From Turneriella sp. (GTDB taxonomy: Bacteria; Spirochaetota; Leptospiria; Turneriellales; Turneriellaceae), in contig CBDIID010000003.1 of the NCBI GenBank assembly GCA_965279515.1, positions 2,816,001 to 2,880,000 on the forward strand: DNA of 64,000 nt. Direction: 5' to 3'. Both the position numbers and the translations under genes were made by a program. The notes below the pieces were generated by a model. The model saw nothing but the letters and a program-made list of their open reading frames with translations, did no database searches and had not been told where the DNA came from. Of the stretch, positions 1 to 64,000 are shown piece after piece; the first letter of the stretch is position 1, and each line of letters opens with the position of its first letter.

Positions 1-385
1 CCGTCGTAATGCGCACCTTATAGGTAGTAAGCGGTTTCAGGAAAGGTAAAGGGACTATGTTTAATCGAGTGCCGTCATTCGACAGGGTGGGCGTTTTAAG
101 CGAAAGGCACGATGCAAAATTATCCAATGAAACCTGCACTGATCCCAAACAAAACGTGCTGCCGATGCTGGTATTTGCTGAAATCGATGCCGTATCAATG
201 GCGACAGTGAAATCGACTGTAAATGGGCCGGAGACAGGAAAATTAGCCACGGCGCCTGCGCCGGAGTTCAAAGGCTCAAAACGCAGCTCCCAGAATCTGC
301 TCCATGAAGAGCATCTGCCAAACCATAAAATAAGAAATACCAGCGGCATACGAACCCAAGCGCTTGTTTTATTACCGATAACCAT
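1..385 (-). CDS. Lipoprotein with bacterial Ig-like (Big_5/SbsA-like) domain; runs off the left edge of the window; not in the ORF track
   Basis: Minus frame open from ATG 385 (alternative ATG 349): MVIGNKTSAWVRMPLVFLILWFGRCSSWSRFWE...FTVDFTVAIDTASI...LSNDGTRLNIVPLPFLKPLTTYKVRITT. The last part is a typical Big_5 pattern. ORF 57..449(+) is its shadow. Confidence 0.75.
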   Translation of the reverse strand, partial: MVIGNKTSAWVRMPLVFLILWFGRCSSWSRFWELRFEPLNSGAGAVANFPVSGPFTVDFTVAIDTASISANTSIGSTFCLGSVQVSLDNFASCLSLKTPTLSNDGTRLNIVPLPFLKPLTTYKVRITT

Positions 386-573
386 ATTGCGGCCGCCACG
401 TTTGCTAACTCATGCCGGTATGCAACCAAAATACCCAGACTTTTTCTGAAAAAATGAAAAACTTAGGGACTGCTGGCAAGGTGGCTTAATTGCCTGGCTG
501 TCACCTAACCATGCTTGCATGATTCGAATGCGAATTTCGCAGGCATGATGTTACCCAGTAGGCGCTTTATCTT

Positions 574-1149
574 TTATTTCTTAGTGACAGTCCACTTGAA
601 ATTCGTCGTCTTTACGTCTTTCCAAGAAGCAGTTAAAGATGAGCCCTGTGAAACGCAGGTTGTACCGTTACCAACATACGTGGGGGTAAGCAGAACGAAG
701 CCAGCAGCAGCAGCGGTATATGTATATGTCTTAGGCGTATTAACATCTAACCCACTCAATGCTAAAGCCGGAGTACCGTAAATTCCGTAATCATAGATTC
801 CCGATGTGTTGCTAACTGTATCATTGAGAGAACCCGGCGTGGGCTGACCAATTAACCTGAGCTGAAGTGTAGCTGAAATAGCGCTATTTCCGCATTTACC
901 TTCCAGTTTGCCCGCGGCCATTACAAATTCATAGGTACCGGCCGCGGGGATGGCAATCTTCGCCTGACAATTATCATAGCAAGAGCCACAAATTTCGCCC
1001 GTGCTGGCAGTTTGTTCGTAAATCACTTTGTTGCCCGACATCAGGCAGGCCGGGCCTTTATCTTCAGCTTCCGTTGTTTTTGCGCATGCCCCCAGAAACA
1101 AGATGGCAAGCATACTCAAGATGAGAGGATTATTGGGGATTTTTTTCAT
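574..1149 (-). CDS. Cys-rich hypothetical lipoprotein
   Basis: MKKIPNNPLILSMLAILFLGAC signal peptide and lipobox. Start placed at ATG 1149 because TTGACC lies 28 nt upstream. Confidence 0.75.
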   Translation of the reverse strand: MKKIPNNPLILSMLAILFLGACAKTTEAEDKGPACLMSGNKVIYEQTASTGEICGSCYDNCQAKIAIPAAGTYEFVMAAGKLEGKCGNSAISATLQLRLIGQPTPGSLNDTVSNTSGIYDYGIYGTPALALSGLDVNTPKTYTYTAAAAGFVLLTPTYVGNGTTCVSQGSSLTASWKDVKTTNFKWTVTKK

Positions 1150-1387
1150 GCATCTCATTAGAAATTATCCAACAATTGGTCAATGATATTGTTAGTCAAA
1201 ATCTGACACTGTTAAAAATCCAACTACTCACCGGAAGTGTCCCGGGGAATTTGGGCTTAAATATACCTCTACGCGGGATTTAGTATCAGCGTTTACGATA
1301 AGATGGGTATTCCGTCTCCATTAGCCTGCCGCGCGCTGAAACGACTCTGTCATTGACGCCCAACTTAAATCACGGGAGCTATCCGCA

Positions 1388-2131
1388 ATGACAGCGCCCC
1401 ATACCGCCCTCACCCGCAGCCGCATTACCAGCGATCACGCGCTGATCACACCAGAAAGCCATGTGTTGCTTTCGCCGCCGGGCTGGTCGAAAGCCACCGT
1501 GGTTTATTTTATCTCGCCGCAGATGGGTGCCAACTTCACCATGTTTATGGGCGTCTTCGAAGCGGGCGGCGAAGTCAAACGCAACCTCGGCGACAATGAG
1601 ATTCTGGGTTATGTCTTAGAGGGGGATGCAGAGCTGAGCGCAAAGTCGAAATCCGCGCTGCAACCGGGTTCGTTCTTTTTTCTGCCACCGGGCACCGCAT
1701 TCAGCATCGCCGCGAAGAAACCCAGTCGGGTATTGTTTTTCGAAAAGATGTATGAACCCCTCGCGGGAGTTAATCCCCCTGCTGAAATTATTTCACACGA
1801 AAACAAAGTCACCAAAGAACCCTTTCTCGGTGACCCAGGTGCCCTTTTGCAAGTGCTCATGCCGATGGGCGCCGAGTTCGATATGGGTGTGAATATTTTT
1901 GAATTCGCCCCGGGCGGTACGTTACCGAATGTCGAGAACCACTATATGGAGCATGGGCTGTATGTTCTGCAGGGCCAGGGCGTCTACCGCCTCAGCGAAA
2001 GCTGGTACCCCGTGCAAAAAGACGATGCCATCTGGATGGCGCCGTTTTGCCTGCAATGGTTTGTGGCATCGGGAAAACAGAATACGAAATATATTTATTA
2101 CAAGGACATGAACCGTCCACCGTTGGTATAA
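1388..2131 (+). CDS. allE: (S)-ureidoglycine aminohydrolase (bicupin)
   Basis: Two cupin domains; E-N-H-YMEHGLYVLQGQGVYRL, WMAPFCLQW and C-terminal YIYYKDMNR motifs. Confidence 0.92.
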   Translation: MTAPHTALTRSRITSDHALITPESHVLLSPPGWSKATVVYFISPQMGANFTMFMGVFEAGGEVKRNLGDNEILGYVLEGDAELSAKSKSALQPGSFFFLPPGTAFSIAAKKPSRVLFFEKMYEPLAGVNPPAEIISHENKVTKEPFLGDPGALLQVLMPMGAEFDMGVNIFEFAPGGTLPNVENHYMEHGLYVLQGQGVYRLSESWYPVQKDDAIWMAPFCLQWFVASGKQNTKYIYYKDMNRPPLV

Positions 2132-2132
2132 T

Positions 2133-2291
2133 ATGGCACTCGGGGAAAATTTAATCGCGAAAGGCCTGCTGACGAAGCAGCAACTCGACACTGCTCTCGC
2201 AAAGCAGAAAGAAACGCCCGGCGAACGTATCGGTGAAATTCTCGTCAAACTCGGCTTTGTGACTAAAGACCAGGTTGAAAGTTCACTTTAA
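2133..2291 (+). CDS. Stand-alone MshEN-motif small protein (52 aa), putative c-di-GMP binder; below the ORF-track length cutoff
   Basis: MALGENLIAKGLLTKQQLDTALAKQKETPGERIGEILVKLGFVTKDQVESSL carries two tandem copies of the RLGxxLxxxG(L/F)(L/V)TxxQLxxAL motif; ATG is 1 nt after the allE stop. Confidence 0.85.
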   Translation: MALGENLIAKGLLTKQQLDTALAKQKETPGERIGEILVKLGFVTKDQVESSL

Positions 2292-3724
2292 TTAATTTTT
2301 CGCCACGGCTTCGCCGCTTCGAGCGCAAAGGCAAGTTCAATGAGCGTGCGTTCGGCACCATGCGGCGCTTGCAGTTGCATGCCGATCGGCAGGCCATTCT
2401 TATCGGCACCCATCGGCAGCGAAATCGCCGGGCTGCCGGCAGCGTTGTTGAGCGGGGTAAAGGCGACGTAGCGCATCAGGCGCTCATAGAGCTGTTCGTA
2501 GTCCATATCGGGGTTTAAATGCCCGAGCTTCGGCACGACATGCCCCAGCACCGGTGAAAGTACCGCATCATAACCGCGCATCGCATCAGCATAGAGCTTT
2601 TGCGTCTGATTTAAACGGTAGAGCATCAGCGGTGCGCTCAGCATGCGCGCCTTAAAATAGTCTACCAACCCACGGCTAAACGGATCGAGCTTGGCGCCGT
2701 CAAAATCGCGGCTGACGACAAAACGCCCGAAAGTGCTGATCAGAAATGCCAGCATGGCCCAGTAGAGCGTGAAGTCTTCGAGAAAATTTTTACTCACAGG
2801 CAACGGCATCGGTACCAGTGTATGACCCATGGATTCGAAAATCTTCTGTGTCTCACTGAGTACCGCGCGCGTTTCCTCACAGGTGTGAGTTCCCGTAATC
2901 GAATCGACAATCACACCGATGCGCAGCTTTTTTTTCCCGGGGCCCTCGACGCGGCCAATCACGGGTAACTTAGGATTGCGGTAATAATCCTCAAGGCCGG
3001 CCATGAAGGCCGCAGTATCGCGCACGCTGCGCGTCACAACGCCTTCGCTCACGATATTGATCGGCATGGAACTCGCGGATGCATTATTGAGATGCCTGTC
3101 GCGCGTCGGTTTCAGGCCCACGAGGCCACAGCATGCGGCCGGCACGCGGATCGAACCACCGCCGTCGTTCGCGTGCGCGATCGGTACAACGCCGGCAGCG
3201 ACGAGCGCCGCCGAGCCGCCCGACGAGCCGCCGGCAGAATAATCGGTATTCCAGGGATTGCGCGTCGGGTGGTCGCTCTCAAATTCCGTCGAAGCATTGA
3301 AGCCGAATTCGGGCAACGAACTCTTGCCCAGAACGTTGAACCCCTGCGCGAGAAACTGCGCGGTAAATTTTCCATCGTCGGCCGCAATGTGCGCTTTCGC
3401 GGCCCGCGTGCCGTTGCGCGTGGGTAATCCCTTCATGTCGGCGTTGTCTTTAACAAAAGTGGGAACTCCCGCGAATATGCCCTGGCCATTGAATTTCCGC
3501 GCTGCATCCTGCGCACGTTCGAAGATAGGAAATTCGATCGCATTCAGGCTACCGTTCACCTTTTGGGCGCGCCGGATGGCAGCCTCGGTGACTTCGGTGG
3601 CAGTAATTTCACCGCGGTGGATGAGCCCGGCGAGGGCCACAGCGTCGTGTTCTGCAAGCACGTCGTTGCCAAAGGCATGGACGCGCTCTCCCAATGTTTC
3701 AGATTTCAAACGGGCAGATGGCAT
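2288..3724 (-). CDS. Amidase signature family protein
   Basis: GVPTFVKD, GGSSGGSAA and DGGGSIRVPA (Lys-Ser-Ser triad). Start placed at ATG 3724. Confidence 0.92.
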   Translation of the reverse strand: MPSARLKSETLGERVHAFGNDVLAEHDAVALAGLIHRGEITATEVTEAAIRRAQKVNGSLNAIEFPIFERAQDAARKFNGQGIFAGVPTFVKDNADMKGLPTRNGTRAAKAHIAADDGKFTAQFLAQGFNVLGKSSLPEFGFNASTEFESDHPTRNPWNTDYSAGGSSGGSAALVAAGVVPIAHANDGGGSIRVPAACCGLVGLKPTRDRHLNNASASSMPINIVSEGVVTRSVRDTAAFMAGLEDYYRNPKLPVIGRVEGPGKKKLRIGVIVDSITGTHTCEETRAVLSETQKIFESMGHTLVPMPLPVSKNFLEDFTLYWAMLAFLISTFGRFVVSRDFDGAKLDPFSRGLVDYFKARMLSAPLMLYRLNQTQKLYADAMRGYDAVLSPVLGHVVPKLGHLNPDMDYEQLYERLMRYVAFTPLNNAAGSPAISLPMGADKNGLPIGMQLQAPHGAERTLIELAFALEAAKPWRKIN

Positions 3725-3825
3725 GAGAGCGGGTGCGACGCACAAATCGCAGCGTCAACGGAGAAAGTATTCCCTGAATTGTATTGACTTAGGGTGTAAA
3801 TGCGTCTGATTGCAACCATCTATCC

Positions 3826-5997
3826 ATGCGTTTATTGATCCAGGCATTACCCATCTTATTGCTCAGCGCAGCGCCGATCATTGCTGCCGGGGAGCCCCCC
3901 GCTATTGTCTATGGCGCCGACGAAGCATTTCGCCCCTATGAGTGGTTCAGCGAAGACGGCAAGCTCGAGGGTTTCCAGATCGATCTGGTACGCGCCATCG
4001 CGGCCTCGACCGGCCGGCGAGTGAATTTTGTCACCGGCGCATGGAATACCATCCGCAACGGATTCATGGATGGCAGCGTGCATGTCGTCACCATGTTCGA
4101 TCAGCCCGTGCGCAGGGGATACGCCGATTTCAGCAAACCGCACTCCGTGCTCGCTTCAGAAATTTTTATCCGTCAGGGCTCGAAGCCGATTTTATCACTC
4201 GCCGAACTCGCCGGTAAGGAAGTCATCCAGCAAGCGGGAGCTCTTTCTTCGGAATATCTGCACACGCAGACAATAAAGTATAAATCCATTCCCGTGCGCG
4301 ATCCGCTGGAAGCGATACAGCTTCTGGCCTCAGGCAAGCACGATTGTGTTATCACCACGCAGGTCGGCGGCCGCTACGCTTTGCAGAAACTCGGCATCAA
4401 AAATGTCATCGGCACGGGGCAGCCGATTTTGGCCTCCAATGTCGCCTTCGCGGTGCGCAAAGGTGATACAGAAATGCTGCGTTGGCTCAACGACGGTATC
4501 GACAAGGTCAAGGCCGACGGCAGTTACGAACAGATTTACCAGCGCTGGTTCGGTGACGGCGACCAGGCAAAAAAAGCGGAGCTACAAAAGTTACAGCGCG
4601 TCTTTTTTGCGGCGCTCGCAGTTCTGGTTTTAATCATCAGCGGCAGCCTGCTTTGGGTGAAAATGCTGCGCCGCGCCGTGGCGGCGCAAACGCTCGAACT
4701 GCAGTACCTCGCTGACCATGACTCTCTCACGGGCGTCTACAACCGCCACTATATCACACGCGCGGTCAGCGATGCTATCCAGGAATTTACCAACCTGGGG
4801 GCAAAAGGTTCCTTCGGTTTGTTATTCATCGACCTCGACCGCTTTAAGCTCGTCAATGACAGCCTGGGCCACCATTTCGGCGATCTTGTCATCAAGGCGG
4901 TGGCTTTTGAAATTCTCGCGGCGGTCGATAACCGCTGCCTGGTGGCGCGCTGGGGTGGGGATGAATTCATCGTGCTGGTAAATTCGGTGCCGCACGGGGG
5001 TGCGCTGGAAAAAATTGCCAACCGTATTGCCGACAAACTCAAATCTCCCTACAGTTTCCGTGATAAGGATATCTATGTCGGCGCGAGCATCGGTGCGGTG
5101 ATGTCATCGCTGCGTTATGGCAGTGCCGAAGAAATGCTCCGCGATGCCGATAACGCCATGTACAGCGCCAAGGCCGACAAACGCGCTTCGGTAAAACTTT
5201 TCGAACCGCAAATGCATGAGATTGCGGTACGCAGCATGCGGCTCAGCTCTGATTTTCGAAAGGCAGTCGACCGCGGCGAAATCATCAACTATTACCAGCC
5301 CATCTTCACGCTGAAAAACGCTGAACTCCGCGGTTTCGAAGCGTTGGTGCGCTGGCAGCACCCGGAACTGGGATTACTGTTGCCCGCATCATTCATGCCT
5401 ATTCTGGAAAAGACGGATGCGATGCGTCTTCTGGGCGATTGTGTAATGAAGAACGCGATTGCAGCCGCAAAAAGCTGGTCTCAGAGTTTTCCGGGTGATT
5501 TTTATATCAGTGTCAATATCTCTGACGAACAATTTGCCTTTGGCAACCTGACCGAACATATCGGTGGTTTGATTGATGCGGCAAAGCTTCCCCCACATTT
5601 TATGCGGTTGGAAATTACCGAGACGGTCCTGATGGCCGATACGGTGAGTGGCATGTCGCAGCTGGATGAACTCAAGGGCATGGGCCTCAGGTTACTCATC
5701 GACGATTTCGGTACCGGATTTTCTTCCCTGAGCCACCTCGCCTCGATTCCCGCAGATACGATTAAGATCGATCGTTCTTTCGTGCACGGTTTGAAGCCGG
5801 GCCTCAAGAACTATGAAATCGTCAAAGCCATGCTGGCTTTAACGGCGAATTTGCACCTCGAGGCCGTGGCAGAGGGTGTGGAAACCGATGAGGAGCGCGA
5901 ATGGTTGGGCAAGCTCGGCTGTGAATATGCGCAAGGTTTTCTGTTTTCGCATCCCCTCACCGAAGCTGCGGCGCTGCAACTTTTGGAGAAACAGTGA
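3826..5997 (+). CDS. Periplasmic SBP_bac_3 sensor - TM - GGDEF - EAL c-di-GMP cyclase/phosphodiesterase
   Basis: Signal peptide, family-3 solute-binding domain, TM helix, HDSLTG...IDLDRFK..NDSLGH..GD...RWGGDEF, then EALVRW...LEITE...DDFGTGFSSL...KIDRSF...AEGVE. Confidence 0.93.
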   Translation: MRLLIQALPILLLSAAPIIAAGEPPAIVYGADEAFRPYEWFSEDGKLEGFQIDLVRAIAASTGRRVNFVTGAWNTIRNGFMDGSVHVVTMFDQPVRRGYADFSKPHSVLASEIFIRQGSKPILSLAELAGKEVIQQAGALSSEYLHTQTIKYKSIPVRDPLEAIQLLASGKHDCVITTQVGGRYALQKLGIKNVIGTGQPILASNVAFAVRKGDTEMLRWLNDGIDKVKADGSYEQIYQRWFGDGDQAKKAELQKLQRVFFAALAVLVLIISGSLLWVKMLRRAVAAQTLELQYLADHDSLTGVYNRHYITRAVSDAIQEFTNLGAKGSFGLLFIDLDRFKLVNDSLGHHFGDLVIKAVAFEILAAVDNRCLVARWGGDEFIVLVNSVPHGGALEKIANRIADKLKSPYSFRDKDIYVGASIGAVMSSLRYGSAEEMLRDADNAMYSAKADKRASVKLFEPQMHEIAVRSMRLSSDFRKAVDRGEIINYYQPIFTLKNAELRGFEALVRWQHPELGLLLPASFMPILEKTDAMRLLGDCVMKNAIAAAKSWSQSFPGDFYISVNISDEQFAFGNLTEHIGGLIDAAKLPPHFMRLEITETVLMADTVSGMSQLDELKGMGLRLLIDDFGTGFSSLSHLASIPADTIKIDRSFVHGLKPGLKNYEIVKAMLALTANLHLEAVAEGVETDEEREWLGKLGCEYAQGFLFSHPLTEAAALQLLEKQ

Positions 5998-6497
5998 CAT
6001 TAAACGAACTAAATGCCTTACCCGAGACCGAAGCCCGCAAGGTGTTCCATGACTGCAATGCCGCGGAAAAATGGGGCAGCACGCTTGCGGCATCTCGCCC
6101 CTTTGCTGATCTCGATGCGCTGAAAAATCAAGCGGCATCGGTCTGGAAAACTCTCGGCGAGCCGGACTTTTTGCAGGCCTTCGAGGCACACCCGATGATC
6201 GGTGACGTGGACTCGTTACGCAAGAAGTATGCCTCGACAAAAGCCATGGCTTCGGGCGAACAATCGGGAGCCACAGGTGCCGACGAGGCGGTACTCACGG
6301 AACTTGCAGTAAAAAACCGCGAGTACCTGGAGAAATTTGGCTTTATCTTCATTGTCTTTGCCACCGGAAAAACCGCTGCCCAGATGCTCGATTTGCTGCG
6401 CGCACGCATCGGTAATACCAGGGCAGAGGAAATCCGTAATGCGGCGGCAGAGCAGTTGAAGATCAGTCTTTTACGTATCGATAAACTGCTGGCGTGA
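5994..6497 (+). CDS. uraD: OHCU decarboxylase
   Basis: AHPMIG, SGEQSG, NREYLEKFGFIFIV and EQLKI..LR motifs; overlaps the upstream stop (GTGA). Confidence 0.93.
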   Translation: MTLNELNALPETEARKVFHDCNAAEKWGSTLAASRPFADLDALKNQAASVWKTLGEPDFLQAFEAHPMIGDVDSLRKKYASTKAMASGEQSGATGADEAVLTELAVKNREYLEKFGFIFIVFATGKTAAQMLDLLRARIGNTRAEEIRNAAAEQLKISLLRIDKLLA

Positions 6498-6537
6498 ATT
6501 TGTATTGGCGCGGCATGAGCCGCACTTACATGCGATT

Positions 6538-6867
6538 ATGAAAAGCATCAGCACGCACATTCTCGATATCTCACGCGGCAAGCCTGCACAGGGCGTTCAG
6601 GTTGTTCTCGAGTTTCTTGACGGAGAGTTCAAAAAGGCCGCTGAAGGTGTGACCGATGCCGACGGCCGCGTGCGCGATTGGCAATTCACCATGAAGACCG
6701 GAACCTGGCGCATCCGTTTTGAAATCGCCTCGTATTTTGAAGGCCTGAAAGAATCGTGCTTTTATCCTTACGTCGAAATCGTCTTCCAGGTGACAAATGC
6801 CGAACAGCATTACCACGTGCCCTTACTGCTCAGCGCCTACGGGTTTTCCACCTACCGCGGCAGCTGA
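6538..6867 (+). CDS. uraH: 5-hydroxyisourate hydrolase (transthyretin-like)
   Basis: ISTHILD...G.PA, TDADGR and HYHVPLLLSAYGFSTYRGS C-terminus. Confidence 0.95.
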   Translation: MKSISTHILDISRGKPAQGVQVVLEFLDGEFKKAAEGVTDADGRVRDWQFTMKTGTWRIRFEIASYFEGLKESCFYPYVEIVFQVTNAEQHYHVPLLLSAYGFSTYRGS

Positions 6868-7932
6868 TTACACCAACACCGCCGCGCCCTTAACCTGCGC
6901 GAAAACCTGCGCGCCGGCGATGAGGCCTAGGCTCTGCAGAGATTTGCGCGTGATGCGCGCGAGAACGATAGTTCCGCCCAGATCGAGCTTCAGTAATGCA
7001 AGGGGGATCTCCCCTTCGGAAATTTCCAGGATACGTGCCGGAAAAATGTTCACCACGCTGGTATCGGTGCCGTGACTGAGTGCAATACTGACATCGCTCG
7101 CCGCAACGCGCAGCTTTACACTTTCTCCCGGCGGCTTAGCAATGCGCGGAACAAGAAACTTACCTCCGGGAAAGGTTATCTCGCTGAGCTGCCATGCTTC
7201 ATCGTGAGAGACGACGATACCGGGGATAACCACTTCGGCCTCAGGACTTTTCGCGAGAGGCAGGTCCAACCGGGTGAGCATCCCGGTTGTCTCCCCCATG
7301 GCGGTAATTTTGCCCGCGTCGATCAGAATCATCTGATCGGCGAGGCGGGCAACCTCATCGAGTGCATGGCTGACATAAAGAATGGGGATGCCCATGCTAT
7401 CGGCAATATGTTCCAGAAGGGGATAGATACCGATACGCGCGGAAATATCGAGAGCCCCCAGGGGTTCATCCATCAGCAACAGTTGGGGCGAACTCAGCAG
7501 CGCACGCCCTAAGGCGATAAGCTGCCTCTCACCGCCGGAAAGATTTTGCGTACGGCGCCGCAGCAAATGGCCGATTTTCAACAGGTCAATGACCTGACCG
7601 GGCTGAAAACGCCGTTTGGCTATGGCGCGCCGACTGTATCCATAGAGAAGATTCTTTTCCACATTCAGGTGATCAAACAGATCAGCTTCCTGGAAAATAT
7701 ACCCTACGTGACGGCTGTGCGGGGGTACAAAGTGTTTTTTACTCTGCCAGTCCGAATCTCCGATCTGCAATATGCCATCGGCACGTTCGAGACCCACTAT
7801 CGCACGCAACAGCGAGGTTTTTCCGGAACCTGACGGCCCAAAGAGCGCGGTAATTCCGTTCAGAGGGAAATCCAACTGTGCATGCAACTCAAATGCACCC
7901 CGGGTCAGCTTCAGATCGGCGGTTAATTTCAT
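6868..7932 (-). CDS. modC: Molybdate ABC transporter ATP-binding protein
   Basis: GPSGSGKT, LSGGERQ, LLLMDEP, YVSH; C-terminal TOBE/Mop domain. Confidence 0.93.
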   Translation of the reverse strand: MKLTADLKLTRGAFELHAQLDFPLNGITALFGPSGSGKTSLLRAIVGLERADGILQIGDSDWQSKKHFVPPHSRHVGYIFQEADLFDHLNVEKNLLYGYSRRAIAKRRFQPGQVIDLLKIGHLLRRRTQNLSGGERQLIALGRALLSSPQLLLMDEPLGALDISARIGIYPLLEHIADSMGIPILYVSHALDEVARLADQMILIDAGKITAMGETTGMLTRLDLPLAKSPEAEVVIPGIVVSHDEAWQLSEITFPGGKFLVPRIAKPPGESVKLRVAASDVSIALSHGTDTSVVNIFPARILEISEGEIPLALLKLDLGGTIVLARITRKSLQSLGLIAGAQVFAQVKGAAVLV

Positions 7933-7934
7933 TT

Positions 7935-8612
7935 TCAGATTTTGATCAAAATTTTGCGCCGACGCAGCACGTAGATCGTCAGCAAAATCAGAAAAGAAAA
8001 TATCACGAGCCCCAGTGCCAGGCGGTGCGCTTCTGTATAATGTAATGCTTCGACATGATTGTAGATCACCGTCGACAGCACCTGCGTGCGACCCGGAATA
8101 TTGCCGCCGATCATCAGTACAATACCGAATTCACCCAGCGTGTGCGCAAAAGTCAAAACAGCCGCAGTCAGGTAGGCTGGTCGTGCCAAGGGCAACGCCA
8201 CGGTCAGAAAACGGTTCAACGGCGATGCGCCGAGCGTTGCCGCGACTTCGAGCGGACGGCGCCCGATGGCCTCGAAGCCGTCTTTGAGCGGCCCAACGGC
8301 AAAGGGCAACGAATAGATAATCGAACCCACGACGAGCCCCGGAAAGGAAAACACCAGTTTTTCGCCGAAGATTTTTTCAAAAAACGCCCCGACGGGATTT
8401 GCAGGCGAGAACATCAGCAAAAGATAAAAACCCAGCACCGTGGGCGGCAAAACCAGCGGCAACGCGACGAGCGCTTCAGTAACAAGGCGTAACGGCGAGC
8501 GCGAATGCGCAAGCCACCATGCAATGGGTGTGGCAATGAGCAGTAGAAGGCATGTCGTCACACTGGCCAGCTTCAACGTTAAAAAAAGCGCACTCACATC
8601 ACTGCCGGACAC
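7935..8612 (-). CDS. modB: Molybdate ABC transporter permease
   Basis: LPLVLPPTVLGFYLL, FAHTLGEFG..LMIGGNIPGRT. Confidence 0.95.
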   Translation of the reverse strand: MSGSDVSALFLTLKLASVTTCLLLLIATPIAWWLAHSRSPLRLVTEALVALPLVLPPTVLGFYLLLMFSPANPVGAFFEKIFGEKLVFSFPGLVVGSIIYSLPFAVGPLKDGFEAIGRRPLEVAATLGASPLNRFLTVALPLARPAYLTAAVLTFAHTLGEFGIVLMIGGNIPGRTQVLSTVIYNHVEALHYTEAHRLALGLVIFSFLILLTIYVLRRRKILIKI

Positions 8613-8668
8613 GGATGGGCAAATGTACTATTTATTTCACACGGAGTCCGCATTTTTTTAACTACACA

Positions 8669-9385
8669 ATGCGGGCCGAGCCTGTGCACATTTCCCCGGA
8701 ATCCATTATCCGCTATCGCGACCTGTGCCGCGTCTGCAACCGCTCACGCGCGACGTGTTTCTGCAAGTATACGACTCCGCTCAGAACAAACACACGTTTT
8801 ATTATTCTCATGCATCCCAAGGAATTCAAACGCCAGCGCACCGGAACCGGGCGCGTCACACGGTTATCGCTGCTCAACTCGGAAATCATCGTGGGTGCAG
8901 AATTTGGCGCCGATGCGAAATTAAGCGCAACCCTGAATGACCCGGCCTATTTTCCGCTGTTGCTTTTTCCTGGATTACATGCCATCCATGCCGCATCGGT
9001 CGAGTTTAGTTCCATGGTCTCGAATCGTCGACCCTTAGTCGTCATTGTGGATGCGACCTGGTCGAGCGCACGCAAGATGTTAAGGCTGAGCCCCAACCTG
9101 CAACAGCTGCCGCGACTCACGTTTAGAGAGGGGGACGTTTCGAAATTTGTCATCAAGCGGCAGCCCAATGCCGTTGCCCTGTCGACGATAGAAGCCGCTT
9201 ACCGGGTGCTAGACGAATTGAATGCGAATGGTTATGAAAATCTCGGAACTAAACACGATTCCCTGATGCGGACCCTCGAAGCAATTGTGGCATTTCAGAT
9301 CAAATGCGAGGCAGATCCGAATCTACCATCGCACCGCATCAAAAAACCGCTCAAAGCCCCTGAACAAAGTCACGCAGCTCTTTAA
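8669..9385 (+). CDS. DTW-domain tRNA-uridine aminocarboxypropyltransferase (TapT-like)
   Basis: CxxC..CxC N-terminus, HPKE..TGTG, LLFP, DATW..ARKM, LSTIEA. Confidence 0.88.
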   Translation: MRAEPVHISPESIIRYRDLCRVCNRSRATCFCKYTTPLRTNTRFIILMHPKEFKRQRTGTGRVTRLSLLNSEIIVGAEFGADAKLSATLNDPAYFPLLLFPGLHAIHAASVEFSSMVSNRRPLVVIVDATWSSARKMLRLSPNLQQLPRLTFREGDVSKFVIKRQPNAVALSTIEAAYRVLDELNANGYENLGTKHDSLMRTLEAIVAFQIKCEADPNLPSHRIKKPLKAPEQSHAAL

Positions 9386-9884
9386 GGTAGTGGGTCTTCT
9401 TGCTGAGACTATCGATCATCAGGCAGCCTTCGATCGATGACAGAATAACAGTACTCAGAATTTTCGCTTCTTTATTAGTCTTGCCAAGCGCCATTATTTC
9501 GACCCTCAGCCAGTCACCGAGTGCACTGAAAAAATTCACAATGATGGTTTTCGCAGTATCTGAAATCTGAGCCGATTCGGCTGCCAAAATGCCGGCGGTG
9601 CACTGCCGGTCTTCGAGGTTATCTTCAATGAGATCAAAAACCTTTAACAGGCGGGCTTTGCCGGGTTTGAGTTTCTCCGTCTGTTCGCGGATCGCCGTAA
9701 ACATCGCTGCGGCATAGTTACGCGCGACCTCTTCGATGAGATCGTCTTTCTGCGGAAAATAATAATGCACACTCGATGACTTGATGCCGAGCCGGGCCGC
9801 GAGCTCACGGAAACTCAGGCTTGAAACGCCTTTTTCCTGCAGCTCGCGGTTCGCGAGAGTTAAGATCTCTTCTTTTTTACCCAT
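9351..9884 (-). CDS. TetR/AcrR family transcriptional regulator
   Basis: G..SLSFRELAARLGIKSSSVHYYFPQKDDL helix-turn-helix. Confidence 0.92.
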   Translation of the reverse strand: MGKKEEILTLANRELQEKGVSSLSFRELAARLGIKSSSVHYYFPQKDDLIEEVARNYAAAMFTAIREQTEKLKPGKARLLKVFDLIEDNLEDRQCTAGILAAESAQISDTAKTIIVNFFSALGDWLRVEIMALGKTNKEAKILSTVILSSIEGCLMIDSLSKKTHYLKELRDFVQGL

Positions 9885-9890
9885 ATGCGA

Positions 9891-11051
9891 TCAGCTTGCC
9901 AGCGGCTCCTCGACATAATGCGCCAGCACATTGTCGGTGACATTCTTGAGTTTTAACCGAACCTGTTGCACGCTTTGCACTCCTGCCCTGACCTTTTCAA
10001 AGAGCGCCTGACTGACAAGAATACCGCCGGGCCGGCAAGCCTTTTGCAACCGCGCGGCGATATTCACCGCATTGCCGATCAGCGTATTATCGCGCCGATC
10101 GACGCCGCCGACGTTCGCACGTATCGCCAGGCCGGCATTCATACCCATTGTTACCGAGAGCGTGCGCTTACCGGCGGCGGCGCGCTCGGCGTTCAGATTC
10201 GCCAGCATCGTACGGATGGCGAGCGCCGTACGCACAGCAGCCTGATCGTCATGGAAAATACAAAACAGCTGGTCGCCGACAAATTTATCGATGTCACCAC
10301 CTTTGGCAAAAACGACATCAACAATCGGTTTGAAGTACGCGTTGAGGAGTTCCACTGTGGCGGATGGCCCCAACTCTTCACTGAGGCGTGTAAAACCGAC
10401 GACGTCGAGAAAGAGATAGGTCGCATCGACCTCTTCATCGTGGATATCCAGGCGGCCGTTTTCGACGCTCAGGTCGGCGCGCTCCCAGACGCTGCGCGAG
10501 GTATAACGTTTCATCAGGTTTTCGAGCGAGATTGCCTTGCGCGTTGTTTTAGCGAGCGCACCGAGATTATGCCTGAGCTCAATCTGCGACATCGCCTGAC
10601 GCGCAAGCATCTTGAGCCTCTTCAGCTGTTCTTCAGAAATTTCACGCGGTTTGTTATCAATCACACACAGCGTGCCCAGATTGTGGCCATCGCTGGTTCT
10701 CAGGGGAGTGCCGGCGTAAAAGCGCACACTTTTCTCCGCATCGACGACGCCGTGCTGAAAGCGGGCATCGGCGCTGGTGTCGGGAATAACCATAGCGTCG
10801 TCACCGAGAATCGTGTGCGCGCAGAAGGCGCCCTGCCGCGGCGTCTGTGGCGTATCAAAACCGACGTTGGATTTAATCCAGACACGGTCTTTGTCAACGA
10901 GGCTGATCAGGCTCACGGGTGAGCCGGTGATATCAGCTGCCAGGCGGGTTAGATCGTCGAACAGCTCTTCTTTTTCGCTATCGAGAATATCATAGCGCCT
11001 GAGCGCGGCAAGACGGGCATCTTCGTTTACGGGAATGGGGGTACTCAGCAT
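9891..11051 (-). CDS. GAF-domain class III adenylate cyclase
   Basis: EDARLAALRRYDILD GAF start, RFYAGTPL..G..LGTLCVID; cyclase motifs FLDVVGFT, DKFVGD, D.TLIGNAVNIAARL. SD GGAGG precedes ATG 11051. Confidence 0.9.
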   Translation of the reverse strand: MLSTPIPVNEDARLAALRRYDILDSEKEELFDDLTRLAADITGSPVSLISLVDKDRVWIKSNVGFDTPQTPRQGAFCAHTILGDDAMVIPDTSADARFQHGVVDAEKSVRFYAGTPLRTSDGHNLGTLCVIDNKPREISEEQLKRLKMLARQAMSQIELRHNLGALAKTTRKAISLENLMKRYTSRSVWERADLSVENGRLDIHDEEVDATYLFLDVVGFTRLSEELGPSATVELLNAYFKPIVDVVFAKGGDIDKFVGDQLFCIFHDDQAAVRTALAIRTMLANLNAERAAAGKRTLSVTMGMNAGLAIRANVGGVDRRDNTLIGNAVNIAARLQKACRPGGILVSQALFEKVRAGVQSVQQVRLKLKNVTDNVLAHYVEEPLAS

Positions 11052-11070
11052 GGTTAAATCCTCCGGAATT

Positions 11071-11138
11071 CTATCTACTGGTAGATAGTTTAACCACAAA
11101 TACATCTGTCGGCAAATTTTTTATCTATCAGTAGATAG
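11071..11138. promoter_or_regulatory. Two copies of an 18-bp palindromic operator, probably bound by the TetR; -35 TTGACT at 11148-11143 (minus)
   Basis: CTATCTAC-TG-GTAGATAG (11071-11088) and TTATCTAT-CA-GTAGATAG (11121-11138); 16/18 identical in opposite orientation. Confidence 0.7.
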
Positions 11139-11150
11139 GGTAAGTCAAGA

Positions 11151-11879
11151 CTACGGTACCGTGTACCCAAAGGTGCGGATGGTTTTCTTCGCGGCGGGGC
11201 TCCGCAGAAACTGCATGAACTCCCTGGCCGCAGCGGTGTCTTTCAACAAGATGGCTTCCTGTGTCAGGGGTGTATAGCTATCTTGAGGAATGATAAAGCT
11301 TGAACCCGCGGAAATCTGCGAAAGGGCCACAAAACCCATCTCAGAGGCACCTGAGGCAACAAAATGGTGGGTTTGGCCGATATCCTGGCCCATGACAATG
11401 CGGCCCTGTAGTTTCTCCCAGAGTCCCACAGCGAGCAGATACTCCTTCGCTGCCTGACCATACGGCGCCACATCGGGGTTTGCGATCGCCAGGGAACGGA
11501 AATTCTGACCTTGCAGCACTTTGCCATTTGCATCCACAAAATTCCCGCGGGGGCTCCATAATACGAGTTTGCCGGTCGCATAGTGAAATCGTGTATTTTT
11601 TATGCCGAAACCTGCCGATTCGAGCAAGCGCGGATGTTTCGCGTCGGCAGCTAGAAAAACATCAAAGGGCGCTCCGTTCCTGATTTGCAGGTAGAATTTT
11701 CCGGTCGAGCCGGATATGGCGGTGAACTTGTGCTGGTATTGTTTTTTAAACCCGGGCGCCAGGGCGTTCAAGGCATCGCTAAAATTGGCTGCCACCGCAA
11801 TCCGCAGTTCCTCTGCGGCCAAGCCACCGCTCATTACGGTGAAAATGGCAATCACCGCGGTCATCCAAATCGAGCGCAT
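11151..11879 (-). CDS. modA: Molybdate ABC transporter substrate-binding protein
   Basis: IAVAANF, GSTGKFY.QIRNGAPFDVFLAAD, IANP.VAPYGQAA, GFVALSQ. Confidence 0.93.
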   Translation of the reverse strand: MRSIWMTAVIAIFTVMSGGLAAEELRIAVAANFSDALNALAPGFKKQYQHKFTAISGSTGKFYLQIRNGAPFDVFLAADAKHPRLLESAGFGIKNTRFHYATGKLVLWSPRGNFVDANGKVLQGQNFRSLAIANPDVAPYGQAAKEYLLAVGLWEKLQGRIVMGQDIGQTHHFVASGASEMGFVALSQISAGSSFIIPQDSYTPLTQEAILLKDTAAAREFMQFLRSPAAKKTIRTFGYTVP

Positions 11880-11957
11880 TTTTCCTGAATGAGCTGCAGG
11901 GTACATTGGCAACCGGATTCCTGTTTGACGTGCACATGCTTGCCGGTTTGCTGTCGT

Positions 11958-13679
11958 ATGCGACGAATACTCATCGCGGGTGTTTCGTTGCTCATCTTCG
12001 GCTGCCAGTCGTGGAACCGGTTCTGGGAAGTCGGGGCCATGGGAGGCAATGTTACGGGAGTATATTATCCTGTTACGGCCCGTCTCAATAGCATTGCAGA
12101 ATCACAGGTTATCACTAAAGGGCAGGCGCGTTACGCTTTTGAAAAAACCATTCTAACCGGTTCGGGCTTCAGCATCGATGTGGAGAATACGGCTTTCGCG
12201 CAAACCTGCAGCGTCGATAATTCCCGCGGCATAGCCGCCACGGGAAATAATGGCAATAATATCTTCTGCACCAATGCATTCTACGGCTTTTACGGAACCG
12301 CCGGCAGCGAACAGTTTAATGGTATAGCCGCAACTTCTGATAGCGGCACCGTGGTCGCTGGCAGCACCACCAGTGACATTGTCTTCACTTCAGCTGCACC
12401 CGCAAGTCCCGTGGGTGCTGCGCATTCGGGCGGGGGCGTCGGCGACATTTTTGTGATGAAACTCAACAACATTGGTGAAGTGGAATGGTATAACTACTTT
12501 GGGACGACGGCGGTCATAGAAAGCGCGGCGGGAATTGCCGCGACACCCGACGGGGGTTTTGTTGTGATCGGCAGCGCAGCCAATGGTTTTATTTCTCCCA
12601 TGCATGGCCTGAATCCGGTCTGCGCGCATAGCGCTGGTGGCACGGGTGATATTATCGTGATCAAACTGAGCCCGCAGGGTGCCCTGCAATGGTATACCTT
12701 TCTGGGCGCGGCGGCGAGCGGAGAGAGTGCCGTCGCGATTACTGTGGCGGGTGATGGCAGCATCTACACCCTGGGTAACGGCAACTCAGCGAACCTTTGC
12801 GGGGGTACGGTAAACCCGATCAATGTACAGACAGGTACGGGCGATATGAACGTGGTGAAACTGGACAGTAACGGCAATATCGTGTTTTACGAATATATTG
12901 GCGGCAATGGCGGTGACACACCCCTGGCCATCACCGCCACACCCGACAACGGCTTTATTGTCGGTGGTAGCGTGCAGTCATCCACAGGAATGACGAATGC
13001 TTCGAACATGCCTGGCCCATGCCTGAATAGCTTCGCAGGCAATCTCGACGGTATCATCGTACGCGTAAACTCCTCAGGTACAGGCCTGTGGTGCTTCTAC
13101 CTGGGCGAGGCCGCTGGTATTGACCAGGTCACTGGTGTCCGAATCGCCAGCGATAACAGTATTATCGTTGCGGGGCAATCCAGCGCGGCACTGAATTTAG
13201 TTTCCTGGTCAGTACAACCGACCCCGCTGCTTGCGCACTCAGGTAGCACCGATATCTTCGTCACAAAACTTTCGCTGAGTGGCGTACCCCAATGGCTCAC
13301 CTACCTGGGCAGCGCCGCGGCTGAAACAGCGGGGCAAATTGCTGCCACTTACGATGGCGGCCTCGTGGTCATAGGGCAGGCGCCGACGAGTTTCGCCTCC
13401 ATGGGGGGATTAACCCCGTTGAACAACCATGCGGGTGGTACCGACTGGATGCAGACGAAACTGAGTACCACAGGTGCTTTGCAGTGGTTTCAGTTTCTCG
13501 GTTCAGGTGTGGCTGATACTGCCTTAAGCGTCACCGAAACTGCCGACCGGAGTATTGCGGTGAGCGGGTCTTTCAGCGCGACAGTGCCGACCCTCAAAGG
13601 CCTCACACCGAAAAACGCCTATGCCGGTGCCGGTACGGACGCAACGGTCATCAAGCTTAACCCCAGCGGTGGCATCTAA
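11958..13679 (+). CDS. Surface lipoprotein with SBBP-like beta-propeller repeats
   Basis: MRRILIAGVSLLIFGC lipobox; repeated D(I/M).V.KL...G...W..YLG and IAAT.DGG..V.G units. Confidence 0.8.
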   Translation: MRRILIAGVSLLIFGCQSWNRFWEVGAMGGNVTGVYYPVTARLNSIAESQVITKGQARYAFEKTILTGSGFSIDVENTAFAQTCSVDNSRGIAATGNNGNNIFCTNAFYGFYGTAGSEQFNGIAATSDSGTVVAGSTTSDIVFTSAAPASPVGAAHSGGGVGDIFVMKLNNIGEVEWYNYFGTTAVIESAAGIAATPDGGFVVIGSAANGFISPMHGLNPVCAHSAGGTGDIIVIKLSPQGALQWYTFLGAAASGESAVAITVAGDGSIYTLGNGNSANLCGGTVNPINVQTGTGDMNVVKLDSNGNIVFYEYIGGNGGDTPLAITATPDNGFIVGGSVQSSTGMTNASNMPGPCLNSFAGNLDGIIVRVNSSGTGLWCFYLGEAAGIDQVTGVRIASDNSIIVAGQSSAALNLVSWSVQPTPLLAHSGSTDIFVTKLSLSGVPQWLTYLGSAAAETAGQIAATYDGGLVVIGQAPTSFASMGGLTPLNNHAGGTDWMQTKLSTTGALQWFQFLGSGVADTALSVTETADRSIAVSGSFSATVPTLKGLTPKNAYAGAGTDATVIKLNPSGGI

Positions 13680-16401
13680 GCCTGCCCCGGAATTTTCTGC
13701 ACCATCAGGTAGCGCCAGAGAGAACTGAAAACCACGAATACTCCCAGTGCTGCAAAAATCCAGCGGAACTCAGGCCAGGCCAGGGGTTGCGTGTGCAGGA
13801 AAAGGTTGAGCTGGGGAATGTAGATGATCGCCAGCATTGCCACCAGCGAGATCAGAATTCCCAAAAACAGCCGGGGGTTCGAGAATGTATAACGACTGAA
13901 AATATTCTCGTTCGTGCGCAGATAAAAGATACTGACAAATTGCGTCAGCACGATGGTCACAAATGTGGATGTCAGGCCCGTTTCCCAGGCGCCGGGTTTG
14001 CCCTTGAGGTTGTGAAAGACCATGAGGCAGACTGCGGTGGCCAGGGCCCCGCGCATGATGCCCGAGACCAGTACGGTATAGATCCGCGTTTTATCGAGCA
14101 ACGCACCTTTCTGCCGCGGCGGCCGCTGCATCTCTCGCGGGTCTGCCGGATCATACGTCAGCATGAGCAGCGGAATCATTTCACCCACAAGATCCACCAG
14201 CAGAATCTGGACGGGTAGAATAATCGGTGGGATGCAAAAGGGATCAAAGCAAAGCCTGCAAGCACGCAGAGCAATTCTGTGAAGTTCGAAGAAAGCGTGG
14301 CGATGACATTGGTCTGCAGGTTGCGGAAAATTGTGCGCCCCTCACGGATCGCAGCGACGATCGTGGCAAAACTGTTGTCGAGCAGCACGAGGCTTGCTGC
14401 CTCTTGCGCCACCTTGCTGCCATTGTGGCCCATCGCCACGCCGATATCGGCGCGCTTCAGGCTCAAGGTATCGTTGACCCCGTCGCCCGTTACGGACACG
14501 ACATCGCCGCGTTTCTGCAGCGTGCCCACGATGCGCAGCTTTTCATCCGGTGAGACGCGCGAGAAAACAACCGAGCGGCTGGCCAAAACCTCTGAAAGCG
14601 CGGCATCATCCATCGCGACAAGTTTGTCGCGGTTGATAACCTGGATCGGTTGCGGCAGGCCATCTTGCATGCCGATCGCAATCGCGATGGTGCGCGCCGT
14701 CGCTTCATGGTCACCTGTAATCATCATCGTGCGGATGCCCGCCGTGTGCGCGGCGGCGACGGCGGCCTTCACCTCTTCGCGCGGCGGATCGATCATCGTG
14801 ACAAAACCGGAAAATACCAGGTTCGATTCGGCAGTTTGCTGCGTCAGCTCTTCATCGGCTGAAAGATCGCGGTAAGCGATCGCAATGACGCGCAACGCCT
14901 GTGCAGAATAGGCGCGCGAAACAGCGAGCAGCTCTTCGCGGTCGCGCTCCGCCATAGGTTTGACACTGCCGTCGACACATTGCCCGGCACACAGCGGCAG
15001 CAGCGATTCAATCGAACCCTTCACGAACGAGATGCGTTTGCCGCGGTGCTCGCGGATAATGGAAATTCTTTTGCGTTCAGAATCGAAGGGGAAAAGACGG
15101 ATTCTCGGATACGCGGCCAGAACCTCTTCGGGTTTAAAGCCCGCCTTCATGAGCAAGGTCGCGAACGCCGCTTCTGTGGGATCTCCCAGCGCGTAATAGT
15201 CGTTGTGGAATTCATCGGGCGCATTGACGCTGCCGGTGGAAGAGAGAAACCCCGCAAGAAAAAGAATCTTCTGATCACCCAGGGTGTTGGGATTCATCAC
15301 GCGCCCGGACTCCTCGAAAATTTCGCCGCCCGGATTGTACCCGGTGCCTGTGATCTTATAATTTTCACCCTCAAAAAAAGCAGAGGTGATTGTCATCTGG
15401 TTCTTCGTGACGGTACCCGTCTTGTCGGTGGCGATGACCGTCGCGGCGCCCAATGCCTCGACCGAAGAGAGGCGTTTGACAACCGCCTTTTTTCGCGCCA
15501 GACGCGCCACCCCGAGGGATAATCCCATCGAAATTTGCGCCGGCAGGCCCTCGGGCACCATCGCCGCCGCCACACTCACGGCAAAGACCAGCGCTGTCTT
15601 GAGGGGTTCGTCGCGCCAGATCTGGATCAGAAAAAGCAACACGGCAAGGGAAAGCGAAAAGCGCGTGATATAGACTCCCAGCCGGTTGAGCTCCTTTTGT
15701 AGGGGAGAGACTTCGCGGTTCATACTCTCTGACGTGCTCGCAATCTTACCGAGCTCGGTGTGATCTCCCGTTTCACACACGACCGCCGTCGCTTCGCCGC
15801 GCGCCAGTGAAGTGCCGAAGAAGACGTAGTTGAGCCGGTCGGGCAGGGGGATATCCGCCTGCGTCTCAAAGCCGGGATCTTTTTGCGCGGGGACAGATTC
15901 GCCCGAAAGCGCAAACTCATTCGCCATGAGGCTCTCTGCCTCGATCAGCCGGCAGTCGGCGGGTACCCCGTCGCCCTCTTGCAGAAAAATAATATCGCCC
16001 GGCACCAGCGACGATGCCGGCACTTCGATACGGTGGCCGTTTCTGACCGCAATGGCGTTTTCACTGACCATGCTGCCCAGGCGCGCGACAATATTCTCGG
16101 ATTTCCAGTCCTGCAAAAAGCCGACCACGGCGTTTACGACGACGATCACCATCAGTACGATGCCGTCGTTGACCGAGCCCAGGATAAAAGAAATCACCGC
16201 CGCGATAAAAAGCAGGACTACCAGCAGGTTGGCAAACTGCTCGATCAGCACCTGGAGCATGGTGCGCCCCGGGCGGGCTGTAATCACGTTGGGTCCGTGG
16301 CTGGCGAGACGGCGCTGGGCCTCGTCGGAAGCAAGGCCGGTAAGCGAATTTGTCTGGAAGGCGGAAATGACGGCGGCAAGGGCGCCCTGGTAATTGGCCA
16401 T
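13676..16401 (-). pseudogene. Cation-transporting P-type ATPase (P2 type) split by a -1 frameshift near 14236 (pseudogene, sequencing error or programmed shift)
   Basis: SGES, VPEGLP, DKTGT, GDPTE, MITGD and TGDGVND in 14176..16401; the membrane domain continues in the -1 frame (IPPIILPVQILLVDLVGEMIP...) to 13676. Confidence 0.8.
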
Positions 16402-16485
16402 ATTAAAAAAGCGGCGCTAAGAGCTTGCACGTCAACTCAGAAAAGTGCTTGCGGTGAGCTTTAAAAAAAAGGAGTTTGAGATATT

Positions 16486-18078
16486 ATGTTTAACTTACCG
16501 GCAGGCTTGCAAATTAAAGACGAGGCAGTCCATAAATCGGGCGAAGCTTTCAAACAAATTCTTACTAAAGAGGCGTTGGAGTTCGTCGCCGCACTCTCGC
16601 GCCAGTTCGAAAGCCGCCGGCAAGAACTGCTCGCAGCCCGTGTTGCGCGCGCTCAGCGCCTCGAAGCGGGTGAGAAACCCGACTTTCTGAAAGACACGCA
16701 GAAAATCCGGGAATCCGACTGGGTGGTGGCAAAGTTGCCGAAAGACCTCGAATGCCGCCGCGTCGAAATCACTGGGCCGGTCGACCGCAAAATGGTAATC
16801 AATGCTCTGAACTCAGGCGCCGACAGCTACATGACCGACTTCGAAGACTCGAACACACCTAACTGGCAGAACCAGATCCAGGGCCAGATTAATCTTGGCG
16901 ATGCGATTCGCCGCCGCATCGATTTTGAATCGGGTGGCAAACAATACAAACTTGCCGAAAAACCCGCAACCTTACTGGTGCGCCCGCGCGGCTGGCACCT
17001 CGATGAAAAACATGTCGAGGTGGATGGCAAGCGTATCTCGGGCGGACTTTTTGACTTCGGCCTCTTTTTCTTCCACAACGCGAAAGAACTTTTGAGCCGC
17101 GGCAGCGGCCCGTATTTTTATCTGCCGAAAATGGAATCCCACCTCGAAGCACGGCTATGGAACGATGTGTTCGTCTTTGCACAAACGGCGCTGGGTATTC
17201 CGCAGGGGTCTATCCGCGCGACGGTTCTCATCGAAACGATTCTCGCCGCCTTCGAGATGGATGAAATTCTGTACGAACTTAAAGACCACAGCGCCGGCCT
17301 CAACGCCGGCCGCTGGGATTATATCTTCTCGTGCATCAAGAAGTTCAAGAACGACAAAAACTTTTGCCTCGCGAACCGCGCGCTTGTCACGATGACATCC
17401 CCTTTCATGCGCAGCTATGCACTGCTGCTGCTCAAGACCTGCCACAGGCGCGGCGCGCCGGCGATTGGCGGTATGAGTGCGCTGATACCGATCAAGAATG
17501 ACGCAGCAGCCAATGAGAAGGCTCTGGGTGGCGTGCGGAACGATAAAGCGCGCGACGCCAGCGACGGCTATGACGGCGGCTGGGTGGCACACCCGGGTCT
17601 CGTACCGATCGCAATGGAAGAATGGAAAAAAGTGCTGGGCGACAAACCTAACCAGATCGGCAAGCAGCGCCCTGATGTGAATGTCGTCGCCGGCGATCTC
17701 ATGAGTTTTCAACCCGAAGGCCCGATCACGGAACAAGGACTTAGCTATAATATCAACGTGGGCATACACTATCTCGGCTCGTGGCTGGCTGGTAACGGCT
17801 GCGTGCCGATACACAATCTCATGGAAGACGCCGCAACCGCTGAGATCTCACGCTCACAGGTCTGGCAATGGATTCGTTCAGAAAAAGGCAAGCTCGACGA
17901 CGGCCGCAAGATTACGGCGGAGCTGGTGAAATCGATGGTGCCGGGTGAGCTGGCGAAGGTTAAAGAGATCACGGGCGGCGGGGCGACGTATGACGACGCG
18001 GCGAAAATTTTCGTCGAGATGTCGACATCCGACGGGTTTGCAGAGTTTCTGACCCTGCCGCTTTACGAGAGAATTTAG
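16486..18078 (+). CDS. aceB: Malate synthase A
   Basis: [55 protein letters not shown]. Confidence 0.97.
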
Positions 18079-18100
18079 AAGCGCGTCGGCGTTTAGCGAA

Positions 18101-18637
18101 CTACCAGTAGCTGTCGGTTTCGAAACGCATACAGCTTAACGTTCGATAAAATGGTCGTGAGCCACCGTTTACGGCAAAGATTTGTATCTCTTCGATGAAA
18201 CGGATACCTTCCCAGGTTAAATCGCTGTCTGAGATAAACCGGCGGCCATGGTTTTCCATAGCCAGGGCCGGAAGATATAGCTCTATTGCCAGCCGGATGA
18301 ACGCCGTCAGCGTTAAGCTAAGCTCAATAGCCGCAAGACGGATAATCTTCTCATCATCCCCATAGAGACACATCAAATGGCGATGCATATCGCGTGCAAG
18401 GTGAAGTCCTTGCTTAACACCCTGGGTGGAATTGCGCAATTTCTCGCTCCAACGCAACGAACACTTGCGGGCTAACCGTAATACACAAAACCGGGTAATT
18501 GTGGATAAAGTACGGCGGCGCTGAAAGGCAATGATCTTTATGCGATTCCATTGGGCAGGGGCGAGCCGCACCTCCAGGACATGGTTGATTCGAATCGGCT
18601 TTCCTGCGAGAAACCGGGGTTGTCGTGTGCATTGCAT
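18101..18637 (-). CDS. Hypothetical protein, possibly with two ribbon-helix-helix modules
   Basis: SD AGGAG before ATG; two beta-helix-helix-like segments. Confidence 0.6.
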   Translation of the reverse strand: MQCTRQPRFLAGKPIRINHVLEVRLAPAQWNRIKIIAFQRRRTLSTITRFCVLRLARKCSLRWSEKLRNSTQGVKQGLHLARDMHRHLMCLYGDDEKIIRLAAIELSLTLTAFIRLAIELYLPALAMENHGRRFISDSDLTWEGIRFIEEIQIFAVNGGSRPFYRTLSCMRFETDSYW

Positions 18638-18784
18638 AGAAATCTCCTATATAAGAAATACCAAAGGTTGCTCTTTTCTTCTCACTTTATCGCTGGAAAT
18701 TCTTGCGTCGAAAATATCACAAGCAAGCAAACGATACAGAGTTGATTCCGATTTCCGGTATGTCTAAGGCGGCGACCTTGACCC

Positions 18785-19732
18785 ATGTCAGATAAAAAAC
18801 GCGACGACCTTTTGGTCGAGACTCTCAACCCCGACATGGGGTATTTCTTCAGAACAGCGAAGAAACTCTATGAAACCCGCACGAAATTCCAGGATCTGGA
18901 AATCCACGAACTACCCCGCCACGGCCGCATGCTGCGCCTGGACGGCGTTTTCCAGACTTCAGACCGCGACGAATTCCTATACCACGAACCACTGGCCCAC
19001 GTCGGCGGTATCAGCATCGATGGCCCTAAAAAAGCTCTTGTCATCGGCGGCGGTGACGGCGGCGCCGCGGAGGAATTCCTCAAATATAAAACCATCGATA
19101 AAGTGGTCATGGTCGAACTCGATGGCGGCGTAGTCGATGCCTGCAAAGAACATATACCCGGAATCTGCGGCAATGCCTTCAATGACCCGAAACTCGAACT
19201 CCTGATCGAAGACGGCATCAAATACGTCTTCGAAACGAAAGAGACTTTTGATCAGGTGCTGCTCGATCTCACCGACCCCTTCGGACCTTCGATCGAACTG
19301 TACACACATGAGTTCTATGCGCAGATTTCCAAAATCTTATCTGACAAGGGTATCCTGAGTCTGCATATCGAGTCGCCGATCACGCGCCCTGAACTCTTCA
19401 GTAAGCTCTACTGGACCTTGAAGTCGGTGTTCCCGATCGTGAAGCCAATGACGAATTATGTCCCGTTGTATGGCACTCTCTGGGGATTTGCGCTCGCGTC
19501 AAAAACACAGGACCCGACTGCAGTTGATAAGAAAACCATCCTCGACAGGCTGGCCAAACACAACCTCGGCAAGCTGCAGTTCTATAATGAAGATACACAC
19601 CACTCGCTTTTTGCCCTCCCCAACTACGTGCGTGAGATGATAAAGGACGAACAAAAGCCGATTCGTAAGGGCGATACCCTGCCCGTGCCCGCCGGTTCGA
19701 AACGGAACCTTGCACTCTACGAGGGTGAGTAA
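18785..19732 (+). CDS. speE: Spermidine synthase (polyamine aminopropyltransferase)
   Basis: TKFQ, LDGVFQT, YHE.LAH, LVIGGGDGG, VELD, DLTDPFGP. Confidence 0.95.
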   Translation: MSDKKRDDLLVETLNPDMGYFFRTAKKLYETRTKFQDLEIHELPRHGRMLRLDGVFQTSDRDEFLYHEPLAHVGGISIDGPKKALVIGGGDGGAAEEFLKYKTIDKVVMVELDGGVVDACKEHIPGICGNAFNDPKLELLIEDGIKYVFETKETFDQVLLDLTDPFGPSIELYTHEFYAQISKILSDKGILSLHIESPITRPELFSKLYWTLKSVFPIVKPMTNYVPLYGTLWGFALASKTQDPTAVDKKTILDRLAKHNLGKLQFYNEDTHHSLFALPNYVREMIKDEQKPIRKGDTLPVPAGSKRNLALYEGE

Positions 19733-19811
19733 GAGACGCGACGAGGCCTTTGCTTTTTCTACGACAATTTTTTTGGCGTAAAAAAAAATGCAAAATCGTA
19801 GCTACCTAATT

Positions 19812-19838
19812 TCAGTTTACGGGTTCAAGGGTCGATAG
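19812..19838 (+). promoter_or_regulatory. Sigma-28 (FliA)-like promoter upstream of fcpB
   Basis: TCAG-N15-GTCGATAG versus consensus TAAA-N15-GCCGATAA. Confidence 0.5.
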
Positions 19839-19865
19839 AGTGAGGGGAATACTCATAAAGGGAGC

Positions 19866-20600
19866 ATGTATATGCTGAGCAATATAAAGAAAACAATTTT
19901 GGCCGCAACGGTCATTACGGCGACAATTTCACTGGGAGCGATTGAAGACGCTTTCAAAGCAGGCAAGGATAGCCAAAAGGCGACTGATCTCGCAGAAACG
20001 GAGAAGCGTCTCGACGACCAGATCCGTCAGGTAGCGGAGCGCCTGCAGGCACTCTACACTCTGCGCGATATCGCACCGAAAGTCAAGCTGACACCGACAC
20101 AGACGATTTTTGAAACCGGTAAAGACGAAGACGGTGACTTCATCGAGCTAAAAGCTTATACTTTCAACCCGCAGTCTTACAACTACGGCAAGCCAGTCGG
20201 AACTGCAACGAAGTCAATGAGGCTCTATTTCAACGGCAAGGATCTGTCACGCATCAAAACCATTGTCGATGATCAGAACTTCTACGAGCAGTACAAGTAC
20301 TACACAAAATCATCGCATCCGAACCCGGCGAAGGGAAATCCGAATGAGATGCAACTCGCTACCTCGTTTAACAAACCCACCGAAGTAGCGGAAAAAAACC
20401 CGGATTACAAGGTCAAACTCGCAGATGTTGAAAACGATCCAAGTAACCCGAACCGCATCAAGTTCAAGCGCGATTTTTACATCGAGCACCTGATCTATTT
20501 CGAGAAACTCTTCCGTTTTACCTTTGAATTCCAAAAGCGCGGAGCGTCTAACGGCGACGTTGAGACAATCCACCGCTTGAAGAACTCTCTGCGTTACTAA
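19866..20600 (+). CDS. fcpB: Flagellar coiling protein B homologue (periplasmic flagellar sheath)
   Basis: Signal peptide; ETEKRLDDQI near the N-terminus and VEND...RIKFKRDFYIEHLIYFEKLF...LKNSLRY C-terminus resemble Leptospira FcpB as recalled. Confidence 0.75.
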   Translation: MYMLSNIKKTILAATVITATISLGAIEDAFKAGKDSQKATDLAETEKRLDDQIRQVAERLQALYTLRDIAPKVKLTPTQTIFETGKDEDGDFIELKAYTFNPQSYNYGKPVGTATKSMRLYFNGKDLSRIKTIVDDQNFYEQYKYYTKSSHPNPAKGNPNEMQLATSFNKPTEVAEKNPDYKVKLADVENDPSNPNRIKFKRDFYIEHLIYFEKLFRFTFEFQKRGASNGDVETIHRLKNSLRY

Positions 20601-20697
20601 GCTTACGCAAACGCCTGGACAGCAATTCAACCCGTTCAGGCGGCAAAGCCGCCAGGAAAAATTATATCAGGCAAAGCTCGAGTCACTCGAGCTTTTT

Positions 20698-21375
20698 GTG
20701 CGTGTTATTGCGCATGACCTGAACGGGCCTCTGACAGGCATGAACCTGACCCTGCAGGCATGCCAGCGTCTGAATAAGAATCCGGAGATGCATAAACTCC
20801 TGGACTCCATCGACGGCGACCTGCGCCAGGCGACAGACCTTCTCGAAGAACTGAAATCTCTCAATCGCCGGGAAACCTACCGGCTGCAAAAACTCGATTT
20901 AGCCCATGAGGTGAAACAGCTTGTGGAACAGCTGCGTATTGCACCGCGTAGCCCGATATTTATTGATTTTACCGAAGCGAATGTCAAGCTGGTCGTCGCT
21001 GGTGATTTGTCCCGCCTGCGGCGTGTCTGGCAGAATATTATCCGCAACGCCATGGATGCGGCTGAGGCGGGAAAAAGAGACGAGCGACCGCGACTCATGA
21101 TTACGGTAAAACAAACGGGAAAAATGGCGCGCCTGCAATTCCGCGATAATGCTGGGGGAATTCCCCGCCAACGCCTGACGCGCGTCTTTGAACCGTTCTT
21201 TACGACCAAGGGTGAAAAGAACCGCGGCCTCGGTCTTTTTATTGCACGTAAGATTGTCAGCGAACACAACGGCAAAATTCGCGTCGTGTCGCGGCGCCCC
21301 TACACGCGCGTGACATTGGATCTGCCACTCAGCGCATTTGCCACGAATAGCCCGTCAGAGCGTAGCGAACCATGA
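20698..21375 (+). CDS. Cytoplasmic histidine kinase (HisKA + HATPase) with no sensor domain; true start probably upstream of 20698
   Basis: IAHDLNGPL H-box, QNIIRNAMDA, DNAGGIP, FEPFFTTK, GLGL. Confidence 0.85.
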   Translation: MRVIAHDLNGPLTGMNLTLQACQRLNKNPEMHKLLDSIDGDLRQATDLLEELKSLNRRETYRLQKLDLAHEVKQLVEQLRIAPRSPIFIDFTEANVKLVVAGDLSRLRRVWQNIIRNAMDAAEAGKRDERPRLMITVKQTGKMARLQFRDNAGGIPRQRLTRVFEPFFTTKGEKNRGLGLFIARKIVSEHNGKIRVVSRRPYTRVTLDLPLSAFATNSPSERSEP

Positions 21376-22445
21376 CAAAACCGGCATCGACACCTTTTCT
21401 CGATTTCGGTGAAGCCGGTAAAAAAACCACCGGCAAAATACTACTCGTGGAAGACGTCGAATCGATACAGCTGGCGATCCGCGATTTTCTGTTCGCACGC
21501 TACGATGTGCAGTCGGTAACAACGGCCGAACATGCACTGATGGCGCTCGCCATGTCACCGGATATCGACCTGCTCATCACCGATATCAAACTGCCCGAAA
21601 TGAACGGCTTTGAACTCGGCAGGCTGGCGCGCAAACTGAGACCCGAGATTCCCATCATTATCATCACTTCGTACGATGTGAACGAATTCATCGACATCAT
21701 TAAAGAACACGGTTTTTCACAGATCATTACCAAACACGGCCGCATGAGCCTCAAGGAAATTGAGATCACGGTCGAGAAGATGCTATCGCAGGATATTTTC
21801 GGTGTAAAAAAGTATTTTCCTGAACTGCGCGAGAGTGAAATTACACTCGCGAATTTCCCCCGCACGTTTGCTAACGGCGTTTTATACACCACAAAAATTA
21901 AATCGCTGCACGAGCGCGGCGAACTTACGGACCGCATCGCGGCGCAATTTAAGTCGCAGAAGAGGGCACCGGAATCGACGACGAAACTGGTACTCGATGA
22001 AATCACTTCGAATGCCATGTTCCGCGCACCTGTGACCGATGGCGGAGAATTCAAGTACCAGACAAAAAATTCTCATCAGGATATCCTGCAGACGCACCAG
22101 AATATCGTGCTCGACGAGGAAGATCGCTTCACGCTGCAGTTTGGCATCAGCGACGAATGGATCATTATGGCCTGTATCGATCCGCACGGGCGGCTCACAA
22201 AAAAGGAAATACTCTACCGTCTGCACCGGCACCTGACGCTCGACCCGAATACCAGCCTGCCTGCGGGTCTGCACGATTCGCACGGTCGCGGCATTTTTTT
22301 GCTGCGCGAGCAACTGTCATCGCTGGTATTTAATATTGACCGCGGGCGTAAGACCGAGGTTATTTGCTTCTATAATTCAGCGGCCGCGCAGGCCTACAAA
22401 AATATTTCCGTTTATGAAATCGACAATGTCTCAAAACCTGATTGA
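21372..22445 (+). CDS. Response regulator with C-terminal HATPase/RsbW-like domain
   Basis: LLVED, DLLITDIKLPEMNG; C-terminal LDEITSNAMF...D.HG...HGRGIFLLR. Confidence 0.82.
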   Translation: MTKPASTPFLDFGEAGKKTTGKILLVEDVESIQLAIRDFLFARYDVQSVTTAEHALMALAMSPDIDLLITDIKLPEMNGFELGRLARKLRPEIPIIIITSYDVNEFIDIIKEHGFSQIITKHGRMSLKEIEITVEKMLSQDIFGVKKYFPELRESEITLANFPRTFANGVLYTTKIKSLHERGELTDRIAAQFKSQKRAPESTTKLVLDEITSNAMFRAPVTDGGEFKYQTKNSHQDILQTHQNIVLDEEDRFTLQFGISDEWIIMACIDPHGRLTKKEILYRLHRHLTLDPNTSLPAGLHDSHGRGIFLLREQLSSLVFNIDRGRKTEVICFYNSAAAQAYKNISVYEIDNVSKPD

Positions 22446-23133
22446 TCTGAAAAACCTGAGCTTTTCCTATGGCAAGCGGGTCATCCTCGATGGCATCGAC
22501 CTGAGTTTTCCCGCCGGAAGTTTCTCAGTCATCGCCGGCGAATCAGGCAGCGGCAAGAGCACACTGCTCTATATACTCGGAGGCTTCCAAAGGCCGGGTG
22601 GCGGTGAATATCTCTTTGAAGGGAAGCGGGTCTACCGCCGGTGGAGTGAATTCGGCCTGGGCCGTTTCCGGAAAAAAAACATCGGCTTTCTGTTCCAGGA
22701 TTTCCGCCTGCTGCCGTTTTTAACCGTAGAGCAGAACATCCGCTTTCCTGTCTATTTCTCGGGCATGCGTTTCGATACGGCGCGCCTTAAGGACCGCATG
22801 GAAAAGCTCGGCATCGCACACCGCGCTAAGGCATACCCTACGGCGATCTCGGGCGGTGAGGCCCAGCGTACGGGACTTTGCCGGGCGCTGCTCATGGACC
22901 CGCCCGTGTTACTGCTCGATGAACCCACAGGGAATCTCGACCGGGCAACAGAGAAGGCTATAGTCGATGTGCTCGAAGAGCTGAAGCAGGGCGGCCTGAC
23001 GCTGATCTGCGTTTCGCATAGTTCATTCATCATGGAGCGGGCAGACCATGTGCATTTTCTGAAGGATGGCAAGCTGCAAAGGCAGGAAAAAGCACCTGCC
23101 GCCAAGCCACGGGCAACGGTGAAAAAGAAATGA
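22426..23133 (+). CDS. ABC transporter ATP-binding protein (LolD/MacB-like)
   Basis: GESGSGKST, IGFLFQDFRLL, ISGGEAQR, LLLDEPTGNLD. Confidence 0.92.
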   Translation: MSQNLIDLKNLSFSYGKRVILDGIDLSFPAGSFSVIAGESGSGKSTLLYILGGFQRPGGGEYLFEGKRVYRRWSEFGLGRFRKKNIGFLFQDFRLLPFLTVEQNIRFPVYFSGMRFDTARLKDRMEKLGIAHRAKAYPTAISGGEAQRTGLCRALLMDPPVLLLDEPTGNLDRATEKAIVDVLEELKQGGLTLICVSHSSFIMERADHVHFLKDGKLQRQEKAPAAKPRATVKKK

Positions 23134-24500
23134 ATATTTTGCGATTTGTTTTGCGCCGTCTCTACCTGATCGTCTTTATTGCACGAAAACATTTCATCCG
23201 CAATGCACTCTCTTCGATCGGACTCTTCTTATCGCTGCTCGTCGTCATCACGATTCTCGGGGTTCTCGAACCTGTCAAAAAGATGATTCGCCAGAAAATG
23301 GAGTCGAGCCTGCCGCCGCAGACGCTGCGCCTCGTACCCGATCTTTCTCTGATGGGAAAGGGCAATAAGAACTGGAATCTCTTTAAAAAAGAGCAGGATA
23401 ACCTGATGCCGATTACCAGCCGAACGCTGGAGCGCGCGAAACACTGGGGTAAGCCCGGCGACGTGCGGCAGGTGAGCGCAACACAGCTTCTGCAACAACC
23501 GGCAATTGGCCGCTTCGAAGACCCTATACTCTCGCAGCTGGGCTTCCAGTTCGATCTGGTGCTCCAGGGGGTGCCGCAGCCCATGCTGAAGCCGCTGATG
23601 CGCTGCCGTGCGCCCTACAAGGGTGTCCAGGTCGAGGACAAGGACGATAAGATGATCGATGAGATCCCCGTCGTCGTTCCCGAAACCTATCTCGAAATCA
23701 TGTATGCCTATGCAATGATCAACGGCCTGCCAAACATTAGCGCGCAGAATCTCATCGGCATGAAGCTCAGGGCGCAGTTAGGGCAGAGCATCGTTGGCAC
23801 TAAATGGTCAAAAACCGAGGATGCCTTGCTTGTGGTCTGCGGGTTTGCGCCCGCAGGGGTAATCTCTGCGCTCGGCGTGCCGCTCGAATGGGTACAGAAA
23901 AAACACCGCGAGCGGAAACAGCTGAATGCGCTGGCGAGTTACGACCAGATTTTCATCGAAGTGGCGAATGAAAAGGCGCTGCCCGCTGTACTCAAGGCTG
24001 CGCGCAGCGAACGGCTGCGCGTGCCTGAGCAGAGCAAGAAATTTGATTCGATTCTGAAATCGCTGGAAAAGCTCGACCTCATTTTCCTGATCGTTGCGGC
24101 GATCCTGGGGGGCCTTGCCGCGATAGCGCTCGCGAATTCCTTCGCGCTGCTCGCCGTGCAGAACCGTTATGAATTCGGTCTCTATCTCGTGTTCGGGTCC
24201 TCGATGTTTTTCTTATGGTTTCTGCTCGCAGTCGAAGGGGCATTATGGGGATTTATACATTCTTCCTTGGCGGTAATGCTATCTGAGCCGGCCCTCAAAT
24301 TTCTGCAGGGGCATCTCAATGAACTGCCATGGCTCACGAAATTATCCGGGGCCGATCTTTCTGAACTGAAACTTGAACTCAGCAATGCAGAGCGCTTCCT
24401 GATCTATGGTGCAACAATTGGCATCAGCGCCCTGGCATCACTGATACCTGGCGCGATTATTCTCGGAAAACGAACTCTCTCGCTCGTCAAGAAAGACTAA
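23130..24500 (+). CDS. FtsX/LolC-like ABC permease
   Basis: One N-terminal TM, large periplasmic domain, three C-terminal TMs with R.EFG.Y..FG.S; overlaps the ATPase stop. Confidence 0.75.
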   Translation: MNILRFVLRRLYLIVFIARKHFIRNALSSIGLFLSLLVVITILGVLEPVKKMIRQKMESSLPPQTLRLVPDLSLMGKGNKNWNLFKKEQDNLMPITSRTLERAKHWGKPGDVRQVSATQLLQQPAIGRFEDPILSQLGFQFDLVLQGVPQPMLKPLMRCRAPYKGVQVEDKDDKMIDEIPVVVPETYLEIMYAYAMINGLPNISAQNLIGMKLRAQLGQSIVGTKWSKTEDALLVVCGFAPAGVISALGVPLEWVQKKHRERKQLNALASYDQIFIEVANEKALPAVLKAARSERLRVPEQSKKFDSILKSLEKLDLIFLIVAAILGGLAAIALANSFALLAVQNRYEFGLYLVFGSSMFFLWFLLAVEGALWGFIHSSLAVMLSEPALKFLQGHLNELPWLTKLSGADLSELKLELSNAERFLIYGATIGISALASLIPGAIILGKRTLSLVKKD

Positions 24501-25006
24501 GACCCTGTGGGATAGTTATCCTTGTGGAATTTAAGGATGCGCTGCAAATCGACTTCACTCTGCTCTTTGAATTCATAGACGATCAGTTTTTCGATTAATT
24601 TGCCGATACCGGGGATCTTAACGTTAGCCTCAATATCAATCCGTCTTTTGCTCTTGCCGTCGCCATCAGGCGTATACAGGGATCTCTCGTTAAACTGAAC
24701 CGCCGAATTTGCCAGTTTTAAGACCGTAAACGATGTGAACTCGGATGTTTTTTCATTGAAGGTTGTCGTTTCGTCGCAGGACAACGCTTCGCCATTGGCG
24801 AGTAATTTTTGCGCGAATAACGGCAGTGCCGTGCGAATCATCAGCTTATATTCGCGCGTCCGTAAATCCCCTTCGGTTTTATCTCCCAAGGGCTTAACCG
24901 CGGAAAACATATCCCAGATGTCGAGATGATCATACCGGGCTACGCGGATATCTACCAGCGTTTTGAAACTAAAGGGAAAGTGGTGTTCGAGTTTCGCGTG
25001 TTGCAC
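24497..25006 (-). CDS. DUF2505/SRPBCC-like protein
   Basis: HHFPFS, VKIPGIGKLIEKLI C-terminal helix-grip motif; GTG 25006 chosen. Confidence 0.6.
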   Translation of the reverse strand: MQHAKLEHHFPFSFKTLVDIRVARYDHLDIWDMFSAVKPLGDKTEGDLRTREYKLMIRTALPLFAQKLLANGEALSCDETTTFNEKTSEFTSFTVLKLANSAVQFNERSLYTPDGDGKSKRRIDIEANVKIPGIGKLIEKLIVYEFKEQSEVDLQRILKFHKDNYPTGS

Positions 25007-25053
25007 GGGTTCGAATGAGAAAGACAGAGTGTCGGTCAAAAACAAATCGCACC

Positions 25054-25551
25054 ATGCGTTACCAGCTCAGGCAAGAGTTCCCTTACCCGATTAAGACCGT
25101 GATTGCAGCGCGGGAGCTGCGCTACGACGACATCGACAATCAACCGGGACTCAAATCACAGGAACTTATGGGTACTGAAAGACAGGGGGCGGTGATCATC
25201 ACAAAACGGCTTTTTCGCTTCGGCACTGCAATTCCGGAAATCGTAAAAAAAATGGTGCCCGCCAAATTACTCGAAATGGTAGATACAAACTACTTTGATA
25301 CGGAAACGTATCTGAGCCGGTTTGTGATGCAATCCGAATATGCCCCGGAGAAAATTAAAATCACGGCGACCTGCCCTTATTTGGAAATTTCGGAAAATCT
25401 GACCGCGCGTGAATACGATGTGCTCGTCGAGGTCAATATTCCTATCGTGGGAAAATCCGTCGCCAACGCTGTCGCCGATTCCCACCGCGAAGCACTCATC
25501 AAGGACCACCAGATTATTCTCAACGCCTGCGCACGTCTTGCGGCACAGTAA
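25054..25551 (+). CDS. DUF2505/SRPBCC-like protein, probable paralogue of the divergent neighbour
   Basis: QEFPYP, ARELRYD, VNIPIVGKSVANAV. Confidence 0.6.
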   Translation: MRYQLRQEFPYPIKTVIAARELRYDDIDNQPGLKSQELMGTERQGAVIITKRLFRFGTAIPEIVKKMVPAKLLEMVDTNYFDTETYLSRFVMQSEYAPEKIKITATCPYLEISENLTAREYDVLVEVNIPIVGKSVANAVADSHREALIKDHQIILNACARLAAQ

Positions 25552-25591
25552 TCGGCTTGACCGACACCGCGGGTCTGCATAAGGAGGCTCC

Positions 25592-25954
25592 ATGAAATCC
25601 ATGCTTCAACTCTTAATCGCGCTCTGCGCGGCGGTAACCCTGCTTTATGCCGGCGCCAAAGAAACAGCGAAAGCCGAGATCGGCCGGCAGTTTGATTTGG
25701 TAAAAAGAGGCGACCTGGAAAAACTTAAGGCGCGCTTCACCGAGCGGCAAAAAGACCGCATCACATTGGAGAAGGTAAAAAAGGCACAGGCTGAGATCTC
25801 ACATTATACCATGGATGACCTGGTCGCATCGGCCATTGAGGGTGAATACCAGGGAAAAAAGACCATTAAAATCAAGATGAAAAACGGGCGCACCCTCACC
25901 ACCCTGATCCAGGAAGGGTCAGAGTGGTATTCCGATACAATCTGGTTCAGGTAG
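25592..25954 (+). CDS. Small exported hypothetical protein
   Basis: SD AAGGAGG; signal peptide. Confidence 0.7.
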   Translation: MKSMLQLLIALCAAVTLLYAGAKETAKAEIGRQFDLVKRGDLEKLKARFTERQKDRITLEKVKKAQAEISHYTMDDLVASAIEGEYQGKKTIKIKMKNGRTLTTLIQEGSEWYSDTIWFR

Positions 25955-25963
25955 CCGGAAAAA

Positions 25964-27115
25964 TTATTTCGCGCTCACATCGAGCGCGTTGGGCTTCACG
26001 TCGCCGATCTTGAGTTTGATCGAAAGACCTGAGGTCAGCAGGCGGTCAGCCAGGTCGAAGGATGAACCCTCGAACTCGACCTCGAGCTTTGCTGCCTTGC
26101 CGGCCGAACCCTTGGGATTCACAGCCTTGACGCCGCGCACTTTTTCAGTCAGCTCACCGCGCAGAACCATCAGTTTCTCATAGTCAAGACCTGTGACGAG
26201 CAGCGCAATTGTGCTGCCGCGATTGATATCCCACAAACTGACAATATCACTGACGAGTTTTTCGCGGATGGGAGTCACGGCCTTCTTCACAGCCTGCACA
26301 CCACCTGATTCGGCATTGATGTGCGGGTAGGCGCCGTGCTGCTGGTCTGCAGTCAGAATTTTACCGGTGTTTATATCGATCACGCGCACATTGAGATCGG
26401 CCTGTACTGAAATAAGCTGCGAACCGCCAACCTTACCGGCCTCTTTCACGCGGCTGGAACCCACGAGAATGATTTCGGCGCCCGCATCGACACCCAGCTC
26501 GCGGGCAGCAGAGTTATTGCCACCCAGCGCTTCGGAGATTTTCTTGCGGTTCTTTTTGACAATTTTCTCTACCGTGGCGCGATCGACAAAAGGAAATCCC
26601 GCAGAGATGAACTGCGCTTCGATTTCGGTCTGCGCCACCTTATTGGTGTCAGGCTTACCGTTGAAACTTTCGTCGACGAGCACCATCATGCGCGGTTTGC
26701 CCTGCGACGCCACAACTTCTTCGATGGTCTGATTGATGAGCGCCATGCTCACCTTTGCCTTAATTTTAACGTTATACTCGGCGTCTGAAACGGCCGACGA
26801 TGAAAGTATTTCGAAGGTTTCGATCATGCCCTCAGACTTGCTCGTGACAGTTTGTTTTACGAGCTGGAAGTTTTTTACATCGCTGCGCGCAGAAACCACG
26901 CTGCCCAAAACTTCCTGAACCGCTACGCGCTTGGCATCTTTAAGGGCTTCGTCTTTTGCGAGGCCGAGATTTCCGCTTTGAATCGCGGCAATGCCTGTCA
27001 CGGTTACCCAGCCGTCGTTCTCTTCAGGCTTTGCGGTAGTCGACTTGCATGCCGCCGCAAGGAACAGAAATGGGATTAAGATTGAAACTAAAACTCTATG
27101 TGATTTGATACGCAT
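25964..27115 (-). CDS. Lipoprotein with FlgT N-terminal-like and CsgG-like domains
   Basis: LAAAC lipobox; V.GIA.I...AKDEALKDAKR.AV..V.G..V; ELGVDAGAEIILVG...VIDINTGKIL. Confidence 0.65.
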   Translation of the reverse strand: MRIKSHRVLVSILIPFLFLAAACKSTTAKPEENDGWVTVTGIAAIQSGNLGLAKDEALKDAKRVAVQEVLGSVVSARSDVKNFQLVKQTVTSKSEGMIETFEILSSSAVSDAEYNVKIKAKVSMALINQTIEEVVASQGKPRMMVLVDESFNGKPDTNKVAQTEIEAQFISAGFPFVDRATVEKIVKKNRKKISEALGGNNSAARELGVDAGAEIILVGSSRVKEAGKVGGSQLISVQADLNVRVIDINTGKILTADQQHGAYPHINAESGGVQAVKKAVTPIREKLVSDIVSLWDINRGSTIALLVTGLDYEKLMVLRGELTEKVRGVKAVNPKGSAGKAAKLEVEFEGSSFDLADRLLTSGLSIKLKIGDVKPNALDVSAK

Positions 27116-27161
27116 ACATGCAGGCTGAGAATAGCTATTTTACCCGTAAAGCACTTGGCGC

Positions 27162-27410
27162 TTAGCGGATCTGGAAAATTTTGGGCTCGATTTTCTCACC
27201 TGCGCCGCTGAGCAGATACCAGGCACTCTTGTCGTTCATCGAAAATTAACGCCGTGCGTCAGTGAGGTATCGACCGCGCTTAAAAACGCCAACGGCCCCA
27301 TGAGAATTTCATCCGCACCCAGCGCAAACATCGTCACCGCCGTTCGATTTTATGAAAAAATACAGTGTATCCTGCACACCCCAGTCGCGTATCGTTTCAT
27401 AGAGCCGCTG
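27162..27410 (-). pseudogene. Decayed relic of an SDH-family/Clp-fold serine peptidase gene
   Basis: Fragments in different frames: LYETIRDWGVQDTLYFFIKSNGG, TMFALGADEILMGPLAFLSAVDTSLTH and MNDKSAWYLL...IFQIR*. Confidence 0.65.
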
Positions 27411-27420
27411 CCGGCATGTG

Positions 27421-28740
27421 TCATTCCCCGAGAAGTTTGAGATCTTTGTCAATAAAAGAAGCGAATATCTCCTGGATGCCGTTTCCACCGTTTTCTTTCG
27501 CGCCTCCCCAGAGAGCATGGGGGATCTTCCACTGCGCCAAAGCGCGGCGACGCTCTTCGAGGCCGCCCGGCGAGCGTATCTCTCCGGTAAGAGAAACCTG
27601 GCCCGCCACGGCGCGGCGCTTCATGAGCGGCTTTTCGAGATAACTCGACGCCATCGCGCACAGCAGCGCGAGGTCACCTGCCGGCTCGGCAAGCGCCGTG
27701 CCGCCATTGACTCGCACGAAAATATCGCACTGCGAAAGTTTCAGGCTGCAGAATTTTTCGAGAATCGCCGCGATCAGGTGGATGCGCGAAAGTTCGATAT
27801 TCTCCCCGATGCGGCGGCCATTGGCAAAACCTGTGGGCGTGACCAGCACCTGAATCTCGAGGGGGATTATCCGCGTGCCTTCGAGTTGGGGAAACAGGCA
27901 TGAGCCCATGCCACCGATTTCCTGCACCGGCAGCAGCGAATCGGCGTTCTGTATCTCCCGGAAACCTGTCGCCGTCATTTCAAAGATGGCGACATCGCCT
28001 GTCGCACCAAAACGATTCTTGACTGCACGCAGAAAACGATAGCGCGTCGCCTGGTTCTGCTCGAAATAGATAACCGTATCGACGGCGTGCTCGAGCAGTT
28101 TCGGTCCAGCAATCTGGCCATCCTTCGTGATATGCCCTGCCAGCACGAAGGCAACCTGGTTTGTCTTGGCAAATTCGATGATGCGTTGCGTGACTTCCCT
28201 GATCTGCGTCGGCGATCCCGCAAAGCCCGTGCGCTGGTCTGTATACGCGGTTTGTATGGAATCGAGCAGTACGAGCCGCGATTTTTTTTGTTTCACATAG
28301 TCGAGTAACTGCGAAACGCTGTTGCCCTGGATGATATCCAGATCATCGCCGAGGCCCAGCCGCGTGGCGCGGCTCTGCACCTGTGACAGGCTCTCTTCAC
28401 CAGTGACGTAAACCGCCTTGGTATTGCGCATAATCTCCAGCAGGAGTGTCGACTTACCGATGCCAGGTTCGCCGCCGATGAGAATCACCGCACCCGGCAT
28501 GATGCCGCCGCCGAGCAGGCTATCAAACTGCCTGAGGCCCGTTTGCATCACCGCAAGCGTCTCAGCTCTGCCGGTAATGAGTGGTTTAGACAGCGATTCA
28601 GCCGCCGTGACTTCTTCGAATCTGTTTTCGGTCAGGCTGTTCCAGGCCTTGCATGAAGGGCACTGGCCGTACCATTTCGGAAAGGAATCACCGCATTCGG
28701 AGCAGAGATAGGATGTTTTTTCTTTTTTAGGTTTTTGCAT
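27421..28740 (-). CDS. radA: DNA repair protein RadA/Sms
   Basis: C..CG...KW.GQCP.C.AWN zinc finger, GGEPGIGKSTLL, LDSIQT, GHITK.G.IAGP, KNRFG. Confidence 0.96.
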   Translation of the reverse strand: MQKPKKEKTSYLCSECGDSFPKWYGQCPSCKAWNSLTENRFEEVTAAESLSKPLITGRAETLAVMQTGLRQFDSLLGGGIMPGAVILIGGEPGIGKSTLLLEIMRNTKAVYVTGEESLSQVQSRATRLGLGDDLDIIQGNSVSQLLDYVKQKKSRLVLLDSIQTAYTDQRTGFAGSPTQIREVTQRIIEFAKTNQVAFVLAGHITKDGQIAGPKLLEHAVDTVIYFEQNQATRYRFLRAVKNRFGATGDVAIFEMTATGFREIQNADSLLPVQEIGGMGSCLFPQLEGTRIIPLEIQVLVTPTGFANGRRIGENIELSRIHLIAAILEKFCSLKLSQCDIFVRVNGGTALAEPAGDLALLCAMASSYLEKPLMKRRAVAGQVSLTGEIRSPGGLEERRRALAQWKIPHALWGGAKENGGNGIQEIFASFIDKDLKLLGE

Positions 28741-28766
28741 AAAAAAGCCCACGCACGCGTGGGCTT
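28741..28766 (-). terminator. Intrinsic terminator after the cytochrome c oxidase operon
   Basis: Minus strand AAGCCCACGCGTGCGTGGGC followed by TTTTTT. Confidence 0.7.
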
Positions 28767-28789
28767 GCTCTTTTAGCGCGGAGTATTTG

Positions 28790-29122
28790 CTACTTCGCGT
28801 ACATCAATTCGCCCGTCTTCTCGGCCACGTCCCAAACCATGGTACCGACCATGAGAAAGAGAAACGGAATCGACAGAGCGGCGAAGCCGACGATGAGTTT
28901 TTCTTCCCATTTGAGGTGCATGAAATACAAGGCAACGAGCAGGGCTTTGATCGAAGCGATAAAGAGAGCGATGGAAATGTTAATCGCCACCGAGCCAAAA
29001 TCCACTTTAGAAATCTTAACGGTTACGATTGTTAAGATGATCAGCGCGACAAAGGTCAGCGTCAACTCCTTCATGTGAGAATGAACGCCGTGCGATTCTG
29101 CGTGTGTGTCTGAATGTGACAT
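28790..29122 (-). CDS. Cytochrome c oxidase subunit IV (caa3 type)
   Basis: Three TMs, IASIKALLVALYFMHLKWE. Confidence 0.88.
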   Translation of the reverse strand: MSHSDTHAESHGVHSHMKELTLTFVALIILTIVTVKISKVDFGSVAINISIALFIASIKALLVALYFMHLKWEEKLIVGFAALSIPFLFLMVGTMVWDVAEKTGELMYAK

Positions 29123-29131
29123 GGTAACTCC

Positions 29132-29929
29132 TTATGATACGAGATAGAGCAGCGGAAACAGGTAGATCCAGATTAAGTCCACAAGGTGCCAGTAAAGACC
29201 CGAGACTTCGACGGGCGTAAACCAGCCCGGGTGGAACTCCCCGCGGGCACCCTTAATCATCACCCAGATGAGCAATGACAGACCAATAATAATATGTAGC
29301 CCGTGGATACCTGTCATGATAAAGTAAAGAAAGAAGAACATGCTCGCGAAGGCCGGCTTCGACTTGTCTTTGCTGCCGATATTGTGCAGGTTAAACGGGA
29401 CAACTTTGCATTTTTCAAGGGCGACGTCTTCGCCGTGGTGTTTATCAAATGCTTCAGCGCATTTGTTTTCTGCTTTTAGTGCCTGGTAAAGATCGGGAGC
29501 GATGGCTTCTTTCGCCAGCTCGACTTCGTGCACCTTGTGGCTGTATTCAAAATACTTATTCACAAGGAAGCCGATGCCGCAGGCAACAGTAATCGCGAAA
29601 AGCAACATCATCAGGCGGTTATTGCCGCGTTTTACCGCTTCAATACCCCAGGCTACGGTGAACGAGCTAAAGAGAAGAATTACCGTGTTCGCAGTGCCAA
29701 AAGCAACGCTGAGTTCTTTTGCCGAAGCATGGAACGCTGCGCCGTCGCGGTAGTAGGCAATCGCATAGGCGGTGAAGAGAATTGCAAAAAGCAGGATCTC
29801 CGTCGCCAGAAAAAGCCACATGCCGAAACGCGACATGGAGTAGACAAGCGGCCCTGGGTTGCCCCAAAGACTGCCGTCGCGGACTGTACGTCCTTCGTAG
29901 GTGGTGTAACCTGCCTGATTCGAACTCAT
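29132..29929 (-). CDS. ctaE: Cytochrome c oxidase subunit III
   Basis: GMWLFLATEILLF, NTVILLFSSFT, TGIHGLHI, YWHLVDLIW. Confidence 0.93.
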   Translation of the reverse strand: MSSNQAGYTTYEGRTVRDGSLWGNPGPLVYSMSRFGMWLFLATEILLFAILFTAYAIAYYRDGAAFHASAKELSVAFGTANTVILLFSSFTVAWGIEAVKRGNNRLMMLLFAITVACGIGFLVNKYFEYSHKVHEVELAKEAIAPDLYQALKAENKCAEAFDKHHGEDVALEKCKVVPFNLHNIGSKDKSKPAFASMFFFLYFIMTGIHGLHIIIGLSLLIWVMIKGARGEFHPGWFTPVEVSGLYWHLVDLIWIYLFPLLYLVS

Positions 29930-29942
29930 TCGCTTTGCTCCC

Positions 29943-31601
29943 TTATTTCTTTTCCTTAAGTGGAATCCCGTCACGGCCATATTCGTACGGCCATTCTGTA
30001 ATTGTCGGGATTTCGTGGAAGTTATGCTCTGGCATAGGTGATGGAATTTTCCACTCGAGCGTATTGCCGCCCCACGGATTCTGCGGTGCAGGTTTACCTT
30101 TAAAGCAAGACCAGACGATGTTCATCACGGCGATGAAATAACCCAGACCCAGCGCATAGGCGCCGAATGTCGAGATCATATGGTACATGTGGAACATCGG
30201 CTCATAGTCGTAATAGCGGCGCGGCATGCCTTGTGTGCCCATCAGGAACTGTGGGATAAATGTCAGGTTAAAGCCGAGGAATACGAAGATAAAGCTGGCG
30301 ATACCAAATTTTTCATTATACATGCGGCCCGAAAACTTCGGCATCCAGTAGTAGAGCGCCGCCATCAGCGAGATCACCGTACCGCCCTGGATTGTGTAGT
30401 GGAAGTGCGCGATCACGAAGTAGGTATCGTGATAGCTGACATCCACCGCAGGTGCCGCGAGTGGAAGGCCCGTGAGACCGCCGATCGCAAATAAGAATAC
30501 AAACGCCAGTGCATAAAGCATCGGCGTTTTAAGTGAGATCTGCCCGCCGTAGAGGGTGGCAATCCAGTTGAAGACCTTGATCGCCGTGGGAATAGCCACA
30601 AGGTAGGTCAGGAACGAGAAGAAGATCGCCACCGAAGAAGACAGTGTGCTCACAAACAAGTGGTGCGCCCAGACGATAAAGCTCACACCAGCGATCGCCA
30701 GTGATGATAGCGCAATCGCTTTGTAGCCGAAGATCGGCTTGCGTGCAAAGACGGGCAGAATTTCGGAAACCACACCCATCGCCGGGAGAATCATGATATA
30801 TACAACCGGGTGGGAATAGAACCAGAAGAAATGCTGAAACAGTACCGGATCGCCGCCCAATGCCGGGTCAAAAAAGCCGATACCAAAGAAACGTTCCGCG
30901 ATCAGCAGGAACAGCGTGATACCGATGACCGGGGTTGCGAGAACCTGGATTAACGATGTTGAATAGATCGCCCATGCAAAGAGCGGCATGCGGAACCAGG
31001 TCATACCCGGGGCGCGCATTTTGTGGATTGTGACGACGAAGTTCAAACCCGTCAGAATCGATGAAAATCCGAGCGTAAAGGCGCCCAAAGTCATCGTAAT
31101 GACGCTTGAGTTCGACTTCGCGCTGTAAGGCGTGTAGAATGTCCAACCTGTATCGGCAGGGCCACCAAACCAGTTAAACGGGTCGATGAGGCCAACGAGG
31201 ATCGTTGCGATACCAAAGAGGTATACCTGGTAGCTGAAACGGTTGAGCACCGGAAAAGCCACATCGCGTGCGCCGATCATGATCGGCATAAAGATGTTAC
31301 CAAACGAAGCAACAATACCCGGAACAATGAACACGAAGATCATGATCGAACCGTGCAGTGTGAAGAATACGTTGTAGGTCTTTTCGTCGATAAAGGTTCT
31401 GCCTGGGAAGAGGAGCTCCGTGCGGAGCAGCATCGCGAAGGCGCCGCCCACGAGGAATGCCAACAGGCCTGTGAACAGGTAAAGGAGGCCGATGCGTTTA
31501 TGGTCAACGCTTGAGAGCCATGACCAGATACCTTTTTTGCTTAAATAATTCTCATGATGATCATGGTGCGCGTGATCTGCTGTATGTGCTATGGATGACA
31601 T
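29943..31601 (-). CDS. ctaD: Cytochrome c oxidase subunit I
   Basis: [38 protein letters not shown]. Confidence 0.97.
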
Positions 31602-31610
31602 CGTTTCCTC

Positions 31611-32699
31611 CTATTTTAATGACTTGATAAATGCGATGAGATACTTCGTCTCGTCTTCTTCTACCGGCATCGGTGGCATTGCAGCAAAACCTTTGACGAC
31701 TTTGACGCTGGGTTTCAGCATCGATTCCTTGAGGTAGGCCTCATCGACTTTAATCGGGCCTGTGGTCAGGGTTTCAGTCTTACCGAACAGACCTTTGAAC
31801 GAAGGCGCCGCGCGCGGTGAACCATCGATCGAGTGGCAGGCTGTGCAACCTTTAGTGTTATAGAGTTCTTTACCTTTTGCGGCCAGCGCGGTTTCATCTA
31901 CCGGTCCGCCTGCAGATTCTTTCGCCATGTCGTCGGTGATTTTCTGGAGTGAGGCTAACTTCCACTTTTCGAAATCCGCCGGCTCCATGACGCGCACTTT
32001 GCCGAGCATGCCCGAGTGCTTATCGCCGCAATATTCATTACAAGTGATAACAAATTCACCAACTACAGTCGGCTCAAACCAAAGGCGTGAAGTCAGGCCT
32101 GGCACAACGTCTTGTTTTACGTAGAAGGACGGGATAGTAAAGCTGTGGATAACATCCGTAGATGTCATCTGCATGACGTACTTGCGGCCCTTCGCCACAA
32201 CGAATTCAGTCTGGGTCTTCTGCGCTTCATCTTGCAGGCGCTTAGGGTTTTCCGGGGTAGGATTGACGTTGACCGAAGAGAGTTTGATGCACTTTTCAGA
32301 GTTGGTTTTAGGATTTTTGACGCAATATGGGTACTTAACATCCCATGCCCATTGGCGCGCCGTCAGCTGGATAATTTCGCCGTCTTTTGGCATCGAGCGC
32401 AGTTTCACGAACGAAACGACACCGTAGTAGAAAATGACGCCCAGAATGATCGTGGGCAGCACTGTCCAGATGATTTCGGCTGTTGTGTGGTGCGTTAAAT
32501 AGAGTGTCTGGCGATCGGGTTCGCCCTTGCGGCGACGGTACCGGATCACGAGGTAAATCAATACCCCTTCGACCAGAATAAAGGCCACCAGGCTGATACC
32601 ATTAATCAGGTCCGCGGCAAATTTTACTTCCGCCGCAACGCTGGATGCCGTGGGCGCATGAGTAATAAAACCCATCACTGTGTTGAAAAAACTCGTCAT
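31611..32699 (-). CDS. ctaC: Cytochrome c oxidase subunit II with fused cytochrome c
   Basis: QWAW, DVIHSF, CNEYCG..HSGM (CuA); C-terminal CTACH heme c motif. Confidence 0.95.
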   Translation of the reverse strand: MTSFFNTVMGFITHAPTASSVAAEVKFAADLINGISLVAFILVEGVLIYLVIRYRRRKGEPDRQTLYLTHHTTAEIIWTVLPTIILGVIFYYGVVSFVKLRSMPKDGEIIQLTARQWAWDVKYPYCVKNPKTNSEKCIKLSSVNVNPTPENPKRLQDEAQKTQTEFVVAKGRKYVMQMTSTDVIHSFTIPSFYVKQDVVPGLTSRLWFEPTVVGEFVITCNEYCGDKHSGMLGKVRVMEPADFEKWKLASLQKITDDMAKESAGGPVDETALAAKGKELYNTKGCTACHSIDGSPRAAPSFKGLFGKTETLTTGPIKVDEAYLKESMLKPSVKVVKGFAAMPPMPVEEDETKYLIAFIKSLK

Positions 32700-32738
32700 T
32701 CCGTTCCCCTCATTCGTGAACTATGGTGCTCAGCACCG

Positions 32739-33590
32739 TTATAGAGCGCGTTTGCGTTTCTCTCGTATCCACAGCACCGCCAGGAAGGCAATCACCAGAA
32801 TTCCGGTGAGAATTCCCCCCAGACGCATGACGCGCCAAGCCACCAAACTGTATTTTCGCTTCACCGGGTCAAAACTATAACAAGTCAGCATCAGGCGATC
32901 GCTCATCGTCTGCGAAATCTTGCCATCCGCGGCCTCGAGCAGCGCCATGCGGAAGTCGGTTTCATTGTGTTCAACCCCATAAAGATAACGTGAAACTTTG
33001 AAATCCGGGGTCGTGACAACCAGCACCGCCGGATGGACATACTCTGCATCGGTCTTTTTCGGGTTGGTCGAGGTCTCTTTGAGATACTTGAAACCAATGG
33101 CTTTTGACATGGCAGCAATGTTTTCAACAGAACCGGTGAAAAAACGCCAGTAAAATGTGTATTCCGGCAGATTCTGGTCGGTGACTGCGGTTAACCGCCG
33201 CAGGTAGTTGGCCTGTTTCATCTTGGCGAGCTCGGGTTTTTCATCGGGATGGAAGCTATAGGCAAGAACGATGTATTCCTTGCCGATTTTAAAGCGTGTC
33301 TCTTTTTCGATGGCCTGCAGAAGCCCGTTGAGGGTCAGTGTGCAGAGGTGGGGACAATTATAATAAACCGGCGCGATAATCACCGGACGGCGGCCATCGC
33401 CCAGCGATGACAGTTTCACGACCTTGCCGGTTTCGTCGGTGAGGCTCAGGCCTGAAAGATCACCGGCGAGTTTTTCTTCAACCGTGACTTCAAGCGGGGG
33501 TGGTGTTTTCGCAATCGTATCATCGGCAGGCGGATGGTCCGCCCATACGGGTATGAGACCCAAAACAAGTACCACGAGATACCGGCGCAT
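32739..33590 (-). CDS. SCO family copper chaperone
   Basis: VYYNCPHLC, SFHP.E, Y.HPA, SRYLYG; first gene of the cox operon. Confidence 0.9.
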   Translation of the reverse strand: MRRYLVVLVLGLIPVWADHPPADDTIAKTPPPLEVTVEEKLAGDLSGLSLTDETGKVVKLSSLGDGRRPVIIAPVYYNCPHLCTLTLNGLLQAIEKETRFKIGKEYIVLAYSFHPDEKPELAKMKQANYLRRLTAVTDQNLPEYTFYWRFFTGSVENIAAMSKAIGFKYLKETSTNPKKTDAEYVHPAVLVVTTPDFKVSRYLYGVEHNETDFRMALLEAADGKISQTMSDRLMLTCYSFDPVKRKYSLVAWRVMRLGGILTGILVIAFLAVLWIREKRKRAL

Positions 33591-33620
33591 ACCGGCAGAT
33601 CGCGATTGCGATTCACTCCG

Positions 33621-34595
33621 TCACACCTTTCGCCGGGTTTCTCTGAAAAAGGCCAGGATGCGGTTTTCCATATACGACTCGCGGAAATTATGTGAAAGCA
33701 GCATAGCGCAGTGGCCGCCGCGGTCGGGCATTTCGAGGAAAAAGTTTCCTGACGTTTTGGCAATATCGGTGGGATAACACTCGGGGCTCAGAAAGGTATC
33801 GTCTTTGGGGTTGAGTAGTAAGAACGGTATGCAGATGTCTTTCAGCACAGGCAAGGCGCTGCTCTCGCTGTAATAGACTTTTTCATCGGCAAAGCCGTTC
33901 CAGGGCGCGGTATAACGGGCATCGAGTTGGGCGAGAGTTTTGACTTCGCGGTCATAGGTTTTGACATCGATGTAGATCCCCCTTTTGGTGCGTTTGGATT
34001 CGAATTTCTTTTTAAAGTCGCGTAGAAAGCGTTTGAGATAGATGCGGTTGCGGAACGCTTCGATGACTTTTTGTGAAGCGGCAAGATCGATAGGCGCTGA
34101 CACGGCGACTGCCGCCTTCACCGACGCGTGGAGATTTTTTCCCTTGCGGCCCAGGTAAACCAGAGTGAGGTTTCCCCCCAGGCTAAAACCGCTGAGGTAA
34201 ATTTCACGGAAACCTTGCCGGAGTGCATGTTTCACCACAGCGTCGAGATCTTCAGACTTACCACTGTGATAAAAATGCAGCTTACGGTTGATGTCGCCTG
34301 AACAACCGCGCATATTCCATGCGACGGCGGAATACCCCTGCGCATTGGCCTGGCTCACCGTATGCAGTATATACTTACTCTGGCTCGAACCCTCCATGCC
34401 ATGCGTGAGTATCAGCAGTTTTTTTGAATCTGTCACCGACCAGTCGAGATCGACGAAATCACCGTCGGCAAGTTCGAGCCGTTCTCGGATATAGGGAATT
34501 TTCGGTCTGTGCCGCAGGGTGGCACATGAAATGGTGTGTAAATGCGGGTTCCTCAAAAACCTCGGGATCTTGTATGTCGATTCAATGACAGGCAT
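33621..34595 (-). CDS. YheT-like alpha/beta hydrolase
   Basis: N.HLHTI, HGMEGSS, GFSLGG, GGHC. Confidence 0.9.
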   Translation of the reverse strand: MPVIESTYKIPRFLRNPHLHTISCATLRHRPKIPYIRERLELADGDFVDLDWSVTDSKKLLILTHGMEGSSQSKYILHTVSQANAQGYSAVAWNMRGCSGDINRKLHFYHSGKSEDLDAVVKHALRQGFREIYLSGFSLGGNLTLVYLGRKGKNLHASVKAAVAVSAPIDLAASQKVIEAFRNRIYLKRFLRDFKKKFESKRTKRGIYIDVKTYDREVKTLAQLDARYTAPWNGFADEKVYYSESSALPVLKDICIPFLLLNPKDDTFLSPECYPTDIAKTSGNFFLEMPDRGGHCAMLLSHNFRESYMENRILAFFRETRRKV

Positions 34596-34853
34596 ATTAT
34601 CTTAGTCTATATAATAATCCTTATTTATATTAATACTAATAACGGCGTGGAAATGTGGAAAGCTTTAAAATCCCGTATTTTAAAGGCTAAGCAGGGCAAA
34701 CAGAAAAACTTAAATCCGCCTCTGACCACAAAACGGCAGCCGACGGAAAAAGGGGAAACCAAAATGAGAACAAATGTGGAAAGATTTAACAGGCCGCTGA
34801 CCTCCCTTTCAAAAGTGCTTTCCGGCTTGCCTAAGATTACCCGCGCTGATCGC

Positions 34854-35876
34854 ATGAAAAGATTAGCTACGCTATTTATCGTTTTAGCCGCCATTTCAAC
34901 AACCACCCTTTGCGGCGGTGGCCCGAACGAACCCCTTGCCACCTTTGACGGCGGCAGCGTCACGCAAAAAGACGTTGAAAAAAACAACGAACAAGAGTTC
35001 TTTGAGATAAAGCAAAAAGAATTCCAGATCAAACAACAGGCTGCCTTTGAGACAGCGCGCGAACGCATCTTTGAAGCGGAAGCCAAAAAACGCGGTATGG
35101 ATGTGAATAAGTTTGTGGAAACCGAAATGTCCAAACGCCGCGGCCAGATCACCGAAGAGGGTATCCGCCAGTTTTATGAAACCAATAAAACCCGTATCAA
35201 CCAGCCATTCGCCCTGGTGAAAGACCGTATCCGCCAGCAGCTGATCAATAACCAGGAAAAAGGCGCCCGTGACTCACTGACTTCCGAACTTTTTAAGCAG
35301 TATAACTTCAAATTTAATCTTAAAGAGCCGCAGGCGCCGACACTGACGCTGGTAAATGACGGCAAACCGTTCTGGGGCAAGGCCGATGCAAAAGTTGTCA
35401 TCACCGAATTTTCAGACTTTGAATGCCCGTATTGCCGCCAGATGCAACCCGACGTGCAGCGCCTGAAGGCAGAATATGCAGGTAAGATAAAATGGGTTTT
35501 CCGCAACTTTCCACTCGATTTCCACGCACAGGCAATGCCGACGCATATCGCGGCGTCTTGCTCGGGTAAACAAGGCAAGTATTTCGAATTTCAGACACGT
35601 GTCTTTGCTATCCCCTACAATGGCCGCCAGCTCGATATGTCTGCAGCACAGCTGAAGAACGTCGCACAAGGCATTGGCCTGAACATGCCAGCGTATGAGC
35701 AGTGTTTTGCCGATAAAGAAGGCCGCGAGCGAGCTGAAATCGAAGCCGATATGCGTTACGGCCAAAAGGTGGGCGTGCGCGGTACACCGACCATCTATAT
35801 CAATGGCGTACTCTACCAGCAAGAACGCTCGTATGAGGCGATGAAAGATGCCATTGATAAACTGTTGAACTCTTGA
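34854..35876 (+). CDS. DsbA/thioredoxin-family lipoprotein with SurA-like N-terminal helical region
   Basis: Signal peptide ending TLC; EFSDFECPYC, FRNFPL.FH, GVRGTPT. Confidence 0.88.
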   Translation: MKRLATLFIVLAAISTTTLCGGGPNEPLATFDGGSVTQKDVEKNNEQEFFEIKQKEFQIKQQAAFETARERIFEAEAKKRGMDVNKFVETEMSKRRGQITEEGIRQFYETNKTRINQPFALVKDRIRQQLINNQEKGARDSLTSELFKQYNFKFNLKEPQAPTLTLVNDGKPFWGKADAKVVITEFSDFECPYCRQMQPDVQRLKAEYAGKIKWVFRNFPLDFHAQAMPTHIAASCSGKQGKYFEFQTRVFAIPYNGRQLDMSAAQLKNVAQGIGLNMPAYEQCFADKEGRERAEIEADMRYGQKVGVRGTPTIYINGVLYQQERSYEAMKDAIDKLLNS

Positions 35877-36658
35877 CCGTCACCGTTCTGGGCAGCGGCA
35901 CCTCAACCGGGGTGCCGGTAGTCGCCTGCGCATGCAAAGTCTGTACCTCACCAGAACCTGAAAACCACCGCCTGCGCGCATCGCTGCTGCTGCATGGTAC
36001 CGCGCCCGTTCTCATCGATACGGGCCCAGACCTCAGGCAACAGATGTTGCGCACCAAGGTCGAAAATTTAGCCGGCGTTTTATACACACATTTCCACTAC
36101 GATCATCTCGCAGGCCTCGACGACCTGAAACCATTTACCTTCGAGCGTGAGGGAGAACTTACCTGCTACGCCAATATCCAGACGCATGAAAATATCGTGA
36201 GCAAGTATCCCTACCTGCGCGATAAAAACCCGTATACGACTATTCCGCGTTTGAATGTCGAGATGCTGCCGGGTAACGAACAGGACGGTTACCGCCAGTT
36301 TGAAATGGCTGGCCTGAAGATACAGCCGATACGGTTGGTGCATATTCCCAAGGCTGGGGTACTCAGCACGGGGTATGTGGTGAATGGTGCATTCGGATAT
36401 CTCACGGATTTCAAGGAGATCCATCCGGATGATGAAAAATACCTCTTTAATCTCAGGGCGCTCTACCTGGGGTCACCGCTCGACCGCCTGCATGTTTCGC
36501 ACATCAGCCATAGCGAAGGCCTTGACCTGATACAGAAATTCAAACCCGGGCAGGGTTATATCGGCCACCTGTCGCACCAATACCTGCATACCGAGCTCAA
36601 GGCCAAATGGGCGGGGATTGCCCTGCCAGCCTACGACGGCCTCGAAATCAAATTTTAA
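35873..36658 (+). CDS. PhnP-like metallo-beta-lactamase-fold hydrolase
   Basis: LGSGTSTGVP...C.C.VC, IDTGPD.R.Q, THFHYDH..GLDD. Confidence 0.9.
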   Translation: MTVTVLGSGTSTGVPVVACACKVCTSPEPENHRLRASLLLHGTAPVLIDTGPDLRQQMLRTKVENLAGVLYTHFHYDHLAGLDDLKPFTFEREGELTCYANIQTHENIVSKYPYLRDKNPYTTIPRLNVEMLPGNEQDGYRQFEMAGLKIQPIRLVHIPKAGVLSTGYVVNGAFGYLTDFKEIHPDDEKYLFNLRALYLGSPLDRLHVSHISHSEGLDLIQKFKPGQGYIGHLSHQYLHTELKAKWAGIALPAYDGLEIKF

Positions 36659-37508
36659 AACGAAATTTTTGTACGTTCTTTTGCGCCGCGACAGAGGCGG
36701 CGATCTCACCCGTACTCATGCAGATTCCCTGGCCTGCCGCTTCTTTTTCCATTAAGGCGTCGAGACCCAGGTGACGATCACGCAGCAGCGGCAAAGAAAT
36801 GCGGATGGATTGCGGTGAGTTGGCGGCGATGGCGTTTGCACAATCATCAACGGCTGCGGCAATTTCGGCTGGCGAGCCGACCTGGTTGAACAGAGACGCG
36901 AGGCGGGGTTCCGAGGCCGAATAGATCTTTCCCGTGAGCAGCATCTCGCGGATCAGCGGCGAATTCTCCCCCTGTGCCCAGAACTCCGCAGCCATGCCGG
37001 GGTTGAGACCGATGCGCACAAAGTTCATCCCCACCTTCGCGCCCGAGGTAACAAAGCGCATATCGCAGGCGAGAGCCAGGCAAAAGCCGGCGCCGACACA
37101 GGGGCCGTTGATCTGGGCTATGGTCGGTAAGGGCAGGGTGAATAGGGTAAGATAGGATTTATAGAATTTCAGCATCGCTGCCGAGGATTCTTCTTTAGGA
37201 AGCTTCGTCAGCTGAATCAGGTACTCGAGATCGCCACCAGCGGAAAATGCCCGGCCGCGTCCGGAGAAAATTACCACGCGCGCCGCAGAAGCCTGAATGA
37301 TGCCTGCAAGTTCGACACAGCCTGCGGCCATTGTCGTGTTCAAGGCATTGAGTTGATCGGGGTTATTGAGTTCTACGCGGCAAACACCGGACTCGTCCAG
37401 TGTGGCAAAGAGTTGGTTTTGATCGTAAAGGGTTAACCCCTCCCCTCCCCCTCCCCTAATAGGGGAGGGGTTTTGGGGTGGGGTCTTGTGTGGTGAAGCT
37501 GCACTCAT
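36648..37508 (-). CDS. Enoyl-CoA hydratase/isomerase with a repeat-derived N-terminal peptide
   Basis: LNNP..LNAL, AFSAGGDL, PTIAQINGPCVGAG..LALACD.R; ATG overlaps the upstream stop (ATGA). Confidence 0.9.
   Translation of the reverse strand: MSAASPHKTPPQNPSPIRGGGGEGLTLYDQNQLFATLDESGVCRVELNNPDQLNALNTTMAAGCVELAGIIQASAARVVIFSGRGRAFSAGGDLEYLIQLTKLPKEESSAAMLKFYKSYLTLFTLPLPTIAQINGPCVGAGFCLALACDMRFVTSGAKVGMNFVRIGLNPGMAAEFWAQGENSPLIREMLLTGKIYSASEPRLASLFNQVGSPAEIAAAVDDCANAIAANSPQSIRISLPLLRDRHLGLDALMEKEAAGQGICMSTGEIAASVAAQKNVQKFRFKI
37430..37485. repeat. C-rich/G-rich palindromic (REP-like) element, in frame inside the enoyl-CoA hydratase gene
   Basis: CCCCTCCCCTA-A-TAGGGGAGGGG core followed by TTTTGGGGTGGGGTC. 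Confidence 0.75.
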
Positions 37509-38335
37509 AATGGCATCGTGAGAGGGAGTCTTACGGAGTGCTTCAACCCGACCTCATCCGCAATTGCCAGAACCTTCTCCGTCGCAATATTGCCCTTCGC
37601 CCCGGGCGAAAACGGGCAGCCACCGATGCCGCCCGCTGAAGAATCAAATTTCACAAATCCCTGCTCCATGCAGTAACGCGCGTTTTCGCCCGCGAGCTGA
37701 AAGGTATCATGAAAGTGCCACCAGAGTTTCTCGCGGAAGGGTGCTAGTAATCCGGAAGCTAAAAGTTCCTGAATCTGCACTTTCGTTGCGCGGCCCGTTG
37801 TATCGCCCAGCGAGATCTCATCGACGCTCTCGAAGAGCGGCAGAAACAATTTGAGATCTTCTACCGGGTGCATCGTGCCCTGGTATGCGCAGTCGAAGAC
37901 GGTCGACACATAAAGGCGGATGACCATCTGTGCGCCGCGTGCGGCGGCGATGAGAAAGCCCAGCTCGGCGATCGATTCCTGGACACCGCGGTTGATATTC
38001 TTCTTGTTGAATGTTTCCGAAGTCGCCGAAAACAAAGCGACCGATTTGCAGCCAATTTCGACTGCACGGTCGAGCCCGCGCTGGTTAGGGACGAGAAGGG
38101 AAATCTGGTTTTTCAGCTGTGGATATTTTTTAAGAACTTCGCTGAAGACCTGGTCGGAGTCGACCATCGTCGGCACTAGTTTGGGGTTCACAAGCGAACC
38201 GACTTCGATTTTCGTGAGACCGCAGGCGATTAATCTTTCGACAAAGGCAATGCGTTCTGCGACGCTCAGTACCTGTGACGCCGATTGCAAACCGTCGCGC
38301 GGGGCAACTTCACAGATTTCGAGAAGTTTATCCAT
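37505..38335 (-). CDS. Hydroxymethylglutaryl-CoA lyase
   Basis: EVAPRDGLQ, SLGDTTG, HFHDT, GGIGGCPFSPGAKGNIATE. Confidence 0.92.
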   Translation of the reverse strand: MDKLLEICEVAPRDGLQSASQVLSVAERIAFVERLIACGLTKIEVGSLVNPKLVPTMVDSDQVFSEVLKKYPQLKNQISLLVPNQRGLDRAVEIGCKSVALFSATSETFNKKNINRGVQESIAELGFLIAAARGAQMVIRLYVSTVFDCAYQGTMHPVEDLKLFLPLFESVDEISLGDTTGRATKVQIQELLASGLLAPFREKLWWHFHDTFQLAGENARYCMEQGFVKFDSSAGGIGGCPFSPGAKGNIATEKVLAIADEVGLKHSVRLPLTMPL

Positions 38336-39284
38336 TGGTTGGTTTTGCTCCCTTTTTGCGCGCCCGCTGGGCAGCAAAGGCGATGCCCTGTGCGTTGAGA
38401 TCAATGTCCATGCCGAGTATACCCTGCTCTTCTTTAGAAAGGTGAATGCCGCGTTCGGTTAATTCGCGGTTGAAGAATTTTTGAAAACCGGCGAAGGCAA
38501 ATTTATAGGCGTCATCACCGGTAAGTTCCCCATCCCTGAGTGGAGTAAAGATAGCTTCGATTTCATCGAGCGCCGTGGTGAGCATGCGGTGTCCGCCTGC
38601 CATGTCGGTCCATGCGCCGAAGTGCGTGGGGTAGGCACGCGCCGCTCCCGTGGCCAGTATCTTATCATAGCTGATGCGCGCTTCCGCCGCATCGAAATCT
38701 GTCGGCGAAGTGCTTGGGAAAAGAAAGGCATGTGAGCCGTGCTGTAGTAGCGGGTAGGCGATGCCAAAGGAGTCGCCGGTAAAAATGCTTTGGGACTTCT
38801 TATCGAGAATGACAAAATGGTGGTTGGCATGCCCGCGCGTATAGATGAATTCGAGATCCCGGTCGCCGATGTGCATCACTTCCCCATCGGCGGGAATGTA
38901 CACCCGGCTCTCGGGTACCGGCAAGATTTCACCGTAGAGTTTGTGAAACTTTTCGGCGCCATAGACAGAACAGGCGCTTTCCACCAGCCGTGTGGGATCG
39001 ATGACATGCGGCGCAGCGCGGGGGTGCGCAACGACGACAGCATTGGGGCAGTGTGAAAGCAAAAGGCCTGTTGCGCCGGCATGGTCGAGGTGCACATGGG
39101 TGATGATGATGTGCGAAACGTCTTCGGGCTTATAATTATTCTCTTTGAGTGCGGCGAGTAATGCCGGTACGGCGTAATTGGTGTTGTTGTCTATAAAGCA
39201 GGCTTTGTCACCTGCGCGCAGCAGGTATGCCGCCGCCACCTGCGGCAGAACATAATTGCAGTCGATCGTGACGATGTCCGTCAT
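38328..39284 (-). CDS. MBL-fold metallo-hydrolase
   Basis: THVHLDHAG, GHANHH, FTGD, PTHFG. Confidence 0.9.
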   Translation of the reverse strand: MTDIVTIDCNYVLPQVAAAYLLRAGDKACFIDNNTNYAVPALLAALKENNYKPEDVSHIIITHVHLDHAGATGLLLSHCPNAVVVAHPRAAPHVIDPTRLVESACSVYGAEKFHKLYGEILPVPESRVYIPADGEVMHIGDRDLEFIYTRGHANHHFVILDKKSQSIFTGDSFGIAYPLLQHGSHAFLFPSTSPTDFDAAEARISYDKILATGAARAYPTHFGAWTDMAGGHRMLTTALDEIEAIFTPLRDGELTGDDAYKFAFAGFQKFFNRELTERGIHLSKEEQGILGMDIDLNAQGIAFAAQRARKKGAKPTNG

Positions 39285-39292
39285 CTGGGGTC

Positions 39293-39331
39293 GTTATTAT
39301 ATATTTGCGCGCAGCGCAAATATATAATAAC
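39293..39331. repeat. Perfect 18-bp inverted repeat (terminator or operator)
   Basis: GTTATTATATATTTGCGC-GCA-GCGCAAATATATAATAAC. Confidence 0.8.
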
Positions 39332-39335
39332 ATTT

Positions 39336-40166
39336 TTAGAGACTTTCGCTGTCGGAGAGGCTGAAAATCGCTTTTTCGCCGGCTTTGTACTGCTCGAATT
39401 CGTCGTCGTCATCGACTTCGGCGATCTGAACATCGCCTTTGATGACTTCGATGGAAAATTTCGGTTCGCCTACGGGCAAAAGATTCCCGAGTTCTTTGAA
39501 ACGCAGATGCACATCGTTATCGGGCCCCTGCGCAATACGTACCTTTGCCTTAAATGGTCCGTTGTTGACGATGACAGACGCTTTGCCTTTGTATTTCAGT
39601 TTGAAATCCGCTTCGGTGCCGGCAAACGCCACTTCAGAGCGGAAAGAGTCGCCGTTCGAGGCCTTGACGACGCGCAGTTTGGAGCCCTGCGCTACGGTGA
39701 ACTCACCGATTTTTTTGCGTTTGCGCATGACGCGCAGAGAAACAGACTTTTCATGCGTGCCGAATTCATTGTTGAGGGCGCTTTTGCCCAGCTCGTCTTC
39801 GATGCGTATGGTATCGTCGGCGAGAAAACTGATGAGGGTAAGCCCTGCGCCGATAGCCACGACAAAGAGTGCGGCGCGGCTGATAATCTTGAATGTGGTT
39901 TGCGCGGTTAAACGCCCGAATGTTGCCGAGACCAGACGGCCACGTGCCTTTACAGGTTTATTATGCGTTACGCTGGCAAGGTTCGTTAGCCGCGCGCGGT
40001 TCTCGTTTTGGTATTCGGCGATGGCGTCAGCCTTGGCCTGGCTCGGCAGAAATTCTGCGGCCGCATTGGCATACTTATGCGTTGTGATAGCGAAGAGCTG
40101 GTCGGCCATAGAGAGGCCCTGCCCTTTGGGGTTTTTGCGGGATGTTCTGTTTGTAACCCGTGCCAT
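39336..40166 (-). CDS. Single-TM hypothetical protein, possible FecR-like anti-sigma factor (start at 40166 or 40109)
   Basis: One TM followed by a beta-rich domain ending IEVIKGDVQI; directly downstream of an ECF sigma gene. Confidence 0.55.
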   Translation of the reverse strand: MARVTNRTSRKNPKGQGLSMADQLFAITTHKYANAAAEFLPSQAKADAIAEYQNENRARLTNLASVTHNKPVKARGRLVSATFGRLTAQTTFKIISRAALFVVAIGAGLTLISFLADDTIRIEDELGKSALNNEFGTHEKSVSLRVMRKRKKIGEFTVAQGSKLRVVKASNGDSFRSEVAFAGTEADFKLKYKGKASVIVNNGPFKAKVRIAQGPDNDVHLRFKELGNLLPVGEPKFSIEVIKGDVQIAEVDDDDEFEQYKAGEKAIFSLSDSESL

Positions 40167-40265
40167 ACTTTCTCTAAAGAAGATACGTATTTATCGGCAT
40201 CTTCGGACAGATTTTTTCTCCATCCGCCTGTCTCGCAATTTGGTTATGTCCCATCAGTGCCAATT

Positions 40266-40796
40266 TTATTCCAATTCGACCTTTTCGATCCCGAGCTTTT
40301 TCAGCTCCTGCTGAAAGAACTGGAAGAGCTGTGAGACACGGCGCCGCAGGTGGCGGTCAGAAATCTCCAAAGTCTCGGCAATGAGCAGTTTGGGCTTACC
40401 TTCTTCGAGCATGTGGAGTAACAGAATACCCTCGCCCTTTTTATCGAAGCGCATCGCCAGCTCGCGCAGGGTACCGCGCAGTTCATGCCAGGCGCGGCTT
40501 TTGACGTTTTCTTCGGGGGCTTCGATGCGGTCGAATTTTTCTTCGGTGAAGTGCGTCAGCTTCTTGCCGCGGCGGATATAGTCGATCGCGCGGTTATGGC
40601 ATGAGCGGTAGAGCCAGGCGAGCTCGTCTGAAGTGCGTATTTTTTCTTCGCGTTTCTGTTTCAGGAAAGAAATGAAGACGTCTTGCAGCACATCGTGCGC
40701 CTCATCGTCACCGACGAAGTTGCGCAGGTATTTAAGAAGCTGCCCCTTATGCTCGCGGAAAAGGACATCGACACTTTTCTCAGCGGCGTCGGCCAT
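40266..40796 (-). CDS. ECF-type RNA polymerase sigma factor
   Basis: LFREH...L.KYL, AHDVLQDVF, AWLYR.CHN.AIDY.R (region 2); IAETLEIS.RHLRRR (region 4). Confidence 0.85.
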   Translation of the reverse strand: MADAAEKSVDVLFREHKGQLLKYLRNFVGDDEAHDVLQDVFISFLKQKREEKIRTSDELAWLYRSCHNRAIDYIRRGKKLTHFTEEKFDRIEAPEENVKSRAWHELRGTLRELAMRFDKKGEGILLLHMLEEGKPKLLIAETLEISDRHLRRRVSQLFQFFQQELKKLGIEKVELE

Positions 40797-40835
40797 GGAG
40801 AGGCCACGGGGGGGCATGAACTCAGTAAGTAAAGT

Positions 40836-41573
40836 TTATTGTCGGCAAAGATGTAGGACGAATTCCTGATTACCTTTCGTGCCCTTAACTGCTGCCTTTT
40901 CGCTGTGTTCAACCATGATTTTCAGGGCAGCCAGTTTGGTTGTGAATGCCTCCAGCAGCTGGTGGGATTTCTCTCCGTCCTCAAGAATGCCGTCGACCAG
41001 CATACCGCGCTCCGCCTTGGGTAATTCAAATTGCGGTTTAAAGAGCACAATGCCTTCGGCCGGCCGCGAACGCGGTTCCAGCAGGGCGAAGGCTTTGCCG
41101 ACCATACCCTCCAGCGACGCAAATGATACGTCGGCGACGAATGCTTCGGGTTTCTGTGTGAGCTGCGCGGCTTCGAGTGTCTTAAAATCACATCCCTCAA
41201 GCACCTGAACACGTTTATCGGTGCGCAGCTTCTGGTGCAGAAGGCCTTTGCCGACGTCGATGGCGATCACCGCTGCGGCGCCGCGTTGCAGCAGCGCATC
41301 GGTGAAACCGCCCGTCGAAGCACCGATATCCAGAAAGTTTCTGCCTGCGACCGGAATGCCAAAACTTTCCAGCGCGGCATCGAGCTTCTCGCCCGCGCGT
41401 GAAACAAACTTCTTCACGCCGCGGATGCGGATGGTATCGGTTTCTTTGACGGTGGCACCCGGCTTGGTTACAGGCACGTCGTTCACCAACACTTGCCCCG
41501 CGAGAATGAGCCCTTCAGCTTTTTTTTCATCGGGGGCAAGGGCGCGCTGTATTAACGCTTCTTTCAGCTGCAT
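40836..41573 (-). CDS. tlyA: TlyA family rRNA 2'-O-methyltransferase
   Basis: S4 domain, FVSRAGEKL, DIGASTGGFTD, DVSF.S, KPQFE, G.KGNQE. Confidence 0.95.
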   Translation of the reverse strand: MQLKEALIQRALAPDEKKAEGLILAGQVLVNDVPVTKPGATVKETDTIRIRGVKKFVSRAGEKLDAALESFGIPVAGRNFLDIGASTGGFTDALLQRGAAAVIAIDVGKGLLHQKLRTDKRVQVLEGCDFKTLEAAQLTQKPEAFVADVSFASLEGMVGKAFALLEPRSRPAEGIVLFKPQFELPKAERGMLVDGILEDGEKSHQLLEAFTTKLAALKIMVEHSEKAAVKGTKGNQEFVLHLCRQ

Positions 41574-41607
41574 GGTTCACCCCAAGTCTGGGGGAAGGGA
41601 GACTTTA

Positions 41608-41650
41608 CCTCCCCCTCCGCAAATTTGAGGAGGGGGCTGGGGGGTGGGGC
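41608..41650. repeat. Intergenic C-rich/G-rich palindromic element, probably the same family as 37430 and 50954
   Basis: CCCCCTCC-GCAAATTTGA-GGAGGGGG followed by CTGGGGGGTGGGGC. Confidence 0.6.
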
Positions 41651-41670
41651 GAAAACCGATCGGGTCATGC

Positions 41671-42516
41671 TCAAGAATGCCGGTTCATTAAAAAGTCAGG
41701 TAATGAAACAAAGAGGGCCGATTCGGGAAAAATTTTTGCTGCATTTACTTTGAGTTTAGCAGCAAGCGCCGTTGCGCGAATCCTGGCTTTCTCCATACCG
41801 ATGGCAGCAACAATCGTTTTCTTATTCTGGGCAGCATCTTTACCCGCAGTTTTGCCGAGCGTCGCGGAGTCTTCCGTCGCGTCGAGCAGATCGTCCGTGA
41901 TTTGGAACAAAAGTCCCAGGCCGCGGGCCCAGCGCATGATGGGCAGACGTATTTTTTTCTCCGCTGTGAGAAACGGCAATACCACCGCGGCTTCGATGAG
42001 TTTGCCGGTTTTCAGGCGGTGCAGCCGCAGCGTCGAAGCGGTATTTGCCTCCATATCGAGAAACTGACCCGACACCATGCCCTGGGCGCCGACCGCACGC
42101 GCGAAGTACTGAATGGCAGTAGCGGGGGCATCCGCGCTGGCAACAAATTCAAAACTTAAGGATTGCAAGAGGTCACCGACGAGAATCGCCGTTGCTTCGC
42201 CGTATTTCTTATGGCAAGAAGGCTGACCGCGCCTCAAATCGTCGTTGTCCATCGCGGGCAAGTCGTCGTGCACCAGCGAGTAGGTGTGCAGGCATTCGAG
42301 GGCAGCGGCAAGGCGCAGCGTACACGTGTCGTTGAGGCCGGCGAGTCGGCCGGCTTCGAGAACAAGGACCGGCCTAAAGCGTTTGTTTTTTCCGGAGAGT
42401 GTGTACTTTGTCGCTTCTTTGAGCAGGGGCGGCGCCGACTTGAGAGAGGTTTTCCGCAGCAGCAAAAAAAAATCCCGCTCGAAGCGGGACTTTAATTCGT
42501 AGAGCGGATCGCTCAC
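41671..42516 (-). CDS. ispA: Farnesyl diphosphate synthase (geranyltranstransferase)
   Basis: KRFRP, HTYSLVHDDLPAMDNDDLRRG, KTG.L, FQITDDLLD, GKTAGKD. Confidence 0.93.
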   Translation of the reverse strand: MSDPLYELKSRFERDFFLLLRKTSLKSAPPLLKEATKYTLSGKNKRFRPVLVLEAGRLAGLNDTCTLRLAAALECLHTYSLVHDDLPAMDNDDLRRGQPSCHKKYGEATAILVGDLLQSLSFEFVASADAPATAIQYFARAVGAQGMVSGQFLDMEANTASTLRLHRLKTGKLIEAAVVLPFLTAEKKIRLPIMRWARGLGLLFQITDDLLDATEDSATLGKTAGKDAAQNKKTIVAAIGMEKARIRATALAAKLKVNAAKIFPESALFVSLPDFLMNRHS

Positions 42517-42531
42517 GGAACGGTGTGGTGG

Positions 42532-42960
42532 TTATTGACCAGCGAGTTCGAGACCGTTGAAGAAGAACGCACCTTCGATTTTTGCGTTTTCAACAGAGTC
42601 AGAACCGTGCACGGCGTTTTCGCCTTTAGATTTCGCAAACAGCTTGCGGATCGTGTTGGGCTTCGCTTCAGCGGGGTCGGTTGCACCGATTACGTCGCGC
42701 CAGTGCAACACTGCGTTATCGCGTTCGAGAATCGCTGCGACGACAGGGCCTGAAGCCATGAAGCTACAGAGTTCGCCGTAGAACGGGCGAGAGGCATGTA
42801 CGCTGTAGAATTCCTGCGCCTGTTCGAGGCTCAGGCGTATGCGTTTCATCGCGCGGATCTTGAAGCCTTCTTCTTCGATGCGGGCCAGAATCTTGCCCGA
42901 GTAGTTCGAACGCACGGCGTCCGGTTTCACCATAATCAATGTCGTTTCTTTTTCAAACAT
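42532..42960 (-). CDS. ndk: Nucleoside diphosphate kinase
   Basis: [23 protein letters not shown]. Confidence 0.97.
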
Positions 42961-43046
42961 AGGGTGAAATGGCTTTTTTAGACATGCCGTCAACGAGAGC
43001 ACCTGTTACTCCTTGACGCCCTCTTTTCCGTTTAAACTCAAACTCT

Positions 43047-43928
43047 ATGGCAGTTCTCATTACAGAAAAGACACGCATCATCGTTCAGGGCATCACCGGC
43101 AAAGAAGGCTCATTCCACACAGGGCAGATGCTCGAATACAATACCACGGCAAAAGTCGTCGGTGGTGTAACACCCGGCAAGGGCGGGCAAAAATCAGAAC
43201 ATGGTTTGCCGATCTTTAACAGTGTCCAGGACGCCGTAGACAAAGAAAAAGCCAATGCTGCGGTCATTTTCGTCCCACCTCCGTTTGCCGCAGATGCCAT
43301 TCTCGAAGGCATTACCGCTGGTCTCGATCTGGTGATCTGCATCACCGAGGGTATTCCCGTCCGCGATATGTCGCGCATCGTCGATTATATCCGCAATTCT
43401 AAAACTGTTGTTGTTGGGCCAAACTGCCCTGGCGTGATTACTCCGGGTGTCGGCAAAATGGGCATCATGCCAGGCTTCATCCACAAGGCGGGTACGATTG
43501 GCGTGGTTTCGCGCTCGGGTACGCTGACCTATGAATCCGTACACCAGCTGACCCAGGTCGGCCTCGGGCAGTCTACGTGTATTGGTATTGGCGGTGACCC
43601 GATCATCGGCCTGCCGCACCTCAAAGCGGTTAAACTTCTGGCGGATGACCCGCAGACCGAAGGCATTGTTATGATCGGCGAAATCGGTGGCAGCGCCGAA
43701 GAAGAGGCCGCGGAATACATCAAACAATATGTGAAAAAACCTGTCGTGGGTTTCATCGCCGGCCAAACGGCGCCTCCGGGCCGCCGCATGGGTCACGCGG
43801 GTGCAATCATTTCCGGTTCTGCTGGTACAGCCCAGACCAAGATGAAGGCCATGGCCGATGCGGGCATCCACGTCTGCGAGTCGCCGGCACAGATCGGCGA
43901 GTCGATGAAAAAAGCGCTGGGTAAGTAA
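43047..43928 (+). CDS. sucD: Succinyl-CoA synthetase alpha subunit
   Basis: [30 protein letters not shown]. Confidence 0.97.
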
Positions 43929-43951
43929 GCCCTGATCTTCAGGAGCTGCGG

Positions 43952-44305
43952 TTAGGTCAAATAGAGCTTTTCCGCGACTGCTCGCAAGGCTTTGTCATGG
44001 GTTAGCAACTTGTGCGCATCTGCCTTTGCTGATGCAATCAGGTGACAATCAACAAATCCCAAACCTTGGCCGGACAAGTGATGGTGCCGAACAAAAGTCT
44101 TAAAGGTCATTTCATGGATCAACGTAGCCCTGGGCAAAGCCTCTAAAAGCATTGCATTCTTCTGATTTAAACCGCCCAATAATAGTTCACCTTCGACAAA
44201 CGGGTGCAGAATGGCTTCATTCTCAATAAATAATGTTTGTAAAAATCTGAATTGCGGATTGCCCTTAAAAAATTCAACGAAGACGCTGGTGTCGATTAGG
44301 GTCAT
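43952..44305 (-). CDS. vapC: PIN-domain toxin
   Basis: LIDTSV, HPFV.GEL..G, GLGFVDCHL, LLTHDK.L. Confidence 0.9.
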   Translation of the reverse strand: MTLIDTSVFVEFFKGNPQFRFLQTLFIENEAILHPFVEGELLLGGLNQKNAMLLEALPRATLIHEMTFKTFVRHHHLSGQGLGFVDCHLIASAKADAHKLLTHDKALRAVAEKLYLT

Positions 44306-44493
44306 CTGCGGCGCGGGGGGACTTTTAGATCCCTCTGGCTGCCAAACATATTTGCCAGTTGCTTACGCTTATGCGCATGGATAAGTTCGCGTAACCCCGC
44401 TTCAACGGTCGCCGTCTTGGTCTTAAATTGATAAAGCGCCGCTGCTTCTTGTAAAAGCTCAGGATCAATCTCCAGTGTTGTTTTGACTCCCAT
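44302..44493 (-). CDS. vapB: VapB-type antitoxin
   Basis: KTTLEID.ELL.EA......TKTATVEAGLRELI; overlaps vapC (ATGA). Confidence 0.88.
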   Translation of the reverse strand: MGVKTTLEIDPELLQEAAALYQFKTKTATVEAGLRELIHAHKRKQLANMFGSQRDLKVPPRRR

Positions 44494-44528
44494 ATGGGTA
44501 AAGTATACATATACCCCCATATAGTCTA
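44492..44528 (-). promoter_or_regulatory. vapBC promoter with palindromic autoregulatory operator
   Basis: ATATGGG...GTATA-CA-TATAC...CCCATAT nested inverted repeats; minus strand TAGACT and TATACT hexamers. Confidence 0.6.
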
Positions 44529-44618
44529 GAGATTTCCTATGGTTCTGTCAGGCGCAGGGATCGTGTAAATGCTTTAAGCATTTTCGCCGTGAATCGATTT
44601 TCAAATTAGATTATTACC

Positions 44619-45173
44619 GTGGCCGTAAAACCTGTCCTCACCATACAAGACGAGCGCCTCTATAAGGTCTCAGCCAAAATAACCAAGTTTGACCGTGACC
44701 TGCGCGATCTCGTACGCGATATGTTTGATTCGATGGCCGAAGAGGGCGGGGTGGGGCTTGCCGCGGTACAGATCGGCGTCTTAAAACGCGTGCTCGTGAT
44801 CGACCTTGTCGAGAAGGGTTTTATCAAAGGCGCATTTATCAATCCCCGCCTGATCGAAGCGTCCGACGAGATGCAAGACGGTGAAGAGGGATGCCTCTCG
44901 GTGCCCGGCCTCTCTGCCGAACTCAAGCGCCCGCGCTGGGTGAAGATCGGCTATCAGGATATGAGCGGCAATGAGAAGACCGTCGAGGGCGAAATGCTGC
45001 TCGCGCGGGCTTTTCTGCACGAGATGGATCACCTTGACGGTAAGGTTTTTGTCGATCAGCTCGAGCCGAAACTGCACAAAGAACTCGCGGGTGACATCGA
45101 CCGCATCAAGCACGGTCTGCCTGTCGAGCACGCGGTAGAACCCAAATACCGCAATCGTAAAAAAGCGTCTTAA
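44619..45173 (+). CDS. def: Peptide deformylase
   Basis: GVGLAAVQIG, EGCLSVP, HEMDHLDG. Confidence 0.96.
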   Translation: MAVKPVLTIQDERLYKVSAKITKFDRDLRDLVRDMFDSMAEEGGVGLAAVQIGVLKRVLVIDLVEKGFIKGAFINPRLIEASDEMQDGEEGCLSVPGLSAELKRPRWVKIGYQDMSGNEKTVEGEMLLARAFLHEMDHLDGKVFVDQLEPKLHKELAGDIDRIKHGLPVEHAVEPKYRNRKKAS

Positions 45174-45179
45174 ATTCGT

Positions 45180-46169
45180 TTAAGCGACGAGTTCTTTCGC
45201 CGCAACAATAATTCTTTCTACATTCGGCAACACCTGCGGCTCGAGAGAGAACGTATACGGCATGGGTACGTCATCCGATGCGACGATTTTCACGGGCGCA
45301 TCCAGTTCATCAAAAGCAATTTCCTGAATATGGTGTGAGAGCCACGCGCCGTAAGAAGCGACCGGCGTGCCTTCGTGTACGATGAGCAGCCGGTGTGTTT
45401 TCTCCGCCGCTCTTTGAATCGCTTCTGAGTCGACGGGTTTCAGCGAACGCAGATCGAGAATGTCGGCGACGATGCCTTCGGCCGCAAGCTGCTCTACCGC
45501 CTGCTTCACCACATGGAATGTCAGCGACCAGCAGAGAATCGTCAGTTGGGCTTCACCCGGCGCCTCGTGCAGCGCCGCCATGCCGAAAGGAATCATAAAA
45601 TCCGGCACGTCGGCGTGTTCGAGCTCACCTTTGATGGCATAGATTTTTTCATGCTCGAGAAAAATCACCGGGTTATCGGAACGCACGGCGGTCTTTAAAA
45701 GGCCGCGCATGTCGGTGGGGTTCGAGGGCGAAACGACGATGAGCCCCGGTGTGTAGGTATAAAAACTTTCGAGAATGGATGAATGCTGCGCGCTGAGCGA
45801 CCCGCCTGCACCCTGCGGCGCGCGAAAGACGATCGGCATGTGGAACTGCCCGCCCGACATCAGGTGCATCTTCGCCGCGTTGTTGATGATCTGATCGATC
45901 GCGACTAAAGAAAAATTCCAGGTCATGAATTCGACGATGGGCCTCAGGCCCGCCATCGCTGCGCCGATCGCGAGCCCCGTGAAACCCGCTTCGGCTATCG
46001 GAGTATCAATGACGCGGTCTTCGCCGAAACGCGCCATGAGATTTTGCGATACTTTATACGCGCCGTTGTAATGGCCGACTTCTTCGCCGATGAGAAAGAC
46101 ATCTTTATCGCGTGCAAGTTCTTCGGCGAGGGCAATGTTGAGGGCTTCGCGGACAGTGACTTCGGCCAT
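45180..46169 (-). CDS. pdhB: Pyruvate dehydrogenase E1 beta subunit
   Basis: GEEVG.YNGAYKVS, DTPIAE.GF.G, EFMTWNFS..AIDQ, AQHS. Confidence 0.92.
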   Translation of the reverse strand: MAEVTVREALNIALAEELARDKDVFLIGEEVGHYNGAYKVSQNLMARFGEDRVIDTPIAEAGFTGLAIGAAMAGLRPIVEFMTWNFSLVAIDQIINNAAKMHLMSGGQFHMPIVFRAPQGAGGSLSAQHSSILESFYTYTPGLIVVSPSNPTDMRGLLKTAVRSDNPVIFLEHEKIYAIKGELEHADVPDFMIPFGMAALHEAPGEAQLTILCWSLTFHVVKQAVEQLAAEGIVADILDLRSLKPVDSEAIQRAAEKTHRLLIVHEGTPVASYGAWLSHHIQEIAFDELDAPVKIVASDDVPMPYTFSLEPQVLPNVERIIVAAKELVA

Positions 46170-46209
46170 CGGTTTCAAGGTGCGGCCCGCGCACAAGCGT
46201 CAAGGCAAA

Positions 46210-46956
46210 TTAGACCTCAGCTAAAGGCGCGCGCGGTACTTTGATGAAGGTCCCTGGGGCGATGTCAGCCAACAGGTAGGGCCCCAGTTCGGTGCGCGTC
46301 AGTTCGCGGGCAAAAACACCCAAACGTTCGAGCAGGCGCCGTATTTCACGGTTCTTGCCTTCGCGCAAATGCATTTCATAATGTGCAGGTTTATCGAGGG
46401 GAATAACCTTCTCAAAGCGCAGGCGCTCCCCCTTGTCCATGACACCCTTTTCAGCGCGGGCAATATCGGCAGGTGACAGTGGCCGCGAGGTGCGCACATA
46501 ATATTTTTTCACCACGCCGTGTTTGGGATGGCTGAGCGCGAAGATATGGTCGCCGTCGTTCGAGAGCACCATGAGGCCCGCCGACGATACGTCGAGGCGA
46601 CCGGCGAAAAACCAGGTCTTGTACTCCGCGGGCAAAAAATCAAAGACCGTTTTGAGTTCTTTACCGCGCACGCGTTGTGAGCGGTGCGAGCAGATCACAC
46701 CCTTGGGTTTGTTAAAAAGCAGAACAGAATCGTCGCCGCCCAGTTTGATGGTCTTGCCGTCGACGGTGAGATGAATCTGCGTAAGATCGGCCTCGTCGAT
46801 TGTATGGTTGAGTTCGGTAATCTTTACACCGTCGATGGCGACGACGTGTTCATTCAGAAAATTAGCTGTTGCGCGGCGCGGTGCAACACCGGCGCGCGCG
46901 AGAAGTTTTCCGATACGGATTTTTTTTTCGGATTCCGGGTCTTGCAGGGGACTCAA
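46210..46956 (-). CDS. RsuA/RluB family pseudouridine synthase
   Basis: S4 domain, NKPKG, GRLD, HP...V.K.Y, EGKNREIRR. Confidence 0.92.
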   Translation of the reverse strand: MSPLQDPESEKKIRIGKLLARAGVAPRRATANFLNEHVVAIDGVKITELNHTIDEADLTQIHLTVDGKTIKLGGDDSVLLFNKPKGVICSHRSQRVRGKELKTVFDFLPAEYKTWFFAGRLDVSSAGLMVLSNDGDHIFALSHPKHGVVKKYYVRTSRPLSPADIARAEKGVMDKGERLRFEKVIPLDKPAHYEMHLREGKNREIRRLLERLGVFARELTRTELGPYLLADIAPGTFIKVPRAPLAEV

Positions 46957-47645
46957 GGGTTAGCGGGATTCGCGCTCTTTTTTTCGAGAGTATCCGTGAG
47001 GTTGAGCTTGTATTCTTCGTTGTCCATGGTGGCGGTGAACACGAGTGTCTCGCCGACCATTTTTGCTTTAAGGTCTGTCATCATGGGTTTTTTGATATCG
47101 AGGATAACAATCTTCGCGACCGGGCCTTCGAAAACGATTTCATATTTACCCAACTGGGTACGGGCACGGTTACTGCCGAAATCCAGTGCGCCACCGGGAT
47201 AAAGCGTCACGTAGTTCGGTGTCAGCGCTCCCTGTACCGTCGCGGCCTCCCAGCGGCCAATCACGACCTGGCGCAATTTTTTTTCCATCTTCTCATTGAG
47301 GCCCTGCACATCGCCTTCGCTTGATTCTATCGCCAGATGCGCACCGTATACCCACCCGGTGAGCCCGGTGCTGTTTGTCACTTTATACCAATAGGCATTG
47401 AGCTGACCGATCTGCACGGGTTCGGCGCTGCGCTGAACGATTCTTACCTGCTCGCCGCGCGAGAGGTGGGCGAGTTCGACGGCTGTGGTATTGGGGGCAA
47501 TGCGCATTTTGAGGTCTGCGGCGCTGACGGTCGTGGTAGCGGGCAGGGGCGCATCGGTCGGGTCTGCTTTTTTCTTACAGGCCGAAAGCGCGACGAATAT
47601 TCCGATGAGTATGAGCTGAACTTGACGCCTTTGTGCTTTCCGCAT
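46953..47645 (-). CDS. SH3-domain lipoprotein
   Basis: LSAC lipobox; LKMRIAP...L..GE.V...WYKV...GLTGWVYG (SH3b). Confidence 0.8.
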   Translation of the reverse strand: MRKAQRRQVQLILIGIFVALSACKKKADPTDAPLPATTTVSAADLKMRIAPNTTAVELAHLSRGEQVRIVQRSAEPVQIGQLNAYWYKVTNSTGLTGWVYGAHLAIESSEGDVQGLNEKMEKKLRQVVIGRWEAATVQGALTPNYVTLYPGGALDFGSNRARTQLGKYEIVFEGPVAKIVILDIKKPMMTDLKAKMVGETLVFTATMDNEEYKLNLTDTLEKKSANPANP

Positions 47646-47705
47646 GGCGTGCGATTTATTTATGAGAGGCCGGGTCAACTCATTTGGCCTCCGGTATTTT
47701 CCCCG

Positions 47706-48653
47706 ATGCGCACCGAAATCCGCCAGATTCAGATTAAAGACAGCGAAGCGGCCGAGCGTCTCGATGTTTTTCTGACGCGGCGCTTCCCTGACTACTCACG
47801 CACCGAATGGCAGGCACGCATCGATGGCGGATTTATTAAGATCAACAGCATGGTCGCCCGTCCGTCGCGGCGTCTGAATGCGGGTGATATGATCGAGTTT
47901 TCTGTAACCTTTCGCGCAGAGCCCGAAGTCAACGCAGAGATCAGCATTCTCTTCGAAGACGAAGACTATCTCATCGTCAATAAGCCGCCAGGCATACCTG
48001 TGCATCCCTCGGGCATCTACCGCACCCGGGCTGTCACCAATCTGCTCGTGGAAAAGGGAATTCTCGCGACGCCGTATCTTCTGCACCGCCTCGACCGCGA
48101 GACCAGCGGCGTATTGGCTGTCGGAAAGAACCGCGCCGCTGCGGCAAAGTTCCAGAAAATACTGCGGGGTGGCGGCATTGATAAGGAATATCTCGTCGCG
48201 GTCGAAGGTGATTTTACTGCCACCGTCGATGCCACGGGTTATATCTACCGTCTGCCTGATTCTGCCCTGCCGCGCCAAAGATACTATAAAGAGGGAAATC
48301 CCCCTGCGAATGCCATTGAGCCGCAGACCTGCCGCACGCTCTTGACCCCCGTACAGCGCCACGGGGGCCTCAGCCTCATCGAGGCAAAGATCTTTACCGG
48401 GCGGATGCACCAGATACGCGCCACGATGTGGTCGTTGGGATATCCGGTTGTGGGCGACAAGCTCTACGGGGTGGATGGTTCGCTGTATTTCAAGTTTGCC
48501 GACGACCAGATGGAGGCGGCCGACTGGTTGAAACTGCGTCTCGACCGCTCGGCGCTGCATTGCCACCGCCTGACGTTGCAGCATCCCGTGAGACATAATA
48601 CATGGCGCATCTCTGCCCCGTTGCCGGCCGATATGCTCCGGTTATTCCCATAA
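47706..48653 (+). CDS. RluA/RluD family pseudouridine synthase
   Basis: RLDVFL S4 domain, NKPPGIPVHP, HRLDRETSG, TGRMHQIR, GYPVVGD.LYG. Confidence 0.93.
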   Translation: MRTEIRQIQIKDSEAAERLDVFLTRRFPDYSRTEWQARIDGGFIKINSMVARPSRRLNAGDMIEFSVTFRAEPEVNAEISILFEDEDYLIVNKPPGIPVHPSGIYRTRAVTNLLVEKGILATPYLLHRLDRETSGVLAVGKNRAAAAKFQKILRGGGIDKEYLVAVEGDFTATVDATGYIYRLPDSALPRQRYYKEGNPPANAIEPQTCRTLLTPVQRHGGLSLIEAKIFTGRMHQIRATMWSLGYPVVGDKLYGVDGSLYFKFADDQMEAADWLKLRLDRSALHCHRLTLQHPVRHNTWRISAPLPADMLRLFP

Positions 48654-48785
48654 TCTCATAATCTGAGCAACCCAACCCTTGTTGTTGTCCACATTTGTGG
48701 AAAAGTGTGTGGATTCACGGCCGGTTTATGTCACTTTTCTATACACGCATTATGGGCGCATCGGGCCAGAGCTTGAGCGAAAATT

Positions 48786-48845
48786 TAAGTTCATCACCCG
48801 CGACCGCCGAAAATCCGCTCCAGCTTTTTGCCCAGCGCCCGATAT
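48786..48845 (+). promoter_or_regulatory. Possible tandem sigma-28-like promoters for fliK-flgD-flgE
   Basis: TAAG-N16-GCCGAAAA (48786-48813) and a second CCCGATAT -10-like box (48838-48845). Confidence 0.45.
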
Positions 48846-48857
48846 ATCAAAATACAG

Positions 48858-50297
48858 ATGCTTTCCCTGAACCCACTCAGCAATGCACCCGCCGATGCAC
48901 GTATGCCCACCGAGGCGAAGGCGAAAACGCGGCCTGCCGACGAACAAAAACCCCAGGCAGATTTTGCCGCCTACATGGCGGCCCTTGCCCAGCCCGTGAA
49001 AATGGATGCCCCGGCAACAGCGCCCGCAAAACAGAATGATACGCCGGTAACAGAGAAGGCCGGTAATGTGCAGACGGCCGCACCAGGTACCGCCACGACC
49101 GATACACAGACCAGCACTGCGCAGAAAGCCGGCCACGAAGCGGCGGGCGAACGCAGCGAGACTACAAAGAACGAACGCGAGGCTGCCGAACCGAAAGCGG
49201 TGAAGGCGCAACCTGTGCGTTCAGACAAAGAACTCCTTGAAGCCCTCGGCCTCATCACGCGTAAAAGTCCGTTAGCGCAGGCAGAAGCCGTGCAGAAGAT
49301 CGCGCGCCCGGTGATCGATCCGCAAAGTTCGACTGCCGCAAAACAAAAGACCAGCACCGAAAAGGCAGATAAAAACCAGATCGCTGCCACAACCTTGCAG
49401 CAGCTGCAAAAAGCCCCCGATCTTATACTCGCGAATGCCGATGGCCTCAAACGCCTCGGTGAAAAACTCGGCCTTGCCTTTTTGGGCAAGGTCAGCGAAA
49501 AGCTGGGTGAGAAACAACCCAAGGCAGAAGGCGCACAGAATAATACGCGCAGTGAGTTAAAGACAGAGATGGCCTCGGCCGTCACGACAACGAAGCTGCA
49601 AAAGGCCGGGGATGGCCAGTCAGAGCAGAACACCGCCTTCCAAAACCAGCAGAAATCCACAAAAGGCGCACCCGCGAAAATTGTTTCACGTGAAACATTG
49701 GCGGCCGACACCGCGGAAAAGCCTGCACCGCTGGGTGGCAGCGACCTGAAACCGGTATCACTGCCCGAAACCGCAACGGGCCGGCTGGCAACGGCGGCAG
49801 CGGGAGAAACCCGCCTCGCGGAATCGGTATCGCAGATCCGTGCATCGGAAAATATCCGTACCGCGGTCGAAAACCCGCTGATGCGCGCCGACCTGGTGCG
49901 CCAGTTCAATGAAGTGATGAGCCGGGCGCAGGTGCTGGTCGCCGACAGCAAGAACGCGGAATTTTCCGTCAAACTCTACCCGCGCGACCTCGGCCGCATG
50001 GAAATCGACCTGAAGATGGTCGATGGCGAGATTCGCGGTAAGATCGTTGTCGAGAGCGAAGATGTGAAAAGTGAGATGCAGAATTATCTCGAGCAGCGTG
50101 AGCAATCATCCACCGGCGAGCAGATCGACCTCAACCGCATTGATATCGAAGTGAGAAGCGGCAACCAGCATGCGCAAAACCCGGAACGTACTCCCGAAGC
50201 CGATACGCTGTTGCAAAATCTCGTGACCCGCGCCGCTACCAGCGCCTACGAGATGACAGAAACCAGTAACGGAGCCGGATCAGCCCTCTATGCCTGA
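48858..50297 (+). CDS. fliK: Flagellar hook-length control protein
   Basis: Low-complexity A/P/T/K-rich N-terminus; C-terminal VKLYPRDLGRMEI.L....GEI.GKI.VES; upstream of flgD. Confidence 0.88.
   Translation: MLSLNPLSNAPADARMPTEAKAKTRPADEQKPQADFAAYMAALAQPVKMDAPATAPAKQNDTPVTEKAGNVQTAAPGTATTDTQTSTAQKAGHEAAGERSETTKNEREAAEPKAVKAQPVRSDKELLEALGLITRKSPLAQAEAVQKIARPVIDPQSSTAAKQKTSTEKADKNQIAATTLQQLQKAPDLILANADGLKRLGEKLGLAFLGKVSEKLGEKQPKAEGAQNNTRSELKTEMASAVTTTKLQKAGDGQSEQNTAFQNQQKSTKGAPAKIVSRETLAADTAEKPAPLGGSDLKPVSLPETATGRLATAAAGETRLAESVSQIRASENIRTAVENPLMRADLVRQFNEVMSRAQVLVADSKNAEFSVKLYPRDLGRMEIDLKMVDGEIRGKIVVESEDVKSEMQNYLEQREQSSTGEQIDLNRIDIEVRSGNQHAQNPERTPEADTLLQNLVTRAATSAYEMTETSNGAGSALYA
49682..49697. 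other. parS site (ParB binding) inside fliK
   Basis: Perfect consensus TGTTTCACGTGAAACA. Confidence 0.85.
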
Positions 50298-51048
50298 GAT
50301 CGGCGAAATACAGAGTTTTGATTCTGACGCCGCGGTTCTGCGCGAGCTGCAGAGCAAACGCCAGAGGCAGCCGGTCTCGAAGAATGGCAAGACGCCGATG
50401 GTGCGCAAGTCGGGCTACGACGCGCTCGATAAGAACAGTTTCCTCAAGTTATTAGTGACGCAATTATCAAAACAAGACCCGACGAACCCGATGAATGACC
50501 GCGAATTCATCTCGCAGATGGCGCAGTTCTCATCACTGGAACAGATGAACAATGTCGCCAACTCGATGAACAAACTGCGCGGGTCACAGGCGAACCAACT
50601 GATCGGCAAAATGATCGAAGGCAAGGATTTTGTGACAGAGAAACCCATCCAGGGGATTGTCACCAGCACGATTTACCAACCGAACGGCGAAGTGCTGCTT
50701 AAAGTCGGCGGGCGTTTTACTAAACTCGATGATGTTTCAGTCGTTACCGAGGTAACTCCGATCGCGGCGCCTGTTACCCCGGTCGGCCCCGGAAATGTTT
50801 CACGTGAAACAATGGCCGAACCTGCGCCCCAGGCAGCCCCCAAAGCGGCGGCGAAACCCGGCACGCAGGTTGTACCTGTAGCACCACAGATCAATCCAAA
50901 CCAGGCAGCGAAGGCCTATGAGGCGAACCAAAAGAGCGCCGAAAAACCCGCAAGGGTAACCCCCCCGTCCCCCCTAATAGGGGGGAGTGAGGGGGGTCCA
51001 ATAACAGAATCACAAAAAAATAAAGTAGAAGTTTCCAAGGGAGAATAA
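50290..51048 (+). CDS. flgD: Flagellar hook capping protein
   Basis: [41 protein letters not shown]. Confidence 0.95.
50796..50811. other. parS site (ParB binding) inside flgD
   Basis: Perfect consensus TGTTTCACGTGAAACA. Confidence 0.85.
50954..50998. repeat. C-rich/G-rich palindromic element, in frame inside the flgD 3' end
   Basis: ACCCCCC..TCCCCCCTA-A-TAGGGGGGA..GGGGGGT; same CCCCTAATAGGGG core as 37430-37485. Confidence 0.75.
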
Positions 51049-51052
51049 GACT

Positions 51053-52447
51053 ATGATGCGAACACTGTATGCCGGGGTATCCGGACTCAAGAACCACCAG
51101 ATAAGAATGGACGTGATCGGGAATAACATCTCGAACGTGAATACCAACGGCTTTAAAAGCGAGCGTGTGAACTTTCAGGACATGATTTCGCAGCTGGTGT
51201 CGGGCGCATCGGAACCGCGCGATAATGTCGGCGGTGTGAACCCCAAACAAGTCGGCCTCGGCGCGATGGTTTCATCGATCGATAAGCTGATGCACCAGGG
51301 TGCGCTGCAGACGACATCGAAAAACACCGACCTTGCGATCTCGGGTGAGGGCTTTTTCGTACTCGCTGACGGCAGCAAAAAGTTTTATACCCGTAACGGT
51401 AACTTTGACGTTGATAAGGAAGGCTGGCTTGTGAATCCCGCCAACGGTATGCGCCTGCAAGGCTGGAATGCCACGAAATCTGCAGAAGGTAAGCCGGGCG
51501 TCAACACGGCGGGTGACACAGAAAACCTGAAGATCCCCCTCTATCAAAAGGAACCGGCAAAGGAAACGAGCTTTGTACGTTTTAAAAGTAACCTGAACTC
51601 TGCAGTGCAGGCAATCCCCGCTGGGACAACAGACGCCGACCGCATGAAAATGATCATGGACGCTGACCCGTCTAAGCGCCGCGGCCATATTACCAGCATC
51701 AACGCCTTTGACGACCAGGGCGTGGAGCACACGCTCAAGGTCTACATGTGGAAGTCGGATACCAATAAGTGGACTGCATCGGTGGCGATGCAGGGCGCAG
51801 AGCAGCTCTCGGTGGATGTCACCGGTTCTAACGGCCAGAACACGCAGGTTGCGGGCAATACCCGCATGACGCTCGGTTTTTCTCCCGACGGGCGCCTGAC
51901 TTCGGTCTCTGACGGTGTCGACATGCGCAACCAGGATAAACTCAATGCCACGGTGAGCTTTCGCCTCGCGGGTAACCCCGCGGTGAAAAATATCGAACTG
52001 CGCCTCGGCGAAGCGGGCCAGGTCGACGGCATCACGCAGTTCTCTTCACAGTTTACCACGAAGGCCGTCGAGCAGGATGGTTATACGATGGGCTACATGG
52101 AAGCCTTCGAGATCAATGACACGGGTGTGATTACCGGGGTCTATTCGAACGGTGCACGCAACATGCTGGGCCAGGTCGCCCTCGCGAACTTCACCAACCC
52201 CGAAGGTCTTACCAAGTCGGGCCAGAATAACTTTGTGGAATCGATCAACTCGGGTAATGCCTTGATCGGCACATCTGGCATCCAGGGCTTAGGCGGTATC
52301 AACGCCGGTTTCCTCGAGATGTCGAACGTCGACCTTGCCGATCAGTTTACGGACATGATTGTCACGCAGCGTGGCTTTCAGGCAAACTCGCGCAGCATCA
52401 CAACTGCCGACCAGATGTTACAGGAACTTCTGGGTCTGAAACGTTAA
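51053..52447 (+). CDS. flgE: Flagellar hook protein
   Basis: [12 protein letters not shown]...[59 protein letters not shown]. Confidence 0.97.
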
Positions 52448-52455
52448 TAGTCTAA

Positions 52456-52486
52456 TTCGCCCCCACTCCGTAGGGATGGGGGCGAA
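52456..52486 (+). terminator. Hairpin after flgE (probable terminator)
   Basis: TTCGCCCCCA...TGGGGGCGAA; weak U-tract. Confidence 0.55.
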
Positions 52487-52539
52487 CATTTGTTCGCCAT
52501 TGGTTTGACTTCCCATGTGCCGAAGCCGATAATCCCCTT

Positions 52540-53352
52540 ATGTCGAGACCCGCCCTCGTAGAAAAGACAGTTTCGCGCCTCACACAAAAAAGGCTAGTGC
52601 GTTTTCAGATCAATGCTCTCACGAAGCAGGGCCGCAGGCAGCTGCAGCAGGTACTGACGGAATTCTTTGAAAAAGAGAATCTCAACAAGATGCATGTGCT
52701 GGCGATCCACTATGCGATCGTGGAAATTGTTTTTAATGCGCTGAAGGCAAATCTGAAATTTGCCGCCTTCCGCGAAGAGATCAAAAAACAACTCAACCGT
52801 TTTAAGATTACGGAAATCGAAGACCTGCTCCAGGTTATCATTGAAGAGCGCACACTGCGCGAATTCGCGGCAACGCGCATCATGCCCGATGTTTTAAAGA
52901 AACAGGTACAGAAAATCTTCGATCTCGAAGAAAAATACCGTACTGGTATGGGGCAGAAGCTCACCGGCGAGCAGGTCGAGATGCTTAAAAAGTTCCGCAT
53001 GCTCATCCGTGCGATCGACGCCGATGTTACTATGGAGATACTGCATTCGGGTGATGATATTCGTATCACGGTAACCAACAAGGTACCTATGCTGCAGAGA
53101 GACCTCGAACGCATCGACCAGAGCCGCCGCCGCCATGCCGAGCTCTATAAAGAAGGCAGAGCCGGCGATTTTTTCAGTTATGATAATTTAGACACCACGG
53201 AATCCGCGGGTTTTGGTATTGCGATGGTAGACCAGGGTTTTTATAAATTGGGTCTGGATCCGTTTAAACAAATGAACATCGAGACTCGCAACCGCGAGAC
53301 ACAGGTCACGCTGGCGTATCCCCGCCGGGCGTTGCTGATCCCGGCGGTATAG
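52540..53352 (+). CDS. Hypothetical protein with split GHKL/HATPase-like motifs
   Basis: EIVFNALKAN (N-box-like) and ESAGFGIAMV (G-box-like); TTGACT-N17-GATAAT promoter ends 6 nt before the ATG. Confidence 0.6.
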   Translation: MSRPALVEKTVSRLTQKRLVRFQINALTKQGRRQLQQVLTEFFEKENLNKMHVLAIHYAIVEIVFNALKANLKFAAFREEIKKQLNRFKITEIEDLLQVIIEERTLREFAATRIMPDVLKKQVQKIFDLEEKYRTGMGQKLTGEQVEMLKKFRMLIRAIDADVTMEILHSGDDIRITVTNKVPMLQRDLERIDQSRRRHAELYKEGRAGDFFSYDNLDTTESAGFGIAMVDQGFYKLGLDPFKQMNIETRNRETQVTLAYPRRALLIPAV

Positions 53353-53389
53353 TTAGACCCCACCCCCTTGGCCGAAGGCCGAGGTTGGG

Positions 53390-55042
53390 TTAGTTCCGGA
53401 CTTCGGCCGCGGCCTCTTTGGCGCCTTTAGAATACGAAAACATGATAATCACCAGTGCAAGCGTCGCATACGCAGCGGCGATGCTGTAAGGTGTCGGCCC
53501 CGCGGGGTTCAGTTTCACTGCCCAGGGCAGGTACATATCACCGTCAATCTTGATCGAGTGCATGAGACCAAAGAGCGAAAGAAACGCGCCCACAAAAAGA
53601 TATCCTGCTGATTGGTAGAATTTGCGGTCGATGAGTTTCGCGGTAAAGGCGCCCCAGATCATCGCGGTGATAATAAAACCGTTGCCGAGCGCGATGATGG
53701 TAAACCACGATTCCTGGAAAGCGCTGCCGAAGTAGTCGAGCGTGGGTTTGATTTTCGCTGCGGTTTCAGCAGAGACGCCGCTGAGTACGCCAAACAGGCC
53801 CTGGATCTGTGCCACGAGGCCAATCATCTTGATTTTCGCGAGGTAAGGCATCGATGGCAGGATTGCCATGGTCACTGCCGTAGCATGCCGCTTGGGTGTG
53901 GAGTGGTATGACTGCTCGACAATGTCGAGACCGACGAAGATCAGAATCGGCGCAAGAGCTGCCTGGGGCAGAACCTGCGCGAGGAAGCCGATGAAACCAA
54001 AGATACCACCGAGACCAATAAAGAGACCCGTGCCCAGTGTGTATGCTGCCCGCCCACCCATGGCCTTATACGCCGGATGACCGATGTAGGGTGTCGATTG
54101 CGCCACACCGCCCGTGATGCCGGCGGCGAGGGTGGCCACCGCTTCGGCGAGCAGAATGCTGCTGGTGCGGTATGAATCACCGGCAATACGTGCGCTGGCT
54201 GTGACGTTGATGCCGCCGATGACCGTGAGCAGGGCGAAGGGAATCGCGATGGGCAAATAGACGAGGGCTTCTCTAAAACCGCCGATGAATTCGAGCGTGG
54301 GAATAGGGAAGGCGATGATGAATTTGGGTGCGATTTCGGGCGCGTGCACGACCTTCAGCACTACCAGCATGTAATAAATAATTGCGCCGCCGATGACCGA
54401 GAGAAAGACGCTGGGGAGATTAAATGGCAGGCGTATCTTGGCGACGAGCGCATAGATAATAATACCGAGCGCAACCATGCCGGCGATGGGAGTGCCGAAG
54501 ACATGCTCGAGCGGCAGAAGACCCAGGAGCGCGATACCGACACCGGCAAGGGAACCGAGTAAGCCGGCTTCGGGAACAAGCTTTTCGACATAATAGCCTA
54601 CGAACGAAAGAAAGAATTTTACCACGCCGATGATGATCATCGTCGCCATGCCGACTTTCCATGCGGCGAGGCCCGCAGCATTCGGGTCTAACCCGCCGGC
54701 TTTCGCCGCCAGGAAGGCAGGGCCGATGACGGCGAAGGCGATGCCGATGGTGGATGGCGAATCGAGGCCCAGTGGCATGGCCGTGACATTCGGGTTCTGC
54801 GTCCGCTTGGCGAGGCGGAAGGCCATAATAGTATAGATGACGTCACCGACGAGAACGCCAAAGGCGGTGCCAGGGAACATTTTTCCGTAAACGAGGTCTG
54901 CGGGAAATCCGAAGACGAGTATCAGAATCTGTGCGAGAAAGACGAGATTGGTGACGTTGTCGAGCATCAGCCCGAAGAAGGCGTTGAGGTCGCCTATTCC
55001 CATCCAACGGTATTTAAAGGTAGAGCTTTCCATGGTGGCCAT
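53390..55042 (-). CDS. NCS2/AzgA-like nucleobase permease
   Basis: Many TMs; GDLNAFFGL.LDN, VTAMPLGLD.PS, TPYIGHPAYKAMGGRAAY. Confidence 0.8.
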   Translation of the reverse strand: MATMESSTFKYRWMGIGDLNAFFGLMLDNVTNLVFLAQILILVFGFPADLVYGKMFPGTAFGVLVGDVIYTIMAFRLAKRTQNPNVTAMPLGLDSPSTIGIAFAVIGPAFLAAKAGGLDPNAAGLAAWKVGMATMIIIGVVKFFLSFVGYYVEKLVPEAGLLGSLAGVGIALLGLLPLEHVFGTPIAGMVALGIIIYALVAKIRLPFNLPSVFLSVIGGAIIYYMLVVLKVVHAPEIAPKFIIAFPIPTLEFIGGFREALVYLPIAIPFALLTVIGGINVTASARIAGDSYRTSSILLAEAVATLAAGITGGVAQSTPYIGHPAYKAMGGRAAYTLGTGLFIGLGGIFGFIGFLAQVLPQAALAPILIFVGLDIVEQSYHSTPKRHATAVTMAILPSMPYLAKIKMIGLVAQIQGLFGVLSGVSAETAAKIKPTLDYFGSAFQESWFTIIALGNGFIITAMIWGAFTAKLIDRKFYQSAGYLFVGAFLSLFGLMHSIKIDGDMYLPWAVKLNPAGPTPYSIAAAYATLALVIIMFSYSKGAKEAAAEVRN

Positions 55043-55097
55043 GGGATAGCAAGTAGAGCGCCAAGGAGCGGGTCAAGGAAATTTGACCCGCTTTGTG

Positions 55098-56159
55098 TTA
55101 TGCGGCCGAGCGGTTATTTTTTAGCGCGATGATGCTGCGTTTGAGATCACCCAGGTCAATCGTGCGCCGTGTATAGGGGTAGTTTACGGAGTAAATGCGC
55201 AGATGTTCTGTCTTGCCCTTGGGCTGGTAGAGTCCCAACCCGCGCAGCGCCGAAGGCGGATCGATCTTCGCCAGCAGCGATTCATCGAAGACAACGAGTG
55301 CATCCACCTTGCGTGTCACACTCTCGAGCCGGGCGGCAGCATTGACGGAATCACCGAGCAGTGTATAGTCGTACTTGAGATGCGAGCCGACATTGCCCTC
55401 GCGCACGAGACCTGTGCAGAGGCCGATACCCGTGTAGAGTAGCCCCACGGGGTCGCCGGGTTTGGCCGCCTTGCGCGCATCGTCGATGCGGCGGCTGATT
55501 TCAATCGCCGCGTCGAGCGCATGCGAACCGTCGCCCGCCTTGAAGTAGGCCATCAGGCCATCGCCTGTCAGCTTTGAGATCGTACCGCCGTTTTCTGTCA
55601 CCGAGCGGTTGGCAATTTCATAAAACACTGTCAGCAGACGCTCAAATTCGGCGCTGTCGAGGTTTTCGGCGAAAGTCGTCGAAGAGAAAATGTCGGCGAA
55701 CAGGATTGTCTTCTCACTCGTCTTCAGTTTCCATGCAAGGGGGTTCTCCCCCTTTTGCAGGCCCGTGAGCACTTCGTGGGGTGAATAGCGCTCGAGCACA
55801 TAATGCGTGCGCGCCAGTGAGTTGAGCATCGTGCGGATAGGGCGTATCAGCGAGTCACCCGATTCGTCGAGGCGCACGGTCTTCATCGCCCAGTCACCGA
55901 ACTCACGCTGGCTGATGCTGTTCTCTACCTCGAGGCAGAAGATGTCCGTGTGGCGCGGGTCTTTCAGGATGCGTGCGTAACACCGGTTCAGGGCATCTTC
56001 GGGCCCCTCAAGAATCTGGTAGAACACATTGTTGAAGCAGAACAGAACTCCCGTCAACCCATCCCGCGTGTTATTGACGATCGAGCGCTCGCCGATCTGG
56101 GCAACTTCTTCGGCGCTGAGGGGCTGGGCGAAGCTGCTAATGTAGGTTAATCGTTTCAT
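55098..56159 (-). CDS. BLUF-domain photoactivated adenylate cyclase (PAC)
   Basis: MKRLTYIS, NN.RDGLTGVL, FYQILEG, DPRH, F.DW.M (BLUF); FADI, K.TGDG.M, DYTLLGDSVN.AARLE (cyclase). Confidence 0.95.
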   Translation of the reverse strand: MKRLTYISSFAQPLSAEEVAQIGERSIVNNTRDGLTGVLFCFNNVFYQILEGPEDALNRCYARILKDPRHTDIFCLEVENSISQREFGDWAMKTVRLDESGDSLIRPIRTMLNSLARTHYVLERYSPHEVLTGLQKGENPLAWKLKTSEKTILFADIFSSTTFAENLDSAEFERLLTVFYEIANRSVTENGGTISKLTGDGLMAYFKAGDGSHALDAAIEISRRIDDARKAAKPGDPVGLLYTGIGLCTGLVREGNVGSHLKYDYTLLGDSVNAAARLESVTRKVDALVVFDESLLAKIDPPSALRGLGLYQPKGKTEHLRIYSVNYPYTRRTIDLGDLKRSIIALKNNRSAA

Positions 56160-56307
56160 GGACGGAAGGTATCATGGATGGTTTGTTTTGTCCAAGTTTA
56201 CACGCAAACATTGGACAAAATATTCTTCGGTATTATGTCGCCTCTTTTTTGCGTATACTCTGTTAAAGAATGTGTTGACCCCCAAAACGCCAACCCCACT
56301 GAAGATA

Positions 56308-57138
56308 ATGTTCAAATTCCGTTGGATTTACACTTTATTGCTTTCGGCGCCTGTTTTCGCAGCGCCTGCCCCAACCCCCGCTAAACTACCGAACTTTTAC
56401 AATGAGACGATGAATTTTCGTATTGTCTGGAAAGGCATACCCGCCGGCGACGTCACAATGCGCACGCGCACAGACGGCGATAAATTCATCAACATCAATG
56501 CCCGCGTGAACTCGCTGGCTGCCGTTCATGGCATCTATTACGTGCAGGGCGTTTTCGCCAGCAAGTGGAATCACATCACCAAGACTCCCGTGATTGCTTA
56601 CGAAGAAGCCTTTCAGGGCGATGCCTACCAGCGCCGCAAGTTTCGTTTTGGCGCAGGCAAGGTGAATGTCGACAAGAACGAAAAAAAATTCCAGGAACAT
56701 AGCTATCCGCACACCGACACATTGAAAGGTGAATGGAAAGAAAATTATGATGTGAATACCAAGGGCGGTTATCAGGATCTCATGGGTGCGTTCTATTATG
56801 TTCGAAGCACCGGGCGCGTTCCCCGCGTCGGTGAAGTGCTGAGGGTGCCTGTGTTGCCTGCCGGCTCACGCCGGACCCTGGTTCTGAAAGTTCTCGGCCG
56901 CGAAACGCGCAACGATATCCCGTTCTTTGGCACACGCGAGATTATCCATGTGAAATCCGCGCTGGTCGACGATGTGAATAACAAAACGCAGGCGGGCAGT
57001 AACCTGTTCTTTAATACGCAGAGCCAGATTGAGATGTGGATTACCGCCGACGCGGATTTTGTCCCGGTCAAAATCTGGACCGAGGTGCCATATTTAGGCA
57101 CGGCGTATATTCTGCTTGAGAATTACACACAACCGTAA
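56308..57138 (+). CDS. DUF3108-like exported protein
   Basis: Signal peptide; E.M.F.I.W.GIPAG, D.MGAFYYVR, MWITAD...VPVKI. Confidence 0.7.
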   Translation: MFKFRWIYTLLLSAPVFAAPAPTPAKLPNFYNETMNFRIVWKGIPAGDVTMRTRTDGDKFININARVNSLAAVHGIYYVQGVFASKWNHITKTPVIAYEEAFQGDAYQRRKFRFGAGKVNVDKNEKKFQEHSYPHTDTLKGEWKENYDVNTKGGYQDLMGAFYYVRSTGRVPRVGEVLRVPVLPAGSRRTLVLKVLGRETRNDIPFFGTREIIHVKSALVDDVNNKTQAGSNLFFNTQSQIEMWITADADFVPVKIWTEVPYLGTAYILLENYTQP

Positions 57139-57148
57139 GGCAAAACGC

Positions 57149-57784
57149 ATGCGCACAGTTTTATTTTACCTGGCGGCCGCGCTTTCGCTGGCGGCTGCCG
57201 ATGACAGCTGGAAATACGCCAAAGCGAGCGAAGGCGTCACTGCCTATACACGATCGGTGGCATCGTCAGGTTTCAAGGAGTATAAGGTAGAAACGGAGGT
57301 CGACGCGACGCTGACCCAGGTCGTGGCGATGCTGATGTCGGTGGCCGACATGCCGCAGTGGGTCGACCGCTGCGCCGAGGCGCAGATTCTTAAAGAAATC
57401 AGCCCTACCGAATCTATCACGCGTACAGTCACCGCCTCGCCGTTTCCACTCAAGAACCGTGAAGCGATTGCGCACGGTAAACTGGTACAAGATCCGCAGA
57501 CTAAAATTGTGACGATGACGGCCACGGGCCGCTCCGATTTTATTCCGCCCGATTCAAAATACGAACGCGTGGTAAAGGTGCGCGGCACCTGGATTCTCGA
57601 GCCGAAGCCGGGCGGTAAGGTTCACATCAAAATGATTGGTCACACCGACCCCGGTGGTGTTATTCCGGCGGCGATTGCGAACCAGTTTGTCGTCATGATA
57701 CCGTTTAATACCATTAAAAACTTGCGCAATCAGATAAAGAAAGAAAAGTACGTCAAGGCTAAGCTGAAATACATTCGGGACTAG
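57149..57784 (+). CDS. START/SRPBCC lipid-binding domain protein
   Basis: W......GV..Y.R, PQWVD.C, PFPLKNRE, DPGG.IP..IAN. Confidence 0.85.
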   Translation: MRTVLFYLAAALSLAAADDSWKYAKASEGVTAYTRSVASSGFKEYKVETEVDATLTQVVAMLMSVADMPQWVDRCAEAQILKEISPTESITRTVTASPFPLKNREAIAHGKLVQDPQTKIVTMTATGRSDFIPPDSKYERVVKVRGTWILEPKPGGKVHIKMIGHTDPGGVIPAAIANQFVVMIPFNTIKNLRNQIKKEKYVKAKLKYIRD

Positions 57785-57796
57785 TCAGGGGGCAAC

Positions 57797-58273
57797 GTGT
57801 CAGTAACGAACCGTAAAGGAATCATTCTGTGTGTCGACGATGAACCCGGCGTGCTCGCGACGCTGAAAGAACAATTGCTCGCGGATTTTATGCCGACACA
57901 TGAAGTTGTCACAGCGACTTCCGGAGAAGAAGCCCTGGCATTTGTCGAAGCCGCTCGCTCTGAGCATGAAATTATCGAACTGATTATCACCGATCAGATG
58001 ATGCCGACCATGAAGGGCGACGAATTTCTAAAACGTGTTCACTCGATTTTGCCCGAGACCATGAAGATTCTGCTTACCGGCCATGCCGGCCTCGATTCGG
58101 CGATTAAAGCGATCAACGAGGGCGGTCTCAACCGTTATATTGAAAAACCCTGGAATGCCGAAGCGATGCGCGATGACATCAAAGGTCTCATTGGCAAGTT
58201 CAGGCAGAACCTCGAAAACCAATACCTTCTGAATAATCTCGAAGCTCGCATACGCGAACTCAGCCAGGCATGA
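57797..58273 (+). CDS. Response regulator (receiver domain plus coiled coil)
   Basis: LCVDDE, ITDQMMP.MKGDEFL, LLTG.A, YIEKPW. Confidence 0.92.
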   Translation: MSVTNRKGIILCVDDEPGVLATLKEQLLADFMPTHEVVTATSGEEALAFVEAARSEHEIIELIITDQMMPTMKGDEFLKRVHSILPETMKILLTGHAGLDSAIKAINEGGLNRYIEKPWNAEAMRDDIKGLIGKFRQNLENQYLLNNLEARIRELSQA

Positions 58274-59613
58274 AACGCCGCATCGTTTCGCTGTTTGCAC
58301 TGGCCGCCGTCCTTACGGGCGGTGTGGTTTTCCTGGGTGCAGCGCCGGGCGCAACGAAGAACATCCGCCGGATTTCCGAAGTACTCAATACGGGAGAGCC
58401 GTTTTCCATTATTGCGGCGATACCCGATGTCAGCGGCTTTACCGCAAAACTGCGCGAAGGCGATGCGATGCGCGCTTTTTTTGATTCGCCGCTGGGATTA
58501 CATTTTCTGCGCTCAGCGCCAACACGGGGCGCCGCGCATTTACACCGTCTTATTTCGCTGGCACCCAAATCGTGGCAGTGGAACCTGTATACACTGCTGA
58601 CCGACGGGCCGGTATTTTACCGTTCCGCGGGAAAAAAATTCTCCCTGGTTGTGGCTCTCAATAACCGCGGTAAACTCATTACCTCGCTGGTCGCCAATGC
58701 CCACGCCGCCAAGGAAGGTGATTGGCTGGTCATTGCTTCCGACAAAGAAACCCTGGAAGCGCAGCAAACATACCTGCGTAAACCCACCAGCCGCGAGTTT
58801 GCGCTGGATGCCTATCTGGGCGATGGCGTGACGCTGGCGATTGCGGTCGGTAATGCCGGCGATAGCGCGAAGAAAAAAAGCCTCACACGTGCGCTGTTGC
58901 AGCAGGCTTTCGGCGCAGAATCTTTTGCCGGGTGCAATTTCAAAATCAGGCCCGGTGGCGACGCGCTGGGCCTGGAGGGCGAATGCCCGCGCGGCAGCGA
59001 GGCTGTTGCGGGTGTGGATGAAAAAATCAGCCTGGGTAATTTTCCGGGTTATGCGTATTTCCGCAAAGCCGGTGCGAAAACGGCGCATGTCATTGCGCTG
59101 GGTGGCTTTGCAGCCGACGCGGGATACCTCATACCGCACCTCTTCTACTCGGGCCCCGCGACGGATCAAAAGAGCATCGAGTTCTTAAGCCAGGCGTTTA
59201 AGACGAAGGGACACAAGGTTGAGGTAAAAGGCGATGCCCTGCAAATTGTATATCCGTCACCGTATTCATACCGCGAAAAGAAAACCGACCTGTTTGCCCC
59301 GCACCTTGTGGCGAACCGCGAGCGCTTCTTCTGGCACAGCTATCTGGCCCTCAATGAAAAACCGCCCACGACGCTCAATGTCAGCGCCGCGTACAATTTA
59401 TTTGCTTCGGTGAAAATCTATCCGCTGCTGCACAACTCTGAGACGGCGCTAAAACAATTCGATGCCATTTATTCGCCCGGACATTTCAACGAGTTCCGCG
59501 ACGCGCTGGCGAAATCAGCGCCGACCCTGAAAAAGGCATCGCTGAAAATTTTTACGCAATCTGCCGGCAATAAACTCCGCATCGGCGGGGCGTTCAACTT
59601 TGCGGATATCTAA
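58270..59613 (+). CDS. Exported hypothetical protein
   Basis: Signal peptide; overlaps the upstream stop. Confidence 0.7.
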   Translation: MKRRIVSLFALAAVLTGGVVFLGAAPGATKNIRRISEVLNTGEPFSIIAAIPDVSGFTAKLREGDAMRAFFDSPLGLHFLRSAPTRGAAHLHRLISLAPKSWQWNLYTLLTDGPVFYRSAGKKFSLVVALNNRGKLITSLVANAHAAKEGDWLVIASDKETLEAQQTYLRKPTSREFALDAYLGDGVTLAIAVGNAGDSAKKKSLTRALLQQAFGAESFAGCNFKIRPGGDALGLEGECPRGSEAVAGVDEKISLGNFPGYAYFRKAGAKTAHVIALGGFAADAGYLIPHLFYSGPATDQKSIEFLSQAFKTKGHKVEVKGDALQIVYPSPYSYREKKTDLFAPHLVANRERFFWHSYLALNEKPPTTLNVSAAYNLFASVKIYPLLHNSETALKQFDAIYSPGHFNEFRDALAKSAPTLKKASLKIFTQSAGNKLRIGGAFNFADI

Positions 59614-60076
59614 GATTACCGCGTTTTGCGTTCTGGCCCTCGTTGGGCTGTTATTTCCCCTGGCTGCGGTTACGCTTGAAGGCCGCCTGCCAGGCGAATA
59701 TTTCCGGGAAGATAACCCGCCGCGTTTCGGGGCTTTGATGAGCTTCGTCTCTAAAATCGATTCGGTCGTCGTTGTTCACGCAAAGATCGAAAAGCCGGAC
59801 TACACGGTGGCGAAGCAGCTGGAAAAAATTGCCAAAGGTTTCAAAATCAAACCATCCGCCCTGGAGAAAGTTTCGCTCATCGAAGGCACGATGCGCTGGC
59901 TGCAGTATAAATTCCGTAAAAAAGAGGCGGGCGGGTTTGTCTATATCACGCGCCAGGAAAACCGTTTTATCTACCTGGTGATTTTTAATTTGCGTTACGA
60001 AACGTTATCGCGCGATCTGCCCTACATAGACCGCTACATTAAACAACTGCAACTCAAGGAGACACAGGATGAGTGA
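59600..60076 (+). CDS. Exported hypothetical protein
   Basis: Signal peptide; overlaps both neighbours. Confidence 0.65.
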   Translation: MRISKITAFCVLALVGLLFPLAAVTLEGRLPGEYFREDNPPRFGALMSFVSKIDSVVVVHAKIEKPDYTVAKQLEKIAKGFKIKPSALEKVSLIEGTMRWLQYKFRKKEAGGFVYITRQENRFIYLVIFNLRYETLSRDLPYIDRYIKQLQLKETQDE

Positions 60077-60542
60077 TTTGACAGGAACAATATTACCTAA
60101 GCTGGAACTGGCTTCTTCCGCCGGCGGGTCGGTTACCTTGCCCGACGCGCTGCAAGGCAAATGGAGCTTGCTGTATTTTTACCCGAAGGATGATACGCCG
60201 GGCTGCACCAAGCAAGCGTGCTCATACCGGGACAATATTACGGAGTTCACGAATCTCGGGGCACAGGTCTATGGTGTCAGTCTCGATGACCTCACTTCGC
60301 ATGCGGCTTTCAAAGAGAAATTTTCCCTGAATTTTCCTTTGCTGTATGATAAGGATAAACTGCTCAGCGAAACCCTGGGTGTCTATGGGGAAACAACGAT
60401 CAAGGAGCGCGTCTTCAAGGGACTCTCGCGTGATACGTTTCTGATTAATCCCGAGGGAAAAATCGCCAAGGTCTACCGGAAGGTGAATCCCCTGACCACG
60501 GTGGCGGAGACACTCGCCGACCTCAAGGCCAGCATCGGTTAG
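60069..60542 (+). CDS. bcp: Peroxiredoxin Bcp
   Basis: YFYPKDDTPGCTKQAC. Confidence 0.93.
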   Translation: MSDLTGTILPKLELASSAGGSVTLPDALQGKWSLLYFYPKDDTPGCTKQACSYRDNITEFTNLGAQVYGVSLDDLTSHAAFKEKFSLNFPLLYDKDKLLSETLGVYGETTIKERVFKGLSRDTFLINPEGKIAKVYRKVNPLTTVAETLADLKASIG

Positions 60543-60547
60543 GCGGG

Positions 60548-61480
60548 TTATCCCACCTTTTTTTTGTAGGCGATGTCGCCGGTGATGTCGCTCCACAGCG
60601 CGTGCAGGTCGGTGATCGGCGTGCGCACCGTGTGGAAATGGATCTGGAAGGCCAGCAAGAGGCTCTTTGCGTGGAAATAAGCGCCGGCGAAGCGTTTCTT
60701 CATAATATCTTCTTCGCAGTTGAGTGAAATAATCAAAATCTCGCGCGTCGAGAGAATGATGCTGCGGTCGGTGTCTTTAAGGATACTGTGCACATCTTGT
60801 TTCAGCTCTTCGAGTAGTTCGCGCGCAAAACTCTCTCCCGCGAGACTCACGTACTTGGTCAGCGATTCAAAATACAAGTAGGTAAAGGTGACCGGCTGCT
60901 TTTGTGCCAGCGTGCCCCTCGTCATATCGGCAATGAGGTTCTGCGTTTCCGGAAAAAGCAGGCCGATACGGTCGTCCTTCGAAAAGCTGGAAGGAAGATA
61001 ATAACGTTCAAAGACATATTTCAGGCGCATGAGATTATCGCCAATGGGCATTTCCTTGAGAGCCAGTGCCGCGATTGTATAATCTTGCTCGTGGTAGCCG
61101 CTGTGCAGGTAATGCAGGGCATATTTCTGGCCATTGTAGTCGAAGTCCATGAGACCTGCGGCATTTTTCTCACCGGCAGCGACGGTGGAGAAGATGGCCG
61201 GTGCCAGCGCCGGGAAAATGCCGTAACTATGCCGCGTGCCGGCACTCTTCATGTCGAAAATAAACACCGCGAAAAACAGGGCCTTCAGCGATTCGAAGAA
61301 TAAATAATATTCTATGTAGCGCGAATAGATGGCGTCTTTCTTATCGTCGAGGCGTTTTTTCCAGTAACCGATCAGGGTTTCGACCAGAGCGGCATCAATT
61401 TTCTTTTCTGCTACCAGGGATTTCAGGTGAGCGACATCGATCGTATGGAAGTCGAGATAGAGGCCGGTGCGTTTATCCAT
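60548..61480 (-). CDS. Hypothetical protein with a possible degenerate GGDEF-like C-terminal domain
   Basis: Overlaps the lipA stop; the C-terminal hydrophobic pattern aligns by eye with the GGDEF fold. Confidence 0.55.
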   Translation of the reverse strand: MDKRTGLYLDFHTIDVAHLKSLVAEKKIDAALVETLIGYWKKRLDDKKDAIYSRYIEYYLFFESLKALFFAVFIFDMKSAGTRHSYGIFPALAPAIFSTVAAGEKNAAGLMDFDYNGQKYALHYLHSGYHEQDYTIAALALKEMPIGDNLMRLKYVFERYYLPSSFSKDDRIGLLFPETQNLIADMTRGTLAQKQPVTFTYLYFESLTKYVSLAGESFARELLEELKQDVHSILKDTDRSIILSTREILIISLNCEEDIMKKRFAGAYFHAKSLLLAFQIHFHTVRTPITDLHALWSDITGDIAYKKKVG

Positions 61481-62342
61481 GGCTGCGCCGTTGCCGCTCG
61501 GCATTGAGTTTTTTCAGCGTTGCCTCGGCCATATAACTCGACCGTACAAAGGGACCGATTTCCGAGGCGAGGAATCCGCGCGTATCAGCGCTCTGTTCGA
61601 GTGCGGCAAATTCTGACGCGGAATAATTTTTCACCACCGGCGCCTGTTCGGGCGACGGGCGCAGGTATTGGCCGATCGAGACGATATCGATCGCTGCGGA
61701 TTTCATGTCGTCGAGCAGCGTTTCAACCTCTTCGGCTGTTTCACCGAGGCCCAGCATGAAGGCGCTCTTACGGATAATCTGCGGGTGCGCTGATTCGAAG
61801 AAGCGGAAAAACTGCAGTGACCGGTGGTAATCCGCCTGGGGGCGAATCGCCGGCGATAGGCGCGCCACGGTTTCCATGTTATGCGCAATGACTGCAGGCC
61901 CTGCTTCGGCGATGATATTCAGATGTTCGGCGCGGCCGTGAAAATCAGGCACCAGCAGCTCGACGGTGATACCGAGGCCGTTCAGGCTGCGCGTGATGCG
62001 CGCGAAATGGTGCGCGAGGCCCGCTTCGTCGTCGTCGCGCGCCACAGAAGTGATGACGAGGTATTTATATTTGCCATCGACCGCTGTGCGCACGATGTCA
62101 TCGTGTTCTTTCTCTGCGATCGACGCCAGCGCAACGGGTTTTGCGGTCGCAATATGGCAGAATTTGCAGGCGCGCGTGCATTCGCGGCCGCCGATTAGAA
62201 AGGTTGCAATACCCAGCGACGAACATTCATGGCGGTTGGGGCAGCGCGACTCTTCGCAGACGGTATGGACGTTTTTATAGGCAAGCAGGTTAACCCCGCC
62301 CTCAAAATTCCAGGGGATACGTTTGGCAATTGTCGGCGTCAT
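61473..62342 (-). CDS. lipA: Lipoyl synthase
   Basis: TVCEESRCPNRHEC, CTRACKFC, HNMETV, GQYLRP, VRSSY. Confidence 0.93.
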   Translation of the reverse strand: MTPTIAKRIPWNFEGGVNLLAYKNVHTVCEESRCPNRHECSSLGIATFLIGGRECTRACKFCHIATAKPVALASIAEKEHDDIVRTAVDGKYKYLVITSVARDDDEAGLAHHFARITRSLNGLGITVELLVPDFHGRAEHLNIIAEAGPAVIAHNMETVARLSPAIRPQADYHRSLQFFRFFESAHPQIIRKSAFMLGLGETAEEVETLLDDMKSAAIDIVSIGQYLRPSPEQAPVVKNYSASEFAALEQSADTRGFLASEIGPFVRSSYMAEATLKKLNAERQRRSHG

Positions 62343-63694
62343 GGTGTGCGTGAGGCTGCGTACAAGTACGCCGACTCCACCTGATCTGCCAAACCAATTC
62401 CGGAAAAGGCCCAGCCGGCAAAATGCACACCCTGGTGTTTTTCGAGCATGCCCTGGATCTCTTTTTTCCACTCACCGTAACCCGGGGCATAACGCGGAAT
62501 ACCGGGGTTATGGCGGAATACCTTGCTCCACAGCGGCTTGGTTCTAAATTTCAAAATACGCCCCAGCGATTCTTCGGCCAGGTCTGCGAGTTCGCCGTCT
62601 TTGAACAGGTCGCTGTCACCGGAGATCATGGTCTTCGTGAGAAACTGGCCTTCGGCCGCGCGCCCGGGAAAAACATTCGAGGCGAAGATCGTGCCGAGGA
62701 TAGCCGCGCGCTCTTTGCGCGGCACGAGAAAGCCGTAACCACCGGGTGAGAAATCCTTTTTGTTCCACGCGGCATAGACCACGTTGATCGGGGAGTATTT
62801 CAGCTCGCCGACCTTGCGTGAGAGCTCTTTGTCGTGGTCGCGCCAGATATATGAGAGATCTTCGCTGCCGATCGTGAAGACCACTTCGTCAAACGCCGCA
62901 TAGGGTTTGGCTTTCGAGCTTAAAACAGTGCGGCCGGATGCATCGCGATGGATACGCGCGATTTTATCTTTCACTGTTTCGACACCCATCTCGCCGAGGC
63001 GCGCGGTGAGCGCATTCGCTAATGTGCTCAGGCCGCCTTTGAAGCTGTAGATCCCCTTTTCAAAACTGACCCCGCCCAGTGCCTTGTCCCAGAATAATCT
63101 TCTCTCAGCGCCGTATTCCTTGAGGGCTGTTTTGAGCTTCGCGGTTTCGGTGATTTTGCGGTAAAGCCCGGGGAAAATGGATGAAAACTCGAGATCTTCG
63201 GCTTCACTGCCGAAAATGCCGCGTGCCATGGGTGACGCCAAATATTCCGCCGCGCTGAATCCCAATACATTACGCGCCGCGTCGAAAAGCGTAATCGTCG
63301 GCCAGAGTGAGAATTTTTTGCGCATCGCGAAGAAAATCTTGAACTTCTCGGGGAAAAACAGCAGCGAAGTGGTGATCAATCCGCCCGGCGATTTGGGTGC
63401 CGCGACTAAATAGCCGTCTTTCAGCACAAAACGTTTCGCGCTTTTTTTGTCTTCAAACAACAGCTCACCTTTCAGCCCCAGTTCTTGCGCTAATTGGTTA
63501 AAGAGGCCGGTGCGGTCGAGGTACGAATCGGGCCCGGGTTCAAGCTGTGCGCCCTCATGTATCTGCGTGGCGATATTGCCGCCGGGATTGCCCGGTTCAA
63601 AGAGACTGACGTCAGCATCGGGGAATTTCTTCTTCAGGTAGTATGCGTGGGTCAGGCCGGATATTCCGCCGCCAACGACTGCAATTCGGGCCAT
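62339..63694 (-). CDS. hemG: Protoporphyrinogen/coproporphyrinogen oxidase (HemY/HemG flavoprotein)
   Basis: VVGGGISGL, E.GPDSY, GYGFLVP, GIP.Y..G, GIGLAD. Confidence 0.88.
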   Translation of the reverse strand: MARIAVVGGGISGLTHAYYLKKKFPDADVSLFEPGNPGGNIATQIHEGAQLEPGPDSYLDRTGLFNQLAQELGLKGELLFEDKKSAKRFVLKDGYLVAAPKSPGGLITTSLLFFPEKFKIFFAMRKKFSLWPTITLFDAARNVLGFSAAEYLASPMARGIFGSEAEDLEFSSIFPGLYRKITETAKLKTALKEYGAERRLFWDKALGGVSFEKGIYSFKGGLSTLANALTARLGEMGVETVKDKIARIHRDASGRTVLSSKAKPYAAFDEVVFTIGSEDLSYIWRDHDKELSRKVGELKYSPINVVYAAWNKKDFSPGGYGFLVPRKERAAILGTIFASNVFPGRAAEGQFLTKTMISGDSDLFKDGELADLAEESLGRILKFRTKPLWSKVFRHNPGIPRYAPGYGEWKKEIQGMLEKHQGVHFAGWAFSGIGLADQVESAYLYAASRTP

Positions 63695-63791
63695 ACGTTG
63701 TGGCTTCGAAATTCGCACACCCTGACAATGAAAAAGCCATGGAAAACCAAAAATAGCTTTACAGAAAATAATGCAAATGGGGGGTTCAAAT

Positions 63792-64000
63792 ATGCTGCCC
63801 GCTACGGTCCGAGAAATTGCGGTAACCCCGATGGGGTTCGCCGCTGTGGTGAAACCCGAGTTTAAAGATAAGATTATTCCTATCTTTATCGGGCCATCGG
63901 AAGCCTATGCCATCTCAACCGTCTTACAAAATGAAAAGATGGAGCGTCCCGTCGGCGCCGATCTCATGCGCGCGCTGATCGAATCGTCAGGCGCGGGCCT
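63792..64000 (+). CDS. Bifunctional nuclease (DUF151) family protein; runs off the right edge; not in the ORF track
   Basis: MLPATVREIAVTPMGFAAVVKPEFKDKIIPIFIGPSEAYAISTVLQNEKMERPVGADLM (PIFIG..EA.AI...RP...DL motif); alternative ATG at 63771. Confidence 0.85.
   Translation, partial: MLPATVREIAVTPMGFAAVVKPEFKDKIIPIFIGPSEAYAISTVLQNEKMERPVGADLMRALIESSGAG

Follow-up and report, generated by a model that had tools for sequence, protein, structure and literature searches.

Introduction

The -10 box, and above all its -11A, is held to be near-indispensable in housekeeping promoters. Promoters without a -10 box have been called highly restricted (PMC3526299). Leaderless-rich genomes, which form group C of GeneMarkS-2 and the 'TA-led' type of Zheng et al. 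(2011), are described from Actinobacteria and Deinococcus-Thermus (PMC6028130, PMC3160421). Turneriella resembles them in that a quarter to half of the operons appear to start at the start codon, with ATG preferred, and in that internal genes keep Shine-Dalgarno sites; their marker, however, is TAnnnT about 10 nt 5' of the start, whereas in Turneriella this box is nearly absent and a -35 element marks the start. The search of Zheng et al. in bacteria covered 20 nt upstream, and group C of GeneMarkS-2 is recognised by a box at about 10 nt (PMC3160421, PMC6028130); the Turneriella pattern would therefore not register in these surveys.

The -7T-less, CarD-activated promoters of alphaproteobacteria share with Turneriella a conserved -35 TTG, a degenerate -10, canonical sigma contacts and a CarD with wedge tryptophan, but are defined by a -12/-11 TA and a 17-bp spacer (PMC7703639, PMC8407463), whereas the Turneriella sites have -12T in 20%, -11A in 45% and -7T in 49% of cases, a 16-bp spacer and an added TGT(C/T)T. 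Leaderless messages account for 7% in Methylorubrum (PMC9320726), compared with 23% of first genes at leaderless distance in Turneriella, and Sinorhizobium has 171 leaderless starts (PMC3616915). The sigma-70 promoter Pr of Pseudomonas putida CF600 likewise combines a single -10 consensus match with an extra spacer element, but this element lies at -15 instead of approximately -25 to -20, and such promoters are described as highly restricted and were not found in P. putida KT2440 (PMC3526299), whereas the Turneriella type is genome-wide and includes tRNA promoters. The Z-element read by the beta-prime zipper likewise lies in the spacer, within the -24 to -18 zone, and strengthens promoters whose -10 is weak; its core AACCT occupies -22 to -18 (PMC3173786), whereas TGT(C/T)T differs from it in sequence, lies 2-3 bases further upstream and is fixed to the -35. 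In Leptospira interrogans, a member of the same class, approximately 440 messages have leaders of <10 nt, and the transcriptome study found no sigma-70 motif (PMC5243855). Our literature search found no paper on the promoter pattern described here.

Promoter elements in the 64-kb window

Turneriella is described as a free-living spirochaete genus. In the window, the whole 64-kb stretch of DNA analysed, a sequence-only reading had listed 14 exact TTGAC(N) sites upstream of start codons, and all of these are present with the gaps given there. The chance expectation, put at well below one gene, amounts by our arithmetic to approximately 0.1-0.2 for three positions and about 60 genes; TTGAC occurs 94 times on both strands of the window. 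The starts of sucD and pdhB agree with profile matches (residue 1 = model position 1), and those of ndk, allE and the ATPase are backed by such matches. Nine near-consensus hexamers are also all found 27-29 nt from a start, with uneven scores: under the genome-trained model, which was trained on the same genes that it scores, six are good to virtually certain, the site at 39284 is about even, that at 63792 slightly below even and that at 56159 very improbable. The first reading did not include the A/T tract upstream of the hexamer, the TGT(C/T)T motif in the spacer or the sites 18785+, 33590- and 40796-. The sites are given below with the model's support in words; genes called putative carry the label of the first reading.

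1147..1183, minus strand: TTGACC (1183-1178), 34 nt 5' of ATG 1149; very strong
1353..1390, plus: TTGACG, 35 nt 5' of ATG 1388, allE (ureidoglycine aminohydrolase); near certain
3722..3758, minus: TTGACG, 34 nt 5' of ATG 3724, amidase; near certain
6505..6540, plus: TTGGCG, 33 nt 5' of ATG 6538, putative uraH; strong
8636..8671, plus: TTCACA, 33 nt 5' of ATG 8669, putative DTW gene; strong
11877..11912, minus: TTGCCA, 33 nt 5' of ATG 11879, putative modA, back to back with the 11958 (+) promoter; good
11925..11960, plus: TTGACG, 33 nt 5' of ATG 11958; strong
16399..16435, minus: TTGACG, 34 nt 5' of ATG 16401, P-type ATPase; fairly good
18752..18787, plus: TTTCCG-nnn-TGTCT, 33 nt 5' of ATG 18785; 15.5 bits, virtually certain
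25004..25039, minus: TTGACC, 33 nt 5' of GTG 25006; near certain
25557..25594, plus: TTGACC, 35 nt 5' of ATG 25592; fairly good score, doubtful member
27113..27150, minus: TTTACG, 35 nt 5' of ATG 27115; strong
33588..33624, minus: GTGACG, 34 nt 5' of ATG 33590; very strong
39282..39320, minus: weak hexamer, 35-36 nt 5' of ATG 39284; about even
40794..40833, minus: TTTACT, 37 nt 5' of ATG 40796, small sigma-70-family (ECF-size) factor, short-leader class; near certain
42958..42993, minus: full-type TTGACG-GCA-TGTCT-AAAA, 33 nt 5' of ATG 42960, ndk; 13.6 bits
43013..43049, plus: TTGACG, 34 nt 5' of ATG 43047, sucD; 16.7 bits
44491..44528, minus: TAGACT, 35 nt 5' of ATG 44493, putative vapB, also with a canonical-looking TATACT; strong
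46167..46203, minus: TTGACG, 34 nt 5' of ATG 46169, pdhB; strong
47643..47678, minus: TTGACC, 33 nt 5' of ATG 47645; near certain
52505..52542, plus: TTGACT, 35 nt 5' of ATG 52540, with a 17-bp spacer and GATAAT; very strong
55040..55076, minus: TTGACC, 34 nt 5' of ATG 55042; virtually certain
56275..56310, plus: TTGACC, 33 nt 5' of ATG 56308, DUF3108 protein; strong
63692..63728, minus: TTGTCA-GGG-TGTGC, 34 nt 5' of ATG 63694, putative hemG; virtually certain
63758..63794, plus: TTTACA, 34 nt 5' of ATG 63792; uncertain, slightly below even

Genome-wide positional analysis

The positional peak expected from the window is seen genome-wide: in a test free of start choice, TTGAC occurs 210 times 33-35 nt 5' of ATG versus approximately 18 expected (81, 92 and 37 matches at 33, 34 and 35, with approximately 6 expected per position). 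Below 33 the signal is cut off sharply (1, 2 and 7 matches at 30-32), and the control words GTCAA, TGTAC and TTCAG are flat in the same test. At homology-fixed starts, with which the gene caller agreed in 116 of 142 cases only, exact TTGAC at 33-35 was present in 12 of 83 first-in-operon genes (loose match: 24, control: 2) and in 1 of 59 operon-internal genes (loose match: 3).

The element is found at 33-35 nt in approximately 23% of first-in-operon genes, at 36-41 nt in 8% (a tail of approximately 200 genes), and in 0.6% of operon-internal genes. A mixture model assigned it to 29.4% of the divergent first genes (n = 1231), 17.2% of the spaced same-strand genes (n = 1259) and 0.6% of the tightly linked genes (n = 1085), with 0-0.5% in five controls. 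All 42 TTGAC-N4-TGTC[AT] sites are intergenic. As judged from genome sequence, about one quarter to one third of the operon-first genes of Turneriella and its relatives carry a strong -35-type signal 33-41 nt 5' of the start codon.

Layout of the promoter

In the layout, an A/T tract (offsets -7 to -5) precedes the hexamer TT(G/T)AC(G), and TGT(C/T)T occupies offsets 9-13, with an A tract after it in the strongest promoters. A remnant of the -10, nAnnnT, covers offsets 22-27, which gives a 16-bp spacer, and a short run rich in G+C completes the layout. The hexamer is a TTGACA-like -35, TT(G/T)AC(G/A/C), of approximately 6.0 bits. Of the motif first read as TTGAC[C/G/T], the TTGAC core holds; the sixth base is G in 49%, A in 27%, C in 18% and T in 7%, thus also A, and TTTAC is a common variant. 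The distance is fixed, as textbook -35 geometry would have it, but 1-2 nt shorter, with a 16-bp spacer and the main peak at 33-34; the textbook value is 35, from a spacer of 17 bp and a start 7 bp downstream of the -10 (PMC12641261). No preference for a 17-bp spacer was found, and the residual A, T and G lie at offsets 23, 27 and 28 for distances 33-37.

The -10 region holds approximately 0.65 bits, and a canonical TAnnnT is absent from most sites, being found in 42 of 504 (8, 27, 7 and 0 for spacers of 15-18). The "poorly conserved" -10 of the first reading is indeed only a vestige but not blank, with A in 45% at offset 23 and T in 49% at offset 27. These sites could be ordinary sigma-70 promoters of genuinely leaderless genes, whose -10 looks weak through base composition or through the picking of sites by a perfect -35. 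What is left at -11 (A, 62% at distance 33) and at -7 (T, 57%) fits this explanation, as do the TAnnnT kept at several RNase P promoters and 39 genome sites and the compensation-like anti-correlation of A23 with T27 (odds ratio 0.48), which is partly a selection effect. It is nevertheless unlikely: in a set of 2041 first genes taken without selection, every leading positional word is of the -35 type, and TAnnnT reaches only 46 and 44 occurrences at 11-12 nt versus approximately 27 expected; -12T is at or below background; and TAnnnT-containing sites make up only 16% (genome G000) and 9% (G015) of the TTGAC excess, compared with 45-105% in 8 of the 10 spirochaetes tested from outside the order that have such an excess.

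Each of 14 genus genomes has 25-38 copies of TTGAC-N4-TGTCT, versus 0-7 of the reversed pattern, and 27 Leptospiraceae-like genomes have 0-10. This enrichment, the resemblance to an inverted repeat TTGACA-N3-TGTCAA and a folded RpoD insert (see below) would also suit a dedicated activator, or the insert itself, reading TTGAC-N4-TGTC as its own site and recruiting polymerase; T4 MotA and PhoB are activators that recruit polymerase at the -35. We consider this quite improbable. The half sites, unlike those expected of a palindrome bound by a dimeric regulator, show no palindromic covariation (at offset 12, TTTAC sites have C in 43 and A in 3 cases; at offset 13, 109 of 215 have T and 28 have A). 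TGT(C/T) is present in only 120 of the 678 high-scoring sites, and the hexamer is the natural target of conserved region 4.2.

Start codons and stable RNA genes

The element sites avoid Shine-Dalgarno sequences (21 of 504 versus 257 of 1422 starts compared) and TTG starts (1 of 504 versus 113 of 1422). Most have ATG (443 of 504), and a pyrimidine precedes it in 376 of 504 versus 830 of 1422; at linked genes Shine-Dalgarno sites number 324 of 1215. The earlier statement that most of these genes lack a Shine-Dalgarno therefore holds genome-wide, with the exception of the listed site at 25592, which is probably Shine-Dalgarno-led because AGGAGG stands just 5' of its ATG.

Both rRNA operons are preceded by TTGACG-nnn-TGTT. 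Within 90 nt of the 39 tRNA genes, nine exact TTGAC matches were found, all 39-86 nt upstream and most followed by TGT. At RNase P RNA genes, a search with a fixed pattern places a -35-like hexamer 32-35 nt upstream of the modelled 5' end at 10 of the 29 loci in the order, and the hexamer is shifted or absent at the others; several of these promoters retain TAnnnT. Since the same signal is found at tRNA, rRNA and RNase P RNA genes, +1 is bracketed at approximately 33-35. A -35 signal at 33-41 nt with no usual -10 makes it likely that the messages of element-bearing genes start on the start codon or only slightly upstream of it; placing the 5' end exactly on the start codon draws on the sharp limit at 33 and on calibration by RNase P RNA. 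The leaderless, -35-dominant transcription proposed from the window is thus supported as an inference by the peak, its limitation to first-in-operon genes, Shine-Dalgarno avoidance, the few TTG starts, and calibration against RNase P RNA and tRNA genes.

The tail at 36-41 nt would also accord with a +1 several bases 5' of ATG and short, Shine-Dalgarno-free leaders, and a second sigma factor of 323 residues with a similar region 4.2 might read part of the set. Both are very improbable: distances below 33 are almost unoccupied (1, 1 and 7 genes have their ATG at 30, 31 and 32), the pyrimidine-A step coincides with the ATG, and the same layout is found at the promoters of rRNA and tRNA genes, for which the primary sigma factor is the usual reader.

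RNA polymerase components

A change had been predicted in RpoD regions 2.4 and 4.2, but the base-reading residues are canonical: RpoD matches 613-residue RpoD chains without gaps, and W433, W434, Q437, T440, R441, R584, E585 and Q589 are kept (roles as given in PMC8407463). Order-specific changes, D445E and V454S/G (E. coli numbering), adjoin the spacer-contacting surface. A 60-residue insert is present in 28 of 28 aligned order members and absent from 12 outgroup sequences; it is predicted to be folded (pLDDT 90) within the flexible region 1.1-1.2 linker, and fold comparison gave no clear match to a DNA-binding fold (best Z 4.8), which also speaks against the insert as the reader of TTGAC-N4-TGTC. 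Genomes G027 and G032 have the changes and the insert yet no TTGAC excess (ratio 1.07), and G271 has an excess (1.61) with neither, so these features are neither sufficient nor necessary. CarD is present, its tryptophan aligning to that of solved CarD chains. The beta-prime zipper motif is intact, and a Leptospiraceae-like genome encodes an almost identical zipper and zinc-binding domain.

Distribution among spirochaetes

Of 34 genomes of the order, 32 show an elevated TTGAC signal, and Leptospira-like genomes stay close to background (median excess ratio 1.07); most other spirochaetes with such sites retain a normal -10. In 12 relatives from genus groups g1/g2, in which sucD stands apart from sucC, 11 have TTGACG at 33-34 and no Shine-Dalgarno, and the site is kept while the sequence further upstream changes. 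In the 17 other genomes of the order sucD has no such site and directly follows a conserved upstream coding sequence, which we read as sucC, mostly with a purine-rich Shine-Dalgarno-like site.

Discussion

Most probably, the motif is the housekeeping -35 box of this lineage, with a predicted +1 33-35 nt from its first T, by which approximately 570 genes would be leaderless. RpoD, the likely reader, would position the polymerase chiefly through contact of sigma region 4 with the -35, assisted by the UP-element-like A/T tract and by the spacer motif, which lies close to where the beta-prime zipper makes contact. The fixed distance from the -35 to the active site would then set +1, and ribosomes would load on the 5'-terminal AUG; operon-internal and some highly expressed genes would retain Shine-Dalgarno sites.

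The least certain part, for which we see slightly less than an even chance, is that opening with no proper -10 is aided by CarD and by the RpoD changes D445E and V454S/G. In E. coli and Rhodobacter the -11A is described as essential (PMC7703639); here only 45% of sites have it, for which the CarD idea does not fully account. Somewhat less probable still is a broader reading, in which recognition in the order has moved almost wholly off the -10 and produced a largely leaderless transcriptome. RpoD would have been rebuilt by the gain of a 60-residue domain and by two substitutions adjoining the spacer-contacting surface. The holoenzyme would read a composite upstream element made up of the A/T tract, TTGACG and TGTCT, and opening would be set by distance with little sequence requirement; this archaea-like logic of an 'upstream box plus ruler' would have been missed by -10-based surveys.

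Hundreds of Turneriella promoters with no -10, tRNA promoters included, offer a natural test case for DNA opening by polymerase and for the contributions of CarD and the spacer. As two large leaderless surveys seek a -10 near the start, leaderless-rich genomes of this type are uncounted. Start codons in such genomes are open to misannotation, and the motif can fix the starts of several hundred genes per genome across the order.

Positional peak of TTGAC before start codons

All 14 exact TTGAC sites that the sequence-only reading had listed in the window were found with their gaps. Here, both the distance d, which ends at the first base of the start codon, and all offsets are counted from the first T of the hexamer; d = 33–35 corresponds to the earlier gaps of 27–29 nt. 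In a test free of start choice, every TTGAC in the source genome (4.9 Mb, 99.99% complete; 7392 occurrences) was searched for a downstream ATG opening at least 150 codons. The genome-wide peak that had been proposed as a check was present, with counts of 81, 92, and 37 at d = 33, 34, and 35 versus approximately 6 elsewhere, a tail of 14–26 at d 36–41, and only 1, 2, and 7 at d 30–32; three control words showed no peak. Gene calls made blind to the motif gave 98, 107, and 39 genes at d = 33, 34, and 35. Comparison with other genomes fixed the starts of 142 genes (83 first-in-operon, 59 internal). Exact TTGAC at 33–35 preceded 12 of the 83 first-in-operon genes (loose match 24, control 2) and 1 of the 59 internal ones (loose match 3).

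A mixture model of 2466 first-in-operon genes placed 33.6% in a −35 class (approximately 570 genes at d 33–35 and 200 at 36–41) and 12.9% in a Shine-Dalgarno class. These shares, and those that follow, are probably too low, because the gene caller matched only 116 of the 142 homology-fixed starts. With a fixed matrix, the share with a site at 33–35 was 29.4% among divergent first genes (n = 1231), 17.2% among spaced genes on the same strand (n = 1259), 10.3% among genes with 11–35 nt gaps (n = 298), and 0.6% among tightly linked genes (n = 1085); shifted, reversed, shuffled, and internal-ATG controls gave 0–0.5%.

Anatomy of the promoter

The hexamer TT(G/T)AC(G>A>C) holds 6.0 bits, an A/T tract at offsets −7 to −5 holds, together with its flanks, 1.8 bits, and the spacer stretch at offsets 9–17, with the consensus TGT(C/T)T, holds 0.95 bits. 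As claimed earlier, the −10 region is poorly conserved: offsets 22–28 hold just 0.65 bits (T22 20%, A23 45%, T27 49%, G28 43%). Across d = 33–37, the leftover A, T, and G sit at unchanged offsets; thus, the spacer measures 16 bp, and every part is anchored to the −35 hexamer rather than to the ATG. Among the 504 high-scoring sites under a promoter model trained on the genome, TAnnnT occurred at spacers 15–18 in 42, and an extended −10 TG showed no enrichment (18–31 sites). An ordinary promoter, the −10 box of which appears faint owing to base composition, is contradicted by counts in 2041 unselected first genes without a Shine-Dalgarno sequence, where TTGAC, TTTAC, and TGTCT were the top positional words and TAnnnT was barely increased. 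Since these genes give the same leading words, the −35 dominance is no artefact of site picking based on the −35 hexamer.

The element is almost certainly a promoter. All 42 genomic occurrences of TTGAC-N4-TGTC[AT] are intergenic; TTGAC-N5-TGTC matches derived mostly from one repeat family and were left out. The first gene of many tRNA clusters is preceded by TTGACG-nnn-TGTC(T/A)(A/C)AAA without a clear −10 box, and TTGACG-nnn-TGTT is present at both rRNA operons. A 90-nt range scanned before 39 tRNA genes contained nine exact TTGAC matches, all 39–86 nt upstream. A palindromic regulator site was rejected, as the half sites showed no covariation, and so was a bidirectional promoter with TGTC as reverse −35 box, for which 4 of 72 sites had a suitably placed start on the opposite strand.

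A long repeat rich in hairpins is present in approximately 41 copies, which lie between small genes in an integron-cassette-like arrangement on the contig that carries the window (approximately 95–170 kb, 3734–3803 kb, and 2805–2807 kb, the last a short way before the window). Each copy holds TTGACG-N4-TGTCA, which is near the promoter consensus. A search for an integron integrase gave no tyrosine recombinase above the cut-off, and the window had no Rfam match.

Transcription start and probable leaderless initiation

A lower bound on +1 is set by the start codons, which are almost never closer than 33 nt. RNase P RNA serves as upper bound because its first helix must be transcribed: among 29 loci of the order, 10 have a −35-like hexamer, matched by the fixed pattern, 32–35 nt before the modelled 5′ end (34 nt in the source genome), and the others have a shifted model start or no match to this pattern at that place. 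SRP RNA, 6S RNA, and tmRNA could not be used as calibrators, because neither the Rfam models for small SRP and 6S RNA nor ARAGORN found them in the source genome; they may be divergent.

A pyrimidine directly precedes the start codon in 376 of 504 high-scoring versus 830 of 1422 low-scoring genes, and the start codons are ATG, GTG, and TTG in 443, 60, and 1 versus 1082, 227, and 113 cases. The scarcity of Shine-Dalgarno sequences noted by the sequence-only reading held, with 21 of 504 versus 257 of 1422. These biases fit transcription that would begin at the A of the ATG, and the sequence evidence makes a leaderless transcription start likely. Textbook sigma-70 geometry, which would put d at 35 (PMC12641261), counts against this reading. 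Short leaders instead of leaderless starts would agree with the tail at d 36–41 but disagree with the main peak at 33–35, and thus fit the tail only. Of the 504 high-scoring genes, 314 have a second codon starting with C or G, whereas low-scoring genes prefer A (485 of 1422).

The source genome shows an AGGAG peak 10–12 nt before ATG and an intact anti-Shine-Dalgarno sequence. Loss of bS21 as cause was rejected, as this ribosomal protein is kept in 61 of 61 genomes. Both initiation modes therefore coexist.

Separation of sucD from sucC

Within the genus, sucD is separated from sucC, which provides a natural experiment. In 11 of 12 relatives from genera g1 and g2, sucD has TTGACG at 33–34 and lacks a Shine-Dalgarno sequence, and conservation starts approximately 42 nt upstream, the sequences differing beyond; in the twelfth, the site is TTTACC at 38. 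In 17 other genomes of the order, sucD has no such site and lies directly 3′ of conserved coding sequence, by our reading sucC, mostly with a purine-rich site. The upstream neighbour of sucD varies among the genus relatives. In the window, two −35 boxes lie back to back, with 19 nt between them, in the 86-nt divergent gap that ndk and sucD share (42960–43047).

Distribution among spirochaetes

The signal was followed as the ratio of TTGAC-N28–29-ATG to TTGAC-N19–20-ATG; this shifted-gap control replaced a reversed-pattern control, under which some genomes showed a 3–4-fold excess at any gap. The ratio was 1.68–2.20 in all 14 genus genomes. Of 34 genomes across the order, 32 had a ratio of at least 1.2 and 24 one of at least 1.5; these counts include kin and hence are not independent. 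Two members, G027 and G032, had no signal (1.07). Outside the order, 298 genomes of the phylum (gaps 28–30 versus 19–21) had a median of 1.08, with 3 reaching 1.5 and 19 reaching 1.3; the median for 61 Leptospiraceae-like genomes was 1.07, with G271 at 1.61. TTGAC-N4-TGTCT occurred 25–38 times in the 14 genus genomes, 2–22 times in the rest of the order, and 0–10 times in 27 Leptospiraceae-like genomes.

In 8 of 10 outside genomes with an excess, TAnnnT sites amounted to 45–105% of it (our own arithmetic, TAnnnT counts without background subtraction). The excess outside the order thus mostly goes with a normal −10 box, which also speaks against a −10 box made faint by base composition. The share was 16% in the source genome, 9% in G015, 15–33% of the gap 28–29 excess in 11 further order genomes, and 54% of the gap 28–30 excess in G021. 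In the stretches examined, TAnnnT was found at 0 of 12 sites in G015 and 7 of 7 in G096.

G294 (family f22; TAnnnT share 19%) and G271 (family f8; 24%) have few TAnnnT sites for their TTGAC excess at leaderless distance and are possible independent cases of a weak −10 box. Family f20 (G096, stretches L200–L219; G144, G184, G231) has dozens of canonical TTGACA-N16/17-TATAAT promoters ending 5–6 nt before ATG, many near-identical; these are ordinary leaderless genes of another spirochaete family. In the Leptospiraceae-like G271, G049, and G036 (L183–L199, L237), (C/T/A)ATGGT or ATGGA often occupies the −10 place at tRNA and leaderless-distance promoters; this may be the motif that was overlooked in L. 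interrogans.

Transcription machinery

Inspection of regions 2.4 and 4.2 of the primary sigma factor RpoD, suggested by the sequence-only reading, gave a divided result: the residues responsible for recognition of the −10 and −35 boxes (roles as in the available part of PMC8407463) are kept, and there are order-specific changes elsewhere. In E. coli numbering, these are E at 445, present in 32 of 33 genomes of the order, and S or G at 454, present in all 33. Leptospiraceae-like RpoD has D445 and V454 in 5 of 5, and so do almost all records from more distant spirochaetes. D445 is placed within 5 Å of R451 and the β′ zipper in the accessible text of bioRxiv 10.1101/2023.02.08.523653. Between regions 1.1 and 1.2, 28 of 28 aligned order sequences have an insert of 60 residues, which is absent in 12 outgroup sequences. 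The insert is predicted to fold (pLDDT 90); it gave no Pfam family, atlas matches of ≤0.86, no Foldseek match at E <0.001, and a best VIA-align Z of 4.8 to death-domain folds, a match that we do not trust. Both substitutions and insert are leads only, because they are common to G027 and G032. The insert (L146:3028–3222, minus strand) contains two helix-GY repeats.

In family f3, which has the weakest TTGAC signal, RpoD (L182, L174, L180, L181) carries additional changes around region 2.4, with T432A, T440A, and R448K/A in some members. A search for an altered β′ zipper or zinc domain found both unchanged. CarD is encoded with its tryptophan kept; Rhodobacter CarD is described to compensate for an absent −7T (part of PMC7703639 available). 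A second sigma-70-type factor of 323 residues (L004, G000:C3:4775036–4775239) has a region 4.2 resembling that of RpoD.

Relation to known systems

According to the available parts of the sources, the defining mark of known leaderless-rich genomes is a −10 box approximately 10 nt before the start (PMC6028130, PMC3160421), in contrast to the element described here. Alphaproteobacteria have a strong −35 box and have lost −7T but kept TA (PMC8407463, PMC7703639), with fewer leaderless genes than here (PMC9320726, PMC3616915). The available text on the Pr promoter describes no recognisable −10 box, yet terms it highly restricted (PMC3526299), and the Z-element spans −22 to −18 (accessible part of PMC3173786). 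For L. interrogans, approximately 440 near-leaderless messages are described, with no motif found there in the part of PMC5243855 available. Turneriella was not found in six searched supplements of PMC6028130; the genome-group table of that paper may bear on novelty. A literature search, with most subscription journals outside its range, found nothing on Turneriella promoters or on leaderless genomes marked by −35 boxes. The element is a real promoter variant that spans the lineage.
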